This document shows positions 1 through 64,000 of a DNA stretch of 64,000 nucleotides, piece after piece. The DNA comes from a virus. The DNA lies in the IMG/VR virus record IMGVR_UViG_3300020045_013318, positions 13,136-77,135 of that record; one strand, 5' to 3'. The position numbers were made by a program, and so were the translations under genes. Every line of letters starts with the position of its first letter. Positions within the stretch are counted from its first letter, which is position 1. The notes under the pieces were generated by a model. It was not told where the DNA came from, made no database searches, and saw only the letters and a list, made by a program, of their open reading frames with translations.

Positions 1-460
1 TGGGAAGTTTAATTAACTAAAATAATATGAACCCCCTCTCACAATCCTTACAAAAAATCTTTGATTTTTGGTATTCAAACTCTCCCAAAGTTGAAGGCAA
101 AATAGTCCAGAGTATTGATTATAAAGAAAAAAACACCGCCAAATCAAAATGGGGCAATTTTGAAACTCTAGCTACAGATTATGAGTAAAATACAAACTTT
201 TTTCTTAGTAATGGTTATATGTCTAATCATTCTGGGAACATATATTACGGGACATATCACTGGTTATAGTGAAGGTTTACAAATGTGTTATAAATTATCA
301 GCCTATTATAAGTGAAGATGAAAACATTTACAGTTTATCTTAAATGTTTTAGACGGTATAGATAAAGCAGGGTATGTGATTTATAAAAAGGTATGACAAT
401 AATAAACCCTAGCCCCCCCGATAGTAGAGAAAGATGGTGAGGAATAAATAATAAAAAACT

Positions 461-763
461 ATGAAAACATACAGAGGAACAAAAGTAGCGTGGGCGAAAA
501 CACAAGCAAAAATAGTAAAACTGTTGAACTCAAAGAAAATTTGGGAAACAAGGTTTACTAATTTACAGGATAAATTTGTGTTGGAATTTAGGGCAATAAA
601 TGCAGAAAAACCTATCGCAGTCAGAATCATTGTTCCTATAAAAGTGGAAACGACTGAAAATAAACAGCAAATGGAGTTGAATCAAATGCACCGAGTGCTT
701 TTCCATCATCTTAAAGCAAAATTCACGGCAATAGCAATAGAGATTGTAAAGTTAATGAAATGA
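461..763 (+). CDS. phage hypothetical protein, possibly C-terminally truncated
   Basis: ORF with ATG start in + strand run; HRVLFHHLKAKF motif resembles a phage family that I recall as longer. Confidence 0.6.
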   Translation: MKTYRGTKVAWAKTQAKIVKLLNSKKIWETRFTNLQDKFVLEFRAINAEKPIAVRIIVPIKVETTENKQQMELNQMHRVLFHHLKAKFTAIAIEIVKLMK

Positions 764-1077
764 AAATAAAACAAAATAACAAAGAAATAACATTTACATT
801 TCCGAGATACCAAAAAAGAATGAATCCATACGGAAGTGATGAAGCAAATGATAGAGGTGATTTTGGCGAACATCCTACTTTTACGGGACTTATCATTCAC
901 CATAGAAAAAATGGTAGTAATTGGGACGAAATAGGTTTTGCAGAAACTATAGATATGGATTACAAAGGAAAGGAAGATCAAACTGGTGGTATTATAGTTG
1001 CTTGGCAAGGAACTGAAGAAGATTTTATAAAAAAGTGTGAAGAATTAGGTTTAGGTTATTTAGTAATGGAGTTTTAG
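760..1077 (+). CDS. hypothetical protein
   Basis: ATGA overlap with previous ORF, 105 aa. Confidence 0.7.
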   Translation: MKIKQNNKEITFTFPRYQKRMNPYGSDEANDRGDFGEHPTFTGLIIHHRKNGSNWDEIGFAETIDMDYKGKEDQTGGIIVAWQGTEEDFIKKCEELGLGYLVMEF

Positions 1078-1089
1078 TTAATAAAACAA

Positions 1090-1404
1090 ATGAAAATATA
1101 TAGACATGGGGATTTAAGTTTTCACCCAATAGAAAAACTCCCAGAGGGGCTTAAAAAGTCAAAAGACAATGTTCTTGCTCGTGGAGAACATACAGGACAC
1201 AAACATATTATCACTGCTGAAGTTGGTAATTGTGATGTGTACCAAAATGATAAAACAGGAGAATTAGTTGTTGTTGTGGATGGAAAAGCCAGTCTTGTTC
1301 ATGAAGAGCATAAAACACTTATATTTGAAACTGGAATTTATAGAATGAAACAAGAGCGAGAATTTGACTATTTTTCAGGAATTATTTTACAAGTAAGAGA
1401 TTAA
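1090..1404 (+). CDS. conserved phage protein with RHGD and GExTGHxH motifs (usual partner of DUF6745-like genes)
   Basis: YRHGDL ... LARGEHTGHKH ... LVHEEHKT ... GIYRMKQEREFD. Confidence 0.8.
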   Translation: MKIYRHGDLSFHPIEKLPEGLKKSKDNVLARGEHTGHKHIITAEVGNCDVYQNDKTGELVVVVDGKASLVHEEHKTLIFETGIYRMKQEREFDYFSGIILQVRD

Positions 1405-1405
1405 G

Positions 1406-1822
1406 ATGATAAATGTAAAAGCCCAAGAAATTATAGATCGTATTGAAAAAGCCGCGCAAAATTATGGCAAAGTATTTGACTTTGACAAAATTGTAACTGC
1501 CTTAAAAAAACATTATACAGCTCTAAACATTCCAATACCTAAAATTGTTGCCGTAGACAATATGGAAGAAGCTTATAAAAACGCTCGGGATGCCGCTCGG
1601 GATGCCGCTCGGGATGCCGCTTGGGGTGCCGCTGACATTCTTGCACTCAACCTCGATGAATACAAAGCAAAATACCCAAATGGAAACTTTATAAACTTGG
1701 TTCCACTCTATGAAGCAGGTCTCTACCCAGTCGGTGTCGTCGATGGGAAATTCATTGTGTACGTACCACCATCGAAAACAGAGTTTCCAAGTGATTTAGT
1801 AGAGGAGATAGATAGTAAGTAA
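1406..1822 (+). CDS. [WR]DAA-repeat protein; apparent hybrid (phage B N-terminus, phage A C-terminus)
   Basis: ARDAARDAARDAAWGAA repeat; composition changes across the repeat. Confidence 0.75.
   Translation: MINVKAQEIIDRIEKAAQNYGKVFDFDKIVTALKKHYTALNIPIPKIVAVDNMEEAYKNARDAARDAARDAAWGAADILALNLDEYKAKYPNGNFINLVPLYEAGLYPVGVVDGKFIVYVPPSKTEFPSDLVEEIDSK
1583..1633 (+). repeat. 12-bp tandem repeat (YGGGRTGCCGCT), about 4 units
   Basis: gctcgggatgccgctcgggatgccgctcgggatgccgcttggggtgccgct read directly. Confidence 0.95.
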
Positions 1823-1826
1823 AAGT

Positions 1827-2285
1827 ATGACCACCCCCGCAAAAAAGGAACACCAAAAACATTGTAGAGAACGATATGGATATGCGTGTTCTTGTTTCCC
1901 TAGTTCAGATATAAATCTTTCATCAGACGTATTTGAACCTACCCCCGCAAAAGAGTGGCGTGAACAATTCAGAAATCAATTTTGGCTACATCGTGTACCT
2001 AAAAACACAAAGCAGATGCACGATATTGAAGACTTCATTCAAAACCTCCTCACCACCCACTCCGCTCGGCTTGTAGATAGGTTGGAAAGTAAGAGAAAAG
2101 AGTTCGTACCTGCTGATAATGTATGGGTTGGTGATGATGACTATGAAGTTGGGGAGTGGAAATTAGTACCAAAAGAAGACGGAATGTGGTGTTTGAATTG
2201 TGAGCAATTCATCCCAGAAGAAGGTTGTGCGTGTGGAGTTATATCAATCGACCAAGCCTTAGACATTATCAAGGATAATAAGTGA
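1827..2285 (+). CDS. hypothetical protein with Cys clusters
   Basis: ORF in operon; CLNC..CAC. Confidence 0.7.
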   Translation: MTTPAKKEHQKHCRERYGYACSCFPSSDINLSSDVFEPTPAKEWREQFRNQFWLHRVPKNTKQMHDIEDFIQNLLTTHSARLVDRLESKRKEFVPADNVWVGDDDYEVGEWKLVPKEDGMWCLNCEQFIPEEGCACGVISIDQALDIIKDNK

Positions 2286-2286
2286 T

Positions 2287-2571
2287 ATGAAAACAATGGA
2301 AGAACTACGAATCCTGGAAGTCCAAAAGGAAAAGGACCGCGAAGCAGAGGAAAAGCGACTTGCTGAGGAAGTGTTATGCGCTGAAATTACCTTCCCAACA
2401 AAGATGCAACTCGACCTCGGCATCTCTAACCTCACATTCAAATACGATGATGTAAAAGATTGGATAGAAGAAGAACTTGCAAACGCCGATAAGAAGTCCG
2501 TCACATTCAGCATCAAGTTCTTTATAAAAACAAACAAGTGGATAGAGAATTTGCCCGAAGCGGATATTTAG
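2287..2571 (+). CDS. hypothetical protein
   Basis: ORF abutting previous gene. Confidence 0.7.
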   Translation: MKTMEELRILEVQKEKDREAEEKRLAEEVLCAEITFPTKMQLDLGISNLTFKYDDVKDWIEEELANADKKSVTFSIKFFIKTNKWIENLPEADI

Positions 2572-2580
2572 TAACAGTAG

Positions 2581-2663
2581 GATGGGTGGTTTACACAGGG
2601 TCGTGCCTTTGCTGGATTCTCCAGCCCCTAAAGATGGGCGTGACCCGTTGCGAATCACTCATC
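2581..2663 (+). ncRNA. candidate structured RNA (long interrupted hairpin)
   Basis: GATGGGTGGTT/AATCACTCATC, GGGTCG/TGACCC and GCTGG/CCAGC nested stems with G-U pairs, intergenic. Confidence 0.45.
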
Positions 2664-2699
2664 ACAGACATAGGGATTATCAAGAGTAATTGAGAGAGT

Positions 2700-2888
2700 A
2701 TGAGCAATTATCAACTTATCGCACGAGACAGGATTACAGATGAGGAATTTACTGTTGTTGCTATGGATGACTATTTTGGAAGACATCACTACGGTTATGC
2801 CATAGGTGAACAAATTCTTACCGAGGAACAATTCCACCTAGCTTATGAGCCTGTAGTCAGTTCCCCCCACAATCGAACAGAGGATTAA
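2700..2888 (+). CDS. hypothetical protein
   Basis: 62 aa ORF, MDDYFGRHHYGY motif. Confidence 0.7.
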   Translation: MSNYQLIARDRITDEEFTVVAMDDYFGRHHYGYAIGEQILTEEQFHLAYEPVVSSPHNRTED

Positions 2889-2899
2889 AAGATAAGCAA

Positions 2900-3292
2900 A
2901 TGAGCATGAACAAAACCTTTATTTTAGAACAACAGAAGATTGCGAGGGAGAGAGCCAAAAATGCTTTGCTCCCAAAAGGAATAGACTCAAACGGCTTTGG
3001 AATGACATACGAAGACCTTGACACCCTCATTGCCCAAACCATCCTCGCGACTGAGGAAGAGACTCTTGCACGAGTGAGGGGGGAAGCAATTACTATTACA
3101 GCAAGACTTGATAGAGAGTTTTTCAAAGGCAGATTTTCATCTAGTGGACTTGAGTCTATAGAAGCAATCATCAAAGACGAACTCACACCCACTCCCGTAG
3201 AGAGCGAAGAAAGCGGTTTTGCTAAATTCCTCAAAGAAAACGGTCACGGCAATTCAGCAACTTCCACACCCTTACCAACCAATAAGACATAA
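2900..3292 (+). CDS. hypothetical protein
   Basis: ORF in operon; shares ETLARVR module with next gene. Confidence 0.7.
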   Translation: MSMNKTFILEQQKIARERAKNALLPKGIDSNGFGMTYEDLDTLIAQTILATEEETLARVRGEAITITARLDREFFKGRFSSSGLESIEAIIKDELTPTPVESEESGFAKFLKENGHGNSATSTPLPTNKT

Positions 3293-3297
3293 GAGAC

Positions 3298-3597
3298 ATG
3301 ACACAAACAAATGAGGAGAGAGTAGAGGCTCTTTACACAAACATAGTAATGATACTTATGAGTGGCTACCCAAGCGACCAAGAAGAAGAAAAAATAAAAC
3401 TGCGCTTGACACAAGCCCTCACCCAAAACACTGCAGAGACTCTTGCACGAGTGAGGGAGGTTGCAGAAAGCTGTTCAGTTAGTGAAGTTACTCTACAGGG
3501 AGACACATATGAGACGGGTATGATTGCAAAAGAGCTGTTTCTTAAAAAACTCACCACCCTCACACCATTAACATTAACAGACGATAAGACAGAATGA
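3298..3597 (+). CDS. hypothetical protein
   Basis: ORF in operon; ETLARVR module. Confidence 0.7.
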   Translation: MTQTNEERVEALYTNIVMILMSGYPSDQEEEKIKLRLTQALTQNTAETLARVREVAESCSVSEVTLQGDTYETGMIAKELFLKKLTTLTPLTLTDDKTE

Positions 3598-3598
3598 C

Positions 3599-3952
3599 AT
3601 GAAAGAAATAATCATTGCATTTGACGTTGATGGAACAATTCTCAATAACGAAGGGATACCTCCTGAAACTCCAACTCATTTACGACCACGTTGTGGGGTA
3701 AATCTTGAGGTCATCCAACTGATTCAAATTCTTTCAAAGAAAATGAAAAACACCAAGATTATCGTGTGGTCAGGTGGGGGAAAAGAGTATGCAACGCAGA
3801 TTGTTCGAGAATATGGATTAGATAAGTATGTGCACAGATGCCACAGTAAGCAAGACTACGACGAAACAATAGATGGAGAAGTTGATATTTGTTTTGATGA
3901 TGTTCACGCTTGCGAATTGGCGAAGATGAATCTAATTGTAAAAATGAAATGA
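3599..3952 (+). CDS. minimal HAD-superfamily hydrolase
   Basis: IAFDVDGT motif I, WSGG motif II, FDD motif IV. Confidence 0.8.
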   Translation: MKEIIIAFDVDGTILNNEGIPPETPTHLRPRCGVNLEVIQLIQILSKKMKNTKIIVWSGGGKEYATQIVREYGLDKYVHRCHSKQDYDETIDGEVDICFDDVHACELAKMNLIVKMK

Positions 3953-4287
3953 AAAAGTACGACAGAGAAAAAAGGAGGTGGGTGACTGCAGAAGAATACG
4001 AACGTACCCATCAATCAAAAGATAAGGCGTTTTGTCATGGGAAAACCCCACACGATTTTGTTTTAGTACTACCAGAATATGTTTCATACGACAGTAGATA
4101 TCAACACAATCCAGAAGCGTATTACGACCTACTTGATCAATACGAGAAATTGGAGGAAGAACTTGAGGAAAAAATAAAAGCAATGGGAGTAGTTGAGCGA
4201 TTTTCTCGTGGAGGTAAGTGGAGAAGAAGTTATCGTTTTTATCTATGTTCAGCATGCAAGAAGAAGCATTACGAATACAAAGAGTAA
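3949..4287 (+). CDS. hypothetical Zn-binding protein
   Basis: ATG at 3949 overlaps previous stop; CHGKTPHDF and CSAC. Confidence 0.65.
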   Translation: MKKYDREKRRWVTAEEYERTHQSKDKAFCHGKTPHDFVLVLPEYVSYDSRYQHNPEAYYDLLDQYEKLEEELEEKIKAMGVVERFSRGGKWRRSYRFYLCSACKKKHYEYKE

Positions 4288-4291
4288 CACT

Positions 4292-4822
4292 ATGAAAAGA
4301 TCTTGGATAAAAAGGGGAACAAAACAGATGAAAAGAACCCCTCTTCGTGCCAAATCAGGATTCAAGAAGATTCCGAAAGGATCCTCTACTCTAGTCACTC
4401 ACTCTTCCCTTCGAAATTCAGGTAAATCTGAAGTATCTCAGTGTAAAAAGCGTATACAGGCACTTTTACGCCAGTTGGCCATCAAACGTGATGGAGGATG
4501 TGTTTTGAGGCATTATCAAGACCTTCTTCATCCGGACTATTTGACTTGCGATGATGTTCTTCAGGCAGAACATCTAAATACCCGAGGATCCTCAGGAAGT
4601 TTTGGAGATATGCGGAATATTGTCTGCTTGTGTAGGAGACACCACATTTATTTCAAACCCCAGCACTCGCAGCTATATTGGGAAATTATTGAAAAACACC
4701 TTGGAGAAGAAGGATGGGCATATTATAAGAGAGTTCGAGATGATTATAGGGCACACCATATGATTCTCTGGGACTGGCAAAAATTGGAGATGGAGTTAAC
4801 CCAACAATTGAAACATGACTGA
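4292..4822 (+). CDS. NinG/Rap-like HNH recombination endonuclease
   Basis: IKRDGGCVL ... LQAEHLNTRG ... NIVCLCRRHH. Confidence 0.7.
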   Translation: MKRSWIKRGTKQMKRTPLRAKSGFKKIPKGSSTLVTHSSLRNSGKSEVSQCKKRIQALLRQLAIKRDGGCVLRHYQDLLHPDYLTCDDVLQAEHLNTRGSSGSFGDMRNIVCLCRRHHIYFKPQHSQLYWEIIEKHLGEEGWAYYKRVRDDYRAHHMILWDWQKLEMELTQQLKHD

Positions 4823-5156
4823 AGCAGAGGAAATAGTTTTTTTGAAGGAAAAGATGGAGAGGGATCGTATTCAATATTATCGAGTCGTTGATCAGCTCAA
4901 AAACGCACGAGAAGAAGTCAGGATGATCAAAGAGGCTACTCTTGCCTCATCAAAGAGTAAGTATGTTGAATATCTTCAATTGGCCCTCTCGATGACTGAA
5001 AGGCAATATGAAGAACTTCTCGATAAATTTGAGAAGTTAAACAACAAACTTAATCACGAGATGGCTAAGCGTCAGTATATTTTCCCCAGCAATCGACACG
5101 GGAAGATTCCCACGGTTGAAGTCCGTGTCGATCAAAAAGAATACGAGCAAATTTAA
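4815..5156 (+). CDS. coiled-coil hypothetical protein
   Basis: last gene of + operon; overlaps the convergent gene. Confidence 0.6.
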   Translation: MTEAEEIVFLKEKMERDRIQYYRVVDQLKNAREEVRMIKEATLASSKSKYVEYLQLALSMTERQYEELLDKFEKLNNKLNHEMAKRQYIFPSNRHGKIPTVEVRVDQKEYEQI

Positions 5157-5526
5157 TATTGTCGTCGGGATCAAATTTGTTTAATCCAAGGCGGTTCAAT
5201 TCAGGATCATGAACGCTGTTTAATTGGAAGATTCCTCCATCAGTTGTTCCATCTTTATTTTGAGTGGTGTTGTGGGCAGTTATTTTGTATTGACTTTCAC
5301 ATCGAGCTACTTCAAGCATGATTGGAGCATCTGGAAACGATTCTTCAATCTTCTCAATGATGTTTCCTTTTGTGTATTTTACTTCAATTTTAACTTCTTT
5401 TTGTTCAATTTCAATGATGGGTGCCTGACAAACAATCATCTCAGCTTGAGCCATCAGTGCATACGATATCAATACCCCCAATCCAATCCCCAGAAGCACA
5501 ATCACAGTTGACATCAACTGTTTCAT
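5065..5526 (-). CDS. lysozyme-like/SLT transglycosylase with N-terminal membrane anchor (endolysin candidate)
   Basis: VARCES catalytic Glu, DGGIFQLN, NIKFA, GLQPW; hydrophobic N-terminus. Confidence 0.8.
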   Translation of the reverse strand: MKQLMSTVIVLLGIGLGVLISYALMAQAEMIVCQAPIIEIEQKEVKIEVKYTKGNIIEKIEESFPDAPIMLEVARCESQYKITAHNTTQNKDGTTDGGIFQLNSVHDPELNRLGLNKFDPDDNIKFARILFDRHGLQPWESSRVDCWGKYTDA

Positions 5527-5571
5527 ATATTTCTTGTTATTTACAATAGACCTTCTGTCACTGCCCGCCTG

Positions 5572-5991
5572 TCACTGGCTTTTGCTCTCAATGGGTTTTT
5601 TCTTTCTTGAAGCCGTTCTCATTCTGTGACAATTTGCACAGACAACTTCACACTTTTTAACTTCTTTCTCCAACTTCTCCATAGAGATGGTAGTACAGGA
5701 AGCAATGCTAAATCTCTTATCTTGAAGGTGATCAAAATCAAGACACTCAGTTCGCTTCTCTCCACAATCTGTACAGGAGTGCTGCTTTTTATAGTTCCAG
5801 ATCCATTCGCGAATCTTTCTTCTACGTCTACCCGTTTGATCTATATAATGTTGTTTGTTGCGTTCGTAGGATTGTTTGTGAGAAACAGACTGACACAGAC
5901 GACATCTGTGACTCAAGCCATCCTTTGCTCTCTGGCGTTTATTAAACTCCAAGAGAGACTTTTTGACTTTGCATCTTGAGCAGGATTTCAT
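5572..5991 (-). CDS. HNH endonuclease
   Basis: CSRC/CRLC zinc finger, CTDCG..LDFDH..CEVVCANCHR; likely ATG at 5991. Confidence 0.85.
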   Translation of the reverse strand: MKSCSRCKVKKSLLEFNKRQRAKDGLSHRCRLCQSVSHKQSYERNKQHYIDQTGRRRRKIREWIWNYKKQHSCTDCGEKRTECLDFDHLQDKRFSIASCTTISMEKLEKEVKKCEVVCANCHRMRTASRKKKPIESKSQ

Positions 5992-6053
5992 GTCTATATC
6001 ATACCTCGTCCTGCCTTTAGACGACAACCCAAACTCTATCTCCCACCTCAATA

Positions 6054-6100
6054 AGTATACCCAATTCAATGAGTTCCTATAACGATAGGGGGTGCATTAC
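6054..6100 (-). promoter_or_regulatory. promoter with inverted box variant (GTAATGCACC-N31-TATACT)
   Basis: motif read directly; same geometry as other phage A promoters. Confidence 0.45.
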
Positions 6101-6288
6101 TTTTTGAAGAAAAAGCCAGCAACATCTGGGCGAGTGAGCTGATTGTAGATTGCAAGTATGAGTGCCACAGTTACAAAGAATCCCTCGACTGCCTTCTCGA
6201 CTGTGCCAGCCTCAAATTCTACTCCGAGAGCTGAAAGTAATGCTTCGACAATAAGTACACCAAGTGCTATTCCGTTTTTTGAAATCAT
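6097..6288 (-). CDS. holin-like two-TM protein
   Basis: 63 aa, two hydrophobic segments, basic C-terminus, in lysis position. Confidence 0.65.
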   Translation of the reverse strand: MISKNGIALGVLIVEALLSALGVEFEAGTVEKAVEGFFVTVALILAIYNQLTRPDVAGFFFKK

Positions 6289-7127
6289 GTTTTTTTTAGT
6301 AAAAGTTGATAAAGCTTGACCGCCTCCTGAAGAAGGTTGAGGAGTTTACCCTGTAATTCAGTTCGTGAGTCAAGTTGCTTTTTGACGACTTCAGGCAGTT
6401 GATTGTAGTGAACAATCCAACATTCAGTAGGCTTGTACTGAGTGTGAAGACGATATGCAGTACCTTTGTCTGCCCAATCAGTTCCCCACGTGTTTGCAAT
6501 GCGGAAAGATCTGCCATCATAGTTTGAATCCGTAACTGCATGTCCACTTATGATTTCTTTAGGTGGACGCAGTGGTTCAATTGGAGCTCTCCACCACTCA
6601 TTGCCAATTGCATATCGAGTTAGTACTCCAGCCTCACTTTCATTGATGGCTTGAGCCATAAGATCGCGATCGACAGGAACACTTGCGTAGGCAAGGATCT
6701 TGTTTTTGGCAGCAAGCACTTTAAGTTTCTCAATATCTTTATCTGAGACCGCTTGAAGTTTCTTGATATATTTTGCGTAAGAGAGTTTGCGATCATTCTC
6801 GTCTGTGAATGTCCAGTCTTTTTCCTCAAGAAATCCAATGTTTTTTGCTACCCACAGAGCGTGAGAGAGTGAAGATCCTTCATCCCAATTGCCCTGCTTC
6901 TTTTTTTGCATCAGATATTGAAAGTCTGCAGAGAATTTCTTCCCAAGAGCCTTTCGTGCGTTCTGCGTTGTGGCAATTGCGGTACAGATACCAACTCTGT
7001 GCTGGTCCTCAATGTCTTCAGGCTGATAACGAACTCCTCCACTGACTGGGATCCCAGAAGAGACATACGCAAAAGTACGAACATCGTATGGCGAAGACTC
7101 TGCTCCTGTTGAATATTCTTGTGGCAT
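6285..7127 (-). CDS. papain-like (C1) cysteine peptidase
   Basis: Q..VGICT (oxyanion Gln, catalytic Cys), SGHAV, ANTWGTDWADKG. Confidence 0.85.
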   Translation of the reverse strand: MPQEYSTGAESSPYDVRTFAYVSSGIPVSGGVRYQPEDIEDQHRVGICTAIATTQNARKALGKKFSADFQYLMQKKKQGNWDEGSSLSHALWVAKNIGFLEEKDWTFTDENDRKLSYAKYIKKLQAVSDKDIEKLKVLAAKNKILAYASVPVDRDLMAQAINESEAGVLTRYAIGNEWWRAPIEPLRPPKEIISGHAVTDSNYDGRSFRIANTWGTDWADKGTAYRLHTQYKPTECWIVHYNQLPEVVKKQLDSRTELQGKLLNLLQEAVKLYQLLLKKT

Positions 7128-7128
7128 A

Positions 7129-9969
7129 TTAATCTGGATTACCTGTTAAGTTCAGCTTTTTTGTTGGAAGAAGAACAATTTCGGCCTCATTCATGTCTCC
7201 CCCCATATTCTCATATGCAATCTTCTTTAATTTGGACGGAAGTTTGTCCAACTCAACAAAGATCTCTTCAGGAGAAACTTCCCTCTCCAGAACTTTGAAT
7301 TTCCCATACATATCCTTCCCGAAGCGATCAGCAACTTCCCTAGACGAAGTCCAGGAAGAGAACTGATCTTTCATAGAAGAATCAATTTCTTTTTGAGATG
7401 CATCTGACGCTTTGTATACTTTTATTTTGCCCAGAGGCTTATGTTCTGGCTTATTGAGAAAATCAAAGACATCTTTGGGAGGATTGTGCTGCATTCCTCG
7501 ATCTCCTTGCGTCCAGTAAGTTAGCCAAGTTTCTGCATTTTCTCTAGTAACTTTTTCCCTCTTTTGTTGTGAAATGCTGCCCATTGACTTCTTTTCAGGC
7601 TCCTGTACCCTATCATTAATGGTATTAGGCTTTTTAATAGGTCTTGCGATTTTCTGGCTCTTTTGGGTCCCCTTTCGCGATCGTTGATCTTTCAACGAAG
7701 CTGAGACTTTAGGTCCTTCAGATGCTTTGTTGTAGTCGATTGTTGGAAGATCACTCTTTGGAGCCTTCCCTGCCTTTCCAAAATCAATGACAGGAAGCTC
7801 GTCTGCAGGGATCAGAATTGGGTTTCCATTATCGATGATTTGGATATTGCCCTCACTGTCAATTCCTTCAATCTTGATCTTTCCTTTTGATTGATAGCCC
7901 TCCTCAAACGTCTTGATGTTTTCATTAGATCGCTCAGCTGCATCTCGTGTAGTTTGAGTCTTTTCTGGAAGTTTGATTGAGGATCCTGACTTGATTTCAG
8001 AACGATATGCCCCCTCCTTTGGAGCCGGGAGTGCCAATCGTGGAGCTTTGCTTTCTGCAACGGCTTTTTCGAGAATTGCAGATCGAGACGCTCCCTTGCC
8101 TGCTGCACCTCCAAGAGCACGACTGAGCATGATTCCTTGGATCCTTGAAGCCAATTCACCTCCAACAATGGTTCCAATTGCTGAGCCAGCCATTCCTCCA
8201 CTCATTCCTCCAGCAACTCCACCAGCAATATTTCCTGCGATCTGAGCAAAGTACTTGCCCATGCGGCCTCTGTTTACAATTTTGCCATCGAGACTCTCAA
8301 GGAAGTCCAAATCTTCGTAGTATTTTCCAAGCTCCTCATTGGCTTCTCGAATGTTGTATCGACTCTCTTTTTCAATGGTTCGCTTGAGTCCTTTGGCGAC
8401 TGCCTTTCTGTAGGCAGATTTGACAGGAGGAGTATTCCAGTTGATTTGAGCAGTAGTTCCAATCTTTTGACGATGAAGTTCAGCAAGATCAATTCTTCCA
8501 TCCTTGTTTGCTTTGAGTTTGTATCCCTCGATCTCTTTCTTGACATCATTGAGAGCTTTGAGGTGATCTTTCCCAGCAAGTTTACTATCTTTGACCGCTT
8601 TGATCAGGTTTCGTTCTACGACCGCAAGCTCAATGGAACGAGCTTCTTTTTCAAGAAGATCCATAACGACACTCTCTCCAGGCTCAACGTATTGAGCTTT
8701 GTACTGATCGTACGCTCCTCCAGGAGTTCTGGTTCGAATCAAGCCATTTTCGTCGACGGCTCCCACAAGAACATCTGTGTCAGCAATACGTTTACGACTG
8801 GAAGCACCTCCATCTTTAGAGTAGAGAGCATTCTTTCGCATGCCTGCATACTTTTGTTCAATTTCAAAGAGGGCTTTCTCACGACCGGCAATAACTTCCT
8901 CGGGAGTTTTGGTGAAGGGCTTTTTGATAACGTCTCCAGTTGCTTTGAATGGTGCATTGGCAACATTTTCAGCTGTCTGAACTCCTTTATTGATCACTCC
9001 TCCAACACTTTCAGGAAGAATGGCATGCTGAGCCATGAATTTTTCAACTGCTTGGGATCCTCGAGAAGCAACATCTTTCAAGATTGCGGGCGTAATGACA
9101 CCAATTGTCTTTCCAGCACCGTTGAGAAGTGGTTTCCCAACAAGATCAAGGAGTTTTCCTCCAGCAAGACCAAGGCCAGCATTGATTGCAGTTTCGGTAC
9201 TGAGGAGATCATTACCTTGCTCAAGCGACATTCCCGTTCCAAAGGCAGCTCCCCCAGACACAGGACCAAGTCCAAAGGCTGCCGTCTGCATTCCTCGTCC
9301 GACATCCTTTTTTACATCAGAGAAATTCTCTGGAACGGGAGCGACCCAATCTCCAAAGTTTCCTTTTGTGTATTTGTTGACTGTTTCTGCCGAAGCTCCA
9401 AGAAGTTCTGCTCCCGCTTGGAATGGACGAGCCAGCATTGTTGCTACAGGAGAAACAACTGCTTTGGCCATTCCTTTCCAAAAACCATCTCCCTCAGGTT
9501 GTGGTTGAGGAGCTGCTGTACTGGAAGGATTGTTAGGATCTGCAAATGCTTGACCTCCTTGCTTGACGGTCTGATAGGCGTCAGTCACCGATTTGACATA
9601 CTTAGGAACGTCATATTGGACTCCAGCGCCATTTACTCCTCGTTTGTTTTCCCATCCAACTTCTGATCCAGAGTTCCACTTTGCGGCAATTTGAGCTGGA
9701 TTAAGACCTTGATCTTTCCACGATTTGAGAACGGTGTAGGCAACCGCATTTTGATTTGAGGGAGACATCTCTGCATTTTCGTTCCCAAGAGCTTGTTTGG
9801 CGTGAGCTTTCCAAGTGTCAGGCATCCATTGGTATGCCCCTGATTCACCTGATCCACCTTTCGCATTAAAGTTGCCTCCAGATTCAGTCTGCCGGATCGC
9901 TTTTGCGAGATTTATGACATCATTATCCATCGATGGTGCTGATGGTTGTGTGGCTGGCTGTGGTGGCAT
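7129..9969 (-). CDS. internal virion/ejection protein, N-terminal lytic transglycosylase and C-terminal ADP-ribosyltransferase-like domain
   Basis: AIRQTESGGN..GAYQWMPDTW..AKWNSG; C-terminal VYKA..FSSWTS..EAEIV. Confidence 0.75.
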   Translation of the reverse strand: MPPQPATQPSAPSMDNDVINLAKAIRQTESGGNFNAKGGSGESGAYQWMPDTWKAHAKQALGNENAEMSPSNQNAVAYTVLKSWKDQGLNPAQIAAKWNSGSEVGWENKRGVNGAGVQYDVPKYVKSVTDAYQTVKQGGQAFADPNNPSSTAAPQPQPEGDGFWKGMAKAVVSPVATMLARPFQAGAELLGASAETVNKYTKGNFGDWVAPVPENFSDVKKDVGRGMQTAAFGLGPVSGGAAFGTGMSLEQGNDLLSTETAINAGLGLAGGKLLDLVGKPLLNGAGKTIGVITPAILKDVASRGSQAVEKFMAQHAILPESVGGVINKGVQTAENVANAPFKATGDVIKKPFTKTPEEVIAGREKALFEIEQKYAGMRKNALYSKDGGASSRKRIADTDVLVGAVDENGLIRTRTPGGAYDQYKAQYVEPGESVVMDLLEKEARSIELAVVERNLIKAVKDSKLAGKDHLKALNDVKKEIEGYKLKANKDGRIDLAELHRQKIGTTAQINWNTPPVKSAYRKAVAKGLKRTIEKESRYNIREANEELGKYYEDLDFLESLDGKIVNRGRMGKYFAQIAGNIAGGVAGGMSGGMAGSAIGTIVGGELASRIQGIMLSRALGGAAGKGASRSAILEKAVAESKAPRLALPAPKEGAYRSEIKSGSSIKLPEKTQTTRDAAERSNENIKTFEEGYQSKGKIKIEGIDSEGNIQIIDNGNPILIPADELPVIDFGKAGKAPKSDLPTIDYNKASEGPKVSASLKDQRSRKGTQKSQKIARPIKKPNTINDRVQEPEKKSMGSISQQKREKVTRENAETWLTYWTQGDRGMQHNPPKDVFDFLNKPEHKPLGKIKVYKASDASQKEIDSSMKDQFSSWTSSREVADRFGKDMYGKFKVLEREVSPEEIFVELDKLPSKLKKIAYENMGGDMNEAEIVLLPTKKLNLTGNPD

Positions 9970-9975
9970 AATAGT

Positions 9976-11415
9976 TTACCAATTAGTATTAACAGGACCT
10001 GCAGACGTTTGAATGACGTCTCCTCCTTGAGTCTGACCTCCTTGCCCTTGAAGTGCTGTGAGGTCGTCTCGAAGTTGAGTTAACACCTTACGTGCTTCGG
10101 CATTGCCAAGATTCCTTCCAAGAGCTGATGCAGCATTGGCAAGAAGTTTTTGCTCTGCGTCTGAAATCGCTCCTGTTCCTTTGAGGTATTTGATATTATC
10201 AAGAGAAAGGAGTCCTTTAAGTTGCTCATATTTATTCTTTGCAGTAGCAGCCTCCCCAAAGATTCCTCCAACAAACTGATCTGCTGGACCAAAGATTCGA
10301 TCAAGTTTTGGATTGGCAAGAAGTTCTCCAATAACGTCAACTGCTTGCTTGCTGATTTCTGATTGTGGTTTTGGTGTTCCTGACAAACCCTGCATCACCA
10401 TATCTTTATATTCATCTGGAATATCAGAAATCTTAGCAGTTCCATCCTGAACAGCCTTGATGTATGAATCAATTGTGGTGTTTGATCCAGGTGTGTATGT
10501 TCCTGTTGCAGCTCCCTCTCCTTGACCTCCTCCAATTCCTACCGATTCATATGATCCAGTTTCAGGATTGTATTCGTAACGAGTTTGATCTTTCCCGAGA
10601 CTGAATCCTTCTCTTTTGCTTGATTCGTCCATTATTTGATACACTCCTGCAGTTCGAGCGGCAGCACTTTCTTGGAGGGCAAGATCAGCAAGTTCTTGGT
10701 TACTCATTCGTCGTGACAAAGCTGCTCCTTGTTGAGCTGCTGCAACGGTGCCTCCTGATTTATCTAAAGCTTTTTCATATTCTCGACGAGCTTCAGTTTG
10801 TCTCTTTTCTGTCTCAGTTTGAATGTCAGCAAGTTTTTGAAGAGACGCCTCATAATTCTTTTGAGCATTTGCTTTCTCTGATGGGTTTTCTTTGTCTCGA
10901 ATATACTGGAGATACGCCTTGTATTCTGCGCTATTTTTGTAGTCTCCTCCTGAGTTTCCAGTTGCTGCTCCTGGAGTTGTCACTCCTGGAGTTCCTGTCA
11001 ATCCATTAATGTATGCCTGGCCTGCAGGTGAGGTGATTTGAGTTCCTGTTACTCCAGTTGCTGAGGTGTCTGATGGAGTTGTTTTTGGTTTTGTTGTTAT
11101 GGTGGTTTTGCCACTCGCATCAGTTCCGAGAGTTAAATTCTTTCCATAATCAAGCCACGCTTGAGAAGGCTTTGTCAAACTGAATGGATTATTTGGTCCT
11201 ATGGTTAGCTTTGATGAGTTAGTCATTGGAGTTCCAGTTGGTTGCATTCCAATCATTCCAGTTGTATTGACAGGCTTCTTTGGACCCCAAGATCCACCTC
11301 CACCTCCTCCGGCGCCAGCCCCCGCTTTGTATGTCGGAGCACCCAAATACGAACTTGAAGCACTCAGGTTGGGAGAGGTCAGAAGATTATTTTTGTATTT
11401 CGTTTTTGGGTTCAT
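9976..11415 (-). CDS. internal virion/ejection protein
   Basis: Gly/Thr/Ala/Gln-rich with coiled coil, LKGTGAISDAE motif, position after tail genes. Confidence 0.65.
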   Translation of the reverse strand: MNPKTKYKNNLLTSPNLSASSSYLGAPTYKAGAGAGGGGGGSWGPKKPVNTTGMIGMQPTGTPMTNSSKLTIGPNNPFSLTKPSQAWLDYGKNLTLGTDASGKTTITTKPKTTPSDTSATGVTGTQITSPAGQAYINGLTGTPGVTTPGAATGNSGGDYKNSAEYKAYLQYIRDKENPSEKANAQKNYEASLQKLADIQTETEKRQTEARREYEKALDKSGGTVAAAQQGAALSRRMSNQELADLALQESAAARTAGVYQIMDESSKREGFSLGKDQTRYEYNPETGSYESVGIGGGQGEGAATGTYTPGSNTTIDSYIKAVQDGTAKISDIPDEYKDMVMQGLSGTPKPQSEISKQAVDVIGELLANPKLDRIFGPADQFVGGIFGEAATAKNKYEQLKGLLSLDNIKYLKGTGAISDAEQKLLANAASALGRNLGNAEARKVLTQLRDDLTALQGQGGQTQGGDVIQTSAGPVNTNW

Positions 11416-11420
11416 GGTAA

Positions 11421-12410
11421 TTATGTTAATCCGCTAGCGTTCTGGTACGGTTGATAATATGGAGCTTGAGGCATGTTTGATGTGCTCGCAAATGGTGGAA
11501 TGTACGATCCTTCCTCAGTCTCACCCTCCGTTGCAAGCATCTGAGAGATCAATCCACCATACTCCTTGTTGTAACCCGCTTCATTTCCTCCATCGTAGAG
11601 CATCCAGTAAGTTTTTGCTCGCTGGAGATCGTTCTGATTCTGCCAATAAAGAGCAGTTGTTCGGTAGTCGATTGCTGGCTGGTACGCCTCTGGAATCACA
11701 GGAACTTGACCAATTGTATATGCGGCAGTTCCAGCAGCAATTGATGTGCCTCCATATGGTTTAAGGAGTCCAATTGAGGTTGCTGAGGTGTAGGATCCAA
11801 TCTCGTACCAGAAGCCATCTCCTCCATTTGCGGCTGTTGTTTGAGTAAACTGAATGTAGCGTCCAACCATATCTGCCGTCCACGTTGTTCCTGATCCAAC
11901 GACTGCAGTTGCTCCATTGGCGATTGAAGTAATTGTGCCAGCTGTATAGTCGGCAATTCCAAGATTTCGAACATTCAAACGTCCTCGAAGAGTGATCTGA
12001 TTTCCCGTAGTTGCGGGGACTGGCTGAATGTAGTATTTGGTATTCTCGACATAAACAAAGTATGGAACATCTTGTTCTCCAAGTTTGTATTGCTTGACGA
12101 GCTTCCATCGAGTTGGATCAAAGATCATTTCTGGAGAATAGATTGTGTCGGTTGAAGCTCCTGAGCCACTATAGATGTACATGTCAATCAGCTTTCGAAA
12201 CTTGTTTGGAATTTCATAGCCCTCCTGACTCGCAACGGTAGTCATGTTGGAAGTTGCTTCAAGAAAGCGAAGTTTGCCTCCTTGGAGAGAGCAGATTGTT
12301 CGGATTGAATCATTCATTCGCGAATCAAGAGTCGTCATTGCTGTCGTGTCAGATGTCGAGATGTTACAATTCGTTGCAATTCCATTCCGTAGTGATGTGT
12401 ATGTTTTCAT
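11421..12410 (-). CDS. head-tail adaptor/tail tubular protein-like
   Basis: TVASQEGYEIP..KLI, IQPVP, PVIPEAYQPAI pattern of podovirus adaptors. Confidence 0.6.
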   Translation of the reverse strand: MKTYTSLRNGIATNCNISTSDTTAMTTLDSRMNDSIRTICSLQGGKLRFLEATSNMTTVASQEGYEIPNKFRKLIDMYIYSGSGASTDTIYSPEMIFDPTRWKLVKQYKLGEQDVPYFVYVENTKYYIQPVPATTGNQITLRGRLNVRNLGIADYTAGTITSIANGATAVVGSGTTWTADMVGRYIQFTQTTAANGGDGFWYEIGSYTSATSIGLLKPYGGTSIAAGTAAYTIGQVPVIPEAYQPAIDYRTTALYWQNQNDLQRAKTYWMLYDGGNEAGYNKEYGGLISQMLATEGETEEGSYIPPFASTSNMPQAPYYQPYQNASGLT

Positions 12411-12412
12411 AA

Positions 12413-14242
12413 TTAAGAGGTTATTTTGATGTCTTCATTGCTGACCAAGACCAACTTCTGAAGCTCTTCATTGGTTCCCGTAAAGGTCATGCAACACTTG
12501 ATTTGAATTGCAGGGGCACTCGCTCCGATTCCCATCTGTGAGTACATATTGATTTGATCTTGAGGAACTGCGTTATTTAATTTGATCCACTTCTGGAATC
12601 GAGCCTTCCCTGTCGTTGTTGTGGCTCCAGTTGCCGTCTCGTCAATCGTTACAGTGTATGGTCCTGATCCCGTGATGTTTGTGATGTGAGCGCAAAGTCC
12701 AGATCCGACTCCCTGTATAAATTCTACCTCACCTCCGGTCGTTCCGTTAAATCCTGCTGCAGTAGGACCATATGCAGAAACATCAGTTGAGGTCGTAAAT
12801 GAGGTCGTATTAACCCATGTAATGTCTGCTAGAGTAGCATCTTCTTCGGTCACTCGATATTTACAAGTAATTGAATCAGTCGAAGAGAGAAATCGCTTGT
12901 AGACAGACCAGAGTCGCTCCCATTTGCTTTGAATTTCAGGAGTATCAATCCATGTTGTGACAAAATAACCCTTCTTTTGAACAAAGTTTCGATAATCGTT
13001 GTACCAAATTCCAAACTGAGCCGTTCCATTAGGATCGTTGTCGACGGCATACTCAGCTCCCGCAAGGAGTGTTCCATTTCGAGAAGAAGCATCATTAGGG
13101 AAATCAGCAAGAGCAAGAGCTCCAGTCTGCCAAACACGATTTTGACCCCAATCAGTCACCGTTGTCGTTCCAATTGGTGTGTACGTTAGAGCGTGCTTGT
13201 GGACAAAACCAAATTCTGGAGACCATTCCCAGATCCCCGATGGAAGATTTTCTGGATAAGTACTTCCTGAATCTTCGTAAATATTCCCAACCAAACATTC
13301 GATAGTTCCACTCTTTGTAACGACCATGCCATTATGTTGAATGAATTGATCGTTCCCAAGACTGTCTGCGTTTTTGGGAAAATCATTTGCTCCACTGCCA
13401 TTAAAGAATGGAAGTCTTCCAACTTCCTCAAATGAGGAGCCTGTAAACTTACTCAAAACTCCATTTGAATCCATAACGTAAGGAACATCATCAAGAACAC
13501 ACATTGCGAGTGCCGCATGAGCTTTGAGGAGGTAGCGCTCATTTGCTTGAGCAGCAATTCCATCCCAACGAAAGATTGTTGCTCGATATGTTTCTGATTT
13601 ATTGTTGGAAGTTCCAAGCCAAAGAGAGTCGGTTGTCTCTACCATGCACTGAATTGCATTGTCGGTTGCTTGAGTCAGACTGATTGAGTATTGACCTGCA
13701 GTGGAGTAGTAGGTTCCAGCATCGTCGACAGAATCGACATTGTCTGAATTTTGAACAATATAAAGGTGATCTGTTCGTCTGAAGTAGCACGTAATTCCTG
13801 CATTCGGACTTGCTGTGATCACAGACCACGCTCCTGTTGCAGATGATTTTGCATACCAACCATCATCATTTGAGGCCCAAAGCTTTTCATCAAAGACAGC
13901 AAGATCAGAGACTTGATCGTCGTATGTTGTTACGGCTCCAGTTGAAGTGTCTGCCTCAAATGCATCACTTGGATATCCTGAGTTTGCTCGAAAGATTCTT
14001 CCTCCCGCAATGGTCCAGATGTAGCCATCAAATTCATAAAATGCAATTGGAACAGACGTCATTGTCGCAAGGGTTGTTGTTGAGGTATTCAAAATCATGC
14101 GACCTCCAAGACGCATCACTCCTCGATTGGTCATCAAGTCAAGATTCATTGACGCCCAAATGTTTCCACTCTTTTCAGAGTCACCAATATTGCCCTGATA
14201 CCAGGTGTATGATTTGTTTGGATCTGGGTATTGGTAAATCAT
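12413..14242 (-). CDS. tail nozzle/stabilisation protein (beta-propeller-like)
   Basis: 609 aa beta-rich protein next to adaptor. Confidence 0.55.
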   Translation of the reverse strand: MIYQYPDPNKSYTWYQGNIGDSEKSGNIWASMNLDLMTNRGVMRLGGRMILNTSTTTLATMTSVPIAFYEFDGYIWTIAGGRIFRANSGYPSDAFEADTSTGAVTTYDDQVSDLAVFDEKLWASNDDGWYAKSSATGAWSVITASPNAGITCYFRRTDHLYIVQNSDNVDSVDDAGTYYSTAGQYSISLTQATDNAIQCMVETTDSLWLGTSNNKSETYRATIFRWDGIAAQANERYLLKAHAALAMCVLDDVPYVMDSNGVLSKFTGSSFEEVGRLPFFNGSGANDFPKNADSLGNDQFIQHNGMVVTKSGTIECLVGNIYEDSGSTYPENLPSGIWEWSPEFGFVHKHALTYTPIGTTTVTDWGQNRVWQTGALALADFPNDASSRNGTLLAGAEYAVDNDPNGTAQFGIWYNDYRNFVQKKGYFVTTWIDTPEIQSKWERLWSVYKRFLSSTDSITCKYRVTEEDATLADITWVNTTSFTTSTDVSAYGPTAAGFNGTTGGEVEFIQGVGSGLCAHITNITGSGPYTVTIDETATGATTTTGKARFQKWIKLNNAVPQDQINMYSQMGIGASAPAIQIKCCMTFTGTNEELQKLVLVSNEDIKITS

Positions 14243-14244
14243 AT

Positions 14245-14565
14245 TTAGACGGCAGTTAAGTCAATGCTTCCTGTAAATACTCCAGACGTTGTGGTGCAGC
14301 GGAAGTTTTGAGTAGTCAAATCGTTATAGAATCGCATCTGTCCCTCAACAGTTGGATTGGTCAGTTGAGGATAAAAGAAGACATCCTTAACACTAATCCC
14401 CGTGAAGGTGAAGTTTCGAAATGCATTATCGAGAGCGTACATAGTTGCTTTATCGAGAGGATATTTGAGTTGATTCTTCTCTTTCTCCTCCTTCCACTTC
14501 ATGAGAGCTGCGACATCTCGCTCAAGTTGGGCAATTCTTTTTTGTAAATCTTGATTGTTTGGCAT
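14245..14565 (-). CDS. hypothetical virion-associated protein
   Basis: ORF in structural operon. Confidence 0.7.
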   Translation of the reverse strand: MPNNQDLQKRIAQLERDVAALMKWKEEKEKNQLKYPLDKATMYALDNAFRNFTFTGISVKDVFFYPQLTNPTVEGQMRFYNDLTTQNFRCTTTSGVFTGSIDLTAV

Positions 14566-14566
14566 A

Positions 14567-14917
14567 TTAATAATTCAACTGACGGATCGCAATTTTAATT
14601 TCCTGAAGAACTGCCTCAATTCCTGAAAGTTTTGTTCGTATTTCTCCATTGGTAATCTCTAGAGCGTTAACTCGCTTTTCAACTGCCTCTGCTTGAATTG
14701 CCGCCTTATTTGCTGTTTCGGTTATATTTTGGATGTTGGTTTGAATTGTCCCAACCCACACTCCGACAGAAAGGAGTGCCCCAAAGAATCCAATTAGAAT
14801 CCAGAATGATTTATTCTTGAATTCCTTCCACTCTTTTTGCATTTCCTCAGCATCTTTGCGACGCTCTGGAAAAGTTGCAAGATGGTTTTCTATTTCTTTT
14901 TGAAGTATATCTGGCAT
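14567..14917 (-). CDS. single-TM coiled-coil membrane protein
   Basis: FWILIGFFGALLSVGVWVG helix followed by heptads. Confidence 0.7.
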   Translation of the reverse strand: MPDILQKEIENHLATFPERRKDAEEMQKEWKEFKNKSFWILIGFFGALLSVGVWVGTIQTNIQNITETANKAAIQAEAVEKRVNALEITNGEIRTKLSGIEAVLQEIKIAIRQLNY

Positions 14918-14918
14918 A

Positions 14919-15740
14919 TTACATTAAACCAAAGAAGTTAGAGTTGACAGCTCCTGCGGCGGCAGTAAGAGTGAGAGTTCCACTCGAGGTAAATTTCACC
15001 CACGTTTCAGAGCCTGTTGTTCCTGTACTATTTCCTCCAGTATGAGTAAATTCAGATGTGGCGTAGGCAACAATTACAACACCATCGCCCCCATCATTGT
15101 TTGGATTCTGATATGCTCCACCGCCACCACCGCCAAGTCCATCAGTTCCAGATGTACCATGTGGTCCTCCATTTGTTCCTCCATTACCTCCACCGCCGGA
15201 TCCTCCTGTTCCAAGAGTTCCTCCTGCATATGTGGCACCTCCACCACCACCAGCATATGTAACTGATGACCCTGTAATGGAATTAGCTGTACCAGCACCA
15301 CCATTTCCTGACGATGTTGTAGTTCCTGCCGCTCCAGCACTTGTTGCTCCGCCTCCGCCTCCTCCACCGTAGTTTGGAGCCGCTCCACTTGAACCACCTC
15401 CGTTTGCTCCCTGATTACCTGTGCCTCCTGCACCTCCACGACCACCTCCACCTCCACAGCCTCCGTTGCTTCCTGCCGTAGACACATTTGAGCGAGCACC
15501 ACCACCGCCACCATTCCCCGTTATGGGAGTCCCACTTGCATCAAAAACAGAGTTGCCTCCATTGGCACCATTAACGTCAGTTACTGCGCCAACTCCTCCA
15601 GCTCCAACAGTGATGGTATATGAAGTTGCAGTAACTGTTCTGGTTGCATTATATTGGTAGCCACCTCCACCTCCACCACCACCATGCCCAGAACCTGGTC
15701 CTCCTCCTCCACCTATTACTAATACCTTTGCTGTTGCCAT
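14919..15740 (-). CDS. glycine-rich domain virion protein
   Basis: LVIGGGGG, YTITVGAGG, YAGGGGG, GVVIVAY motifs. Confidence 0.8.
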   Translation of the reverse strand: MATAKVLVIGGGGGPGSGHGGGGGGGGYQYNATRTVTATSYTITVGAGGVGAVTDVNGANGGNSVFDASGTPITGNGGGGGARSNVSTAGSNGGCGGGGGRGGAGGTGNQGANGGGSSGAAPNYGGGGGGGATSAGAAGTTTSSGNGGAGTANSITGSSVTYAGGGGGATYAGGTLGTGGSGGGGNGGTNGGPHGTSGTDGLGGGGGGAYQNPNNDGGDGVVIVAYATSEFTHTGGNSTGTTGSETWVKFTSSGTLTLTAAAGAVNSNFFGLM

Positions 15741-15741
15741 G

Positions 15742-16470
15742 TTACATTATTGAAGACTTAATTGTGTGCATATCTTTAAGACCCCAGACACTATCTGATT
15801 CCTTATTTTTATTCTCAATTTTCTTGAAATTATGTTTGTATCGTGGCATTTCAAGAAAATCATAAATGTCATTCAATGTTGCCTCTGGGTTTGTCGTCAA
15901 ATCTTTATATGAAACATAATGGAAAAACGATTGATCTGGATACGTGCGTACTGTTTCATATGCCACGAGAGGCATCTCTAGTACACCACCTTTTTGCAAG
16001 ATGGCATTTCGTCGCATTTCTTTAAGAGTTAGATGTCTGTATGCCTTACTCCCATTATCAATGTCAAATTGGAAGACTCCATTTGTCTCACTCCGCTCCA
16101 TCATTCCTATGAATGAATTGACTATCTCTTCAACAGGTCTATACATCACGATAAACTTGGGCTTTTTAGTGATATACTTTTTTATTGCTTCAATATTTCC
16201 GTCGAGCGTCCACGTAAAGCACTTGTCGATTACCACATCTCTTTTTACATCTGCGTAGTAAAGTTCTGGTAGTTTACTTATGATGGGTTGTAAATCTCTT
16301 CCTGTTGCCATCATGTGACGATTGTCTTGCAACTCATTTAGATTTGCCCAAATCTGACCACATAAAGCAGAAGCTCCTTCAGTATGTATTTTAGGATTTT
16401 GATACAAAATTGAAGTAAGAAGAGTACTTCCCGTTCGAGGTAATCCAGCTAAAAAGTAGAGATTTTTCAT
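15742..16470 (-). CDS. sulfotransferase family protein
   Basis: LAGLPRTGSTLL PAPS-binding loop, IDK, IVMYRP..IVNS, VSYKDL..P. Confidence 0.85.
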   Translation of the reverse strand: MKNLYFLAGLPRTGSTLLTSILYQNPKIHTEGASALCGQIWANLNELQDNRHMMATGRDLQPIISKLPELYYADVKRDVVIDKCFTWTLDGNIEAIKKYITKKPKFIVMYRPVEEIVNSFIGMMERSETNGVFQFDIDNGSKAYRHLTLKEMRRNAILQKGGVLEMPLVAYETVRTYPDQSFFHYVSYKDLTTNPEATLNDIYDFLEMPRYKHNFKKIENKNKESDSVWGLKDMHTIKSSIM

Positions 16471-16799
16471 ACAATTTTTGACTTATCAACTGGCTCCCAC
16501 TTCTGTTTCTCTTCATTCCACTCAGACGCTTCCTCTCCAACTTTTTTCTTAATTGAAGCTTCCCATTCATCGTCTGAATTCAATACCCAAGAGCTATATG
16601 GTTTTGGGCTTATGAATTTTTTCTTTGTACCATTATAGGTATATCCAATGCCTGCTTGTCTCCCCAATCCTTTGGTGTATTTCTTATCACACTCTACCCA
16701 CTCGCTAGGGTCACCCCAAGAGCCCATATTGAGCATTTCCTGCTCAATAACAATTACTTGGTCAACTATTCCATTTGTGATGTGTGCAAAATAAGCCAT
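16467..16799 (-). CDS. conserved phage protein found beside glycine-rich fibres
   Basis: MAYFA..NGIV.QVIV, AGIGYTY, FISPKPYSSW motifs. Confidence 0.7.
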   Translation of the reverse strand: MAYFAHITNGIVDQVIVIEQEMLNMGSWGDPSEWVECDKKYTKGLGRQAGIGYTYNGTKKKFISPKPYSSWVLNSDDEWEASIKKKVGEEASEWNEEKQKWEPVDKSKIV

Positions 16800-16803
16800 A
16801 TTA

Positions 16804-18012
16804 TTAAGCTGATGCTATACATCGCCACTTACTTGTAACTGTGTTCCAAATAAATCCAACATCTAGACGACTTGTAGAAACGGTAGTCGTTGGAAGTGCC
16901 ACTGTGGATGCTTCAAATGAAGCACCCCATGTGATTGCCCGAGCGGCTGTTCCTGTGATTGCAATCCAGAGGGTTTGAGCTTCGGTTGGCGTACCTGAAA
17001 GATTTGTTGTAAAGGAAGTAATCGCCTCTGTTTGGGCTGTAATCGAATAGAAGTCAACGTTGTCAGTATTGATTGTTGGAGTTGCTGACGATGTCGTAGT
17101 GCCTGTTCGCTTGGTGATTCTTTTGTTTGTAAGTGTATTTGTGCTTGAAATTGTAGGTATAGTTACTCCCTCGACAGAAATAACTCCAGCAGAAACTCGT
17201 GCAATAGAAGTATCAGTAGCATGTCCTAATTCAATAGAGCCTACCCCTAGAGCGGTTGTTGTCGATGCTGTAATTCCTGCAACTGGAAGTCCCGTCGCAT
17301 TTGTAAGAGTTCCTGAACTTGGTGTACCAAGAGCGCCATCAAAAAGTACAGGAGCCCCAGCAGATCCAACACTGACACCAAGAGCTGTTTGAACGCCTGT
17401 TCCAAATGTAATTGTAGATTGTTTGGCATTAAGTTGTGTCTGAATTGCCGAAGTAACTCCTTTCACATATGTGAGTTCGGTGAGAGAAGGATAAGTAGCA
17501 ACTGCTGCTGAAACAATATTCTTTGAGCCATCAGTAATGAGTATTTCTGAAGCGGTTAAGTAGCTTCCTGTTATTGAGGTTGCAAAGGTGGGAGAAGTTG
17601 AGGGAGCTTTCGCATTTATTTGTGTCTGAATTGCTGAGGTGACACCTTTAACGTAAGTCAGCTCCGTCAGTGATGGATAGGTTGCAACGGCTGCTGACGC
17701 AAGATTCTTCGATGCGTCCGTTATCACAATCTCTGAGGCAGTCAATCCTGAAACTTGGACTGCAGATGGAGTAATTGCTCCAAGAGTCAGGGTGATTGCG
17801 GGAGTGGTGGTTGATGTTGCAACAGATCCTGAAACTCCATTAGCTGTCACAACAGAAACGTCTGTTACAGTTCCTGATCCTCCTCCAGAAACATCAGTAA
17901 GGAGTCTCCCCGTGACAGGATTGACTTGAAATGGTGTTGGAGTTGTCGAATCGACACTCGACACTCCAAGTGCGGTTGGGACATGATTCTGATCTCGTGA
18001 TGCGTCTGCCAT
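16804..18012 (-). CDS. tail fibre-like protein with internal duplication
   Basis: Thr/Ser-rich; ~46-aa block LTASEI..YPSLTELTYVKGVTSAIQTQ.NAK occurs twice. Confidence 0.7.
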   Translation of the reverse strand: MADASRDQNHVPTALGVSSVDSTTPTPFQVNPVTGRLLTDVSGGGSGTVTDVSVVTANGVSGSVATSTTTPAITLTLGAITPSAVQVSGLTASEIVITDASKNLASAAVATYPSLTELTYVKGVTSAIQTQINAKAPSTSPTFATSITGSYLTASEILITDGSKNIVSAAVATYPSLTELTYVKGVTSAIQTQLNAKQSTITFGTGVQTALGVSVGSAGAPVLFDGALGTPSSGTLTNATGLPVAGITASTTTALGVGSIELGHATDTSIARVSAGVISVEGVTIPTISSTNTLTNKRITKRTGTTTSSATPTINTDNVDFYSITAQTEAITSFTTNLSGTPTEAQTLWIAITGTAARAITWGASFEASTVALPTTTVSTSRLDVGFIWNTVTSKWRCIASA

Positions 18013-18022
18013 ATTGATAATT

Positions 18023-18283
18023 TTATTGATCTATTAAGACTGCTCCATCAGCGTTGACGTATATTGGAGTTGGTGTCACTCCATCGACCGAACTGACTCC
18101 CATCCATGTTGGGACGTGATTTTCATCTCTCTTCGCATCGGTTGCGGCTACTGAAATTGTACTAGCTGCATCAACTTTCATATTTCCACCTGCGTCAATC
18201 GCAATTGGTACAGGAGTCACCCCATCAGTACACAAAATTCCCATCTTTACCGGTACAAAGTTGTTGTCTCGAGGTGTTTCCAT
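18023..18283 (-). CDS. small virion protein made of two RDxNxVP repeats
   Basis: RDNNFVP and RDENHVP halves. Confidence 0.7.
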   Translation of the reverse strand: METPRDNNFVPVKMGILCTDGVTPVPIAIDAGGNMKVDAASTISVAATDAKRDENHVPTWMGVSSVDGVTPTPIYVNADGAVLIDQ

Positions 18284-18288
18284 ATGAT

Positions 18289-18735
18289 TTATGCAGCGAC
18301 TACGTTACCATCTTCTGAAATTGGTACCCAAATACAATAATACTTGAGGGTTCCTCCTGTGACAGTCGTTGTTCCAATTGTTTGAATAATATTTGCCTGA
18401 CACAGTGATGGATTGGGAAGCAATTCAATTGTTGCGGCAGCTGTATCAATCCAGAATTCTCCAGAATCAATTCCCGTTGCCGTTGTTTGAGCGAGAAGAA
18501 CAGCAGTATTTCCAGAAATTCCTACCTCAAGTGTTGCAGCTCCTCCAGACGTCAGATCTCCTGAACAAACACCAAAAATTCGAACGGCAACCACTCCAGT
18601 TACAGTAAATAATGTTGTTGCTCCTGTTGCTCCTGTTGTTCCAGCGGCATAGGTAATTTCTTTTGTTTCAACCAAGCCAAGGCTCGTGATGGGGACATGA
18701 TTGGCGTCTCTTGTAAATACTGATGAGGTGCTCAT
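18289..18735 (-). CDS. virion structural protein with N-terminal RDANHVP motif
   Basis: beta-rich Thr/Gly-rich ORF in structural operon. Confidence 0.7.
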   Translation of the reverse strand: MSTSSVFTRDANHVPITSLGLVETKEITYAAGTTGATGATTLFTVTGVVAVRIFGVCSGDLTSGGAATLEVGISGNTAVLLAQTTATGIDSGEFWIDTAAATIELLPNPSLCQANIIQTIGTTTVTGGTLKYYCIWVPISEDGNVVAA

Positions 18736-18737
18736 AT

Positions 18738-19316
18738 TTATATTCTTCCTTCTTTAAGTCTGGTAATGCCTCGCTTGAGTTCTTCGAGGAGGTCTTTCGC
18801 CTTTGTTTCTTGTTTGACAAGCTGTTTTTCACGACTGATTAGTCCAACTCTCTCGTTTTCAAGGTGAATTTCCTTAGTTTTGAGGTCTCTTTTTATCGCA
18901 GAAATGCAATCTTGTTCAATTTTCAACGTTTTTCTGAATTCTTTCTCTCGTTCTGTAAAAAGTGATTGTGCTTCCTCAAGATCGTCGACAAGTTTGTAAA
19001 CAGATTCAGAAAAGTTTTGAATCTGAGAACAAAACTCTCGTATTTTATCATAATTAGAGTGAGTTTCATTGAGAATTCCCTGACTATCTTCAAGAAGAGT
19101 GGCTAGTTCTTTACTCAATTCTTCTGCTCGTTCAGCAAAGTAAGAATCTTTCTGTTGTTCTATCTTAAGAAGTCCTTCCTTTGCTTTGTTGATTTCCATA
19201 TTGACATCAGCAAGAGCTTTGAGTGATTCCATTTTCTGTTTGTCAATTTCGTGTATTTCCATATCTATAATTGGTGGGAGGGCTTGCACCTCCATCAAAT
19301 TGTCTTTGCACACCAA
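18738..19316 (-). CDS. coiled-coil protein
   Basis: Glu/Lys heptad-rich; true start may be near 19262. Confidence 0.7.
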   Translation of the reverse strand: MVCKDNLMEVQALPPIIDMEIHEIDKQKMESLKALADVNMEINKAKEGLLKIEQQKDSYFAERAEELSKELATLLEDSQGILNETHSNYDKIREFCSQIQNFSESVYKLVDDLEEAQSLFTEREKEFRKTLKIEQDCISAIKRDLKTKEIHLENERVGLISREKQLVKQETKAKDLLEELKRGITRLKEGRI

Positions 19317-19322
19317 CTTTCG

Positions 19323-19943
19323 TTAGTCTGTAAGCAATTTTTTCAAAGTTTCACGATTTGATCGAGGATCAAACTTGATTCCTTTTGCAGTTAGTTCAGC
19401 TACAATTTCTGCCTTATCTTGATACTTCTTTGATGAAGTTTCAGAATTTTGAGTTCCTGCTCCGGCAGTTGGTGCTGCTGAATTTGGGACATCAGTTTTT
19501 GATTGACCTTCGCCTTCCTCTTGCTTTGGTATCAATTTCTCTACCATCGCTTTATACTCTTCGACTTTTGCCATCAAACGATCAGTCTCACTTTGAGGTG
19601 CTGCTTTTTCCTCAGTGTACAGATCAGTAATATATGACGACTTTAATGCGGTTAATTTTTCCTCATCCCATAGTGGTACTCCCGTTGGGATCCCCGCTGG
19701 ATCTTTCTCAGGTGCTCGTCTCGTCATCGTTGCTTTTGCAAGATTTTGAGCAAGTAAGTTGCCGACGTGATAAGGAAGCATGACGCTTTCACCAGGCTGA
19801 ATACCTAATGCTCCTGAAGTACCAAAGATGGGGCGTCCATCATACATAGAGCCCAGATCAGGAGTGAATGCAAAGGTCTCCTTATTTGTGAAGGTGACGA
19901 CTTTGTAGTCATTTGGATTATTTTGAATTGGATTATTCATCAT
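19323..19943 (-). CDS. hypothetical protein with C-terminal HeH/LEM-like motif
   Basis: KAEIVAELTAKGIKFDPRSNRETLKKLL. Confidence 0.65.
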   Translation of the reverse strand: MMNNPIQNNPNDYKVVTFTNKETFAFTPDLGSMYDGRPIFGTSGALGIQPGESVMLPYHVGNLLAQNLAKATMTRRAPEKDPAGIPTGVPLWDEEKLTALKSSYITDLYTEEKAAPQSETDRLMAKVEEYKAMVEKLIPKQEEGEGQSKTDVPNSAAPTAGAGTQNSETSSKKYQDKAEIVAELTAKGIKFDPRSNRETLKKLLTD

Positions 19944-20000
19944 AAAGCCTTAATTTATAACAGAAGCTTTGTCATTCTTCTGACGGTAATGTACCGCATA

Positions 20001-20024
20001 TTGCCTCCCAAAATTGAGAGGCAA
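20001..20024. terminator. hairpin downstream of head genes
   Basis: TTGCCTC/GAGGCAA inverted repeat right after the 20030 stop. Confidence 0.45.
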
Positions 20025-20029
20025 AAGCG

Positions 20030-20725
20030 TTACGCTACGTTGTAACGAACGAGAGTGTTTTGGTCAGCAGCTGCGTTTGCAACAATGGCATAACCGAGAG
20101 TCTGCTCATCAAATTCACCCTTTGCAGTAGTGCCTTTGAGAACTTGTCCTGTTGTGTCATCACCTGAAACGAAACTCTTTCCTACAACAAGTACTTCACC
20201 AGCGAGTACACGACCATCTCCTCGTTGGAGAAGCCATCCATAATCACCTGAAGTAAATGCTACCTGAGCACCACCCTGAGTCATCTGAACTTTGTCGGTT
20301 ACGGCAGCCTTAACTACACTTCCCATATTAATGTAAGTGAGGTCGGAGTCGGCGACTGCAAGTGCAGTCGTCAAAGCTGTTTCTGGGTAAAGAGTAAAGG
20401 TTGTTGCTGAGTTTGTTCGAATCTTGAACGTCTGTCCTGCTCCTGTACCATCATCAACTACTCCAATTGCATCCTCGTACAAACCTACGGTGAGAGAGTT
20501 TGCAGCTCGTGTTGCATAAACGATTCGGCTTTGAGAGTCGGTTGAAGATGAATAAAGGTCTGAACTTGCAACTGCTGCAGGAACAGCAATGCTGCCGTTT
20601 GCAAGAGTGGTTGCGGTTACAAAGCGCCATTCACGACCATCTGGTGTACTAGCTCGTTGTCCAAGCTTGAATTCACCTCGTTGTGTAATGGTCTGGTATA
20701 CGTTCTGGAATGAAATTTGGTTCAT
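20030..20725 (-). CDS. capsid decoration/cement protein-like
   Basis: LGQRASTPDGREWRFV and YGWLL motifs; downstream of capsid gene. Confidence 0.6.
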   Translation of the reverse strand: MNQISFQNVYQTITQRGEFKLGQRASTPDGREWRFVTATTLANGSIAVPAAVASSDLYSSSTDSQSRIVYATRAANSLTVGLYEDAIGVVDDGTGAGQTFKIRTNSATTFTLYPETALTTALAVADSDLTYINMGSVVKAAVTDKVQMTQGGAQVAFTSGDYGWLLQRGDGRVLAGEVLVVGKSFVSGDDTTGQVLKGTTAKGEFDEQTLGYAIVANAAADQNTLVRYNVA

Positions 20726-20816
20726 AATTTTTTCAGCCTAGGGTTCTTAGCCTTTGGCAATTTGAATTAGCAATTCTTATTAATGCCCTTTTGGAAAGGT
20801 AGGCTAACCAACTAGA

Positions 20817-21347
20817 TTAAGTAGCTGTACAAGTGATTCCACCTGAAGTACCCGCTTGTCCAGAAATGTACCAGTTGGTCCCATCTGAACGAAGCTCTAC
20901 CCAGTCTCCTGGAAGCTCTGCTGTATTTACAAACGTAACAGTGTCTTCTGCTGAACAGAGGACGACTGCACCTGCAACTTCGAGCGAGCCGTAGATTTTA
21001 TCTTCACCTCCTGAGGTCAAGATGGTCATACTTGTTGTTGCAAAGTTTGCCGAAACAACAAACTTATAAACAACGCCTGCTGCAGTCGCAACTGCGGGAA
21101 GAGTAATATCTACTCCTGCAGTACCGAAGTAGATGGTCTTTCCCGATTCTGAAATCGTTAAGGTGTCATCTGCAGTAGCAGTTTCAATAAGCTCTTTTGC
21201 TCCCATCTGTCCTGTAACGGTAAGGGTTCCTGGTACGGCTGTGTTCCCTGAAGTGTCAATAGTGACACCACTAAGGTCGCACGCCTTATCAGTATTAAGT
21301 CCTTCGTACTTTACAACGGGGATATGATCTTCTAAAAGTTGTGCCAT
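20817..21347 (-). CDS. capsid-associated fibre/decoration protein
   Basis: LTISESGK..ITLPAVA..GDWVELRSDGTNWYI. Confidence 0.6.
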   Translation of the reverse strand: MAQLLEDHIPVVKYEGLNTDKACDLSGVTIDTSGNTAVPGTLTVTGQMGAKELIETATADDTLTISESGKTIYFGTAGVDITLPAVATAAGVVYKFVVSANFATTSMTILTSGGEDKIYGSLEVAGAVVLCSAEDTVTFVNTAELPGDWVELRSDGTNWYISGQAGTSGGITCTAT

Positions 21348-21417
21348 AATCTTTTTGTGCCCTCTCCCGTAGCCTCAAGACAATCCTGAGGCCCGAGGTC
21401 AAAGGCGTTATGTTTTA

Positions 21418-22476
21418 TTAAGTTGCTCCTGCGAGTGTTCCATTAAGTCGGCAGTTTGTTGCTACGAAGTTTCCTGCGTAGATGAGGTAGCCAACCTTTG
21501 TGAGTTGATCGACTGGGCTCATCATCTTGCGGAATTGGAATCCACGAGTTGACTTTACGTTTCCAGGAACTCCACTAGGTGTTGCATCAGAAGTCTGCTT
21601 AAAGTTTGCAGTCATGATGTTTTCATCTTCGTAGTTGAATCCTACGAATCCGAATGCCTTAGTGTTAACGAGGAAGTACTTTCCAGATGGAACCTGCTCA
21701 TCTTTCGCAATTGGAGTACCACGGAAGGTAAGGTAAACGAAACCTTGCTGTCCACCAAGTCCTGGTGTAGCAGGAACGCCTCCCCATGCATTCATACGTG
21801 GGTATCCAGCTGTTGAGAAGTTTGCTCGTACGGTTGGAGTCAAAAGAGCCTCATAAGAAGACCAAAGTGACTTTGTAGTAAGGGCAAGATCTGGTGAATC
21901 TACTCCGATTGTTACTGTGTCATCAGCTGTTGCAAGCTTTGCAAGAGTGAGGGCACCAGTAGAAGCGAGGTAGTAGCCACTCCATGCTGAGTAGGTTGAA
22001 CGTGAGAGTGAACCGTAAGTCGCAAAGAGAGTTGAGTCAGATGCACCGTTTGCAAGTGAGTCCCAGTCATTTCCTGTACCGTTTCCAGTATAGAGGTTCT
22101 GAGCCATGAGAGTCATAAGAGACTGACCTTGTGAGTCAAACTCGGTGTTGAGGAGATCAACAATCTTCTCATCTCCCATATTTGCTGTCGTTTCTGCAAT
22201 TGCTACAACAACAGGCTTGTTTGCTGCCTTGAGGTTGAATGATGCCTTAACACGTACGTTCTGGCGATCTGTATCAAGACGATCAGCAATACCCATGTTT
22301 CCTCCATTCGTTGTATCTGCATACTTGATTGGAAAATCGTAGGTTACTCCTGATGTCCATTCCTTTGGTTTCGAAAGGAAGGTCATAAGACCTGGAGTTC
22401 CAGTCGTTACCTGATCGAACACTTTCTTGATAATGTATTCACGAGTTGTGGTCGTGACTGCTGCGTTAAAAATCAT
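21418..22476 (-). CDS. major capsid protein
   Basis: 352 aa after scaffold; LYTGNGTG, PDLALTT, LTFRGTPIAKD typical of HK97-fold capsids. Confidence 0.8.
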   Translation of the reverse strand: MIFNAAVTTTTREYIIKKVFDQVTTGTPGLMTFLSKPKEWTSGVTYDFPIKYADTTNGGNMGIADRLDTDRQNVRVKASFNLKAANKPVVVAIAETTANMGDEKIVDLLNTEFDSQGQSLMTLMAQNLYTGNGTGNDWDSLANGASDSTLFATYGSLSRSTYSAWSGYYLASTGALTLAKLATADDTVTIGVDSPDLALTTKSLWSSYEALLTPTVRANFSTAGYPRMNAWGGVPATPGLGGQQGFVYLTFRGTPIAKDEQVPSGKYFLVNTKAFGFVGFNYEDENIMTANFKQTSDATPSGVPGNVKSTRGFQFRKMMSPVDQLTKVGYLIYAGNFVATNCRLNGTLAGAT

Positions 22477-22505
22477 AATAATTAGGATTAATTTTTGTTA
22501 CTAAG

Positions 22506-23219
22506 TTAAGTTTTGAGACTCCTTAGAAAGTCGCGAGCGGTAGAGAATGCAGATGGATCTGATGTTGTGCCGATTGCTCCTGGAGATATTGAGACAGGAT
22601 CTTGTCGCTTTTGTATATTCTCTGTCGTCTGCTTCTGGACAGTTTTTACAATTGCCGACATGTCTTTCATATTCTGGTATGCAACGGTCAAATCTCGAAA
22701 TCCATACTTGTTCGCATGAAGGAATAACTGATTTTCATTAACGTTAGGATCAATCTTTTTTACTTCAGACAGTTGGGTTGCAACTGCTGTTTCGATTGCT
22801 TGATCTTGCTTAATTCTTTCTGTCTCCCTCTGTGCAAGTTCATTCAGTGCTGCCTCCTTTGCTGCTTGAATGATTTCCTCATATGATTGAGGAATATAAT
22901 CAGGATCAGCGTAGGGACTCTTTGGAGGTTGAGGATCTGTTTGTGGAGTCGTAGTTTTTAGCTGAGCTAATTCCTGCGACTTCCGGGTGAACTCTGGCAG
23001 GAAATTATCTTTGAATTCCGTTGCAAGAGTTGCTGCGTCTACCTTTCGACCATCTGGAAGTTCATAGAGTTCTGGCTCTGATGGCTCTGATGGTTCAGCT
23101 GGCGTAGCTGGCTCCGTTGGTTCAGTGGGAGCTTCTGGTTCGACTGGCTGACTTGGTGCTTCTGCAGGAACATTTCCTGACTCTTCACTGGCAACCACTT
23201 CGATTGATTCTGGGTCCAT
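22506..23219 (-). CDS. scaffolding protein
   Basis: acidic Pro/Glu N-terminus, EFTRKSQELAQ, between portal and capsid. Confidence 0.7.
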   Translation of the reverse strand: MDPESIEVVASEESGNVPAEAPSQPVEPEAPTEPTEPATPAEPSEPSEPELYELPDGRKVDAATLATEFKDNFLPEFTRKSQELAQLKTTTPQTDPQPPKSPYADPDYIPQSYEEIIQAAKEAALNELAQRETERIKQDQAIETAVATQLSEVKKIDPNVNENQLFLHANKYGFRDLTVAYQNMKDMSAIVKTVQKQTTENIQKRQDPVSISPGAIGTTSDPSAFSTARDFLRSLKT

Positions 23220-23330
23220 ATAATTTTACGACTGCCCCTTTCTCAACTTGGTCTTTCGACTGAAGAGAAATTGCTTGGTCAAATTATTGATTAATGAACG
23301 TGTAGGATGCGCTCGCCCCATATTGTTTTG

Positions 23331-25193
23331 TTAAATAACCGGTGGTTCTCCTTCAGGAGGAGCTGATGCCATCACTTGTTCTGGAGTCAAAGTTCCAGGC
23401 GTAAATGGAATAGGCATCTCCTCTTGTCCAATTCCTACTGCCTCCATCGGATTCTGTTGATAGAGAACAGCATTCTTTGCCAACTCTTTTGAGTTGTCAT
23501 ACTGAGCAATCTCAAGGTAGTCGACTGGACTGATGTATCCTTTTTCTACATCATTCTGAGCTTGTTCAAACTTGAATTCATCATCTTTTGGAAGAGTCTT
23601 GCCTGAAATAATGGTGATCTCAGATCCTGTTTCAAAGTCGTCTTGAATAAGTTCAATTACTTCGCGAGCCCCCTCCTTGCCCATCCATTTTGCATAGTGG
23701 TATTCGGTGTATCGAGTCTTTGCAAGTTGCATGCCCCAAGAAAACATTTCATGATACGCAAAGTCGACAACTTGGACCAACTCGTTGAGGCGAAGGTATG
23801 ATTGTTGAATCAAAGCAAGTCGTCCAGCCTTAGTCTCTTGGCCTTGTCTCTCTCCTCGGAAAGCTGACGTTGCTGCCATGATGTTGTCAATTTCAGATCG
23901 TGAATCAATCATGTCGTCAAACACCATTTGAGGAAGAGTTCCTCCTGTCTCTCGCTGAACACCATTGACTACTCCCTTCCCCCAGATGATTCCTTTGGTT
24001 TCCCATCGGATTCTTTGCGCATCTGACTTCGACATTACGTCGGAATCAACTTTGACAATTCCGTTTGCGAGTTCACAATTCTCATCAATATCCATCTTTC
24101 GTTTGTCGATTCCTCTTTGAAGCTCAGCTGATAGAGTAATCATGTCAGTTCTTCCAATTGGAGAATTTTCATTATTGAAAATTGTCGCAAAGATGTACGG
24201 CTTTCTTGGAAAGTCGAAGTAGTTGAAGTAGAATGGCTTGTATTGAATCTTTTCTTCCTGATATTCTTGTTCAGGAGTTTCTTCCTCCATTCCAATCATA
24301 GACTTCATTGCGTCAATTCCTTTTTCCATCATTCCTTTTTCAGGAGGAGGAAGTTGAGATTGTTTCCTCTCTTCTTGCTGAGTCTTGATGTCTTGAATCT
24401 TATTTCGTCTTCCTTCTCCCTCAAGGGTGGCAAGCTCTTGTTCTTCTTCTTCGGTAATTAAAATACCATCCCAATCCCAATATGGATTCTTGATACATCC
24501 AAGAATCAGTTCATCCATTTTGAAAATTACATAGTCTTGGATCCACGCCTCTTTGTATTTGCAGTCAGGGTTCTTGATATAGAGGTCAGCCTCTTTATGA
24601 ATTCCAAACTTCTTCATCAACTCTTCTTTCTTATCAGGGAATCTTTCACAAATCGCACAAAGATTGTCATTTATTTCCTCAATGACGAATTCAGAATCAA
24701 CTTCCTTTCGAGCATACTTCCCAACTCGAATCTTTCGTGGATCGACTGCTCGGAAGTCAAAGTCGTTGATTTGAGGATTCCAAAAAGGCTTAATGACAAG
24801 GAGTCGAGCAAAGTAAAGATTGCGAAGTCCCATACGCATAACCTCTTTTGAGTTGAGATCAAGATATTTCTTTTGAAAGAATCTCTCGAGTTTACGAGCA
24901 AAATCTTGAGCGACTTCTCCATCACGAGCAGGAAGGACGTTGACGCCAGGAGGATTTGCAATTAAAGAGTTGATCACCGCCTCCATATTGACAAAGATTC
25001 TATTTGCTTGAACAATCCACTTTCGTCGAACATGATTAATGTTTTCAAGCCACGCTGACGTATTTGAATAGATTGCAACATTCTCTTTGTATACTCGTTC
25101 AAGAATATCCCAAACCTCTGACGAGGAACTCCACCGGTTGTTGACCAGATCTTTCTTTTGTGAGTCGTCAAATGCTTTGATGTCTATTTTCAT
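23331..25193 (-). CDS. portal protein
   Basis: 620 aa after terminase; NRIF..MEAVI..LIANPPGVNV.P, RGE...ETKAG motifs. Confidence 0.8.
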   Translation of the reverse strand: MKIDIKAFDDSQKKDLVNNRWSSSSEVWDILERVYKENVAIYSNTSAWLENINHVRRKWIVQANRIFVNMEAVINSLIANPPGVNVLPARDGEVAQDFARKLERFFQKKYLDLNSKEVMRMGLRNLYFARLLVIKPFWNPQINDFDFRAVDPRKIRVGKYARKEVDSEFVIEEINDNLCAICERFPDKKEELMKKFGIHKEADLYIKNPDCKYKEAWIQDYVIFKMDELILGCIKNPYWDWDGILITEEEEQELATLEGEGRRNKIQDIKTQQEERKQSQLPPPEKGMMEKGIDAMKSMIGMEEETPEQEYQEEKIQYKPFYFNYFDFPRKPYIFATIFNNENSPIGRTDMITLSAELQRGIDKRKMDIDENCELANGIVKVDSDVMSKSDAQRIRWETKGIIWGKGVVNGVQRETGGTLPQMVFDDMIDSRSEIDNIMAATSAFRGERQGQETKAGRLALIQQSYLRLNELVQVVDFAYHEMFSWGMQLAKTRYTEYHYAKWMGKEGAREVIELIQDDFETGSEITIISGKTLPKDDEFKFEQAQNDVEKGYISPVDYLEIAQYDNSKELAKNAVLYQQNPMEAVGIGQEEMPIPFTPGTLTPEQVMASAPPEGEPPVI

Positions 25194-25269
25194 AACACAA
25201 AACGGGCAGAAACTCTTGTGAGTCTCCGCCCGTTGTTTGGGTTTGGATTGCTATTTGGCTGTTACAGTA

Positions 25270-25318
25270 AGTGTACCTTAAAAAGACAACTATCACTACT
25301 GATTATTCGGTGGATAAC
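25270..25318 (-). promoter_or_regulatory. promoter upstream of portal (GTTATCCACC-N33-TACACT)
   Basis: motif read directly; followed by leader hairpin 25201-25234. Confidence 0.55.
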
Positions 25319-25518
25319 TGATGTCGTCTTGAATATAGAACGTCAGCTCGATTGATTGTTTGAAGTGTTCCATTTGAATCAAAATGAAGAATTGCGGAGC
25401 CATTTCGAATGGAAAACACATCTGATTCGATCATGATGGAAAAGGGCTCAAAATACTCCTGAAATAGGAGGAATTTCTGCGCTTCACTATCTGGTATATA
25501 TACTGCGATTTTCTCCAT
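25303..25518 (-). CDS. hypothetical protein
   Basis: 71 aa between terL and portal. Confidence 0.65.
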   Translation of the reverse strand: MEKIAVYIPDSEAQKFLLFQEYFEPFSIMIESDVFSIRNGSAILHFDSNGTLQTINRADVLYSRRHQLSTE

Positions 25519-25520
25519 GA

Positions 25521-27083
25521 TTATTGATTATTATCGCTGAATGCCCTGCTTACATCATAAACATTGTCTGCTCCAAGAACTGACGGAATATCTGCCTTTG
25601 TAACCTCTCCAAAGAATGCTCCTGATCCTTGTGAAAGCATTGCTAGATATGCATATAAATCAGCAAAAACATAGTGATCTTCTCCAGTTGTTGAATCCCA
25701 AACGTATCTCTCAATCCCTTTATTGCTGACGACTTTTGTACGCCTCAGCGTCTCATAATGCTTGACATACAGCATGAATTCTTTATCTGCCTTGAGTCCA
25801 ATTGAGTGTTTACCCTCAATCATTCCTGTCAAGTGTTTGTCAAGGATTCTATCACGATGTGAGTAGACAATTCCTTTTCGATCTCCTTCTCCCCACCATA
25901 CGATTGTTTGAGGATTGTTGTTATTCTCTTGAAAGAACGACATTTTCATGAATGGGTACTTGTCAATCAGGTATTTCGACAAAGTGTTATCAGGCATTGC
26001 GTCAATTACTCCTGCGGTGGGCTTCCAAAATGCGATTATATCATCAATTTCAGAATCTTTAGTGATTCTTCCTATCTTAATTAATCCTAATTCACTGCGG
26101 ACAACGTAGTGTTTAATGTTTCCTACGTCAATTCCAAGGAAAATATTGCCTGTTGTATTCAAATCACGAGGAGTCCACAAGTCAAGAATGGTCGTTTTTG
26201 TGACCGAGAGGTCACCAGGACTGTAGCTTTTCCCAAGGACGAAGTTGTTGAAGTAGGCTGGATCTCCTTCCGAATCTTCAATGATTTCTTCTGGAGTGAT
26301 CCAAGGACACATTAAGTGTGAAATGTGATATCCACTTGTTTTAGATCCTGGATTCTGAGCGACCCACTTCCCTTGACGACGAACATCATCAGAGATTGGT
26401 TCTGTACATGCCCTACAAATATAGATCTTTCTCTCCATATCGATTGATTCTGGCCATTGGAGAAAGTGTTGATCTTTGCAATGAGGGCAGGTAATGGTCC
26501 ACTCCTTTTGATCTGATTTGTGGAATTGAATATCGAGCTCATCTCGTTCTGTTCCTGGGTTGCTGAACATCCAACGCCCTTTGTATTGCGATGCTTTTGT
26601 ACGAGATTTGTAGGTTTCAATTGCACTCTGATCTGAGCGAGAAATCTCATCGTGAATCAAGAGGTCGGCAGTTGTTGAAATGGCAGCAGTCTTTGAATTG
26701 GTACCCTTGAAGAAGATAAATCGATCATTAAGCTGCTTTCTTTCTATATTGTCGGTCTCCATTCCTTCAAACTCATGATAGTTTGCTTGGATGATTTTAT
26801 TCATTTTTGACGAGACAAACTCTCGAACATCATCATCTGACGACATTGTGTAAATTGCGTTGAATCTCAGGTATTTAATCGCAAACAGCGATTTAATTGA
26901 GAAGGTGACTGATTTCCCAACCTGAGCACAAGCTGTAAGAACTATCGTTGGATTCCAATCACATAGAATGTCAAGAAGAAAAGGACGATCAATAAAGCTG
27001 AAAGGTTCACCCTTTTCATCAACAATTCCTTCTTGGACGATCCATTGAAGGATTGAGTAGTATTGTTTAGTTTCCTTCTTCAT
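25521..27083 (-). CDS. terL: terminase large subunit (lambda GpA-like)
   Basis: CAQVGKS Walker A, LLIHDE Walker B, FSNP, CPHC/CRAC zinc finger, GIDVG nuclease, DHYVFA. Confidence 0.9.
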   Translation of the reverse strand: MKKETKQYYSILQWIVQEGIVDEKGEPFSFIDRPFLLDILCDWNPTIVLTACAQVGKSVTFSIKSLFAIKYLRFNAIYTMSSDDDVREFVSSKMNKIIQANYHEFEGMETDNIERKQLNDRFIFFKGTNSKTAAISTTADLLIHDEISRSDQSAIETYKSRTKASQYKGRWMFSNPGTERDELDIQFHKSDQKEWTITCPHCKDQHFLQWPESIDMERKIYICRACTEPISDDVRRQGKWVAQNPGSKTSGYHISHLMCPWITPEEIIEDSEGDPAYFNNFVLGKSYSPGDLSVTKTTILDLWTPRDLNTTGNIFLGIDVGNIKHYVVRSELGLIKIGRITKDSEIDDIIAFWKPTAGVIDAMPDNTLSKYLIDKYPFMKMSFFQENNNNPQTIVWWGEGDRKGIVYSHRDRILDKHLTGMIEGKHSIGLKADKEFMLYVKHYETLRRTKVVSNKGIERYVWDSTTGEDHYVFADLYAYLAMLSQGSGAFFGEVTKADIPSVLGADNVYDVSRAFSDNNQ

Positions 27084-28626
27084 TCGTTAGAGTAACCTCC
27101 ATTCCTACCAACGCAGACGTGATGGCAACAGCACTCTCTAAAGCAAGTCGAGTTACTTTGAATGGATCAATGATGCCTGCCTCAAACATATTGACATGCT
27201 TTTTGTTCTTGAAGTCAATTCCTATGCCATTTTCGGTATTAACACTTACATTGGTGGGCAATCTAAATAGCTTCTGGATCCAAGTTTTTTGATACATTCC
27301 TGAGTTGTCTACCATTTGAGTGAAGGGGGTAGATAAAGCGTTCTTAAATATTGAATCTTCATGTCTAAATGCGGCCGTTAGGAGAGCTAGTCCTCCTCCA
27401 GGAAGTATTCCTTCTTGAAGAGCTGCTTGAGTAGCATTAATTGCATTCTCAAACTTATACTTCTTGGCATTGAATTCGGTGTCTGTGTACGCCCCAACTC
27501 GAATCACTCCAATTCCTCCCGTCAGCGCAGCCAAGCGATCATTAAGTATTTCTTTCTGATATTCTGAGGTAGTTGAATCAATCTCTCCCTGAATCACTTT
27601 GATTCGATCCCAAAGTTCTGGATTTTCAGTCGCTCCAATGATGGTTGTTCGATCTTTAGTTACGATGACTTTTTCCGCTCGTCCACACACCTCTTTCGTT
27701 TGTTTATCGAGTCGCATTCCTCTCTCCTCCGAAATGATGGTTGCTCCTGTCAATGCTGCCATATCAAGAAGGAAGTCTCGTGCCGGAGAGGCAGTATATG
27801 GATTACGAACACATGCGATGTTGGCAATTTTGTTGACGGCATTCTGAGCGAGAGTCCCAAGAGCAACTCCATCAACGTCATCGGCTATGATTAGAATGTC
27901 GTTCCCCGTTCCAATTGAGTTTAATAGAGAAATAATCTGCTCATTAGTACTTATCTTTCGATCAACTAGAATGATGTAGGGATTTTCAAGAATTGTCTGC
28001 ATCTGCTGATGATCATTGACGAAATATGGAGAAATAAGACCTCTTTCAAATCGAGCTCCTTTCACCACCTCTTTTGAATAGCCTAGCTGTGCCCCCTTTT
28101 CAACTGTCACTACCCCCTTAACACCAACCTCTTTGATTACTTCCGCAATTAGCTTTGCAACTTCAGGATCTAGTGATGAAATGTTGGCAATTTTTTCAAT
28201 ATCATCTTGAGATACTTCTCGTTTAATATATTCAAGTTGTGCAAGTACTTCCTCCAATCCTTGAGTCAGTCTCTCTTTTATTTTTCGACTCTTTGAGCTG
28301 TCTTTCCCAAGCTCTTTGAAGGCTTCAGTGAGAAGTGCTTGAGTAAGAACTGTCGTTGTGGCCGTTCCGTCTCCACCTTCGACCGATGTTCGAACACCCG
28401 CTTTGCGGAGCATTTGAAGTCCAATATTTTCGTATTTATCTTTAAAGTCAAGCTGTCTAAGGATCGTTACTCCATCATCACATTCAATAGGATCCAAGCC
28501 AGGAACCTCAATGAATGCTGTCATCCCGACTGCTCCAAGTGTTGGTCGAACAGCATCACACGCCTTATCAATTCCAGCCTTGACTCTCATTCTTGCTTCG
28601 TGTCCCTTTAGTATTTGTTTGCTCAT
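27067..28626 (-). CDS. groEL: chaperonin GroEL-like
   Basis: DDGVTI, GGDGTATTTVL, RLAALTGGIGVIRVGA.T..E, GILPGGG, GIIDP.KV.R.ALE.A. Confidence 0.95.
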   Translation of the reverse strand: MSKQILKGHEARMRVKAGIDKACDAVRPTLGAVGMTAFIEVPGLDPIECDDGVTILRQLDFKDKYENIGLQMLRKAGVRTSVEGGDGTATTTVLTQALLTEAFKELGKDSSKSRKIKERLTQGLEEVLAQLEYIKREVSQDDIEKIANISSLDPEVAKLIAEVIKEVGVKGVVTVEKGAQLGYSKEVVKGARFERGLISPYFVNDHQQMQTILENPYIILVDRKISTNEQIISLLNSIGTGNDILIIADDVDGVALGTLAQNAVNKIANIACVRNPYTASPARDFLLDMAALTGATIISEERGMRLDKQTKEVCGRAEKVIVTKDRTTIIGATENPELWDRIKVIQGEIDSTTSEYQKEILNDRLAALTGGIGVIRVGAYTDTEFNAKKYKFENAINATQAALQEGILPGGGLALLTAAFRHEDSIFKNALSTPFTQMVDNSGMYQKTWIQKLFRLPTNVSVNTENGIGIDFKNKKHVNMFEAGIIDPFKVTRLALESAVAITSALVGMEVTLTNEEGN

Positions 28627-28916
28627 AGAATGGCTAGAATATCATCTATATTTACAATCTTCATCTTTTGTCCTTCATGATCAATCTCTTGAGTGTCAGG
28701 AGAGTATTTGGCAAATAAAACAATTTGTCCTTGTTGAAATCCTCCCTCAACGAAAGGAGAGACAGTTGAGGTTCCTTTGAGGGCAAATGGATCTTCTCCA
28801 ACTTTCTCAATCTTTCCTTTGTAAATAAAAGAATCGACAACATCGACTGTTTGAAATCCCTCCTTCGCTTCCTCCTCTATTCGAGAGATAAGAATTCTAT
28901 TTCCTAGTATTTTCAT
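28623..28916 (-). CDS. groES: co-chaperonin GroES-like
   Basis: KILGNRILI, VLFAKY, DDILAIL; 97 aa directly upstream of groEL. Confidence 0.85.
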   Translation of the reverse strand: MKILGNRILISRIEEEAKEGFQTVDVVDSFIYKGKIEKVGEDPFALKGTSTVSPFVEGGFQQGQIVLFAKYSPDTQEIDHEGQKMKIVNIDDILAIL

Positions 28917-29353
28917 TATATTTTTTTATAAAGAAGATTATATCCAGTCTCGAAAGGCTGAATGGTATCCTTGTAATGAGCTCCTCGATCCCTAAGTACT
29001 GCCTTTGATTTGACCCAATACCCATCTCTGTGTTTGTCGGTAATCAATCTGATACACCAATGTCCCTCAAAGCATTTTGTTTTGTAGAAAGCGATAAACT
29101 GATTTGGATTACTCCAGTCAATTTCCACCTCCTTGATACTCTGCGCCTTAAAGTCTTCCCCGCACTTTACACAATAGAATTCAGTTAAGACAAATGGCTT
29201 TGCATCCTTTATTAAATCCTGTCTCTCCGCCTTATTCTTTTCCCTCTCAAGGTGGTAGGTTCGATCGTCAGCTTTCTTCTCCTGACCCTCAATAAGCATT
29301 CGGATGTGGTAATGATCTTCGATTAAAGGTCTTGGAGAATGTTCGTATTTCAT
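28916..29353 (-). CDS. hypothetical Zn-ribbon protein
   Basis: CVKC ... CFEGH; coupled to groES. Confidence 0.7.
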   Translation of the reverse strand: MKYEHSPRPLIEDHYHIRMLIEGQEKKADDRTYHLEREKNKAERQDLIKDAKPFVLTEFYCVKCGEDFKAQSIKEVEIDWSNPNQFIAFYKTKCFEGHWCIRLITDKHRDGYWVKSKAVLRDRGAHYKDTIQPFETGYNLLYKKI

Positions 29354-29511
29354 ATCATTTCTTTCACCAGCTTCTTTAGAAATTCCAATGTTTCTCCCTC
29401 AATAGAAATGTACCTATTCCCAAAATCATCACTTTCAATCCAGATGTGAATTGCATTTTCTTCTTTTGAGAGATTTATATCTTCTGCTTTTGGAAGTATC
29501 CATTCACTCAT
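29350..29511 (-). CDS. small hypothetical protein (53 aa, not in ORF track)
   Basis: MSEWILPKAED...KEMI; ATGA overlaps on both sides. Confidence 0.6.
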   Translation of the reverse strand: MSEWILPKAEDINLSKEENAIHIWIESDDFGNRYISIEGETLEFLKKLVKEMI

Positions 29512-29705
29512 AGTCCAAAAATTCCTTTAATTCCCTTCTCTTCATTCTCAAATTGTTTGAACTCCTCTTCAGATCCTAAGGGAATAAATACAGCTTTCCC
29601 GTCTCCAGCATCAGGAATGGCTTCAATTTGCTCCTCTGTCAGATTGTTGAGAATTTCCGGATCTTTCTGACTCAGTTTCCACATTCTCTTGAGGCGTTTC
29701 AACAT
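29508..29705 (-). CDS. hypothetical protein
   Basis: 65 aa in late operon. Confidence 0.6.
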   Translation of the reverse strand: MLKRLKRMWKLSQKDPEILNNLTEEQIEAIPDAGDGKAVFIPLGSEEEFKQFENEEKGIKGIFGL

Positions 29706-30192
29706 AGGATTTGGTTAGTAAACTCTTAATTTCCTCCTCCATCTCTCGGACCCGTTCTCGAACTTCTGTACTAAAGATAAAGTTGTAGGTTGTTTTATTT
29801 TCTCCTGGAGGCTTTTCTTGAACTACTCCAAAGATTGCTGTCGCGTGTTTTAATCCCTTATCAATTGCTTGATAGTCGTCTTTCTTAAATCTATCTTTAG
29901 CTTCGAGTAAGACATCTATCTTTTTGGCTATCTTCTGGGGCGTAATTCCTTGAGCAAGGAGTGCCTTCTTTAATCCCATCTCTTCTAAAGCCGTTTGAAA
30001 TCCCTCTGATTCAATTACTCTTCCGGGAGATTCTGAGACTCTTCCATATCCCTCTTCGCTAAGGATTTGTCCAAGTGGAGCCGGGTTAGGACTAAGAAGA
30101 TTCTCCACCACTCTCTTTGCTGCTCTTCTCTGCTTCGGAGTTGGGTTGGTTGTCCTCTTCTTTCTTGGCTTCTTGTCCAGTTTCTGTTCCAT
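29623..30192 (-). CDS. putative terminase small subunit
   Basis: TPKQRRAA HTH-like N-terminus, helical core, start of packaging operon. Confidence 0.5.
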   Translation of the reverse strand: MEQKLDKKPRKKRTTNPTPKQRRAAKRVVENLLSPNPAPLGQILSEEGYGRVSESPGRVIESEGFQTALEEMGLKKALLAQGITPQKIAKKIDVLLEAKDRFKKDDYQAIDKGLKHATAIFGVVQEKPPGENKTTYNFIFSTEVRERVREMEEEIKSLLTKSYVETPQENVETESERSGNSQQSDRGAN

Positions 30193-30343
30193 AAGGGGTT
30201 GGGACTCCTGGAGATCGCATCAGTGTGATTGTTGATTGAACTCCCATATCCGCATTGTGTTTAATTAAAACTGCCTGAATGTCTTTGGTTAGCGCATCGA
30301 TCTCATCTTTGGTCAAAGTTAAATCTTGAAGTTGTTCTGACAT
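30092..30343 (-). CDS. hypothetical protein
   Basis: first ORF of late operon. Confidence 0.55.
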   Translation of the reverse strand: MSEQLQDLTLTKDEIDALTKDIQAVLIKHNADMGVQSTITLMRSPGVPTPYGTETGQEAKKEEDNQPNSEAEKSSKESGGESS

Positions 30344-30418
30344 AAATAAAAATAGTTATTAAAAATGATTGTATTTATTTGAATAGCGTCATTTGTTATG
30401 ATTTGCTTAATTATAATA

Positions 30419-30660
30419 TGGCCGACGTCTGGTATCGATCCAGACCTTATTTCCTGCGTAAGCTCTCTTAATATAGAAAGTGAAGAGTATTGCAGAGGAA
30501 GTAAGACTTCCTAGTGTCGGTATGATGGCTTGAGGTCTGCATTAAGGTTGGGGACTCCATCATTCTCGATGGGATGCGATGTACTATTCGTTTTATTAGA
30601 GTAAGATATTTTATATATGGCAATGCAGAGGAGAACCAATATGTAAGGTACAAGCCATCC
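30419..30660 (-). ncRNA. candidate two-domain structured RNA ending in a tRNA-like fold with CCA
   Basis: stems GATGGCTTG/CAAGCCATC, TCTGCATT/AATGCAGA, CCGAC/GTCGG, AGGAAGT/ACTTCCT, GTCTGG-ATCGATA-CCAGAC, then CCA; begins ~6 nt after TATACT. Confidence 0.5.
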
Positions 30661-30666
30661 ACATAT

Positions 30667-30714
30667 AGTATACTAAATAGTCAACAATAAGAGCTCTATC
30701 TCTCGGTGGATAAC
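30667..30714 (-). promoter_or_regulatory. late-operon promoter (GTTATCCACC-N32-TATACT)
   Basis: motif read directly. Confidence 0.6.
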
Positions 30715-30726
30715 TGGGTAGTTGGG

Positions 30727-30753
30727 AAAGCAGCCTTTTTGAGGCTGCTTTTT
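30727..30753. terminator. intrinsic terminator-like hairpin
   Basis: AAAGCAGCCT/AGGCTGCTTT with T run. Confidence 0.65.
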
Positions 30754-30782
30754 GCTTGTCTTTCCAAGCGGCCAAGATTTGA

Positions 30783-30986
30783 TCACCTCCTTTTCAGGAT
30801 TAGGATCCAATCGGGATCCAACCACACGTCGTTGATTATTTGGACGATCTGCCATGGAGGATGATTGTGAAATAATCCATGCCAATGACGATGTTCGTCT
30901 TCAGAAACCATTGAAATGTTTCGAGGGGCGTCATCCCCACCATTGGATTTACATTTCCGATGATGAGTACTCTTCTTCGGCTTCAT
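30783..30986 (-). CDS. small HNH-like protein
   Basis: HHRKCKSNGG...NIS...HRHWHGLF. Confidence 0.7.
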   Translation of the reverse strand: MKPKKSTHHRKCKSNGGDDAPRNISMVSEDEHRHWHGLFHNHPPWQIVQIINDVWLDPDWILILKRR

Positions 30987-31237
30987 GTATGCCTCCAGCG
31001 AATGTCCCAGACCTTCTTGGGTACCTCGTTTTCGAGCACATGGATTTCAAGTGCCTCGAAGTTTCCCCCCGAGACATCACCGACAACCATGTACTGCTTG
31101 CCCTCGTACTCCATGAAGAGACAGGTGCGCTCGCCGCACCGTGCCGTCTTGACCACGTTTCCTTCAACGAGTTCGACGGGGGTGATGGCGAGTGCGTTCG
31201 TTACCACAAATGCGAGTACTGCGATAAGGTATTTCAT
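30983..31237 (-). CDS. secreted hypothetical protein
   Basis: signal-peptide-like MKYLIAVLAFVVTNALA. Confidence 0.6.
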   Translation of the reverse strand: MKYLIAVLAFVVTNALAITPVELVEGNVVKTARCGERTCLFMEYEGKQYMVVGDVSGGNFEALEIHVLENEVPKKVWDIRWRHT

Positions 31238-31407
31238 TCTGCGTCCTCCTCAAGTTGGCGATACTGAAAAATGACATTTACTCGCTCGACGTATGTTTTG
31301 TCGAACCACTCTTTGACGCACTTTGAATCGTTACAAATCGGAACACCAAGACTGTGCGACGATGTTTGATATCCACAGATATAGCATTCATCGAGGTAGT
31401 TTTCCAT
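31234..31407 (-). CDS. small Zn-finger protein (57 aa, not in ORF track)
   Basis: MENYLDECYICG...ICNDSKC; ATGA overlap. Confidence 0.6.
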   Translation of the reverse strand: MENYLDECYICGYQTSSHSLGVPICNDSKCVKEWFDKTYVERVNVIFQYRQLEEDAE

Positions 31408-31579
31408 ACTTTCCTCCCGTTAGTTTCAAAAGTAGATTTACATACACCTTGATGACTCTTTCGCGTACGGGCCCATAAAAACAGTCAGGATGGTAGGCGA
31501 GAGTTTCACCACTCTCGAAGTCGTAGAAGAGTGTTGGTCTGCTACCAACCTCTTTTTTACAATGATTGCAGATCAACAC
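31388..31579 (-). CDS. small Zn-finger protein
   Basis: CNHC ... YHPDCF. Confidence 0.6.
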   Translation of the reverse strand: MLICNHCKKEVGSRPTLFYDFESGETLAYHPDCFYGPVRERVIKVYVNLLLKLTGGKYGKLPR

Positions 31580-31589
31580 TGGGTCCCCC

Positions 31590-31673
31590 TTTCAAAGAAC
31601 ATAGATAGAATAATTCTTCTCTTTCATTATCTCATTATTTTGTTCTATCTACTCCTTTCGTGGGGTGCACAAC
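31590..31673 (-). promoter_or_regulatory. promoter (GTTGTGCACC-N32-GATAAT) followed by boxA-like GTTCTTTGAAA
   Basis: box 31664-31673, -10 31626-31631, boxA-like 31590-31600. Confidence 0.5.
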
Positions 31674-31788
31674 TAAATTCTTTTATTGCAATTACAACAA
31701 TAAAGACGATCGTCCCACCCTATTGATTCGTATGTTTTGGCGTAGCAACAAGAAGATCTGAATCCTAGCCAGATCATTAATTTTCTTA

Positions 31789-32124
31789 TCATTTTTTCTT
31801 TTTCTTATTCTCTTTTTTTATCTCTTTTGTTAGGTAAAAATCGACATTCTTTTCATCTCTGAGTCTACTTTTTTCTGCCAAATTTTTCTCCAACTCCTTT
31901 TGTCCCTCTTCGATTGCTGCCTTCATGGCGTCAAGAATTCTGAGCCAAGGACGCATGTAGTTTAGTTCTCGATTGTTGAATAAATACTTCTTTCCTCTCC
32001 ATCGATTTGCTGAATTCATTGGGTCTACTTCAACTAAGCTTAGAGTGCCACGATCGTAATCTATCAAAATAGACACCTTTATTTCGTTAGTTTCAACTGT
32101 TCTTACCTCCAGATGTTTTGTCAT
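31789..32124 (-). CDS. hypothetical protein
   Basis: 111 aa ORF downstream of leftward promoter. Confidence 0.7.
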   Translation of the reverse strand: MTKHLEVRTVETNEIKVSILIDYDRGTLSLVEVDPMNSANRWRGKKYLFNNRELNYMRPWLRILDAMKAAIEEGQKELEKNLAEKSRLRDEKNVDFYLTKEIKKENKKKKK

Positions 32125-32132
32125 AATTGAAT

Positions 32133-32300
32133 CTATTTAATAGGTTTGTCTTGTAATTTTTCAACAATCGCCATTCCCTTCCCCGCAATAGGAGCAACTT
32201 TGTATCGAGTTCGTCCGTACGCTTGTTTGATTTCCAAGATTTTTACTTGGATCCACATACCCTTTATCTCAAAGTATGCACATTGTCCTTCTTTATACAT
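32133..32300 (-). CDS. small beta-rich protein (55 aa, not in ORF track)
   Basis: MYKEGQ..VKILEIKQAYGRTRYKV; similar KILE..(Y/F)GR motif in 40232-40378. Confidence 0.6.
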   Translation of the reverse strand: MYKEGQCAYFEIKGMWIQVKILEIKQAYGRTRYKVAPIAGKGMAIVEKLQDKPIK

Positions 32301-32333
32301 GAAATGATTTGTTACTTATAATTCATCTCATAT

Positions 32334-32415
32334 AGTATCAGACATTCCCCTATCATTGGCAAACTTCATTGTGTTCATAACTATAGTTGACAGGAAGAGG
32401 GGGGTGGAGTACACT
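32334..32415. promoter_or_regulatory. divergent sigma70 promoters sharing one DnaA-box-like element
   Basis: +: TGTTCATAAC-N5-TTGACA-N17-TACACT; -: TTGCCA-N17-GATACT. Confidence 0.75.
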
Positions 32416-32444
32416 ATGAATATTAAAAGTAATGTAAAAATATT

Positions 32445-32594
32445 ATGTTGGAAAAAGAATGGGATGAGGAGGATCAAGATCCTGTCTTAGACCACACCTA
32501 TTTAGAAAATCAATCAATTCAAGAGTTGGCTGAAGAGGCCCTCAAGTCAGAAGAAGAAATCCAAAGAATTATAATGAACGACAATAATCAATAA
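32445..32594 (+). CDS. small acidic protein (49 aa, not in ORF track)
   Basis: MLEKEWDEEDQDP...; first ORF after promoter. Confidence 0.55.
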   Translation: MLEKEWDEEDQDPVLDHTYLENQSIQELAEEALKSEEEIQRIIMNDNNQ

Positions 32595-32596
32595 TT

Positions 32597-32890
32597 ATGA
32601 AACTAACCATAACAAATGGCACAGTTGTAGTTGAAAGTGAAAATAAGAAGGAAGCCTCTGAATTATTCAATCGATATTTTGACACCGCATCTCCAAGCGG
32701 AGAAGTTAAGGTTGTTGTGAAGAATATTAAAACTCCCAAAAAGCACAAGAGACACCTTTTTGCAAAACGATGTCGATATTGCGATCGAGCTTGTAAGGGA
32801 GGAACAGGATTGTCTTCTCATGAACGATCGTGTGTGAAAAAACAAACATCTTTCACTCCCTCCAACATTCCAACAAACCTCTTAAGTTAA
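32597..32890 (+). CDS. C2HC zinc-finger protein
   Basis: CRYC..CKGGTGLSSHERSC. Confidence 0.7.
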   Translation: MKLTITNGTVVVESENKKEASELFNRYFDTASPSGEVKVVVKNIKTPKKHKRHLFAKRCRYCDRACKGGTGLSSHERSCVKKQTSFTPSNIPTNLLS

Positions 32891-32911
32891 TAGAAATATA
32901 GAAAAAACATT

Positions 32912-33517
32912 ATGGCGAAAAAAACAGCAACAATGAAGCTTGGGAAAGCAGACTACGCAAAAGTTCCCGACAGAGTAAAAGAGTTCAGAACTGCACACCC
33001 AGACGGAAAGATCGAACAAGACAATATTAATCTTCCAGATGGACAAATTGAGTTTAGAGCTTGGATTTGGAAAGATAAAACCCAACTAATCGAACTGATA
33101 AAGTCTGGCGTAACGAACACAGCTGTTCTGCGATCCAGTTCCGACTCAAATGGAACGGCCAAGAAGGCTACAAAAGACGTCAAAGATTTTGAAAAACTTG
33201 AAACTATTGCGGTAGGACGAGCTTTGGCAATGCTTGGATACCTTGCGAGTGGAGAGATAGCCTCAAGTGAAGAAATGGAGGAGTTTCTTGCAGATAAAGA
33301 ACAAAAAGCTCAGGAGGAAATCAATGAAATAACTGAAAAGATTGGTGAATGTAAATCTGATTATGCACTTGCAAAGTACTGGCTTTCACTTCCTGGAATC
33401 TTCAAAACTAATCCTGCAGTATTCCTAGCCAAAGAGGAGAAGAAGAAGAGTTTTAAGAAACCAAAGGAAGAAGAGGTCTCTCCTGAGGAGGGGATAATCG
33501 AAGAGGAAACACAATGA
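32912..33517 (+). CDS. Sak/Rad52-like single-strand annealing protein
   Basis: YAKVPDRV..F, ETIAVGRALAMLG, IASSEEM; precedes exonuclease and SSB. Confidence 0.7.
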   Translation: MAKKTATMKLGKADYAKVPDRVKEFRTAHPDGKIEQDNINLPDGQIEFRAWIWKDKTQLIELIKSGVTNTAVLRSSSDSNGTAKKATKDVKDFEKLETIAVGRALAMLGYLASGEIASSEEMEEFLADKEQKAQEEINEITEKIGECKSDYALAKYWLSLPGIFKTNPAVFLAKEEKKKSFKKPKEEEVSPEEGIIEEETQ

Positions 33518-34245
33518 AAATAATAACATACGACAGTCGAGAGGAGTGGCTCAAGGGTCGCCTTGGCAAGATCACAGGATCTAAACTCAATGAGGTGTTC
33601 TCTGTCAAGGAGGTAACAAAGGATGAGATTTCGAAGATTCTAGATCGAGAAAAAATTGAGTACAAAAAGAGCGAAAAGAAGGAAGTTTTGGAGCAATTGG
33701 TTCCAGAAAAATACAAATCAGAACTTCTGGGAAAGCGAGAGTATAAACTTGGATTCTATGAAGTATTGGCAGAACGATTGTCTGTTCCCGAAGAGGGAAA
33801 TGAGACACCAATAGATCGCGGAACTCGACTTGAAGGACCAGCTCTTGACGTCTTTGCAGAAATGACTAAAAAGAAAATCAAAAATGACTTGATTCTTTGG
33901 GTCTCTGATGAGGATGAGGGAATGGCCTACTCACCTGATGGATGTATTTCACCCAAGGAAGTCGTTGAGGTAAAATGTTTGTCTTCTGCCAGACACTTAA
34001 TGGCATACTTCGAACAAACAATTCCTTCTGAGTATGTCAAGCAGTGCTTGCAGGGATTTATAGTCAATGAAAAGCTTCAGATTTGTCATATTGCCTTCTT
34101 TGATCCAAGAATTCCATCAAAACCTCTTCACTGGATAACTCTCAATCGGAAAGATCTTGTTTCGGACATTGAGATGTATCGACAACACGAATTATCAACA
34201 ATTAAAGAATTAGAAGAAAAAGTTAATCAACTAGCATCATACTAA
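33514..34245 (+). CDS. YqaJ/lambda exonuclease-like recombinase
   Basis: EWLKGRLGKITGS, RGTRLE, SPDG, EVKC, Y..Q. Confidence 0.9.
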   Translation: MKIITYDSREEWLKGRLGKITGSKLNEVFSVKEVTKDEISKILDREKIEYKKSEKKEVLEQLVPEKYKSELLGKREYKLGFYEVLAERLSVPEEGNETPIDRGTRLEGPALDVFAEMTKKKIKNDLILWVSDEDEGMAYSPDGCISPKEVVEVKCLSSARHLMAYFEQTIPSEYVKQCLQGFIVNEKLQICHIAFFDPRIPSKPLHWITLNRKDLVSDIEMYRQHELSTIKELEEKVNQLASY

Positions 34246-34247
34246 AC

Positions 34248-34424
34248 ATGCAAATTCGAATCTCAGTGACGGACTTCAAAAGTAAAAGAGGATACAACAC
34301 TCTTGTAAAAAAACTCAGCAACAATGGTATTGGATATGCAATTGAGTATGCCAAAGCACCAAAGGAGCGACTTTTGGTTTCTGGAAGAAAGGATCAAATA
34401 TTAAAAGTTCTTGAATTAATATAA
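34248..34424 (+). CDS. small hypothetical protein (58 aa, not in ORF track)
   Basis: fills the gap between exonuclease and ssb. Confidence 0.55.
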   Translation: MQIRISVTDFKSKRGYNTLVKKLSNNGIGYAIEYAKAPKERLLVSGRKDQILKVLELI

Positions 34425-34427
34425 ATT

Positions 34428-34880
34428 ATGTCAATCAATCTAAATGTGGCAATTGTGTCAGGACGCCTTGTTCGAGATCCAGAATTAAAAGCACTCCCAA
34501 GTGGGGTTTCAATTTGTAATTTCAGTCTAGCTACCAATCACATCTATACAAAAGATAGTGAAAAAAAGGAGTCGGTTGAATTTCATAATGTCGTCCTGTT
34601 TGGGAAACAAGCAGACAACACGGCTCGGTTCCTCAAAAAAGGATCAGAAGCTCTCGTTGAGGGTCGCCTTCAAACTCGATCTTGGGAAAAAGATGGCGTA
34701 AAGCACTACCGAACTGAAATTGTGGGAGACTCAATACAATTTGGATCCAAACAATCATCTCAAAACAACGATGTTGAAGAAGAGAATAATGAGGAAGAAA
34801 CTCCAAAATTAAAAACAAAGAAGATTGAAGCGCCTGAATATCCAGAAGGTGAGATAAATCCCGACGATATTCCTTATTAA
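34428..34880 (+). CDS. ssb: single-stranded DNA-binding protein
   Basis: GRLVRDPEL, FSLATN, KGSEALVEGRLQTRSW, acidic DDIPY tail. Confidence 0.95.
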   Translation: MSINLNVAIVSGRLVRDPELKALPSGVSICNFSLATNHIYTKDSEKKESVEFHNVVLFGKQADNTARFLKKGSEALVEGRLQTRSWEKDGVKHYRTEIVGDSIQFGSKQSSQNNDVEEENNEEETPKLKTKKIEAPEYPEGEINPDDIPY

Positions 34881-34887
34881 AATGAGG

Positions 34888-34930
34888 TGTGCATAACTGA
34901 AGTTGTTTCAAAACCAAAGTATGAGATACT
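34888..34930 (+). promoter_or_regulatory. promoter (TGTGCATAAC-N5-TTGTTT, extended -10 TGAGATACT)
   Basis: motif read directly. Confidence 0.55.
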
Positions 34931-34934
34931 TGTC

Positions 34935-35050
34935 GGATGCAGGTATTAAATGTAAAATGCGTCTTGGATATAAACAGCAATGTTTGTATCTACAACGCAT
35001 TTAATACCGCCGAGAGAGCCCCACAGTCTTAAAAGCTGCGGGGTTTTTTC
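34935..35050 (+). ncRNA. candidate small RNA with own terminator
   Basis: GGTATTAAATG/CATTTAATACC stem enclosing a GCAA-capped 10-bp hairpin, then GAGCCCCACAG/CTGCGGGGTTT terminator. Confidence 0.55.
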
Positions 35051-35341
35051 GTGTGTTTGACAATTTGCAATGTCATAGTTCTCACAATCTATGAAATAAA
35101 TATGTGAAATCTGAACAAGGTTTGTTTGCAGATATAAAGTGCCCGCAATGTCCTCTCTGACAACGGGCGACCTCATCTGCACGCAAATCTCCTCGTTGGA
35201 AGAAATAAAAATAAAGCGGTGCGTTGATAAGCAACAATCTTAGCTGGAGGGAATTTTTTCTAAACGTGTCTACATTGCAATACAGAAAAAGAATCATGTC
35301 CTGAAATATGGTATGAGGGAAATAAAGAGACTATATCTAAA

Positions 35342-35710
35342 ATGTCTTGGATAGAAATTGAGCAAAAAGGATCCACCAAAACAAAGGTGTCTGTTTTGCA
35401 TTTGAGGAAGCTTGCTAGAAAAAAGAGGGAGCTTTCCAAAAATAAAAACACATTTAGTTATGATGCCTTTCTTGTGGGGCAAAGATGGCAAAGCTTCAAG
35501 AGAAAGTATTGGGAAAATCATGAAAAGAAGTGTATAAAATGTGGCTCATTATCCAATGTTTGCATTCATCACAAAACCTACAAGAATTTTAAGAGAGAAA
35601 AGGAGGAGGATGTTGTGGCTTTGTGTGAAGGTTGTCATAAAAAATTCCACAATAGATTTGGCACTCAGAAAGACATGAGAAAAAACACCGACTACTTCTT
35701 GAGGGAGTAG
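35342..35710 (+). CDS. HNH endonuclease
   Basis: CIKCG...IHHKTY...LCEGCHKKFH; start uncertain. Confidence 0.8.
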   Translation: MSWIEIEQKGSTKTKVSVLHLRKLARKKRELSKNKNTFSYDAFLVGQRWQSFKRKYWENHEKKCIKCGSLSNVCIHHKTYKNFKREKEEDVVALCEGCHKKFHNRFGTQKDMRKNTDYFLRE

Positions 35711-35778
35711 TTATGCACCTTTAGATTTGATTGTCCTATACCAATCAAGTATACTGAAGGTTGGCTCGTTCTTTGAAA
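35710..35778 (+). promoter_or_regulatory. queE promoter (GTTATGCACC, TTGATT-N17-TATACT) and boxA-like GTTCTTTGAAA
   Basis: motifs read directly. Confidence 0.65.
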
Positions 35779-35790
35779 AGGAGAAAGAAA

Positions 35791-36516
35791 ATGCTTAAAG
35801 TAAATGAAATCTTTGGACCAACAATCCAAGGTGAAGGAAAGAATGCGGGGAAGCCAGTTGTTTTCCTCCGCTTGTCGCAATGCAATCTCCACTGTATTTG
35901 GTGTGATACTCCTCATACATGGAATTGGGAGGGTACGAAGTTTGCTCACCCAATCAAGTTTGTCCAAACTGAAGAAGAGCATCTGATGTCAGTTGATGAT
36001 GTTTTTTTGAAGGTTTTGGAAAAAAGTGGTGGAGAAATCGAGTCGTTGGTGATCTCGGGCGGCGAGCCCCTTCTTCAACAAAAAGAACTAACCGACCTGC
36101 TTCGCGTCTTGAAGTCGATTGGTTGGTTTGTTGAAGTTGAAACCAATGGAACGGTCCCACTCCGACCTGAGTTTGCAATTTTGATAGATCAGATCAATTG
36201 CTCTCCCAAGTTGGCAAATTCGTTGGATCCTGAATCGCTTCGAATCAAGAAGAAGACGTTAGAGCAACTTGCTTCAAATTCTAAAGTCAACTTCAAGTTT
36301 GTTGTGTCAGATGAAGGAGATGTCCCTGAAATCTTGTCGATTGTTGAACTGCTTCGGCAGTCTGGCACTCCTGAGATTCGTCTGATGCCCCTTTGTCAGA
36401 CGCGGGAAGAACTCGAGATGAGAGAACTTCTCGTCAAAGAGTTGGCCCAGAAGCACAACTTCATTTACTGCACACGGTTGTCGATTTTGATGTCGGGGAC
36501 CAAGCGTGGTGTTTGA
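35791..36516 (+). CDS. queE: 7-carboxy-7-deazaguanine synthase (radical SAM)
   Basis: EIFGPTIQGEG, CNLHCIWCDT (CX3CX2C), ISGGEPLLQ, ETNGT, SPKL. Confidence 0.95.
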   Translation: MLKVNEIFGPTIQGEGKNAGKPVVFLRLSQCNLHCIWCDTPHTWNWEGTKFAHPIKFVQTEEEHLMSVDDVFLKVLEKSGGEIESLVISGGEPLLQQKELTDLLRVLKSIGWFVEVETNGTVPLRPEFAILIDQINCSPKLANSLDPESLRIKKKTLEQLASNSKVNFKFVVSDEGDVPEILSIVELLRQSGTPEIRLMPLCQTREELEMRELLVKELAQKHNFIYCTRLSILMSGTKRGV

Positions 36517-36520
36517 ATTC

Positions 36521-36546
36521 GGGGGAAGAAATTCCCCCCTCTTTTC
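36521..36546 (+). terminator. intrinsic terminator after queE
   Basis: GGGGGAA/TTCCCCC stem with T-rich tail. Confidence 0.65.
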
Positions 36547-36649
36547 TACTTTCTAAATCGGAATCACCAGCCTTATGGGTGCCTGACAGGGAGGAGCTCT
36601 GTTTGGTTGTAGACAGCCAATACAAGGTTTGGAAAGTAGAAAAGAGGAG

Positions 36650-36693
36650 TGTGCATAACTTTTGTAGACAAAATAATCGCCTATCTGTATACT
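36650..36693 (+). promoter_or_regulatory. promoter of modification operon (TGTGCATAAC-N5-TAGACA-N17-TATACT)
   Basis: motif read directly. Confidence 0.7.
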
Positions 36694-36721
36694 TTATACA
36701 TTACAAGATAAGTATTAAGAG

Positions 36722-37156
36722 ATGTTAATTACCAAAGAAATAGAAATCGACATGGGTCACCGTGTCACAAATCACAAATCGAAGTGCAGTTCACTTCACG
36801 GACATCGTTATCGAATTGAAGTAGGAGTTGATGATAAAGTAATCACAACCGAAGGATCTTCGGACGAAGGAATGGTGATAGACTTTGGAGATTTGAAAGA
36901 AGTTATGATGGAAGTATTGGATGCTCCATTCGATCATGGAATGGTCTTATGGCTCAAAGATCCTCTTGTTTCATATATTCTAGCAGATGAAAAGACTAAG
37001 TGTCACTTGGTTGGATTTATTCCAACGGCAGAAAATCTAGCTCGGTATTGGTTCTATCTTTTGAAGCCAAGATTGGAGGAGAGAGATGTTAAAATTAAAC
37101 ACATTAAAGTTTGGGAAACTCCATCTAGTACCGCAACATATGAAGAAACTAACTAA
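36722..37156 (+). CDS. queD: 6-carboxytetrahydropterin synthase
   Basis: GHR, C..LHGHRY, GMVIDFGDLK, FDH, PTAENLA, VWET. Confidence 0.95.
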   Translation: MLITKEIEIDMGHRVTNHKSKCSSLHGHRYRIEVGVDDKVITTEGSSDEGMVIDFGDLKEVMMEVLDAPFDHGMVLWLKDPLVSYILADEKTKCHLVGFIPTAENLARYWFYLLKPRLEERDVKIKHIKVWETPSSTATYEETN

Positions 37157-37781
37157 AGCAAACGGAAATATATTCCGTTCAGAAGAAGAAAAAGAATCAA
37201 TGGTCCTCAGTGCATCACATCATTATGGGTTGTTTCTCAACGCTCTAGGATTCGATTGGGAGGCCGATTCAGCAATGAAAGATACACCAACACGAGTGGC
37301 GAAGGCGTGGGTTTATGACTTAATTTCAGGATCTATGGCAAAAGAGCCATCTGATAAATCATTTCCAAACGAAGAGGGGTACACTGGACTAATTTGTCAA
37401 ACAAACATTCCGGTTGTCAGTATTTGTGCTCATCATCACTTGCCATTCACAGGGACTGCTCATGTTGCTTATATTCCTGGAAAAACAATTCAAGACTCAG
37501 TGATTGGACTTAGTAAATTGAATCGAATTGTCGAATTCTATTCACGACGTCCAAATATTCAAGAATCTCTTACAAAGCAAGTTCACGATCATATTGACCG
37601 GCTATGTGTTGGGAATCGAGGAGTTGCAGTTGTCATTGAGGCTCAACATAGTTGTGTTTCTTGTAGAGGCGTAAGACATACAAGCAAGATGAAGACAAGT
37701 CAGTTGTCGGGGTATTTTTGGGCCAACGAAGTTGGTACAAGACAAGAATTCTTCAATCTAATTGACCAGGGGAGATATTAG
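37140..37781 (+). CDS. folE: GTP cyclohydrolase I
   Basis: DTPTRVAKAW, SICAHHHLPF.G, GLSKLNR, RRP.IQE.LT, AQHSCV.CRGV. Confidence 0.95.
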   Translation: MKKLTKANGNIFRSEEEKESMVLSASHHYGLFLNALGFDWEADSAMKDTPTRVAKAWVYDLISGSMAKEPSDKSFPNEEGYTGLICQTNIPVVSICAHHHLPFTGTAHVAYIPGKTIQDSVIGLSKLNRIVEFYSRRPNIQESLTKQVHDHIDRLCVGNRGVAVVIEAQHSCVSCRGVRHTSKMKTSQLSGYFWANEVGTRQEFFNLIDQGRY

Positions 37782-37798
37782 AAGTAGAATGAAAGTAT

Positions 37799-38227
37799 AT
37801 GAAAAAAAATACTTTCACCCCAAAAAGGATCCAACAACAAAAAGAGGCAAGCAAAAGATACTACGAGAAAAATAAAGATTTGGTAAATGAGAGAGCAAAG
37901 AGATTTGCTTTAGAGAATCCCAAAGATACTCGGAAGTATATGAGGACACTGAGAGTTAAAAACAGAGAGGCCGCCCTTAGACAATACGGAGGAGAAAATC
38001 CAAAATGCAAAAAATGCCTACTTGAGGACAAAAGGGCACTAGACGTGGATCACATAGACGAAAACGGATCAACCCACAGAAGGGAGTTGGGACACTATTC
38101 GATCTATGCGTGGCTGAAGAAGAATAACTATCCAAAGGGATTTCAGATCTTGTGCAGAAATTGCAATTGGATCAAATACTGCGAAAGGAGGGAGAGAGAA
38201 AGAATTACGAGAGAAAATGCAAAATAA
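37799..38227 (+). CDS. HNH endonuclease inserted in modification operon
   Basis: YGG..KCKKC, LDVDHI, FQILCRNCN. Confidence 0.85.
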   Translation: MKKNTFTPKRIQQQKEASKRYYEKNKDLVNERAKRFALENPKDTRKYMRTLRVKNREAALRQYGGENPKCKKCLLEDKRALDVDHIDENGSTHRRELGHYSIYAWLKKNNYPKGFQILCRNCNWIKYCERRERERITRENAK

Positions 38228-38576
38228 TATGGAAAAACTAACCACCATCATCGTCCGATTTGCCATTGAAGGAACTCATCGATGGAAGGATGCAGAAGAA
38301 AAAGAGCCAGAGGTTGCCTTTCTTCAATTCCCTCACCGCCATATGTTTCACTTCGAAGTTCGAAAGATTGTCGAACACGACGATCGAGACATTGAGATTA
38401 TCTTATTCAAGAGAGCAATCTTCGATTACTTAATTGAAAAATATGGATCCCCTTGTGATTTCGACACAATGAGTTGCGAGATGCTTGCAAACGAGATTGC
38501 AGACAAGTTTGAGTGTTTATCAGTTCAGTGTCTTGAAGATGATGAAAATGGGGCACACATAACAAGAATGATATGA
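38217..38576 (+). CDS. QueD-like T-fold paralog
   Basis: EGTHRW, PHRHMFH, DRDIE, SCEMLA, EDDENGA; His pattern parallels QueD. Confidence 0.7.
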   Translation: MQNNMEKLTTIIVRFAIEGTHRWKDAEEKEPEVAFLQFPHRHMFHFEVRKIVEHDDRDIEIILFKRAIFDYLIEKYGSPCDFDTMSCEMLANEIADKFECLSVQCLEDDENGAHITRMI

Positions 38577-39037
38577 ATGAAAGATTGTCAAAGTTGATCA
38601 GTTTATTCTCTAAAATTGAAGGAGTTAAGATTTCTGGAGACTATCAAGTTCGAGGAACAACACTGAGGAAGCTTGCAGAGACAAATGGAGGAGGATACCA
38701 GCGAGTCTTGAAGTGGGCTGAAGGAAAAGCATATCCAAAGAAGGTTGTGGGGCCAGAACTGCCTGTAATCAGTGAGGAAATGCTGGAGATGAAGAATCAA
38801 CTCAAGGGAGCTTGGGAGGTTATGGTGGGAAGGAATACAAAGTATGGAGACTCGTGGAAGGTTTTGAGTATTCCATCAATGGCAAATCTTGTGGAAATGA
38901 AGATGCACCGTATAGCAAATATGACCGAGAAGGAACTCAATCCAAAAATCATTGATGAGGCAGTTGACGCAATCAATTATGCAGCAATGATCTTATTCAA
39001 ATTAAAAGAAAAAGGAATAACATATAAACATGATTAA
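38573..39037 (+). CDS. nucleotide-modification-associated (DUF1599/Nmad1-like) all-alpha protein
   Basis: RNTKYGDSW, KMHRI, DEAVDAINYAAM. Confidence 0.7.
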   Translation: MNERLSKLISLFSKIEGVKISGDYQVRGTTLRKLAETNGGGYQRVLKWAEGKAYPKKVVGPELPVISEEMLEMKNQLKGAWEVMVGRNTKYGDSWKVLSIPSMANLVEMKMHRIANMTEKELNPKIIDEAVDAINYAAMILFKLKEKGITYKHD

Positions 39038-39842
39038 AGTATCATTCATTGCTCCAACGAGTCTGATCCCACAATACGGGAACCAAGGAGATTTTCATCT
39101 AGCACTCGCTCATCTTCTTGGGCCAGTCAATGAGACTCCTAACGAGTACGAACAAGCGTTGATCAACTCAGGACTTCCAATCATTCTTGACAATGGACTA
39201 TTTGAAAATAAAGAATCGGTCCCAGTACGAGAATTAATGGAGAAGGCTGTCCACCTCAACGCAACACATGTCTTTGCTCCTGATGTTCTTTTTGATCGAG
39301 AGGGTACAGAGGCAAATATTGAGGAGGCTTATGCAGTTCTAGAGGAGATTAAGGCAGACTTTCCAGAATGCCAAACAAAACTTGCAGCAGTTGTTCAGGC
39401 AAACAGCGCTGATGATTTTCTAGCAAGCTACCTTCTCATGGCAGACGATCCAAGAATCGATCTGATAGGGTTATCCATTCTGTCTGTTCCACATTCATTT
39501 AAGGAGATCTCAGGAACTGACGACATTACAATCAATCGAATTATCTGCCTCAAGAGACTCAACAAACTTCCAATTCATAAAGACTCACACCTTCTTGGAC
39601 TTGGAGACTCATACGAAGATGTTGCGTTTGCAAACGAGCATTGTCCTTGGGTTGTTTCTCACGACAGCTCATCTGCTGTCTGGAATGGAGTTCAGGGGAA
39701 GAATATTCACTCAACATCTCTCAAGGTTGCTGGAGGTAAAACTAAAGTTCATGTCGACTTTGCCTTTGGGGATGAGTTGACTGAGGTACAAGTGGCCGAC
39801 ATTACACACAACATTGAAGTCGTTAAATCAATCATTAAATAA
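39030..39842 (+). CDS. DpdA/TGT-like TIM-barrel transglycosylase
   Basis: ILDNGLF (cf. DSGGF), APDV, VVQ, IGL, HLLG, SHDSS; context with folE/queD/queE. Confidence 0.7.
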   Translation: MIKVSFIAPTSLIPQYGNQGDFHLALAHLLGPVNETPNEYEQALINSGLPIILDNGLFENKESVPVRELMEKAVHLNATHVFAPDVLFDREGTEANIEEAYAVLEEIKADFPECQTKLAAVVQANSADDFLASYLLMADDPRIDLIGLSILSVPHSFKEISGTDDITINRIICLKRLNKLPIHKDSHLLGLGDSYEDVAFANEHCPWVVSHDSSSAVWNGVQGKNIHSTSLKVAGGKTKVHVDFAFGDELTEVQVADITHNIEVVKSIIK

Positions 39843-39843
39843 T

Positions 39844-40230
39844 ATGCAAATCAATCCACGAACAATCCTCGATCGAGGAATCATAAAGTATTGTGAAACA
39901 ACCAAGGTTCAGCAGGTAGGAGTAGATCTCTCAATTGGACAAGACTTTGTCGTCAAAGTGGGCGAGTCGAAGAATATCAACTTCCGAGAAAGCATCAAGC
40001 TTCCTGACAACATGTATGCACTGTTCTATGTGCGATCATCATGGAGTCGCAAGGGAGTATTTGTAAGTTCTGGCGTCTACGATAGTGGATATGAGGGAAC
40101 GATTGGGTGCACCATCTACAATATGTCTGGAGAAGATGTTCAATTTACAGAAGGAGATCGTATTGGGCAAATGATTTGTTATTTGGCTGATGCGGCAAGT
40201 AGTTACAATGGTCAATTTCAGGGGAAATAA
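39844..40230 (+). CDS. trimeric dUTPase/dCTP deaminase family protein
   Basis: GVDL, RSS..RKG, GVYDSGYEG, GDRIGQM, YNGQFQG. Confidence 0.85.
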   Translation: MQINPRTILDRGIIKYCETTKVQQVGVDLSIGQDFVVKVGESKNINFRESIKLPDNMYALFYVRSSWSRKGVFVSSGVYDSGYEGTIGCTIYNMSGEDVQFTEGDRIGQMICYLADAASSYNGQFQGK

Positions 40231-40231
40231 T

Positions 40232-40378
40232 ATGAGAGTAAAAATTAAAATATCGTCAGGGAAAATCCTCGAGATTGAGGGAAAGATTCTTGAGAAGAGA
40301 GAGTTGTTTGGACGCAAGGAGGCTCTGATTGATGGGAAGCTGTCGAAGCCTATCTGGGTGACTATTCCAAAAAAATGA
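40232..40378 (+). CDS. small hypothetical protein
   Basis: ATG at 40232; KILEKRELFGR. Confidence 0.55.
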   Translation: MRVKIKISSGKILEIEGKILEKRELFGRKEALIDGKLSKPIWVTIPKK

Positions 40379-40701
40379 AAGGAATAGATTTCTCCGCATT
40401 GAAGGAGAGATTGAAAAATCCAACAGACGATCTTCCAAACTTCCCATACGAATTTTGGGTAAATAAGACAGCAAAGCTATTGAAAAAACCCTACATTCAA
40501 GTTCATGGATTAGTCGCAAAAGAAGGATTGACACTCGAGGGGATCACAAGGAGATACAACAACGCAACAAAACACAATGGAGACATGCCGTCGGAAGTCT
40601 ATTGGTGGTGGAGGAGAAAGGTTGAATATAAAAATGAAAAAGAAAAAAGTATACCCAACAAACAAAAGTGTGCACCTTCTCGGGAAGGTAGCAAATCATG
40701 A
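40375..40701 (+). CDS. hypothetical protein
   Basis: ATGA overlap, 108 aa. Confidence 0.65.
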   Translation: MKGIDFSALKERLKNPTDDLPNFPYEFWVNKTAKLLKKPYIQVHGLVAKEGLTLEGITRRYNNATKHNGDMPSEVYWWWRRKVEYKNEKEKSIPNKQKCAPSREGSKS

Positions 40702-41167
40702 AGGCAAACTCAAGGTTAAATTAAATGGACCTCAGTACTTGGATCACTTCCTCAAGAATCACACTAAGGTTGGAGATGATGTTTTGATGGTTGTGACAGC
40801 AAAAAGGCCAAAAAGGTCAGCTTCTCAAAACAACTTCTTTTTTGTCTATTTAGATTTAATCTCTCTCTCATGTGGACACTCAATTGAGGAGCTCCATAAG
40901 TGGGTCAATGGGTACATCTTGGGACAAGGAATCACTGAAGTGTTTGGCCAGAAGGTTCGTATGGTTGGAAGTACTTCTGATCTCAATATCAGTGAGTTTT
41001 GTGAGATGATGAATAGAATTTTTGAAGAGACTGATATTCCGATTCCAGATCCTGAGCCCTTCAATCTTCCTCTGACGTACAATGAGTTTGGAAAATTAAA
41101 ACTAGATCAGCAAATTCAGTATAAAAAAATGAAAAATAGACTTCTCGAGAGGAATTTGTCTAATTAA
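40634..41167 (+). CDS. NinB/YbcN-like recombination protein
   Basis: KRSASQNNFFF, EELH, STSDLNISEF..MMNRI, IPIPDP. Confidence 0.7.
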   Translation: MKKKKVYPTNKSVHLLGKVANHEGKLKVKLNGPQYLDHFLKNHTKVGDDVLMVVTAKRPKRSASQNNFFFVYLDLISLSCGHSIEELHKWVNGYILGQGITEVFGQKVRMVGSTSDLNISEFCEMMNRIFEETDIPIPDPEPFNLPLTYNEFGKLKLDQQIQYKKMKNRLLERNLSN

Positions 41168-41190
41168 GTGCATATTTTGAAGTAAATGAC

Positions 41191-41234
41191 TGTTCATAAC
41201 TATAGTTGATAGGGATAAGGAATGGGAGTATGGT
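41191..41234 (+). promoter_or_regulatory. promoter (TGTTCATAAC-N5-TTGATA-N17-TATGGT)
   Basis: first 19 nt identical to the promoter at 32372. Confidence 0.7.
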
Positions 41235-41261
41235 GTATGTATACAAGTATAAGCAAACAAT

Positions 41262-41447
41262 ATGAGAAAACAACAAAACCAAGGCTACGAAATATACAAC
41301 ACCTTCAAACGAAGCCCTATCGAGAACGATTGGTACATCATCCCCCTTGTTATTCTAGGCACCTTCCTCGCCGTAACCCTATACGCAGGAGTAGATTTGG
41401 TCTTTAATGTCATGGTCGAGTTTATTGGAGGGTTAATGGTGAACTAA
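41262..41447 (+). CDS. small membrane protein
   Basis: hydrophobic C-terminal half; first ORF after promoter. Confidence 0.65.
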   Translation: MRKQQNQGYEIYNTFKRSPIENDWYIIPLVILGTFLAVTLYAGVDLVFNVMVEFIGGLMVN

Positions 41448-41448
41448 C

Positions 41449-41691
41449 ATGACATTCATACAAGAGAAGGTGGAGGCTCTATTTAAAGACGACTCAATTC
41501 GCAGTCGCAAATTTGAAAACAAAATAAAGAAAGCCCTCACTGAAGCTCTCGAAGAAGGCAAGCGGATGGCCTGTGCAGAGATAGAGAAGAGGGTGGAACA
41601 GACGCATGGCTTTACAAGCCCAAATTCAGTTGAAAGAATCATTAAGGAACGTGACATCCTCACCATTACCAAGGAGATAGCTAACAAATAA
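41449..41691 (+). CDS. hypothetical protein
   Basis: 80 aa in operon. Confidence 0.7.
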   Translation: MTFIQEKVEALFKDDSIRSRKFENKIKKALTEALEEGKRMACAEIEKRVEQTHGFTSPNSVERIIKERDILTITKEIANK

Positions 41692-41693
41692 AT

Positions 41694-42713
41694 ATGAAAT
41701 ACAAACAAGAACTACCTGTAAAAGTTGAAGCACAATTAGACGCATACATAGAACGTATCAAAGCGATTAAATGGTTCCAACCAAGTAGTGAATTAAAACG
41801 TGCAGAGATTGACACCCAAGTAAACCTTGCCCTTAAGGCATTTGGTGTAGAAGCATCTATTGAGTATCGAACATTAAAAACACCACAAGATTGGGATGCC
41901 GCTTGGGATGCCGCTCGGGATGCCGCTCTGGATGCCGCTTGGGATGCCGCTTGGGATGCAGCTTGGGATGCCGCTTGGGATGCCGCTCGGGATGCCGCTC
42001 GGGATGCCGCTCTGGGTGCCGCTTGGGATGCCGCTTGGGATGCCGCTTGGGATGCCGCTCGGGATGCCGCTTGGGGTGCCGCTTGGGGTGCCGCTTGGGA
42101 TGCCGCTTGGGGTGCCGCTGCAATAAATACTAAATTACAGGATAAAACAATGCTTAAATTTATTGAAATTGAAACCCCCTTATTGGAAGCTTTAGAATTT
42201 GGTTTGGGATATTTCTTTCCCATGAAAGATATGCTAATTATTGTCCCTTGTCCTTCTTTTATTTTTAACAATAAAAAACAATTACATTCAGAAGAGACAA
42301 TGGCTATATCATGGAAAGATGGAACGGGGTATTATTTCCTTGATGGAGTAAAATTAAAAGAATCTGTTTGGAAAAACATTCTCTCTCGTTCTATGTCTTT
42401 TGAAGAAGTTGCCATGCTTAAAAATATAGAAGATCGTATGGTCGCTCTTAAATACAACCCTAATGCTCTTCTTAAAAATGCGATTTTACTTGACAAAACA
42501 AAGCGTAACGAACTTTGGCTTATAGAAGGATTTGGTACAAATTCACAAAACAAAATTGATGCCTTTTTTCTGAAATATACTTGTCCTTCTACAGGTAGAG
42601 TTTATACAAAAGGCGTTCCTGTTGAAGTTGGCAAACAAAAAGATGCTGACGAAGCTCAAGCATGGAGCCATTGGCTTTCAAAAGAGGCTTATCAATTATT
42701 AAATGAGTCTTAA
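41694..42713 (+). CDS. [WR]DAA-repeat protein with DUF6745-like C-terminus; apparent hybrid (phage A N-terminus, phage B C-terminus)
   Basis: 19 four-residue repeats; LHSE..MAISWKDG.GYYFLDGV, CPSTGRVY..GVP, ADEAQAWS. Confidence 0.8.
   Translation: MKYKQELPVKVEAQLDAYIERIKAIKWFQPSSELKRAEIDTQVNLALKAFGVEASIEYRTLKTPQDWDAAWDAARDAALDAAWDAAWDAAWDAAWDAARDAARDAALGAAWDAAWDAAWDAARDAAWGAAWGAAWDAAWGAAAINTKLQDKTMLKFIEIETPLLEALEFGLGYFFPMKDMLIIVPCPSFIFNNKKQLHSEETMAISWKDGTGYYFLDGVKLKESVWKNILSRSMSFEEVAMLKNIEDRMVALKYNPNALLKNAILLDKTKRNELWLIEGFGTNSQNKIDAFFLKYTCPSTGRVYTKGVPVEVGKQKDADEAQAWSHWLSKEAYQLLNES
41892..42119 (+). repeat. 12-bp tandem repeat, 19 units
   Basis: TGGGATGCCGCT units with CGG/CTG and GGT variants; same unit as 1583-1633. 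Confidence 0.95.
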
Positions 42714-42855
42714 TGAAAGACAATTTTTGTGATAGTTGTGGAGATGTTATTGAATGGGGATGGAATGACACAGATATTCCAGAGTTATGTAGGTTTTGTA
42801 AAGAGGAGGGTGAGAATGGATAGGTATATTTATTAAATTAAGGTAAAATAATAGT

Positions 42856-43116
42856 ATGAAAATACTTGTTAAAAATTATTCTTCTCGTTCTGAACTTGAA
42901 CAAGATGTAAAGATAAAAAAAGAAACTCAACCTTTGACTATTGAAGGAACAATAGAACAACTTGAGAGACTATCTTTATCTTCTAAAAGATTAGTCTTTG
43001 GCATTCAATGTGTTGCTACAGATGAAAAAAAAGAAATAATACTTGCACCCCCTAAACCTAATCGTGGAGAAATTTTTGAAAGTAATCTTAATAATAAAAA
43101 AATAAAATTCAAATGA
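42856..43116 (+). CDS. hypothetical protein upstream of groEL-like gene
   Basis: ATGA overlap; no GroES motifs recognised. Confidence 0.65.
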   Translation: MKILVKNYSSRSELEQDVKIKKETQPLTIEGTIEQLERLSLSSKRLVFGIQCVATDEKKEIILAPPKPNRGEIFESNLNNKKIKFK

Positions 43117-44834
43117 GGAAAACTGAAACTTTGCTTCATGGTGAAGCTAGAGATGCAATCTTACGAGGTGTAAATGCTGTAAATGACGCTGTTAAATTAA
43201 CTCTTGGAGTAGAAGGAGCCAGTGTATTATTACACCGTTCATTTAATCGTGGTTCACGAATAACTAATGATGGCGTAACTGTTGCAAAATGTATAGAACC
43301 AAAAGATGAATTTGAGAATCTTGTCGCTACCTGTTTCAAAGAAGGGTCTAGTAAGACAGGTGAAAGAGCTGGAGATGGAACAACAAGCACTTGTGTCATA
43401 TCTGCAAAACTTATAAATGATGTTCTTTCAAAAACAGATCAAAAACTTAAGACTCAATTCACGGGTATTTCTTCATCTAAAGTCGGAGTTGTTGCTATAA
43501 AGAAAAAGATATTAGCTTCTATTCCAATTATTAAAGCTGAAATAGCTAAAGTTACGAAGAAAATAAAAACTCAAGAAGAATTAGAACATATTGCCAATGT
43601 ATCTTTGAATGATAATAAGGAAGTAGCAAAAATTATAGCAGATATTATTTGGAAAACTGGAGAAAACGGTTTTATAACTCTCTCTGATGGCTTTAAGGGA
43701 TTATTAGAAACAGAAATCATCAAGGGTTCAAGATTCCCTATGAAAGTACCCCATGTTAATTTTCTAACTAATCCTGAAAGATTTGAAATGGTAGCAGAAC
43801 AAGCTGATTGTGTTGTTACTAATTGGAAACTTGACTCTATTCGTGAATTTGGGAATTTATGGAATGGGATATGTAATTCTGATCCTAAAAAAGTTAAACC
43901 TAAACTTATTATTTTTGCTAGTGATTTTTCAGATGAAGTCTTGGGACAAATGATTCAAATTATGTTTCCTATAGGTCAAGATGGTAAAAGAGGAGTGAGT
44001 GGTTTACGCATTTTTCCAGTTAAATGTCCGTCTTTAAGAACGGAACAGTTTGATGATTTAGCTGTTTTTTTAGATGCCAGATTCATAGATATAAATAAAG
44101 GTGATAAATTATCCCAAGTTAGAGAAGTAGATTTGGGTTTTGTTGATAAATGTACTGTAAAAAGTGTTGAAGATAGAGAAGATGCTGTATTACTGGGTGG
44201 TAAAGGATCAAAAAATACTAAAGTTCAAGAAAGAATAGAAATACTTAAACAACAAAGGGATTTAACAAAATTACATCCTTATAAATTGACAATAGACAAG
44301 AGGATTGCCTCTCTTTCCTCATCTGGCGGACTTATTCGTGTAGGAGCTTCAACAGAAGCAGAAGCGTTACCTTTGAAACATAAAATTGAAGACGCTGTTT
44401 TTGCTTGCCAAAACGCATTGAAATTTGGTTATGTTGAAGGTGGAGGATTGTGTTTGAAAAAGATTGCTGATAATTTATATAAAGATGAAAAATTTATATA
44501 CGATGCTCTGTGTGCGCCATATTTTCAAATACAAGAAAATGCTGGAGAAGAAGTGAAAATTACCAAAAATATAATAGACCCTGCCCGGGTAGTTGAATTA
44601 GAAGTTGAATGTGGTTTTGGAGTGGCGGCTAATCTTATAACAGTAAAAGCAATAATCCCTGAATTTGATGAACACGATCCAAAAGATGGATATAAACTTA
44701 TAGCGGAAGCTATACATCATTATAATTATTATTTTGCCAAAAGAGAGGGCTTATTAAAATCTGGTATTGATGAGGCTAAAACCGAACAGTTAGAGAGACA
44801 GGAAGCAAAAATACAATCAGAATTATCTGATTAA
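43113..44834 (+). CDS. groEL: divergent chaperonin GroEL-like with C-terminal extension
   Basis: ITNDGVTVAK, AGDGTTS, IRVGASTEAE, KIEDA, GYVEGGG, IIDP. Confidence 0.9.
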   Translation: MRKTETLLHGEARDAILRGVNAVNDAVKLTLGVEGASVLLHRSFNRGSRITNDGVTVAKCIEPKDEFENLVATCFKEGSSKTGERAGDGTTSTCVISAKLINDVLSKTDQKLKTQFTGISSSKVGVVAIKKKILASIPIIKAEIAKVTKKIKTQEELEHIANVSLNDNKEVAKIIADIIWKTGENGFITLSDGFKGLLETEIIKGSRFPMKVPHVNFLTNPERFEMVAEQADCVVTNWKLDSIREFGNLWNGICNSDPKKVKPKLIIFASDFSDEVLGQMIQIMFPIGQDGKRGVSGLRIFPVKCPSLRTEQFDDLAVFLDARFIDINKGDKLSQVREVDLGFVDKCTVKSVEDREDAVLLGGKGSKNTKVQERIEILKQQRDLTKLHPYKLTIDKRIASLSSSGGLIRVGASTEAEALPLKHKIEDAVFACQNALKFGYVEGGGLCLKKIADNLYKDEKFIYDALCAPYFQIQENAGEEVKITKNIIDPARVVELEVECGFGVAANLITVKAIIPEFDEHDPKDGYKLIAEAIHHYNYYFAKREGLLKSGIDEAKTEQLERQEAKIQSELSD

Positions 44835-44894
44835 CTTGTAAAATATTTTATTTTGTTTATTATTATAAAGTTTTATTTTTAATCAATTTATAAA

Positions 44895-44984
44895 ATGGAC
44901 AATCCAATAGAAGAAGTAGCGAAAGAAAATGTAGAAGCTGTTGAAAAGACAGAATCAGAAGAAAGTGAAGGACAAGGAGAATAG
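44895..44984 (+). CDS. acidic micro-protein (29 aa, not in ORF track)
   Basis: MDNPIEEVAKENVEAVEKTESEESEGQGE; AT-rich promoter-like sequence upstream. Confidence 0.4.
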   Translation: MDNPIEEVAKENVEAVEKTESEESEGQGE

Positions 44985-45123
44985 TTACATAGTTTGATTG
45001 GCTTAAAGCGTACCATTATCTATGGCTCGCTTTTTGCTTTATATATCTACTTATTTTCGGTTTTGTTGATATTGTAATGACCAATATCAACTATTTGACC
45101 GCCATTCAGAGTTGAAAATTAGA

Positions 45124-45153
45124 AACAGCCCCGTAGAGGATTACGGAGCTGTT
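45124..45153. terminator. hairpin at convergence of the two transcription directions
   Basis: AACAGC.CCGTA/TACGG.GCTGTT. Confidence 0.55.
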
Positions 45154-45198
45154 ATGGTTTTTGGCAGGTTTGTCTACTTGCCTCCTAAAAGTTGTCGT

Positions 45199-45426
45199 TC
45201 AGTATTGAGCCGAATAAATGTCATCACTTGGTGCAACGGAATGTTCGGCTTGAACTTGACCGCTAGTTTTTTCTTGTGTGATTTCTTTTTCATAACCTTG
45301 CGGAAGTTGTGTGGTTTCGCCAGACATTAAGTAATTGCCTCTACAGAGTAAACTACAATAAAGTCTGTCCTTGATTATGAGAAATGGCTGACTGATGTAT
45401 GTACCACAGTAAGAACATTGTGCCAT
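45199..45426 (-). CDS. small Zn-finger protein
   Basis: CSYC ... YCSLLC. Confidence 0.45.
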   Translation of the reverse strand: MAQCSYCGTYISQPFLIIKDRLYCSLLCRGNYLMSGETTQLPQGYEKEITQEKTSGQVQAEHSVAPSDDIYSAQY

Positions 45427-45457
45427 AATTCACCTTTGGTTTTTTATTCTATGTTTA

Positions 45458-46771
45458 TTATAACACGCGATAGAAGAATGTCTGTAACTTCAAGACACCC
45501 TCATAGTATTTTTTCCACGAATCTAGTTGATAAAAAGTGTCTATTTTTCCTGTAAGACTATTGTTTGAAATTATGTGAGTTTTACCACAAATTCCCGCAT
45601 GTCCTTGAACCTTAACTGTCCCATCATCATTTAAGATTTGAGGGGATATTATAATCGCTCCCACTTCGTATCCATCTACTCTATGAAATCGTGAATCACT
45701 TTCAAGTATCTTATACATCCGAGCCGTAGAAGCTCCTCCTCCTATCTCTCTACCAAAAGTCTTTTTATAAACAGCATTGAGTTGTAAGGCGCAAGATAGA
45801 TGAGGAGGAGCAATGTTATGATCTACCAAATCAAGTCCTAAACATCCTTTAGCTGTGTAATAAAGCAATTTAGCATTATCTGTCCACTCATTTGTAGGTG
45901 GTAGCGGTTTAGGGACAACAGAAGGCGGAATGACTATAGGTATATTGTTTTTTTTTAGGATTCCTAGAAGTTCAGCTAATCTTCGTAAGAATAGGGGAAT
46001 ATTGCTACTGACTGTAAAAGTTGGTTTTTTCAAAGCTATATGATACCTCTTACAAAAGAGTATGCTGTGATCCCACGCTAGATGTTTAATGGTTGAGCTT
46101 TCTTCTTCGTACGAGTCATTGACTACCCAAAAATTATTATTCAAAAAATGAACATAGTTAGTCCAGTGGTTATTGGATAGACTTTTATCCACATATACCC
46201 CATTTTCTTTGTACCATGCCGTTACGGAGATACTGGGAGGGCATAAAGTTAAAGACTCTTTCATGTTTTTGATCCTAACCTCAAGAGAAGTACCCGGAGT
46301 AAAAACCCACTCATGGAAAAATTCAAATTTATCTAACCATTTTTTACCCGCTTCTCTACATGCCTTTTCATCTGCTCCTTTGAATGAATAGTATTCATCA
46401 ACATTTTGCAAATCCTTTGAAAAAGGTAACATCTCCTCTGGTATCAATCCGTGTTTTCTTATAGCTTCTGCTACGATGTGGGGACTATTACCTGGGGGTT
46501 TAGTACCTGCTACAATTCCCAACCACCTGTCAGAATAATTGACAGTCTCTCCTGTGATGACAAATATCATCTTTTCTACTGAAGATAGGGTGTTGAAGCT
46601 AGTGCAATTATAAGTTTCAAAGTTAGCGTTTTGTATTTCTTTATCCACAAGATCAGACCAGTCTGCATTTGGGCGTAAAACCAGTTTTGGGACATTACTT
46701 GCTCCAAAAACATAGTCTTCGGCAAGAAAGACATCTGGTAAAAATCCTTTATTTTCAAAACCTAATTTCAT
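45458..46771 (-). CDS. papain-like cysteine peptidase fused to CHAP/amidase-like domain (endolysin candidate)
   Basis: Q..ETYNCTSF, NHW, NDSY; C-terminal SCA..LN.V, GAIIIS, GHAGI, ISNNS. Confidence 0.7.
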   Translation of the reverse strand: MKLGFENKGFLPDVFLAEDYVFGASNVPKLVLRPNADWSDLVDKEIQNANFETYNCTSFNTLSSVEKMIFVITGETVNYSDRWLGIVAGTKPPGNSPHIVAEAIRKHGLIPEEMLPFSKDLQNVDEYYSFKGADEKACREAGKKWLDKFEFFHEWVFTPGTSLEVRIKNMKESLTLCPPSISVTAWYKENGVYVDKSLSNNHWTNYVHFLNNNFWVVNDSYEEESSTIKHLAWDHSILFCKRYHIALKKPTFTVSSNIPLFLRRLAELLGILKKNNIPIVIPPSVVPKPLPPTNEWTDNAKLLYYTAKGCLGLDLVDHNIAPPHLSCALQLNAVYKKTFGREIGGGASTARMYKILESDSRFHRVDGYEVGAIIISPQILNDDGTVKVQGHAGICGKTHIISNNSLTGKIDTFYQLDSWKKYYEGVLKLQTFFYRVL

Positions 46772-47130
46772 TCTATTAGTTTAGATAAATAAGCTATTCC
46801 ACCTGCAATAACTCCGATAGAGCCTATGATTGCTGCTATATAAGCTAAAACTTTCACACCACTTGAAAGCCATTCACGAGATTTATCTAGGGGTATAATT
46901 TTATTATTAAGTTCAGTGAGGATTGTATCTTGTTCGTTCAGATGGTTTTTAATAGAATCTAATTTACCATTTACTGTAATTTGTACCGCAGAAGACACGA
47001 TTGTTTCAATAGATTTCTTGTCAGCAACATTTATAAGCATATCTCTAATTTCTCCAAAATTACGACTATCATCTAGTTCATGCTTGATTTGCCAATCGGA
47101 TATTGTTTTGAGAGTTACTTCTTTTTCCAT
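46768..47130 (-). CDS. membrane protein (holin-like position)
   Basis: C-terminal TM helix; upstream of peptidase. Confidence 0.6.
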   Translation of the reverse strand: MEKEVTLKTISDWQIKHELDDSRNFGEIRDMLINVADKKSIETIVSSAVQITVNGKLDSIKNHLNEQDTILTELNNKIIPLDKSREWLSSGVKVLAYIAAIIGSIGVIAGGIAYLSKLIE

Positions 47131-47132
47131 AT

Positions 47133-48890
47133 CTAATTATTAGAAAGAGCTGGCACTATAAATACAACAGCCGATGATCCTCTCATACTTGCTCCTGTTG
47201 ATGGAGTTGGAAATGTTGCAGGAAAATTAACAGCATCATAAGTTCGTGTTACTTGCCACGCACACTGCACAACACCAAAGTCTTGGTCAATTCCCATAGG
47301 ACAAGCTATAGCAGAGTTAGTAGATGAACCACGCAAAGTTGGTGTTGCGACTCCTGTCCAATAAGCAATCCAATAAAGTTTTCCTACTTCAGGAGTCCAA
47401 TTTACCGCACCAGTTATTCTTCCAGTAGCATCACTAATTAACTCGCCTGTAGAGGTTACGAGAGTGGTTGGAAAGAGAGCAGTAGATGAGGAATTTTCAT
47501 ATACGGCAAATCGTGTTCGTGAACCAGCACCACCTGCTGTTCCTACCCAACCTATAAGGGAGTTTACTTTACAATTTTCATGACATACCCACGGGAAAGC
47601 TACGATAGTGTTAATGATTGCACTTTGATTAGAAACAATCATAAACCCACCAGTTACTCCAGCTGGGTGATATAAGGTTGAGGTACTAATTGCTGTATTA
47701 GTAGTTGTTCCACTTTTGAAATCTGTTAATGACATAACAGGATTTTGCCATATAGGTTTACCTATAGTGGTAGAAGCGACAAGTGTTTGTCCGCTAAGAC
47801 CTTGCGTTGATGTACCCGTACCACCACTTGAAACTGGTAATGGGTTAGTAAGTGATAAATCTCTAGCAGATAATCCTCCTGTTATACTTGTTGTTGCAGT
47901 AGTGGAATTAGTGCGCAAGTAATCAAACTGTGGACGAGCAGTATATGACGGTATCGTTCCATTACTTGTGAGAATAGTTGAAGAAGCACCTATGCCAAGT
48001 TGGGTTAAAGATGAGGGGGCAACACCGTAAAGTAGATCACCATCTAAATAAGAACTTAATCCTGTACCTCCACTTGCTCCAATAAGTGGGGTTGATAGGT
48101 TCAATGTGCCTGCTATGTAGACATCTTTGACCCGTTTAGTTGCCGAACCGATGTCTTCAGTATTAGTAGTTACAGGTAAAAAGTTACCAGTAGAGTCAAT
48201 CCTCCACTGTTGAGTACCTGCTGTTTTGAAGATAATATCTCCCGAACTTCCAGCCGCTCCACTTATAGATAACTCCAAATGTTCATCACCTACCGAAGCT
48301 CTATTGTAATATAAATACCCTTCTTCACCTCCCAATTCTTTGAAGGACAACTTTGCCCCCTCCCCATCAGCACCATCAAATACAATCGTAGGTGTTCCAC
48401 CACTCTGTAATGTAATAAGTTCACTGTCAGTTTCAAAACTGTGTCCGATATGTAAAGCAGTTGAAGGTGTTGGTGTTCTTAAACCAAGTCTCGCATTAGT
48501 ATTGTCCCAGAAAAAATTATCGTTATTTTGTGCAACTAAACCACCAGTATTGGCGAAAAGGATAGAACCTGCTGTGAAAGGAGTGATGATTGACGAACCT
48601 GTACGAAGTGCGCCACCTGTAATAGTTAGTCCATTCGTGCTAGAAAGTCCTACTGTTGATACACCACCTGCAAAGGTGGAGGTGGCTGTACCAGTTACAT
48701 TCAAAGATGTTGTTGCGGTAAGAGTTCCAACCGTGGGTGATGTAGTAGCTGAAAGTTTTGTTATACCTGATGTGGAGGTCGCATAGATTACTCCTTGATA
48801 TGGTTTTATTATTAACTGATTTTGGTCAAAGACTTGTGCGTGAAGAGGTAAAGCAAAGAGTATAAAAAGTGATAGTAGTATTTTTTTCAT
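47133..48890 (-). CDS. tail fibre-like protein with N-terminal signal peptide
   Basis: MKKILLSLFILFALPLHA-Q; ATST repeats, FFWDNTNARLGL.T.TP, GGTG motifs. Confidence 0.7.
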   Translation of the reverse strand: MKKILLSLFILFALPLHAQVFDQNQLIIKPYQGVIYATSTSGITKLSATTSPTVGTLTATTSLNVTGTATSTFAGGVSTVGLSSTNGLTITGGALRTGSSIITPFTAGSILFANTGGLVAQNNDNFFWDNTNARLGLRTPTPSTALHIGHSFETDSELITLQSGGTPTIVFDGADGEGAKLSFKELGGEEGYLYYNRASVGDEHLELSISGAAGSSGDIIFKTAGTQQWRIDSTGNFLPVTTNTEDIGSATKRVKDVYIAGTLNLSTPLIGASGGTGLSSYLDGDLLYGVAPSSLTQLGIGASSTILTSNGTIPSYTARPQFDYLRTNSTTATTSITGGLSARDLSLTNPLPVSSGGTGTSTQGLSGQTLVASTTIGKPIWQNPVMSLTDFKSGTTTNTAISTSTLYHPAGVTGGFMIVSNQSAIINTIVAFPWVCHENCKVNSLIGWVGTAGGAGSRTRFAVYENSSSTALFPTTLVTSTGELISDATGRITGAVNWTPEVGKLYWIAYWTGVATPTLRGSSTNSAIACPMGIDQDFGVVQCAWQVTRTYDAVNFPATFPTPSTGASMRGSSAVVFIVPALSNN

Positions 48891-48891
48891 T

Positions 48892-49794
48892 TTAATAAAG
48901 ATAAGATACTAAAAAAGTATTACCTGCCGAGGCATTAGTAATGGTGATTGTATTTCCACTTCTTGTCCATGACTCTGTGGGTGTCAGTATTTGACCTTGT
49001 CTTGTAACAAACAAAATAGTTGAAAAGGTGTTAGTAAGCTGTGTTAAATTAAGTGTTACATTGTCGCCAGATTGAGTACCTTGCAAACTTTCAGTAAGAA
49101 CATTCAATCCTGTAAATGAAGTAGAAATAGTTTTTGTGCCATCAGAATTAGACACTATTGTAATATTACTTCCAGCTTGGATAATATCACCCCCACCTCG
49201 CATGACAGATTTTTCTTTCTGTCTTAAGGGTTTATTTTTTAATCCCAAAGTGTAGTCTAACTTTTGAGTGTATCCTAAACTTTCTAAACCCCTTGCAATT
49301 TCTTCCCATGTTAGCTGTGGGGCAGTTTCTTTAATTTCTTTTATAATTTCTCTAGTTGTCTCCTTAATAGGCTGAATAATAGGAATTTCACGAATAGTCT
49401 CAATCCTTTCCACTACTTTTTCAACAACAGGGGGGGTGATTTTTTTAGAAGCAACTTCGGCAATGTCTTCTATGTCTTTTTGGGTAAGCATGTAATCTTC
49501 GCCATCAAGTCCTTCATCGCCTTGTTCTCCTTTAAGTTTTTCTAAATCAATTTTAACATTCTCAATTTTTCTAGCGTAATCATGGGTATCAAAAACAAAT
49601 TCAGTGATTTTCTTTATTCCGTCTTCATGTTTAGAAAGAACATCCAATATAAATTTAGCAAATTTATCAAATTTCTGTGTAAGGTCTCGCACATCTCCAG
49701 TTTGTTTTTCAGAGAGTTTGAAGAACTGAAAGTAAGGAGAGGCTTGATATTCTCTTTTAGTGTCAAGTAATCTTTTGAGTTGCTCTTTGTCCAT
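48892..49794 (-). CDS. virion protein with short collagen-like stretch
   Basis: GEQGDEGLDGED, RGGG hinge, beta-rich C-terminus. Confidence 0.65.
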   Translation of the reverse strand: MDKEQLKRLLDTKREYQASPYFQFFKLSEKQTGDVRDLTQKFDKFAKFILDVLSKHEDGIKKITEFVFDTHDYARKIENVKIDLEKLKGEQGDEGLDGEDYMLTQKDIEDIAEVASKKITPPVVEKVVERIETIREIPIIQPIKETTREIIKEIKETAPQLTWEEIARGLESLGYTQKLDYTLGLKNKPLRQKEKSVMRGGGDIIQAGSNITIVSNSDGTKTISTSFTGLNVLTESLQGTQSGDNVTLNLTQLTNTFSTILFVTRQGQILTPTESWTRSGNTITITNASAGNTFLVSYLY

Positions 49795-49811
49795 GAGTAA
49801 ATTATAAACTA

Positions 49812-51677
49812 TTATTTGAATATATCGCTATATGCACCTTGCAATTCTGGTGGTATTTTTATTATTCCATCCCTTCCCGCAAATTCAGCCATAAAAGCAA
49901 ACCTTTCTCCTGCTAATTGTTCTTCATTTCTAATTTTATATACATTGTCTGTTTTCAAAAAATTCTCTATGTCTCTAACCATTGGTTCATTGAGTTGAGT
50001 TTCCCACACCTCATTAAATCTCTGTGGATTGAAGCCAATCCTATCTTGCATTGAGTGAACAAATTCGTGAAAAACTACATCTTCTTGCTGTAATGGTTCA
50101 AGACTTTTAGATGTATCACTCAAAAAGATTTTTTGTTTTCCACCTTTAGTTTCGGTAAGCAGAATACGATAAACAACTTCAGGAATTTTATCTCCAAATT
50201 TTTGTTCCAAAATATCAAACACCTTTCCACCAAAGGGAATATAATCAATAGGAACTACAGGACGGGTTGTTCCTACTATATTTTTTGCATCGCTAAAATC
50301 AGAAAATTCAGTTTCAGTTTTTTTTAGAAACTGTTTCGCAGTATCAGTGATTGGAAAAGTGTTTGATATATTATTTTTTAATTCTTTTCCTTTGCTAGAT
50401 TCCAAAAATGGCACATTTTCAGTTATTGTTTCTGATATTTTTGATAACAATTTAGTTGTATTCTCTTTAGATATATTCAATCCGGCGCTAACTCCTAGAG
50501 CCGTAGCCTTAACAGGGTCTACAATTCCTTTGTTAAGTAGAGCGGGTTTAACAATGCTTTCTAATGTAGATGATTTAGGCACAGCTATCATGGGATTTGA
50601 GCCGAATGTAGAGTCAATAGAAATTACTCCGTCATAACCTTTAGTCTTTATGAAATCCGCAAAACTTACTTTTGGATCAAAACCGTGAGCTAATCTCCAT
50701 TCTTTATATAGAGGATTTTTTATAAGATCGTCCCCCAAAGAGCGGAGATCAAGAACTTTCTTACCCGGAACAAAAAACTGTTTAAGTTCATTCCCATAAG
50801 GTGTTGCACCCTCTTTAGTTAAGGACAAATACTGACTATCCCCAAATTGCATACCGCCTCTTCCACCAACGGCACTGTGCATACCTGCCGAGCCTTCACC
50901 TCTAAAAGCTGTAAAGCCCTCTGGTATCTTACTTCCTTTAAGAGCATTTTCGTATGTGTTAAACCAATTCTGGACAGACACATCGTCAAACTTATCCCCA
51001 AGAGAATTCCGAGCTATTTCTTTTAAGTCATTGAATGATTTTGCTTCCGAGAAATCTATAGTTGAAAACCTCTTGGCTAAATCTTTCTTACCTTCATGTT
51101 CAAGCTGTTTGACTGCATTGTATCTGATATTATCAGCCGCATCTTGGGCTGTTTTTATAAATTCATGTGGAGCTTTTGCCCCCGCCAATCTTCCAAAAAG
51201 CCTTCCCGCTTCGTTTATAAAAGCTCCTTCTGTTAGAATCCTTGAACCTTCATGAATGGCACTTTGCACCTCATCTTCATTGCCTGTCATTTTAGCAACT
51301 ACTTGACCTGTTAGGGGCAGGTTTATTGTCGGAAAAGGTTTGCCTGTTGAGGGGTCTTTTTTAATGGTTTTGTTCAAAAAATAAGCTCCCAAATGAGACA
51401 GTTGATTAACAAGAGATGGGCCGGCTGATAACGCTCCCTCCATGACAGATTCTCCAGTTTGTAACGGATTTGTAACAGCCTCTTTTACCACTTGACCTCC
51501 TGCGTGTGGCAATTCAGTTAAGACATCTTTAGCTGTTTCTATGGGCTTGTATTCGGAGGGTGTGGCAGGTTTTTGGAGAAGAATGTTTTTGAAAGTACCT
51601 TGCAAGCGTTCCCTTAAAGGTGGGGATTGATTGGAGATTCCTAAGCGCTCTTGGATTGTTTGACTTTGTGGAGGCAT
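49812..51677 (-). CDS. polyvalent ejection protein: ART-like domain plus HExxH metallopeptidase
   Basis: AFRG..FGDSQYLS....A..YG..KGYDGVI; VVFHEFVHS..E.FA. Confidence 0.7.
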   Translation of the reverse strand: MPPQSQTIQERLGISNQSPPLRERLQGTFKNILLQKPATPSEYKPIETAKDVLTELPHAGGQVVKEAVTNPLQTGESVMEGALSAGPSLVNQLSHLGAYFLNKTIKKDPSTGKPFPTINLPLTGQVVAKMTGNEDEVQSAIHEGSRILTEGAFINEAGRLFGRLAGAKAPHEFIKTAQDAADNIRYNAVKQLEHEGKKDLAKRFSTIDFSEAKSFNDLKEIARNSLGDKFDDVSVQNWFNTYENALKGSKIPEGFTAFRGEGSAGMHSAVGGRGGMQFGDSQYLSLTKEGATPYGNELKQFFVPGKKVLDLRSLGDDLIKNPLYKEWRLAHGFDPKVSFADFIKTKGYDGVISIDSTFGSNPMIAVPKSSTLESIVKPALLNKGIVDPVKATALGVSAGLNISKENTTKLLSKISETITENVPFLESSKGKELKNNISNTFPITDTAKQFLKKTETEFSDFSDAKNIVGTTRPVVPIDYIPFGGKVFDILEQKFGDKIPEVVYRILLTETKGGKQKIFLSDTSKSLEPLQQEDVVFHEFVHSMQDRIGFNPQRFNEVWETQLNEPMVRDIENFLKTDNVYKIRNEEQLAGERFAFMAEFAGRDGIIKIPPELQGAYSDIFK

Positions 51678-51750
51678 TGTGGTAATTTCAAATTATGATA
51701 TTGCTTATACTATTTATTGTTGGTTGTGGAATTTTCGCCTTATTTTATGA

Positions 51751-53553
51751 TTAAATTTGAATGTCAGGTTCCATCTTATTTGGATCAAATCTTTCTAATG
51801 GGTTTAGTATGGGAGTATTGTCTATATCTTGAATAATAAACCCTTCACCAACAGCGTTTCCTTGAGATCGTTGTTCTAAAATATACTGAACTATTTGCTG
51901 TTGTTCTTCTTTGTTTTTAGCGGCACGAATAAGAGACTGCTCTTGCCTCGTAAGTGGTATGGGATTTTTTGTAATAAAACCTTTTGTACCTTCACTCATA
52001 GTAAATCCAGCTTTTTGTAATTCATCTGCCAGAAGAGCCATTTTTTGTGTTTCTACTTTTATATTTTCTAATTTTATCAAAATTTCTTGCGCCCTTTTTG
52101 TTATTTCAATTAAATCAGCTTGAATTGGAGGTTTTACTTTGGGAAATCCAGCAAGAGCTTTCGCGGCGAAAGCGCGCACTGTTTCGGTGGATAATAATTT
52201 CTTTGTCACAAATCCTGCAAGAAACTTTGGACTAACAATTCCCGGAGTAATTGCAATCCAATCAGTAAGTGTCATTGAATTATTTGCACCTTGACCTATC
52301 ATTTTACCAGCGATTTCGTCTCCAAGAAATTTACTTGCCTGTATCTCTTTGTTTATTTCACGAAGATTAACGAACCCATTATTGTCAGCGATTTCAAGTT
52401 GCGCCTCACGAATACCCGAGTCTCTATTTGTAGCTCTTTGAACTTGCTCTGAAGTTTTTGTCGGGTCTTTTTTGTATCCTGTTTTTATATTTCTCTCATA
52501 AAAACGCTTCACTTCACTTATTTCAGGAGCAGTAAGACCTTCACCTTTTGCTTTTTCAGCAAGCATAGAAATCCGACTAGCTTCTCTACTTTCAGTACTG
52601 ATAGCAAATTCAGACGCTTCATCAGCTACAATTGTAATTCTTTTGTCTCTGAATGTTCCCGGGATTTTATCAAAAGCCTCATCAACATTTTCTCTTAATG
52701 ATTTGAACCTTGTTGCAAGCTCTGTAATTGTCTGTTCTCTTGTCCCAATAATACCCCTATCAACAAGCCATTTTTCTGGAGAAATTTTTTGTTGTAATTC
52801 AAATTGTTGTCTTTTCGTAGGATTTAATCTATTTATATTGGCAACGATTGATTCCGATAAATTAGTACCGAGAGGGGCTAATTTATCACCTTGCTTTACT
52901 GCCCCTTCGACAATATCATTCTTGATTGATCTAGCTGTTCCCCTAGTCGTATCAATCGTATTTTTTAATACGCTTTTACTTTCTTGAACAGCAGTTTTAA
53001 TAGCTGTTTCAGCAGGTTTACCTCCAACCATTAGAAGTAAGGCATCTCCCAAATTTCTTGTGTTTTTTGCAATATCAGGATGTTGCTGTTCAAGTTCATT
53101 AGCTTTTTTAGAAAGTACAGAAAAAACATCTGAAACTTTATCAAGAGTCCATTCTGTTATAGGTCGTGTTGCAAGCCATTGCATACCGGGAAGGTCGGAA
53201 TATGCTTTTCCTATACCCTCGAGACCTGTTCCAACACTTTTCAAAAATGGTTCAGCAAGAGTTCTTCCCGCTTGAAAAATGGAAAAAGAAGCTCCTCGAC
53301 CTAATGCTGCAGCTTTTCCAATTATTTTAGGTTCTTCTCGTATTGCTTTGAAAGTGTTTTCCACTTCTTGTTGTGTTTTAGCGTACTGTTCATTAAAACC
53401 CGTTTCTTCCCCAAGTTGAAAAGCCGCTTCTTTCAAATTCCTCTCGTGTGGATTTTCTTTCAGAGAATTAGCAATTTCATCAATGTCTTCATCCGTAGGT
53501 TCATTTTCAAATTCTGCCACATATCCGTTTTCAAATTCTACTTGATAACTCAT
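51751..53553 (-). CDS. internal virion/ejection protein
   Basis: YQVEFENG...EFENEPTDEDIDE N-terminus; helical; position. Confidence 0.65.
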   Translation of the reverse strand: MSYQVEFENGYVAEFENEPTDEDIDEIANSLKENPHERNLKEAAFQLGEETGFNEQYAKTQQEVENTFKAIREEPKIIGKAAALGRGASFSIFQAGRTLAEPFLKSVGTGLEGIGKAYSDLPGMQWLATRPITEWTLDKVSDVFSVLSKKANELEQQHPDIAKNTRNLGDALLLMVGGKPAETAIKTAVQESKSVLKNTIDTTRGTARSIKNDIVEGAVKQGDKLAPLGTNLSESIVANINRLNPTKRQQFELQQKISPEKWLVDRGIIGTREQTITELATRFKSLRENVDEAFDKIPGTFRDKRITIVADEASEFAISTESREASRISMLAEKAKGEGLTAPEISEVKRFYERNIKTGYKKDPTKTSEQVQRATNRDSGIREAQLEIADNNGFVNLREINKEIQASKFLGDEIAGKMIGQGANNSMTLTDWIAITPGIVSPKFLAGFVTKKLLSTETVRAFAAKALAGFPKVKPPIQADLIEITKRAQEILIKLENIKVETQKMALLADELQKAGFTMSEGTKGFITKNPIPLTRQEQSLIRAAKNKEEQQQIVQYILEQRSQGNAVGEGFIIQDIDNTPILNPLERFDPNKMEPDIQI

Positions 53554-55811
53554 TTTTTTATAATTTTAACTTTATTGCCACTCGCTGTAGTACGCATATT
53601 TCCTTCTAATTGAGATAACACTTGTTGATCTTTTACAATAATTTCTTTACCGTCGGGGAGAAGTTGTATCCACTTACTATCCTTTTTTTGAAAGGTTGCC
53701 TGTGATGGATTTCCCAAATCATCTACCGTATTTATTACTTTTACTGATTTTCCAGTATCATCCACCGTATCAATTATTTTTCTTGAACCTCCTGTAGACT
53801 GCAGAGCAATCGGAGTTTGATAATACAAACGAGCTTTTGATTTAAGTTGTTTTTCAACATCATTTCCTGCTAAATGAGTTTTATTGAGAGAAGGCAAACC
53901 TATTGAATTGCGTTCAGAATTCAAAACTACTAATCCATTTCTTTCTAATTCGTCTAATTTTTTCTTCACAACTGTTAATGTGTCAGTAATTTGTGGTATA
54001 GAAGGTTCAATTATCCTTTTCCACTCATTATCAGTCATGGCTGTTCCCGCTCTTTCCTTTTGAAGATTAGCTGTTAAATTAGTAAAATATGCTTTAAGTT
54101 CTTTTTGTTTTGAGGAATTAAATCTTCCGATCCAATTTCCCAAAGTACCCGCAACCGGGCCACCCGGAATAAAAAGTCCATTTTCATCTAACAATCCTCG
54201 TATTTGATCTGCTTTGGTTATTGCGAATCTAGTGCTAGATTCAGAAATAAAATCTGTTCCAGCTCTCTGTTGTGCCATTCCCATCATGTGATTTTCAAAC
54301 TTCTGAACTGCCAAATCTTCTCTATTGGAATTTATAAGTGCCGCCATATTAGCTGTATCAGATTGTGTCCAATTCTTATCAAGCATCTTAAACATATCTC
54401 TCATTCCTGCGGCAAAAGGAGTTTCATTTTGAATTCTAAAGCCTGAAAGAGTATCGCCAATTTTGGAGGCAGGTACTCCCGCATCATAATTTTGTTTAAT
54501 AATTGATTTGTAATAATCAGATTCAGCTACCGAGTTCCTAACCTGAATCGGAATTTTGTTCATTGCCGTCAATTCATAATCAAGGTACTCAAGACTTTTT
54601 GGAGATGAATCTGCTTTTGCTTTAAGTTCTTTATCTTTTGGAACATAAATCTCTTCAAGAACTTTCATCTCTTGTGGAGTAAGTTTGCTTCCATATTTTG
54701 CTTTGAAATTTAACCATCCTGTCTTTACAATCTCATCATATACAAACTTTTGTGACGCACCATCAAGTCCTGCACCGAGCAATTTCATCGTATCGCTACT
54801 TGTAAAACGATCTACCTTTTTGCTTTCAGGCTCTTTAACTGAAATATCATCAATATAATTCTTAATTTCATCTGTTGAAACTTTACCTTTAAGTGCTTCA
54901 TAAATACTTGAAACAGAACCATCCGTACCGATAGCTGCATCGTGAATAAGCGTTTGGTTATTCAACTTCGTAGAATCTTCCACAGCTTTTTTATTAAGCG
55001 TAACTAAATTCTTATCAAATTCAGCAAGAGCTTTATCTTTTTCTTTACGAATATCCTGCAAACTTTCATACTCTTTCATGGCAAGAGTTAAAGATTGCTC
55101 ATTAAAAGCATTATTTACCTTATTTATTGCATCTCGCTCTTGTGAATTTAATTCACTAACTTTTTGTAATCCCTGTTGAACTACACCTTCAATTTGTGAA
55201 GCCATAACAGTTGGAGCATATTGTCCACCTTTACGGATTCCAAGAGTTACAGAAGCGTTTTCTCTCCTACGATTTGATTCAACTAATTGATTGCGAAGTA
55301 TAGAGAATTGAGAATAGATTGAATCAATTTGTGCTCTTTTACTTTCTTCCATTTGAGCTTTAATAGGATCAAGAGAAGTTTTTATAGATTGTTCTTGTGA
55401 ATCAAAGCTTGTTATTAAATCATTTCTAATTTTTTCATTACTCAACTGTTCTGGTGTTTTAGTGCTATCAATTTGACTCTGAAGAATTTTATCTTCTGCT
55501 GTAGGAGGAATAGTTTTAGAAGTTTCTGTTTTGGGTGTAGTTTCTGGCTTTCTATTAGTATCATCCATTGCCTTATTAACAACCGCAACACCAGAACCAG
55601 ACGATATTGTAGATACGGGTTGAATCTTTTTACTTTTTTCTATATCTTCAACAGATAAGGGTCTAGCCGCTCTACCTTCAGCAATATCTGTAATATATGA
55701 TTCAGTACCTGTAGCAATTCTATTTTGCTCTCCAGAATCTCCAGTTTCGTAGAGTTCAAATAAATTTCCTTTTTGTTGAGTGGTGTATGCCATGTTTAAT
55801 ATGCTTTCCAA
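53550..55811 (-). CDS. internal virion/ejection protein
   Basis: coiled coil, RAGTAMTDNE motif similar to 9976-11415; start may be 55793. Confidence 0.65.
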   Translation of the reverse strand: MESILNMAYTTQQKGNLFELYETGDSGEQNRIATGTESYITDIAEGRAARPLSVEDIEKSKKIQPVSTISSGSGVAVVNKAMDDTNRKPETTPKTETSKTIPPTAEDKILQSQIDSTKTPEQLSNEKIRNDLITSFDSQEQSIKTSLDPIKAQMEESKRAQIDSIYSQFSILRNQLVESNRRRENASVTLGIRKGGQYAPTVMASQIEGVVQQGLQKVSELNSQERDAINKVNNAFNEQSLTLAMKEYESLQDIRKEKDKALAEFDKNLVTLNKKAVEDSTKLNNQTLIHDAAIGTDGSVSSIYEALKGKVSTDEIKNYIDDISVKEPESKKVDRFTSSDTMKLLGAGLDGASQKFVYDEIVKTGWLNFKAKYGSKLTPQEMKVLEEIYVPKDKELKAKADSSPKSLEYLDYELTAMNKIPIQVRNSVAESDYYKSIIKQNYDAGVPASKIGDTLSGFRIQNETPFAAGMRDMFKMLDKNWTQSDTANMAALINSNREDLAVQKFENHMMGMAQQRAGTDFISESSTRFAITKADQIRGLLDENGLFIPGGPVAGTLGNWIGRFNSSKQKELKAYFTNLTANLQKERAGTAMTDNEWKRIIEPSIPQITDTLTVVKKKLDELERNGLVVLNSERNSIGLPSLNKTHLAGNDVEKQLKSKARLYYQTPIALQSTGGSRKIIDTVDDTGKSVKVINTVDDLGNPSQATFQKKDSKWIQLLPDGKEIIVKDQQVLSQLEGNMRTTASGNKVKIIKK

Positions 55812-57370
55812 ACAAATGTTCTGGTAGTACCAGAAGCCGCCCCTGCACTATCATTTGTACTCCAATTTAGAGTAAAAGTTGTTGTGGTAATAGCAGTAAT
55901 TGAAGCCGCCACTTCAGTATTACCCTTTGCATCTGTGCTGAAAATTATATTTGACGAATTTGCCCCTTGTTCATTCGGCCATTCTTTACTGCTACAACCA
56001 TCACCATTACCGAAATTCCTATAAATACTGTATCCGCTTAATGTTGAAGTTGAATATCCTGAACCAGAAAATTCTCCATTTATACTCCCTCCAGTACAAG
56101 TTGCTCCCAGTCTGCCTGAAAAATGAATTTCAATAAGTTGTGGTGCTCTACCTAAATTGTGAGTAATAATTTGATTACCAGTTGTTCCAGCAGGTTGTCC
56201 TGCATTTCCAGTAGAAACACTAGGAGCACCAAAAACTACTACCCCGTTAGCATCAACTGTCAAAGATGTAGAAGAAGCAGGTTGTGTAGATGGAAAATTC
56301 AAATATACTCCATTTATCTTCAAGCCACTTGATGTAGCCGACAAGTTATTTACTGTTGTTGTTGCCGCACCCAATCTAATCGTACCAATATCAAGAAGAA
56401 GTTGAGTAGCGCCCCCACTAGAAGAAGTAGCTATAAGTGTTGGATCAATAAAACCACTTGAATTAGTTACCACCACCCTATTACTATCACCATCCCTACG
56501 AGTTGAAGAAGATATTGAAGTATCAAGCACAAGAGGTTTTACAAGGTCAATAGGTAAACCTGCCGCTGCTTCTGCACCCGTGGCAAGTTCTACAATACCT
56601 CCATTGGTTACAGTTGAAGTAGCCGCACCTTGTGCCGCAACAGAATTAACATAAGCCCTTGAAGCAACCTGTGAGGTAGTTGTAGCGGCAGTAAAACCTG
56701 TGCCTTCTATGATTGGAGGAGTTGTAAAAGACCACAAACCACTAACAAACTCATCATTAGTTTTTGCCGTGTACTGATTGTGAAATTGTGGAGGATCAGA
56801 AAATATAACTGATGAATTACCACCATGAGCAAATTGAAGTGTGGTTGAAGCTGTAAAAGGAGGAATAGGAGAAAGCCCACGAGTACAACCAGAAAGTGTC
56901 GCTGTACCATTAGAATTTTGAACAACAGTAGTACAAGAAGCTATTTCCTGTTTACTCCTATTGCCCGGTTCAAGAGTTAGATAAAATGTAGTAGAAAGAT
57001 CGGAATCTACGATTTTTTGTCCAGTTTGAGGAAGTGTTAATGAAGATAGAATTATTGAACTTGCTGATGATGAAACACCTGAACTAAAAAGTGTATATGT
57101 ATGCCCCGCAGTTGGTAATACATTTGTTGCTCCTAATACGGCATCTTCATTTTGACTACTCACATACGAACTAATCAGCTCTGTGATTTGTTTACCGTAA
57201 TCAGTCTGTCTTTGTTTAAGATTTTCTATTTCTACATTAGCTTCTAAAATTTCTGATTGATCTTTTTTTATTTCTTTTTTAAGTTCTGTATTTTTATTAA
57301 AAGTATCAATTCCAAAAAGACTGGATGCTACTAGAGAAACTATGGCTATAAAAGAGGCTATAATGTTCAT
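55796..57370 (-). CDS. tail fibre/spike-like protein with N-terminal hydrophobic anchor
   Basis: MNIIASFIAIVSLVASSLFG, coiled coil, VLGA, LSGCTRGL, GIVELAT.AE, ITHNLGRAP. Confidence 0.7.
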   Translation of the reverse strand: MNIIASFIAIVSLVASSLFGIDTFNKNTELKKEIKKDQSEILEANVEIENLKQRQTDYGKQITELISSYVSSQNEDAVLGATNVLPTAGHTYTLFSSGVSSSASSIILSSLTLPQTGQKIVDSDLSTTFYLTLEPGNRSKQEIASCTTVVQNSNGTATLSGCTRGLSPIPPFTASTTLQFAHGGNSSVIFSDPPQFHNQYTAKTNDEFVSGLWSFTTPPIIEGTGFTAATTTSQVASRAYVNSVAAQGAATSTVTNGGIVELATGAEAAAGLPIDLVKPLVLDTSISSSTRRDGDSNRVVVTNSSGFIDPTLIATSSSGGATQLLLDIGTIRLGAATTTVNNLSATSSGLKINGVYLNFPSTQPASSTSLTVDANGVVVFGAPSVSTGNAGQPAGTTGNQIITHNLGRAPQLIEIHFSGRLGATCTGGSINGEFSGSGYSTSTLSGYSIYRNFGNGDGCSSKEWPNEQGANSSNIIFSTDAKGNTEVAASITAITTTTFTLNWSTNDSAGAASGTTRTFVWKAY

Positions 57371-57384
57371 GTTATTATTATATA

Positions 57385-59250
57385 TTATTTTCTAATTTCA
57401 GTGGCAATTCTTGGTGAAATAGACACATCTACCGCTCCATGAGCAAGTATCGCCCAATATCTATCAGTTGAATTAGTGCTAAATATTGTTTGTAATTCAA
57501 AAAAATCTTCCGTAGCTTCTTCAAAAACAACTCTAAATTTCCTAGCATTTTGAGGAGTAGCCAATGCTCCGCCCAAATTATTTTGAGCTAAAGGGTCTTG
57601 TGCAAGCGAAGTTAAAATATCCGCTCCCACAATTATATCTTCATCTCCACCATCTATAGTTTCAAAAACCTGTTGTGTATGAGCATTGAAATCATAATTC
57701 AGAGTTAATAACAAATCATCTGTATTTGGAGTAATTTCACCTTCAACTAAATACTCGTTAAATTTCTTTAATTTTCCTCTATGTCCATAAGAACGATATG
57801 ACAATTTAGCCAAGGCATTGATTGATACTTTTTCATCTTGTGCTGTATCAGAGTTATATACCAAATCGGATAAAGATTCATTTTCAGAATCCAACATTTT
57901 GAATACTTCAGGGGTGCTATTAGAAAATCCATGTAACCATCCATCTATAACTCCCCAAGCTCTTACAGCACCAATTTGAGGAGCCTGCCAAAATCTTCTT
58001 GTTCTACCGTCAGCATCTTCCAAAAATTCCAAAATATAATACCTAGAATTGGCAGGAGCAGAAAGAAAATAAGAATTTTTCCACCAAGTAGCGCAAGCGT
58101 TGGTAAAATCTTCAGCATCCATATCTGGCTTAATAGGATAAGACAATGTTTTGAGTTGTGCCCCCTCTATATTTTCTGGCTGTTCTAAAATCCTTACGGC
58201 AGGTTCAAAAGAAAGATAAATAATAGCATTTCCCACAGACACTATTGATTCAGGAGTTTGCGGTGTTTGATTTACTCCTGTTTTTAATTTTTTAACTTTC
58301 AGAGTCTCTGACAACGCTGACGAAACAGTATCTTGTTCAAATTCAACCTTAAAAGCATCAGATTTTCCACAAAACATTACAGGAATATTAGAAACAGAAG
58401 CCATACCCCTTGAAAGACCAGTTAAAGAAAGTAAGGCACCTTCACCAAAAGCTCTCGGAGTAGAGAAAGAAAAATCTGTATAATCATCGTTTTGAGAAAT
58501 ATAAACTTCATTATCTTCTTCTGATCCAACATATATCTGATTTTCATGCGAGAAAATAGTGTGATTATTCCTAGAGGCGGCAGGTTTGTTACTTCTTGTT
58601 GCAATTTTCTGAACTAAAACATCTCCCGAGACCATACCATCAGTAACAGGTGAACCTGATACAGTTGTCAGGGTTGTTGTTGTCTCTCCTCCTGTATAAG
58701 TAAATTCTGTGCCAGTTCTAACATTTATTAAAGTTTTATCTCCTGTTGTATAAAATCTATTTTGAGCAAAAGTATTAGTTCCTTTTTTTGTTATTGTTGT
58801 TGCAGTAACAGAATCTACAACACATACAGCACCGTTCCATTCATATAAATTAGCATTGCCTTGAACAAAAATAAGTTCATCAATATTTTCTCCTGTATCC
58901 CACCAAAGAGTAAATCTGGCAATTTTAGCTGCTGTTAAAGCAGAAGATATAATATAGAAATTATTAAGAACAACACCATCAATTGTTCCTAAATAGACAG
59001 CTAGTTTTGTATCATAAGTAAAAATAGGAAGCTCTGTTCCTGTTGAAGTTCCCCAAACTATTGCATTTTTAGTTGGATTATTTTCAGTATTGGCAACACC
59101 TAATCTTGTCGTACCATTGCGAATCCTTACTTTTTTTTGAGAATCAATAATGACATTTTGAGAACCAATAGCTAAATAACGATAATCAGCATTGGTCTGA
59201 TTTTGTGCACTTTGATAACCTAATACTTCATTTAATATATTATCTTTCAT
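57385..59250 (-). CDS. tail nozzle/stabilisation protein
   Basis: 621 aa beta-rich protein directly after adaptor. Confidence 0.6.
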   Translation of the reverse strand: MKDNILNEVLGYQSAQNQTNADYRYLAIGSQNVIIDSQKKVRIRNGTTRLGVANTENNPTKNAIVWGTSTGTELPIFTYDTKLAVYLGTIDGVVLNNFYIISSALTAAKIARFTLWWDTGENIDELIFVQGNANLYEWNGAVCVVDSVTATTITKKGTNTFAQNRFYTTGDKTLINVRTGTEFTYTGGETTTTLTTVSGSPVTDGMVSGDVLVQKIATRSNKPAASRNNHTIFSHENQIYVGSEEDNEVYISQNDDYTDFSFSTPRAFGEGALLSLTGLSRGMASVSNIPVMFCGKSDAFKVEFEQDTVSSALSETLKVKKLKTGVNQTPQTPESIVSVGNAIIYLSFEPAVRILEQPENIEGAQLKTLSYPIKPDMDAEDFTNACATWWKNSYFLSAPANSRYYILEFLEDADGRTRRFWQAPQIGAVRAWGVIDGWLHGFSNSTPEVFKMLDSENESLSDLVYNSDTAQDEKVSINALAKLSYRSYGHRGKLKKFNEYLVEGEITPNTDDLLLTLNYDFNAHTQQVFETIDGGDEDIIVGADILTSLAQDPLAQNNLGGALATPQNARKFRVVFEEATEDFFELQTIFSTNSTDRYWAILAHGAVDVSISPRIATEIRK

Positions 59251-60416
59251 TTATTTCTTCTAAAAGGTCTAGTAGACCAATACTTCCCGACAGGTCTTTT
59301 AGCTTCGCTAGGATGTTCTGCTCTATACAGTTGATACAATGAAGGAAGTTCGCTATTAGCATAATTTATGTCAAAAACACTATCCTTACCTTCCATTTGT
59401 TGAGCTATTGCCTTAAGAGATTCAAGTGTAAAAATCTGTAAGGAAGTCCCTGTGAGAACCAATGAATCACTATCACTGGTTGGTTTAGAAATCCATGTTC
59501 CTCCAGAATTTTTGAAAAGATATTGAGAATAATATTTAAGATCAAAAATTCTACCTAAAGAGACAAGAATATTGTCTACCCTAATATTATTTATCGCTCC
59601 AGTTGCCGCTACTGTTAACTTGAATGAATCAATGGTAGATGGAGTAACCGTTCCTGTTTCTGTCGCTGTACTCCACGGAAATAACAAAAAATTCCAACCT
59701 ACTCTAAAAGCTGTTCCATCAGCTTGTGTTGTTTGAGCAACAGAAGTCCAGTATTGTGTAGTCAAGTCATTTCCAAAGATAAAAGTTAATGAAGTTAGAT
59801 TTGATATAGAACCAAAATAAACAGGAACGATAAAACCTCCCAATTCATCTTCTGTAGATAAATCAACAGATGTTAATGTGGTATTTTGTATACCATCTCC
59901 AGTAGCTACGAGATCAAATTCTATTGAAGCTGTGCCTGATAATTTATAAAGCGTATTAGCTTTAAGTCCTGTGGCGCTACCAACAGTTGAAATCGTGCCA
60001 TTTGAAGTCAAGGAGTCCATTGTGTGCAAAGTTTTTGCTGAAGAATCTTTCCAATCAAGCCTCAAAAACTTAACCCCCTCCAATGCCTCTATAGCAATTC
60101 TTTTATTAGATAAACCCAATTCTGCTGAAAAAGGTTCAGACAAAACCCTAGAAGCTCTATCAGATGATTGCCTATCTTGAACAGGGGCGATGTCAATTAT
60201 TTTTTTATAATCCGCAGGTAGTGGATAATTTTGCAAATCATCATGTACGGCAGAACTTAATTCTTGTAATCTAATTGTTTCAACTGGATCAAGTTTAGAA
60301 AGCAAAGTATTAGCTACTCGCTCATATAAAGCATTTCTATTTCTCACTCTTTTAAGAGAACCTCCATGTGCAAGTCCTGTGAGATTTTCTTCAAGTTCTA
60401 TAATAGTTTGGCTCAT
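59247..60416 (-). CDS. head-tail adaptor/tail tubular protein-like
   Basis: NYPLPADYKKIIDI, LKYYS. Confidence 0.6.
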   Translation of the reverse strand: MSQTIIELEENLTGLAHGGSLKRVRNRNALYERVANTLLSKLDPVETIRLQELSSAVHDDLQNYPLPADYKKIIDIAPVQDRQSSDRASRVLSEPFSAELGLSNKRIAIEALEGVKFLRLDWKDSSAKTLHTMDSLTSNGTISTVGSATGLKANTLYKLSGTASIEFDLVATGDGIQNTTLTSVDLSTEDELGGFIVPVYFGSISNLTSLTFIFGNDLTTQYWTSVAQTTQADGTAFRVGWNFLLFPWSTATETGTVTPSTIDSFKLTVAATGAINNIRVDNILVSLGRIFDLKYYSQYLFKNSGGTWISKPTSDSDSLVLTGTSLQIFTLESLKAIAQQMEGKDSVFDINYANSELPSLYQLYRAEHPSEAKRPVGKYWSTRPFRRNK

Positions 60417-60856
60417 TAGTAGTTAAATTCAGTTACAACAAAAGTAGTAGCATTAGTTGAAATACAATGTATTGCTCCTTGTTGAACACCTGTGCCAGAG
60501 TTCATTACATAAGTCGGAGTGCTAGAAGAAAGAGCAAATGACCAGTTTGTTAAAGAAGCCACATTATCATTTTCCATATTGCAATAAACTGATGTACTTA
60601 AATTTCCAACATATTGAAATAAAAGATTATCTCTTTGAATAGGAGGAGTATAAACAGAAGAATTAGTTGTTGAAGCTAAAGCTCTATAACTTGTACCTGC
60701 AACTAAAGTAATAAGAGTAGAAGAAGCAGAACGATAACGATGGGTTGTTTCAAAACCACCAAGTAATTTTGTGCCTTGAGGTCTGCTATAGAACAAAACC
60801 CCAGCGAATGCGAGTATGCAAACACCGAGTATAATGTGAAGTTTGTTTATTTTCAT
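60416..60856 (-). CDS. virion-region protein with N-terminal TM/signal and LLGG motif
   Basis: LHIILGVCILAFAGVLFY then KLLGG. Confidence 0.7.
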   Translation of the reverse strand: MKINKLHIILGVCILAFAGVLFYSRPQGTKLLGGFETTHRYRSASSTLITLVAGTSYRALASTTNSSVYTPPIQRDNLLFQYVGNLSTSVYCNMENDNVASLTNWSFALSSSTPTYVMNSGTGVQQGAIHCISTNATTFVVTEFNY

Positions 60857-60879
60857 GTTTAATTTTTAATTTTTAATAT

Positions 60880-60928
60880 GAGCCGAACTCTATCTTGCCC
60901 CCATAAAGGAGCAAGTAGAGTCAAGCTC
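60880..60928. terminator. long intergenic hairpin after capsid-associated gene
   Basis: GAGC..ACTCTA.CTTGC/GCAAG.TAGAGT..GCTC. Confidence 0.5.
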
Positions 60929-61410
60929 TAATAACACGCTCTAGTAGATGTCGCCCATCCACCTGAAGGAAAACCATTAGCGTTTCCTGCGGACGCACCC
61001 GAACTCGTGGCAATAGTATAATAAATATAACCATCACCAGTAGGGGCTTTTGCAACAAGACAAAGCCTTTCTGCAAGAATAGTTGTTGTTCCACCAGAAT
61101 TACCTAATGAAAATAATGCACCGGGAGTAGAACTTCCTATGCCTATTCTATTATTCGCTGCACTTACAACGAGTGTATTTGTATCTGCTACAAAATCACC
61201 CGTTGCGCTTAAAGAACCTGATCCTGCGACTATACCATTTGGGAATCTTGAGCCTATTGCTCCTAATTCTCCGTTTATAGCTTGCTCTACCACTGATTTT
61301 ACATCATCAATGGTTATAGATGGTTGGTTATTACCACCAACCACTATTGCCGAAATCACGACTGCAATCACAATCGTAACTATGGCGGTAACAATGTTTT
61401 GTTTATTCAT
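60928..61410 (-). CDS. capsid-associated protein with N-terminal TM/signal and ELGA motif
   Basis: IVTAIVTIVIAVVISAIVV then ELGAIGSRFPNGI, NRIGIGSSTP. Confidence 0.7.
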   Translation of the reverse strand: MNKQNIVTAIVTIVIAVVISAIVVGGNNQPSITIDDVKSVVEQAINGELGAIGSRFPNGIVAGSGSLSATGDFVADTNTLVVSAANNRIGIGSSTPGALFSLGNSGGTTTILAERLCLVAKAPTGDGYIYYTIATSSGASAGNANGFPSGGWATSTRACY

Positions 61411-61434
61411 TGTGGTTAGTGTGTTAAGTGATAA

Positions 61435-62400
61435 TTACGCACCCGTCAAAAGCTGATAGCCTTCCCATGTTGCAGGAAAAGCTACTTCCAAATATCTTGA
61501 ACGATATTCCCATGAATCTGTCCTTGAATATCTAGGCTCAATTAGATCATTTTCTACTTCTGAAAGAACTTTCCTAAAAATGTGATGATCTTCAGAAATA
61601 ATGTGAACTGCCGTAGCTTTAACAGTACCTGAATCCCATGCTGAATTTAGATAAAGCGACTGTCCTATTGCAAGCTGTCCATAATCAGTCTCAAAGATAT
61701 TTAGATTATTCTCTGCTGAATCTGCAATCAAATCAGAATTAAGAACTTCTTTAAGATGTTTATACTGTGTTGTACAAGTAAGAACTGCAAACGGAGAATG
61801 AACTCCAGAAATCTCTCCATCCTGTCCTATTTGTGTATGCAAAGAAACAAAACTCGTCCAAAGAGTATCCGGTGTCAAGGCTCCTGTATCTCGGTTATCA
61901 ACCGTTCCTCCTGTCTTCAAAGCCACATGTGAATTAGAACCAAGAGTTGCTCCATCTGGAGTCGTGAAGTATGTACCATCAGCCGCATCTCCATAGGTTC
62001 GCACCATCGCAGTTCTATCTTTAGTTACCTTCATTCTGGTTCCAACCTGTCCTCCGATAGACGCTCGTTTTCCAACTTGATCTGTCTTAAATGCCTCGGC
62101 TGAAACTGGAATAGACTTCATCCATTTTTTTAGACGAACAGTTTTCTGATTTCCAATGAAAGTATTTTCTGTTTTAATTTCTTCTTGTTCTGAAGTCTCC
62201 AAAAAACCACCAACATTAGAATCTTCATCCCAAATATAAGCAATAGTATCTATTGGAGAAGTCTTAAAGAAAATTGAATCAACACCCACATAAGAAGGTG
62301 CATTATGTATATTCATTTTCTCAAACAATGCTTCGTCTATTGCCGTTTGGCATGCGTCTACGCTCAAAAGTGTAGTATGACCACCTGAAATTGTATTCAT
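61435..62400 (-). CDS. major capsid protein (phage B)
   Basis: 321 aa; PDG..L.SNSH, N...GALT..TL motifs of Mu gpT-like capsids; position. Confidence 0.7.
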   Translation of the reverse strand: MNTISGGHTTLLSVDACQTAIDEALFEKMNIHNAPSYVGVDSIFFKTSPIDTIAYIWDEDSNVGGFLETSEQEEIKTENTFIGNQKTVRLKKWMKSIPVSAEAFKTDQVGKRASIGGQVGTRMKVTKDRTAMVRTYGDAADGTYFTTPDGATLGSNSHVALKTGGTVDNRDTGALTPDTLWTSFVSLHTQIGQDGEISGVHSPFAVLTCTTQYKHLKEVLNSDLIADSAENNLNIFETDYGQLAIGQSLYLNSAWDSGTVKATAVHIISEDHHIFRKVLSEVENDLIEPRYSRTDSWEYRSRYLEVAFPATWEGYQLLTGA

Positions 62401-62424
62401 TTTAGTATTTTAATTGATTAAAAG

Positions 62425-62885
62425 TTATGAAATATCGTATCTCATAGCCCGAGGATCAACCGTAACATCTAAGAGACCTTGCTCAAAGATTCCTCCTTTA
62501 ATTGTTAAACCCGAAGTATCAGCAGCCGCAGTTTGATCTATAGTAAAAGTATTAGTATTAGCTGCATCAAACAAAACCACATCCCACAAAAGCCCTATAA
62601 GTTCTGTCAATGTGTCTACGGAAGCTGCTGTTTTTGCCTTTCCACGAAGCCTAGTCCAATTAGGGATAGGCTCTACAACATCTACCCAATCTGCATCTAC
62701 AGTTGTATCAGTTCCTACTGGAGCATCTTGTGCAGAAATACCTACAAACGCGTCTGTACCAATTACAGGTGTAGCATCTCCAGCTAATACAACTGTATTA
62801 GCACCAGAAACTCCTGATGTAAGAGCCTGAACTACCACCAAAGGTTCTCCTGCGTAAAATCTCGTGGCGCTAGCGGCGACACGAT
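62425..62885 (-). CDS. capsid cement-like protein, 5' end missing
   Basis: frame open back to RVAASATRFYAGEP at ~62885, where coding strand flips. Confidence 0.55.
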
Positions 62886-63286
62886 GTTTTTGTACGGCAG
62901 AAGTACCGATAGTTTCAAAATAATTCTTTGGTATTTAAGAAATCAAAAATATACTGATGTAAAGATAAAGAATGAAATTTTAACACTTTCAGTTTGTCAT
63001 CTATTTAATACAGTTTCTAGTGATGATATTTTGAAAGAGGTAGATGGAATTTATTATCTTGAAGGAAAAAATTCTCAATGTCTCAAAAAAAGATTTGATG
63101 GAACAAGCTATACTTTTGAATAAACTTCCTTTATGGAAGATTCTTAAAAAAGATGTTCAATATCAACTTCGTAAAAAGATGTTTGAGGAAGCAACTGTAG
63201 AACTTGATTTGGTATGGGGAAAACTAACAACTTTTCTTTGGGATATAATAAATACCAGAATAGATAATCTAAGAAAAGGGAAATAA
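62886..63286 (+). pseudogene. frameshifted inverted fragment of a phage head-region gene
   Basis: ORFs 62884-63123 and 63044-63286 read as one protein across a frameshift in A runs. Confidence 0.45.
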
Positions 63287-63363
63287 GTCTACTTAAGACT
63301 ATAAACTAAAGATGTTTTTAATAACTTAAAAAACCGACTGGACGGATTCCAGATGTCAAATAT

Positions 63364-63531
63364 ATGACTCCAGAGGAAATAGAAGCAAAAGCAAAGGCTG
63401 ATGCTGAAAAAGAAAAAGCTCTTTTACATAACGAAGATATTGAAGCTATTTTACAAAAGGAGAAAGAGGCTCGGAAAAGAGCCGAAGATGCTCTTGAAGA
63501 AACTCGTATTAAATCCAAAGAATTATTTTGA
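63364..63531 (+). pseudogene. truncated scaffold-like protein start
   Basis: MTPEEIEAKAKADAEKEK...RKRAEDALEETRIKSKELF stop, then unrelated sequence. Confidence 0.4.
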
Positions 63532-64000
63532 AAAGAACTTTACGCATCTATTTCTTCGTCTTTCTTATCTTCTTTTTTTTTCCGTGATTGCTTTTCGGCA
63601 ACTTGTTTCTTGGCAATTTTAAGTTCAAGCGTTTCTTCTTCACCTTCTTTTTGGATAGATGGTCTTGAAGCTCAACCAATCGCAAGCCGTGGATATTCCG
63701 ATTATCAAACGGCATCCAGTGCGAGTTGTATAGGGATTCGTAGCCCATCAGAGTACTATCCGCCACGTCGTCCATATCAGGTGCGACAACATCAAGATAG
63801 TGCTGTGCCCAAAATCCAAGTGTGTGCTGGTCGGTCGCAGGGAGTTCGCCTTTAAGTTCCGCGATAATCGCATCTAAAGACTCCCCGCCGTGCAGCCTGA
63901 CTCTGGCATCATCCTTTTGTCTTTGAACCGCCGCGATATTCGCTTGGGTCGGCTTTCGGTTGACGGTGAATGACCGCCGATCCCCGCCCCACGAGATATT

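Follow-up and report, generated by a model that had tools for sequence, protein, structure and literature searches.

The 77,135-bp metagenome contig from which the window (the whole stretch of 64,000 bp analysed here) was taken is most likely an inter-genome assembly chimera joined at a 35-bp stretch, and we infer that its joins are not physical molecules. Phage A is the inner 40.3 kb lying between two repeat arrays, phage B is represented by the flanks, and the 40-kb unit is nested within a repeat gene of phage B and bounded by a repeat common to both phages. The first-pass annotation had described one phage genome nested in another by a reciprocal crossover, leaving the choice between cointegration and misjoin open, with an artefact considered no less likely. 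Indirectly, the evidence points to the artefact, and nesting by a reciprocal crossover is therefore not established as biology.

Tandem Repeats Finder detected exactly two arrays in the window, both with a period of 12 bp and on the plus strand. The left junction array (1582/1583..1633, GC 0.745) has 4.3 copies with the four units RDAA RDAA RDAA WGAA, and the right junction array (41891/41892..42119, GC 0.697) has 19.1 copies with 19 units of the type (W/R/L)(D/G)AA. In both phages, the (W/R)(D/G)AA array is encoded by the 12-mer TGGGATGCCGCT. The longest exact match between A and B is 35 bp, giving a candidate exchange point at 1599..1633 (equal to 42049-42083) and, in another register and equally long, a second one at 1587-1621 (equal to 41977-42011). 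Same-type arrays with a 35-bp identity at both junctions, as reported at first sight, were thus recovered by the repeat search and by exact matching. When all 77,135 bp of the contig were compared with themselves by BLAST, the arrays proved to be the only DNA that A and the B flanks have in common.

GC content, tetranucleotide usage, two GroELs and the swapped junction genes agree that the contig contains two distinct genomes. The GC content of the A unit is 0.418 versus 0.32-0.36 in the B flanks (overall approximately 0.35 for phage B, of which about 36.6 kb are present in the contig). It shifts at the arrays, on the left from 0.32 (1-1405) and 0.305 (1406-1582) to 0.40 (1634-1822) and 0.42 (1823-4000), and on the right from 0.40 (39500-41693) and 0.36 (41694-41891) to 0.325 (42120-42713) and 0.32 (42714-45000). 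These regional values confirm the change of composition at both arrays that had been noticed before. The tetranucleotide correlation between the two halves of A was 0.89, compared with 0.37-0.40 between A and the left B flank. In BLASTP, the GroELs were the sole protein pair between A and B, with 27% identity. It is conceivable that the contig represents one genuine 77-kb phage genome, in which the ORFs as printed are native and the inner 40 kb are an old mosaic block, given that the contig is a single record without any N and that both printed junction ORFs are open. However, the two GroELs and the sharp composition change at the arrays speak against this reading, and so does the inner block, which is one complete genome of a known group of 40-44 kb phages and closes on itself in a relative (see below). 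The homolog counts already contradict it, since full-length homologs are numerous for both swapped forms and none was found for the printed proteins, and we consider a genuine 77-kb genome very improbable.

The junction ORFs, P0001 (1406-1822) and P0002 (41694-42713), are hybrids. P0001 consists of the N-terminal module of the B repeat gene (1406..1582, residues 1-59) and the C-terminal module of the A repeat gene (1634..1822, residues 77-138), and P0002 of the A N-terminal module (41694..41891, residues 1-66) and the DUF6745-like B C-terminal module (42120..42713, residues 143-339), all on the plus strand. Database homologs strongly support a reciprocal swap between the halves of two genes. 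The A-type N-terminus MKYxQELP...IERIKAIKWFQP occurs in 11/11 homologs of the 1634-1822 C-terminus (67-86% identity), and all eight homologs of the 41694-41891 N-terminus that have at least 186 aa carry A-type C-termini. The B N-terminus (1406-1582) was found in 18 of 154 homologs of the 42120-42713 C-terminus (phmmer, E<=0.01), with P0023 as its best match (1.2e-23, aligned over residues 2-59, phmmer), while the A N-terminus was found in none of the 154. A hybrid protein of either kind was absent from the 8 + 11 + 154 homologs, and no full-length homolog of P0001 or P0002 as printed was found. The native forms are therefore the swapped ones, and the printed hybrids did not occur in any of the proteins examined. 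Furthermore, P0015 is the nearest relative of both A halves, which lie 40 kb apart (identity of 0.82 for the N-terminus and 0.90 for the C-terminus), and the A-family profile is split, with its positions 1-118 matching at 41694-42047 and its positions 95-174 at 1562-1801.

The earlier proposal that swapping the halves restores two coherent genes, the 1406 N-terminus belonging with the DUF6745-like C-terminus after 42120 and the 41694 N-terminus with the 1634 C-terminus, is thus upheld by full-length homologs of each swapped form, and the motifs it quoted occur in the translations. In contrast, a promoter at 41191 was not confirmed: the match at 41177-41206 agrees with the consensus in 9/12 positions, and the matches in this region (10 found versus 6.1 +/- 2.6 expected from shuffles) are not clearly above the shuffled sequences. 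That both genes remain in frame carries no weight, since an in-register exchange within a 12-bp periodic array always keeps the frame.

On the B side, the C-terminal module at 42120-42713 has 983 homologs at E<=0.001, and the closest ones have the layout seen here of N-terminus, (W/R)(D/G)AA array and C-terminus. P0002 matched no Pfam family at E<=1 and hence does not reach the gathering score of PF20530 (27 bits), which is passed by its more distant homologs P0006 (35.6), P0007 (28) and P0009 (58.8), with P0005 and P0008 below this cut-off; its DUF6745 membership is therefore transitive, via phmmer E-values of 1e-21 to 1e-27. An AlphaFold model of the module had a pLDDT of 92.7 and gave no clear PDB match, and a full-text literature search found no mention of 'DUF6745'. 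The A-type family aligns with the DUF6745-like family over the first ~160 columns (hhalign 96%, E 3.4e-9, a score to which the array contributes), but the DUF6745 core is missing from the A-type protein. The 104-aa B gene P0003 with RHGD and TGHKH motifs (1090..1404, plus strand) lies upstream of the B repeat gene. Along its entire length it shares 31% identity (E 6e-10) with a 104-aa ORF of the distant locus L010, and this ORF immediately precedes a DUF6745-like repeat gene of full length. The suggested partnership of the gene at 1090 with a DUF6745-like gene thereby recurs in one distant locus. Phage B further encodes the second chaperonin of the contig, a GroEL at 43113..44834 (plus strand; phrog_5725, E 3e-75), and a capsid-like protein at 61435..62400 (minus strand; PF25209 Phage_capsid_4, E 2.6e-5, its 25.1 bits being below the cut-off of 27). 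The window end at 64000 falls within an open minus-strand frame.

Phage A (1634..41891) comprises 40,258 bp and, together with its share of the array, approximately 40.39-40.45 kb when closed. Between the arrays we found, as had been claimed, a complete phage gene set: on the minus strand the major head protein (21418..22476; phrog_9953, E 4e-28), the portal (23331..25193; phrog_156, E 1.5e-6), the large terminase (25521..27083; phrog_675, E 3.6e-79), which is the single terminase match in the 77-kb contig, and GroEL (27067..28626; phrog_5725, E 4.3e-115); and on the plus strand a recombination exonuclease (33514..34245; phrog_149, E 4e-17, and the RecE-like phrog_434, E 4.3e-15), SSB (34428..34880; phrog_44, E 1.3e-42) and a NinB/Orf-like recombination mediator (40577..41167; phrog_72, E 2.3e-7). 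Tail-type proteins, QueE and GTP cyclohydrolase are encoded as well.

Judging by its relatives, A is a stand-alone unit. The contig G012 (34,501 bp, 71-86% nucleotide identity) runs, in window equivalents, through 20223-41138, 4.4 kb of small genes and 4423-14868. It thus crosses the two 'ends' of A with zero B DNA, in line with the earlier claim that the inner unit closes as a circle. The A-like phages recognised through their terminases have genomes of 41-44 kb, two of which (41,008 and 43,960 bp) end in direct terminal repeats, and the contigs that carry the closest A-type proteins have lengths of 40,383, 40,515 and 40,849 bp, compared with 40,390-40,450 bp for closed A. Another over-length contig of the same family (G011; 57,878 bp) contains the same genes in two copies that are 65-68% identical and 41-44 kb apart. 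No A-only or B-only contig of the same strain was found in the records searched, which may exclude those nearest to the window's own.

A unit-length insert flanked by direct repeats would also be expected if A were a prophage in phage B or a B-like element, inserted by a site-specific recombinase with the array as attachment site. However, a search covering two families, the tyrosine and serine recombinases PF00589 and PF00239, gave no match in the 77-kb contig, whereas the controls matched in 14 and 12 of 14 genomes, respectively. This origin appears extremely improbable to us.

The favoured assembly chimera would require two co-occurring phages with genes of the same architecture, namely an N-terminal module, an array and a C-terminal module. 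In the assembly graph, phage A would form a closed cycle and phage B a path, both touching at array k-mers only, and the assembler would walk from the left part of B into the array, once around the A cycle, through the array again and on to the right part of B. Such a walk would insert exactly one A genome length into the B gene and create two in-frame hybrid ORFs. Both breakpoints lie in the sole DNA common to A and B. For an exchange at 1599-1633, a hybrid word must cover 1598-1634 (37 bases), and therefore the 35-bp match suffices for a graph with k<=36 to hold this path without any hybrid word. However, many current pipelines use a final assembly with k>=37, for which the left junction would require real reads running from B-unique sequence through the 52-bp array into A-unique sequence; spanning reads of this kind arise solely from a physical join or from library chimeras. 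In simulated viromes, chimeric contigs of co-existing viruses that share similar regions accounted for <5% of the contigs of at least 10 kb, and IDBA-UD and metaSPAdes made more of them than MEGAHIT (PMC5610896). As in the viral metagenome chimeras described in that source, two co-occurring viruses are combined here in one contig, with breakpoints in their only shared region (PMC5610896). In contrast to the usual end-to-end chimera, what A and B share is confined to a tandem coding array of 12-bp units with an exact match of 35 bp, and a complete unit-length genome interrupts a gene while both hybrid frames stay open, which gives the contig a more biological appearance.

Arrays of the (W/R)(D/G)AA type are a source of trouble in other assemblies, too. 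The contig L009 terminates inside its own array, the L007 array contains a frameshift that is later restored, and the arrays of the unrelated contigs L004 and L006 have 61 and 79 exact 21-mers, respectively, in common with the window.

A real recombinational cointegrate is the main competing explanation, and we regard it as unlikely. In this scenario, homologous recombination at the 35-bp identity between the arrays would have inserted a single A unit into the B repeat gene in the Campbell manner. This would have taken place in a co-infected cell with circular or concatemeric A DNA, driven by a phage exonuclease/annealing system or host RecA, and the molecule that was sampled would represent an intermediate of replication or recombination inside the cell. 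This topology results in the Campbell model when a circular genome and a second replicon undergo one reciprocal exchange in a short sequence that they have in common. The contig has exactly the geometry of such an exchange: the insert equals one unit of a circular genome, each end bears a direct copy of the shared array in the same orientation, and the hybrid junctions are reciprocal. Phage A encodes a recombination exonuclease, SSB and a NinB/Orf-like protein, and phage B encodes an exonuclease-like protein and has a weak PD-(D/E)XK match. Minimal efficient pairing segments of 31-34 bp for RecA and 23-27 bp for Red-beta are quoted in PMC3945230 and are exceeded by the 35-bp exact identity. 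Given this identity and the exonuclease, SSB and Orf-like mediator of A, a real exchange is mechanistically possible, and it would resemble the relaxed homologous recombination of phage recombinases, which works on short identical segments (PMC3945230).

On the other hand, the zero count of hybrid proteins among the 8 + 11 + 154 homologs speaks against a cointegrate, and neither a single-strand annealing protein nor a RecA family member was identified for a recombination at ~35 bp; a 201-aa ORF upstream of the A exonuclease matches only PHROGs of unknown function. A cointegrate of at least 77 kb cannot be packaged in a capsid sized for ~40 kb and therefore should not be the dominant form in the sample. 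Because such a molecule exceeds the 41-44 kb class of A-like phages, it would be expected at low abundance and would hardly prevail in an assembly. In known recombination cases, related phages or prophages swap modules, and the resulting genomes are of a size that can be packaged, whereas here a whole heterologous phage genome would lie inside a gene of another phage.

That a real molecule underlies the contig, with unrelated phages of the same host recombined at ~35 bp by the phage exonuclease-SSB-Orf system and the array acting as a portable, frame-preserving handle, seems quite unlikely to us. If true, both phages would carry the same in-frame 12-bp minisatellite in homologous genes composed of N-module, array and C-module, whole-genome cointegrates would arise as intermediates, and their resolution at another repeat unit would lead to shuffled N/C modules and to the transfer of flanking genes between unrelated phages. 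In the modular theory of phage evolution, conserved boundary sequences act as exchange points. Similarly, phage genes that are unrelated otherwise could use a short conserved sequence as an exchange handle; while the handles of the modular theory lie between genes or modules of related phages, the one considered here would be an in-frame, hypervariable coding minisatellite.

Two features would be the footprints of such exchange over evolutionary time and are consistent with it, namely discordant N/C modules in the A family and identical array codons in phages of unlike backbone and GC content. Congruence between the N- and C-modules of the A family is only weak (Mantel r 0.37, reached by 27 of 2000 permutations), and in P0013 an N-terminus resembling that of L006 (0.87) is paired with a C-terminus of non-L006 type (0.49). 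This discordance could reflect real exchange inside the arrays, but the discordant modules derive from metagenome assemblies that could bear the same artefact. The GC-rich array codons are identical across A, B, L004 and L006.

The window covers bases 13136-77135 of one IMG/VR virus record, a single sequence of 77,135 bp, classed as 'linear' with a CheckV completeness of 100% and containing no N bases over its whole length. An exact terminal repeat of 10-299 bp was not found at the contig ends, so that the outer phage, B, is not closed in the contig. Exactly two arrays were detected in the window by Tandem Repeats Finder, both of period 12, at 1582-1633 (left array, 52 bp, 4.3 copies) and 41891-42119 (right array, 19.1 copies). 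The in-frame product of the left array is RDAA RDAA RDAA WGAA, and the right one encodes 19 units of (W/R/L)(D/G)AA, with the codons GAT/GGT GCC GCT used nearly throughout. Exact-match comparison of the two junctions gave a maximal identity of 35 bp in two registers (1599-1633 = 42049-42083 and 1587-1621 = 41977-42011), in agreement with the repeats recognized in the first-pass annotation. According to self-BLAST of the contig, the array is the only DNA common to the inner phage unit A (40.3 kb, 1634-41891) and the flanks belonging to B. Taken together with the evidence below, we consider the contig to be probably a chimera that arose in the assembly or the library, and the nesting of one phage within another is most probably not biology.

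The ORFs printed across the junctions, P0001 (1406-1822, 138 aa) on the left and P0002 (41694-42713, 339 aa) on the right, were cut at the arrays and their halves searched separately. All 11 homologs of the P0001 C-terminus (residues 77-138; 67-86% identity) start with MKYxQELPxEVEAQLDAYIERIKAIKWFQP, which is the N-terminus of P0002. Conversely, the homologs of the P0002 N-terminus (residues 1-66) that are at least 186 aa long have A-type C-termini in eight of eight cases, and a DUF6745-like C-terminal domain in none of the eight. For the P0002 C-terminus (residues 143-339), 983 homologs were obtained at E<=0.001 among 1.84 billion representatives, and the best 150 of these were pooled with 4 further matches. 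The first 60 residues of P0001 matched 18 of the 154 pooled proteins at E<=0.01, led by P0023 (E 1.2e-23) and followed by P0070, P0069, P0021, P0106 and P0030 (E 1e-12 to 4e-15); neither the P0002 N-terminus nor the P0001 C-terminus matched any protein of this pool. P0023 represents the full swapped B protein, with the B N-terminus, six array units and then 'AVNTGLRDEATLKFISIE...'. BLASTP of P0001 yielded a 15-residue N-terminal match alone to P0004 (11/15 identical, E 1e-4) and nothing significant against the protein of the distant locus L010, and the link to the B N-terminus therefore depends on the 18 matches of the first 60 residues.

Given that homologs of each half carry the swapped partner, both swapped forms are the native ones, and the earlier proposal that exchanging the halves restores two coherent genes held when the homologs of each half were checked. 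Full-length homologs of the unswapped proteins as printed were also looked for, and none was seen among the homologs examined. The profile of the A family is split on the contig, with its positions 1-118 at window 41694-42047 and 95-174 at 1562-1801, and the nearest relative of both A halves is P0015 (identity 0.82 and 0.90). In L010, an ORF similar to P0003, the partner gene at 1090-1404 (31% identity, E 6e-10), is immediately followed by a full-length gene composed of N-terminus, array and DUF6745-like domain; the gene order suggested for B thus recurs at this single locus.

Members of the large B gene family start with a short N-module whose end reads '...Y..L.IP.PKIV', continue with a tetrapeptide array that varies in length and have a C-domain of about 200 aa, which in more distant members is Pfam DUF6745; P0002 itself gave no Pfam match. 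The A gene is a short form. In hhalign, the A family aligns with the initial ~160 columns of the B family (probability 96%, E 3.4e-9, a score to which the array adds). An AlphaFold model of the B C-domain (42120-42713) reached a pLDDT of 92.7 and had no Foldseek match in the PDB at E<=0.001; in the wide VIA-align search the best Z was 4.3 over 45 residues, with no clear PDB match. This predicted structure suggests that the DUF6745-like domain may be an undescribed fold, and a full-text search for papers on 'DUF6745' found none. Whichever reading of the join holds, the repeat gene family is real and uncharacterised.

The base composition switches at both arrays, as had been noticed from the sequence, with GC contents of 0.305-0.325 on the B side vs 0.36-0.42 on the A side. 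The individual values are 0.32 in the left B flank (1-1405), 0.305 in the B N-terminus (1406-1582), 0.40 in the A C-terminus (1634-1822), 0.40-0.42 in the A flanks, 0.36 in the A N-terminus (41694-41891), 0.325 in the B C-terminus (42120-42713) and 0.32 in the right B flank (42714-45000). Tetranucleotide profiles correlate with 0.89 between the two halves of A, 0.76 between B-left and the adjoining B-right, and 0.37-0.40 between B-left and A; at its far right end, B stands out less clearly (0.54 vs B-left, 0.70 vs one A half). By BLASTP, the only protein pair between A and B is formed by their two GroELs (27% identity), encoded at 27067-28626 in A and 43113-44834 in B (phrog_5725, E 4e-115 and 3e-75). 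That the contig is a single native genome appears very improbable.

A encodes a major head protein, portal, large terminase, tail-type proteins and GroEL, together with an exonuclease, SSB, QueE, GTP cyclohydrolase, a NinB/Orf-like protein and an HNH endonuclease. Its QueE-like radical SAM and GTP cyclohydrolase genes (35761-36516 and 37086-37781; PHROGs E 4e-55 and 2e-56) fit a 7-deazaguanine modification cluster. On the B side, we identified the GroEL, a helicase, a methyltransferase fragment and an exonuclease-like protein, weak matches to a primase zinc-ribbon, PD-(D/E)XK and GH18, and a capsid-like protein scoring slightly below the Pfam cut-off. PHROG and Pfam searches with 28 B ORFs, submitted from 56 called, revealed neither a terminase nor a portal, and within the contig phrog_675 (large terminase) matches A only. 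Ten large B ORFs (300-753 aa) on the minus strand at 45458-60416, a presumed structural operon, had no PHROG match at E<=1e-5, and nine of them no match in the Pfam scan at E<=0.01. B is thus either incomplete or too divergent to be recognised; the contig end falls inside an open minus-strand frame, and B is probably incomplete. Site-specific insertion of A would be a further route to the nested order; no tyrosine or serine recombinase was found in the 77-kb contig, and we regard this route as extremely improbable.

The terminase of A has 57 relatives in IMG/VR (66-92% identity), of which ten of the longer records were examined. Two of them (41,008 and 43,960 bp) have direct terminal repeats; among the remaining eight, six measure 39.7-43.2 kb, the exceptions being G012 and the over-length G011. 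G012 (34,501 bp) and A are collinear, with 71-86% nucleotide identity; G012 runs through the window equivalent of 20223-41138, then 4.4 kb of unrelated small genes, then 4423-14868, with no B-like DNA. Since it is continuous from 41138 to 4423, the two 'ends' of A adjoin in this relative, which supports the earlier suggestion that the inner unit closes a circle. Closed at either 35-bp stretch, A would measure 40,390 or 40,450 bp, and the closest A-type proteins, P0011, P0012 and P0014, sit on ENA contigs of 40,383, 40,515 and 40,849 bp. The promoter at 41191, from which the closed operon had been proposed to start, matches the consensus, but such matches are not clearly more than in shuffles. 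The A-type gene occurs in 0/10 examined records sharing the A terminase (the positive control worked) and the A terminase in 0/5 records with the A-type gene, so that this gene is accessory and mobile among backbones. Next to it, the upstream ORF 41449-41691 has no BLASTP similarity to the G012 ORF at the same position, and the downstream ORF 1827-2285 a weak match (26%, E 1e-5). The search for cultured relatives gave no match of P0016 in 50,697 phage records, and the A terminase matched 683, all at <60% identity and at about 24-26% among the matches listed. For B, the C-terminus query found one distant locus in viral contigs (L010, 32% identity) and none in metagenome contigs, and the GroEL query also led to a single distant locus (L011, 30%). 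As exact words, the 33-mer preceding the left array had no match in viral contigs and the 32-mer preceding the right array none in metagenome contigs; these sets may leave out records of or near the window's own genome.

If the exchange lies at 1599-1633, native A would have 16 array units and native B seven (RDAA RDAA RDAA WGAA WGAA WDAA WGAA), the latter resembling the P0023 array (RDAA RDAA WGAA WGAA RDAA WGAG); an exchange at 1587-1621 would give 11 and 12 units, respectively. The open hybrid frames are uninformative on the mechanism, because any in-register exchange in a 12-bp array keeps the frame. An assembler could have walked from the B path into the shared array node, through the A cycle, back to the array node and on along B. 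Such a walk and a Campbell-type exchange yield an identical product, so that sequence alone cannot decide between them. The chimera is favoured because the join sits in the sole DNA shared by A and B, a tandem array; because, with the exchange at 1599-1633, only words spanning 1598-1634 are hybrid and any graph with k<=36 holds the path; because the insert is exactly one unit of a phage otherwise seen alone; and because neither hybrid protein occurs among the 8, 11 and 154 homologs (the last being the best 150 of 983 plus 4). Given packaging limits, a 40-kb phage should also not exist mainly as a cointegrate of at least 77 kb. The chimeric joining of co-existing viruses in one contig where they have similar regions is an error class described in PMC5610896.

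A real cointegrate of A and B would be unusual, and we judge it unlikely on balance, with several points in its favour. With a final k of at least 37, the assembler would have needed reads truly crossing the 52-bp left array. The 35-bp identity exceeds the minimal pairing segments quoted in PMC3945230 (31-34 bp for RecA, 23-27 bp for Red-beta), and A encodes an exonuclease, SSB and an Orf-like mediator. The recombination module of A (32912-34880 and 40577-41167) comprises a 201-aa ORF whose PHROG matches are of unknown function, the RecE-like exonuclease, SSB and the NinB/Orf-like protein, with no annealing protein identified in it. In addition, the N- and C-modules of A-family proteins agree only weakly (Mantel r 0.37, reached by 27/2000 permutations). 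The set compared excludes P0012, which shares identical flanks with P0011, as well as L007 and L009, whose genes are broken or partial. In P0013, the N-terminal module shares 87% identity with that of L006 (405-932) and the C-terminal module only 49%, with the reverse pattern against P0015 (61% and 90%), which reflects either natural exchange within the array or another assembly chimera. However, this discordance comes from assemblies that could hold the same artefact.

Other contigs also argue for an assembly or library chimera, as several are broken or corrupted at arrays of this family. L009 (1-392) stops inside the array, leaving a gene without its N-terminus, and in L007 (3435-4010) the array is out of frame for ~35 codons (GMPHGVPHG...) and then back in frame. 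The unrelated contigs L004 (1975-2089) and L006 (606-804) have 61 and 79 exact 21-mers in common with the window arrays, with flanking protein parts 65-68% identical, and this coding minisatellite can therefore mis-join or break other assemblies. G011 (IMGVR_UViG_3300020045_009706, 57,878 bp; L070, reversed L028, L071 and L072) belongs to the A-like terminase family and is likewise over-length. Its genes at 6565-7452 and 14486-16393 have diverged second copies at 50927-51810 and 55684-57674 (65-68% nucleotide identity, 41-44 kb apart), and about 1.35 genome lengths from two diverged relatives are combined in this contig.

Should the join be artificial, the contig would serve as a clear warning: one whole genome and part of another are combined in a public viral record with a completeness rating of 100%, and its two intact-looking hybrid ORFs would bring false domain architectures into protein databases. 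If it is real, it would represent an integrase-free route for one phage genome to ride in another, with a coding repeat as the recombination handle between unrelated phages, and would bear on the origin of phage mosaicism.

The arrays themselves vary in length and codon usage. The flanks of P0011 (136 aa) and P0012 (180 aa) are identical, and a 44-residue difference in array length is all that separates the two proteins; their contigs differ by exactly 132 bp, or 44 codons, which represents either true array-length variation between near-identical phages or an array collapsed in one assembly. The DNA unit exists in lineage-specific codon versions, namely GATGCCGCT in the window, L004 and L006, GATGCCGCA in L007, and GACGCAGC(A/T) in L005 and L008. 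A 161-aa ORF with a pentapeptide-repeat run (ADLSGANLYGADLRGADL...) is located in L008 (1520-2005), ~0.8 kb downstream of the A-type tetrapeptide-array gene of this contig.

Follow-up and report, generated by a model that had tools for sequence, protein, structure and literature searches.

Probable membrane export of four fibre-like proteins in a phage late operon and its possible bearing on particle assembly

The leader genes of the phage B late operon

The window analysed here is a stretch of 64,000 nucleotides of viral DNA, and the late operon of phage B lies on its minus strand (Table 1). Leaders were called with our own hydropathy and charge scripts on longest-ORF gene calls, an ORF being flagged when a 15-residue Kyte-Doolittle window (KD15) reached at least 1.8 within the first 50 residues. 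Within the 45.4-62.9 kb operon four ORFs, and no others, were flagged, with maxima from 2.36 to 3.32, and they are the four structural-operon genes for which hydrophobic starts had been predicted. It had also been predicted that the counterparts in phage A have no leaders, and the same screen indeed flagged no ORF in the phage A structural module (6285-25193). The closest one, 5065-5526, is outside that module. Membrane targeting as such stands, but three of the four leaders look like uncleaved signal anchors, and one is a classical signal peptide.

Table 1. Features of the phage B late operon (window positions; KD15, maximum of the 15-residue hydropathy window)
Feature	Position	Strand	Remarks
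Major capsid protein, 321 aa, leaderless	61435..62400	-	Pfam Phage_capsid_4, E 2.6e-5, below curated cut-off
Family-1 gene, 160 aa	60928..61410	-	First gene past the capsid gene
Hydrophobic segment, about residues 6-25 of 160-aa protein	61336..61395	-	KD15 3.32
L49-G50-A51 of 160-aa protein	61258..61266	-	Just before conserved G[TS]RFPNG
Family-2 gene, 146 aa	60416..60856	-	Signal anchor, LLGG, jelly-roll beta-sandwich with one Cys pair
Hydrophobic segment, about residues 7-23 of 146-aa protein	60788..60838	-	KD15 2.95; AF2 helix 5-23
L32-G33-G34 of 146-aa protein	60755..60763	-	Between AF2 helix and sandwich
Two leaderless core tail-like genes, 389 aa and 621 aa	57385..60416	-	Between family 2 and fibre
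Fibre gene, 524 aa	55796..57370	-	Next after the 621-aa tail gene
Hydrophobic segment, about residues 2-20 of fibre	57311..57367	-	KD15 2.39
L79-G80-A81 of fibre	57128..57136	-	Residues 73-84 with pLDDT <50 in AF2 model
Conserved fibre N-domain, residues 85-195	56786..57118	-	pLDDT >80
Last large fibre-like gene, 585 aa	47133..48890	-	Classical signal peptide; KD15 2.36; adjoins the holin-like gene, then the presumed lysin gene
Signal peptide MKKILLSLFILFALPLHA, residues 1-18 of 585-aa protein, followed by Q	48837..48890	-	From sequence
120-aa protein with C-terminal TM segment	46768..47130	-	Holin-like by position
Two-domain peptidase, 437 aa	45458..46771	-	N-terminal domain papain-like

In the 160-aa protein of family 1, a linker connects the signal anchor to LGA, after which come a brief conserved stretch (IGSRFPNG...) and a small domain with a Cys pair, the only two cysteines past the transmembrane (TM) segment. 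All 30 relatives with the family keep the N-terminal TM segment, and in their alignment (A2) R55 is invariant and G50, G53 and G59 are nearly so. Family 2 comprises 24 sequences linked by blastp, that of the window included, and all 25 sequences of its alignment (A3) have the TM segment. The AF2 model of the 146-aa protein has a sandwich at residues 43-145, and residues 30-35 have pLDDT <50. Among solved structures this ectodomain is most like the disulfide-linked subunits of Bacillus endospore appendages (7a02_A, Z 9.2, but with an rmsd of 10.8). It also resembles spike or coat proteins from PM2 and PRD1/PR772, phages that contain a membrane (Z 6.1-7.7), and the exported PBSX protein XepA (6i56, Z 6.5). 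Calling any of these proteins a capsid decoration would be a guess from gene position. Among 35 evaluable loci, L012 and L033 lack both families and L034 lacks family 2, so neither family is essential.

The 524-aa fibre runs from a signal anchor through a long helix and LGA to a highly conserved N-domain, a shaft and a variable C-terminal domain. More than 235 homologs were found. Mean pairwise identity is 0.25 in the TM segment, 0.17 in the linker, 0.70 in the N-domain, 0.36 in the shaft and 0.17 in the C-terminal domain, and C146 and C162 of the N-domain are conserved at 90% or more. The N-domain is likely the particle-binding domain. Its best VIA-align match is the portal-tail complex of phage GP4 (8jov_1, Z 9.1, rmsd 5.1, 109 residues aligned), the second is the phage Chi tail tip (Z 8.9), and ESM Atlas gave the SU10 adaptor (TM 0.58). 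The fold matches are middling (Z 7-9), and Foldseek against the PDB gave none at E <= 0.001. The predicted fibre-like nature of the leader proteins is supported.

In the signal peptide of the 585-aa protein a K-rich n-region is joined by an h-region, with L-H-A occupying positions -3 to -1, and four cysteines lie past it. This protein has a weak PHROG tail-spike match and no close homologs were found; Peptidase_S74 is carried only by its distant partial matches. In nine of ten relatives the counterpart in this slot has a leader, with AXA-type sites and one lipobox, and the largest leader-type fibre protein reaches 1804 aa. A leaderless protein of about 250-300 aa (window 48892-49794) precedes the last fibre in relatives and is itself a candidate for the true fibre.

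Homologs of the 389-aa and 621-aa proteins occur in 44 of 44 related loci, with up to 68-69% identity, and the former has a weak PHROG "tail protein" match. Small TM proteins sit in the slot of the 120-aa protein in relatives, and family searches with that protein gave no match. The 437-aa protein is presumed to be the lysin, and its C-terminal domain looks by eye like a Cys-His cell-wall hydrolase. Searches against Pfam, PHROGs, NCBIfam and PDB sequences gave no match for it. Its look-alikes in the ESM Atlas (TM up to 0.87) contain Peptidase_C1, in some cases together with Peptidase_C39_2 (scores 0.95-0.97). Complete relatives have portal, terminase, scaffold and tail genes, the portal and terminase-position genes being assigned by gene order.

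Export signatures and the boundary motif in relatives

In the 35 evaluable loci the leader genes are located between the capsid and tail genes, and relatives of phage B share its leaders and its gene order. It is similar to the T7 arrangement, running from portal, scaffold and capsid through two tail genes, a fibre and large internal proteins to a further fibre, the holin and the lysin. No relative of the lineage was found among 50,697 GenBank phage records. Very probably phage B belongs to a large uncultivated group of short-tailed phages with genomes of about 40 kb, for which the leaders are a core trait. Tailed phages are as a rule built wholly inside the cell, and export signals on fibre-like proteins encoded among capsid and tail genes do not fit that rule.

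Several observations strengthen the case that the leaders target the membrane. An N-terminal hydrophobic segment is present in 113 of 120 fibre homologs, and in none of 128 representative homologs of the major capsid protein (MCP) used as a control. The anchor has a median length of 19-19.5 residues in the families of the three anchored proteins. The N-terminal flank is more positive than the C-terminal one in 28 of 30 members of family 1, 24 of 25 of family 2 and 109 of 113 fibres, so an N-in, C-out topology is predicted. Ahead of the same fibre boundary the anchor itself is swappable: the 120 homologs divide into 102 with a TM segment or another arrangement, nine with a signal peptide and a KQLWEY-type domain, eight with a signal peptide and LysM, and one with a lipobox. 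The last is one of only two lipobox cases overall, the other being in the last-fibre slot. Leader length up to the conserved domain varies from 17 to 128 residues.

The cysteines, counted past residue 30, also set these proteins apart. Counts are even in 27 members of family 1 (none odd, three without cysteine), in 23 of family 2 (none odd, two without) and in 119 of the 120 fibres (one odd, none without; two to 12 cysteines); altogether 169 of 170 cysteine-containing leader proteins have an even count. The leader-bearing last fibres have even counts or no cysteine in nine of nine cases. Leaderless virion proteins of the same phages gave 40 even and 82 odd counts (MCP 5/20, 389-aa protein 13/21, 621-aa protein 13/25, 138-aa protein 9/16; Fisher p = 1.7e-40 for leader versus leaderless). 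We consider this parity, with high confidence, to be a signature of extracytoplasmic folding with paired cysteines.

The three tripeptides and the LHA-Q site (residues 16-18 and 19) were found where the original prediction had placed them, and the tripeptide does mark where conservation begins in three unrelated families. What did not stand is the strict LG[AG] form, as relatives read [LIVFM]-G-[AGS]. This looser motif is directly ahead of G[TS]RFPNG in 26 of 30 members of family 1 and in the aligned column in 16 of 25 sequences of family 2. At the fibre boundary it is found in 78 of 95 regex-anchored sequences, and among the other 25 it was recognised by eye in 21; column 79 is L, F, V or I in 34 of 35 sequences. 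Across these proteins the background rate is 0.007-0.008 per residue. As members of one family are related, the independent evidence amounts to three families and not to some 150 sequences. In both AF2 models, of the fibre and of the 146-aa protein, the tripeptide falls within a low-confidence linker. In one relative, G004, an ordinary signal-peptidase site (..SAFA/ADTVKPIGG) borders directly on the conserved domain, at the place of ..LGADTVLPIAG in other sequences, which suggests that the mature protein starts at the domain boundary.

The proposal that the peptidase at 45458-46771 processes the motif is weakened by these comparisons. Its papain-like domain was found in four of ten relatives' records. 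Of the five rated at least 90% complete, two gave no match (G002 and G008) and another one only a weak match (G003, E 1e-3). The motif nevertheless occurs in all three families of G002 and in the fibre of G003.

Particle or envelope

From these data we conclude that the four fibre-like proteins very probably cross the cytoplasmic membrane by the host Sec system and are then tethered at the envelope by the N-terminal module. The removable module would be the signal-anchor helix in the window and, in relatives, a cleaved signal peptide with LysM, another small domain or a lipid anchor. As for what happens next, the best reading, which we favour only tentatively, is that the exported and tethered fibres or decorations join particles at or after lysis. 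DNA-filled particles without fibres would form in the cytoplasm, and opening of the envelope by holin and lysin would let them meet the tethered fibres. Docking would occur via the conserved segment that starts at [LIVFM]-G-[AGS], and some peptidase would cut off the anchor module at or near the tripeptide. Adding free fibres in vitro can complete T4 and T7 particles that lack them. If true, there could be a side benefit, as exported binding domains would fill receptors on the dying cell. We infer that the leader proteins belong to the virion from gene position, the fibre pattern of conservation and the fold likeness of the N-domain. Against joining, the fibres are exported to the side of the membrane opposite the assembling particles, joining after lysis must beat dilution, and the motif is weaker in family 2. 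The tripeptide could also be a docking strand or simply the first residues of the conserved segments.

The main rival, also named as an alternative in the original prediction and a real if somewhat doubtful possibility, is that the exported proteins stay on the envelope of the infected cell and never join a particle. They might mask or destroy receptors (excluding superinfection and keeping progeny off debris), form a surface structure or aid lysis, and the conserved segments would mediate complex formation at the envelope. Every line of evidence for export fits this equally, the LysM and lipid anchors could just as well mean permanent residence, and the likeness of family 2 to endospore appendage subunits and XepA, the lack of a universal phage protease among the relatives' records and the leaderless candidate fibre before the last fibre are all in keeping with it. 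Phages are known to encode exported exclusion proteins beside their tail genes, as with T5 Llp and the Cor lipoproteins. The leader genes, however, are core genes placed between those for capsid and tail, whereas accessory genes sit at operon ends. A conserved N-domain with a swappable C-terminus is typical for particle-bound fibres, the fibre N-domain resembles parts of tail complexes, and four exported fibre-like proteins of up to 1804 aa are a heavy investment for exclusion alone.

Alternatively, the hydrophobic N-termini may not be export signals but anchors buried in the particle or peptides that insert into membranes during infection, much as short-tailed phages have membrane-active ejection proteins. 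The three anchored leaders in the window are about 19 residues long and have no obvious AXA sites, and that of the fibre extends as a long helix, potentially a trimeric coiled coil. We regard this as unlikely, as hydrophobicity is kept despite the low identity of the leader, as would be expected of signals, and as textbook cleavable signal peptides, LysM or a lipobox take the place of the helix in relatives. The charge bias and the cysteine parity relative to leaderless virion proteins also speak against it. Still less probable is a lipid-containing particle, with an HK97-type capsid and a viral membrane in which the leaders anchor spikes. Several proteins of the virion module do have single N-terminal TM helices and the family-2 jelly-roll resembles PM2 and PRD1/PR772 proteins, but the MCP is of the tailed-phage type by its weak Pfam match, complete relatives carry a tailed-phage gene set, cleavable signal peptides in many family members would leave no anchor and no lipid-related genes were noticed.

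That longest-ORF calls over-extended the starts, and that so short a tripeptide (background about 0.8% per position) arose by chance, is hardly credible and is contradicted by the conservation of leaders over four gene slots, dozens of loci and 120 database homologs (control 0/128), by the motif at the same boundary in three families and by the lack of usable internal starts, the leaders beginning at the first Met. No in-frame start with a Shine-Dalgarno-like motif, as for a leaderless isoform, was found near the tripeptide. The sole internal start flagged, a GTG, is codon 99 of the 146-aa gene and falls well downstream, within the sandwich. Of the original prediction as a whole, the leaders, the shared motif and the fibre-likeness stand, and the part given to the peptidase is what lost ground.

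Comparison with known systems

XepA is likewise an exported protein from the late/lysis region of a phage-like element and a beta-sandwich look-alike of family 2, but the match is weak and one among many jelly-rolls. XepA is not known to be fibre-like or to have its gene between capsid and tail genes. The double-glycine leaders of bacteriocins and competence peptides are cut after G-G, G-A or G-S by papain-like C39 peptidases, and the operon encodes a papain-like peptidase, some look-alikes of which have Peptidase_C39_2. Double-glycine leaders, however, are short and lack hydrophobicity, and an ABC exporter cleaves them with its peptidase domain. Here the leader is a Sec signal or anchor 17-128 residues long, the hydrophobic residue is at -3, the peptidase is not universal and no ABC exporter was seen.

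T5 Llp and Cor (phi80/N15/T1) have export signals, are encoded in or beside tail-fibre genes and act at the envelope. They are small accessory lipoproteins unrelated to fibres, whereas the four proteins described here, of 146-585 aa (longer still in relatives), have fibre architecture, are core and rarely have a lipobox. In Peptidase_S74 fibres such as the K1F endosialidase and T5 pb1, a C-terminal intramolecular chaperone is cut off after trimerisation. These too are fibre precursors with a helper region, its removal in our case being a proposal, but the S74 helper is C-terminal, self-cleaving and cytoplasmic, and the dispensable region here is an N-terminal export or anchor module; domain searches found no S74 domain in the four leader proteins.

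The coat proteins pVIII and pIII of the Ff filamentous phages are synthesised as signal-bearing precursors, enter or cross the cytoplasmic membrane, and become part of the particle at the envelope. Virion proteins made as signal-bearing precursors would be common to both systems, if the leader proteins of the window are virion proteins as we propose. The Ff phages, however, have no cytoplasmic capsid and are extruded without lysis, whereas the phages described here have an HK97-type capsid gene, portal and terminase-position genes in complete relatives, and a holin-like gene and a presumed lysin gene at the end of the operon.

Leaders in the phage B operon and in its relatives

The late operon of phage B, one of the two structural modules in the window, had been predicted to encode four membrane-targeted N termini that are absent from the phage A counterparts. 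The hydropathy scan agrees on both points. A leader was called wherever a 15-residue Kyte-Doolittle window reached at least 1.8 within residues 1 to 50. By this rule the operon has exactly four flagged ORFs, encoding the family 1 protein (160 aa), the family 2 protein (146 aa), the fibre (524 aa) and the last large fibre (585 aa), and the phage A structural module has none. The first three carry a hydrophobic stretch of about 17 to 20 residues behind a short basic N terminus, which makes their leaders look signal-anchor-like. The N terminus of the 585-aa protein reads MKKILLSLFILFALPLHA followed by Q and is predicted to be a textbook signal peptide, with small residues at -3 and -1 near the hydrophobic stretch (LHA before the Q); no such residues are evident beside the transmembrane (TM) segment of the other three proteins. 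The tripeptide [LIVFM]-G-[AGS] is found as L49-G50-A51, L32-G33-G34 and L79-G80-A81. All four leaders begin at the first Met, and a leaderless isoform made from an internal start was rejected, since none of the tripeptides has an in-frame start with a Shine-Dalgarno-like motif nearby. With the leaders flagged, the tripeptides located and the starts settled in this way, we consider the observation real at the coordinates in the table.

Features discussed, in window coordinates (the window is bases 13136-77135 of the 77,135-bp IMG/VR virus record)
Feature	Coordinates	Strand
12-bp tandem array, also present here	1582-1633	
Phage A 153-aa protein	5065-5526	
Phage A capsid gene	21418-22476	
Phage A portal	23331-25193	
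Phage A terminase	25521-27083	
12-bp tandem array ahead of phage B similarity	41891-42119	
Region similar to B-type relatives	42138-64000	
GroEL-like gene	42856-44834	
Phage B late operon	45458 to record end	minus
Candidate peptidase	45458-46771	
Last large fibre (585 aa)	47133-48890	
Three large post-fibre proteins (753, 600, 621 aa)	49812-55811	
Fibre (524 aa)	55796-57370	
Family 2 protein (146 aa)	60416-60856	
Family 1 protein (160 aa)	60928-61410	
Phage B capsid gene	61435-62400	
138-aa ORF (TTG start), to the end of its alignment with relatives	62425-62934	
Homolog of small post-portal gene	63095-63277	plus

The two structural modules are unrelated. Their sole common gene is GroEL-like (27% identity), so that a tandem or related phage pair is ruled out. 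The phage B part is highly divergent, and Pfam and PHROGs gave only a sub-threshold match for its capsid gene and weak tail matches. The record resembles a join between phage A and a fragment of phage B of about 22 kb: similarity to B-type relatives begins directly after a 12-bp tandem array that is present at a second place in the window, the phage B portal, scaffold and terminase are missing from the record, and its first 13 kb are almost without similarity to these relatives. An assembly jump through the common array could account for the join. Near the record end, a homolog of the small post-portal gene of relatives lies on the strand opposite to the rest of the operon, which could reflect a rearrangement or a fold-back artefact. 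The 138-aa ORF is probably longer than called, judging from its alignment with the 175-aa counterparts of relatives; this 175-aa gene is duplicated in two loci (L003 and L035). The GroEL-like gene is preceded by an ORF of 86 to 88 aa, and the pair is kept in the relatives G002 (14169-16163), G003 (129-2095) and G004 (4263-6253) at 40 to 43% identity. A phage A protein of 153 aa with a hydrophobic N terminus aligns over 86 residues, at 44% identity, with a 131-aa protein of G002 (13684-14079) that bears a signal, and the two may represent a common exported lysis protein. A Shine-Dalgarno-like motif was seen upstream of 1/14 phage B genes (window 45458-62841) and 5/24 phage A genes, the upstream regions being A/T-rich, which is a weak hint about translation initiation in the host.

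Databases contain more than 235 homologs of the fibre, most of them from contigs no longer than about 45 kb. A scan with an alignment of 35 of them retrieved 44 related IMG/VR loci, whereas a search with the single 621-aa protein had retrieved none. The alignment also retrieved three contigs from metagenome bins assigned to Patescibacteria, Thermoplasmata and Woesearchaeota; these contigs may come from phages and have ended up in the bins of small cells. The loci have a common gene order: portal, two small genes, an acidic scaffold-like gene, the 175-aa gene, capsid, family 1, family 2, genes for proteins of about 385 and 615 aa, fibre, two to three large proteins, a protein of about 250 to 300 aa, the large fibre, a small TM protein and a lysin. 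This order resembles that of phage T7. Three relatives (G002, G003 and G004; 40.8 to 44.4 kb), flanked by direct terminal repeats and rated as complete, also encode a GroEL-like gene, together with ORFs in the terminase position that were assigned by gene order alone. The lineage thus appears as hundreds of metagenomic proteins and genomes of about 40 kb with terminal repeats; it received no family assignment. The fibre, the 621-aa protein and the capsid protein had no match in the GenBank phage collection, in which the lineage has no cultured relative, and sequence searches of the PDB with the 621-aa, 389-aa and 437-aa proteins found no informative match. Some loci have extra Cys-rich, zinc-finger or HNH-like ORFs that separate the capsid gene from family 1 (L003 5564-5935, L004 655-1218, L036 5331-6047), and similar ORFs lie ahead of the capsid gene in L003, L009, L023 and L033.

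The leaders hold in the homologs. The threshold was passed by 113 of the 120 listed fibre homologs and by none of 128 capsid homologs; five of the seven failing fibres fall just under it, and one, on a short contig, begins at the tripeptide itself. The interval from the capsid gene to the 385-aa gene could be evaluated in 35 of 39 non-identical loci. Family 1 is present in 30 of these, always with a TM segment, a family-2-type TM protein in 25 (25/25 with a leader), and both together in 23. The median TM length is 19 to 19.5 in the leader families. Neither family was found in L012 and L033, and L034 has a family-1-like variant that escaped the regular expression. In L025, L030, L033 and L034 a leaderless protein of 91 to 94 aa takes the place of family 2 before the 385-aa gene, and it was rejected as a leaderless family 2 homolog (hhalign probability 0.2%). 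The 585-aa protein has no close homolog. Its 56 homologs are distant and partial, seven of them with a hydrophobic N terminus (the query counted), so its leader was tested by position only. Ten loci reach that position, and in nine the counterpart (594 to 1040 aa) starts with a leader, the exception being L012. Read by eye, these leaders have AXA-type sites in seven of nine cases; L020 carries a lipobox instead, L033 shows neither feature, and L035 is more TM-anchor-like. In the complete relative G002 the last fibre (35750-41164) has 1804 aa, a signal peptide and 16 cysteines, and it is followed by another signal-bearing protein of 389 aa.

Signs of export and the tripeptide boundary

Three properties of the homologs bear on export. 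The N-terminal flank is more positively charged than the 15 residues beyond the hydrophobic stretch in 28/30 family 1, 24/25 family 2 and 109/113 fibre proteins, a bias that predicts the N terminus inside and the remainder outside. Different anchors precede the same conserved fibre domain: among 120 homologs, 8 have a cleavable signal with LysM directly behind it, 9 a signal and a KQLWEY-type domain of about 55 residues, 1 a lipobox and 102 a TM helix or other leader. A bias towards even numbers of cysteines is a recognised mark of disulfide-bonded exported proteins. Counted after residue 30, cysteines are even in 27 family 1 proteins (0 odd, 3 with none), 23 family 2 proteins (0 odd, 2 with none) and 119 fibres (1 odd; 2 to 12 cysteines), and even or absent in all nine leader-bearing last fibres. 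The leaderless proteins of the same loci gave even-to-odd counts of 5/20 for capsid, 13/21 for the 389-aa, 13/25 for the 621-aa and 9/16 for the 138-aa protein. Altogether, 169 of 170 cysteine-containing leader proteins are even, versus 40 even and 82 odd among leaderless ones (Fisher p = 1.7e-40, computed on kin sequences that are not independent). The numbers vary widely yet remain even, and the pairs are placed differently among family 2 subfamilies. With high confidence, we predict the four proteins to be exported, envelope-retained, disulfide-bonded and fibre-like. The three large post-fibre proteins have no cysteines, and homologs of the 753-aa protein are cysteine-free in 14/16 loci, which would suit proteins that must unfold for passage through the tail.

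A shared LG[AG] had been proposed for these proteins. Conservation starts at a tripeptide in family 1, family 2 and the fibre alike, and in relatives this tripeptide takes the looser form [LIVFM]-G-[AGS]. The looser motif lies immediately ahead of G[TS]RFPNG in 26/30 family 1 proteins (strict in 14), in an aligned column of 16/25 family 2 proteins (strict in 12), and 3 to 11 residues ahead of AGxTYxL in 78 of 95 regex-anchored fibres (strict in 35); in the other 25 fibre sequences it was seen by eye in 21. Its background in the same proteins is 0.007 to 0.008 per residue. Across the fibre alignment, mean pairwise identity reaches 0.70 in the N-domain, against 0.25 in the TM segment, 0.17 in the linker, 0.36 along the shaft and 0.17 in the C-terminal part. 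Confidence in the AlphaFold models drops below pLDDT 50 at fibre residues 73-84 (model mean 64), between helix 2-76 and a confident beta domain, and at family 2 residues 30-35 (KLLGGF; model mean 76), between the TM helix and a beta-sandwich. The fibre of G004 has an ordinary signal peptide whose predicted cut, between ..SAFA and ADTVKPIGG, adjoins the conserved domain; at this position other fibres read ..LGADTVLPIAG. Alignments and models thus fit a tripeptide that marks where the anchor module would come off; judged from sequence, it could equally be a docking strand or a flexible hinge.

The peptidase gene of the window had been put forward as the processing enzyme. Structures resembling its N-terminal 270 residues in the ESM Atlas belong to viral clusters with Peptidase_C1 (36 to 100% of members) and some Peptidase_C39_2; hmmscan against Pfam, PHROGs and NCBIfam gave no match, and candidate catalytic residues were read by eye. 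C39 enzymes cut after GG, GA or GS, a rule that would suit the tripeptide. The putative papain-like domain was found in 4/10 records of relatives. Of the five records with a completeness rating of 90% or more, G004 and G009 clearly have it, G003 gives a weak match (E 1e-3), and this query did not detect it in G002 or G008. All the same, G002 keeps the motif in all three families. With these gaps under this query, the phage's own peptidase was rejected as the general processing enzyme. It is more simply a lysin.

Particle parts or surface display

For the conserved N-domain of the fibre (85-195), the best structural matches are of middling score: VIA-align gave 8jov_1, a chain that is 116 residues long and belongs to the portal-tail complex of phage GP4 (Z 9.1, rmsd 5.1, 109 aligned), then the phage Chi tail tip (Z 8.9) and the JBD30 baseplate (Z 7.9), and among ESM Atlas entries small viral proteins reach TM 0.84 and the SU10 adaptor family reaches TM 0.58. 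Foldseek with the fibre model against the PDB returned nothing at E <= 0.001, and the fibre had no useful Pfam or PHROG match. C-terminal Pfam domains differ among its homologs (Collar PF07484, PF21722), and a search for free-standing copies of the N-domain gave nine short proteins, probably fragments. The family 2 ectodomain is modelled as a jelly-roll; its best VIA-align matches are appendage subunits of Bacillus endospores, 7a02_A (Z 9.2, though at rmsd 10.8 over 101 aligned residues) and 8pdz_R (7.8), and behind them come the spike of PM2 (7.7), the cement protein of a Helicobacter phage (7.3) and PBSX XepA (6.5). Many uncharacterised Caudovirales proteins in BFVD match it, and no sequence family did. 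Family 1 proteins share a conserved peptide of some 30 residues, beyond which their C-terminal domains are unrelated. Pfam, PHROGs and NCBIfam held no useful family for the four proteins, giving only weak generic fibre matches and a spurious beta-lactamase row.

Placement of the genes between capsid and tail genes, the conserved fibre N-domain with its swappable C terminus and the tail-complex look-alikes argue for membership of the particle. The reading we favour is late addition to particles after lysis with removal of the anchor, to which we give somewhat less than an even chance. Sec would export the fibres and decorations, which would fold oxidatively, and interchangeable anchor modules would park the exported fibres on membrane or wall, where they would cover the infected cell's own receptors. 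Clipped at the putative [LIVFM]-G-[AGS] site, they would join DNA-filled particles only once the cell opens. The broader proposal, that a widespread tailed-phage lineage completes its particles outside the cytoplasm through a compulsory extracytoplasmic step in which fibres are parked, clipped and added at cell opening, is more tentative, and we would sooner expect it to fail than to hold.

Against particle membership count the topological problem, anchors that look permanent and the lack of a universal protease, and the leaderless protein of about 250 to 300 aa could be the true fibre. Display on the infected cell surface only is a serious though doubtful possibility, against which the gene placement and the tail-like N-domain speak. 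What probability remains is divided among hydrophobic anchors kept in the particle, a particle that contains lipid, and an artefact.

Comparison with known systems

The general view is that every component of a tailed phage folds and is assembled in the cytoplasm. In the present lineage, four fibre-like proteins whose genes lie among those for capsid and tail bear export signals, together with the cysteine signature of folding outside the cytoplasm. If the four belong to the virion, a step of phage assembly can take place outside the cytoplasm, with consequences for fibre stabilisation, for the blocking of assembly by the host and for the spotting of structural genes in metagenomes, where leader-bearing proteins tend to be dismissed as non-structural. 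Should the four proteins not belong to the virion, the lineage remodels the infected-cell surface with its own fibre-like proteins, which is likewise undescribed. Either way, the anchor-motif-domain architecture offers a direct experimental handle. Full-text literature searching brought up no account of Sec-targeted fibres in tailed phages or of this architecture.

The nearest known systems are filamentous-phage coat proteins, C-terminal chaperones that are cleaved off fibres, exclusion lipoproteins encoded next to tail genes, double-glycine leaders and PBSX XepA, and none combines the features of phage B. Double-glycine leaders have G-G, G-A or G-S at -2/-1, and here [LIVFM]-G-[AGS] stands at the boundary, the putative site, in 26/30, 16/25 and 78/95 sequences; however, they are short, non-hydrophobic and exported by a C39-bearing ABC transporter, whereas the phage B leaders are hydrophobic and Sec-type, and by eye no such transporter was seen among the ORFs of the window or of the three complete relatives. 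Fibres with a Peptidase_S74 chaperone carry it at the C terminus; no Pfam match was found for the 524-aa and 585-aa proteins of phage B at E <= 0.01, nor for its 146-aa and 160-aa proteins at E <= 0.1. Llp/Cor exclusion lipoproteins are small and accessory, with a lipobox and Cys at +1, whereas the four window proteins have no lipobox (found in 1/120 fibre homologs and 1/10 counterparts of the last large fibre) and their genes are core. Ena endospore-appendage subunits combine a jelly-roll with a Cys-bearing N-terminal connector; the location of the family 2 Cys pair varies by subfamily. T7 gp17-like fibres have a conserved N-terminal particle-binding and a variable C-terminal receptor-binding part, and the phage B fibre follows the same pattern of conservation from N-domain through shaft to C terminus (mean pairwise identity 0.70, 0.36 and 0.17).
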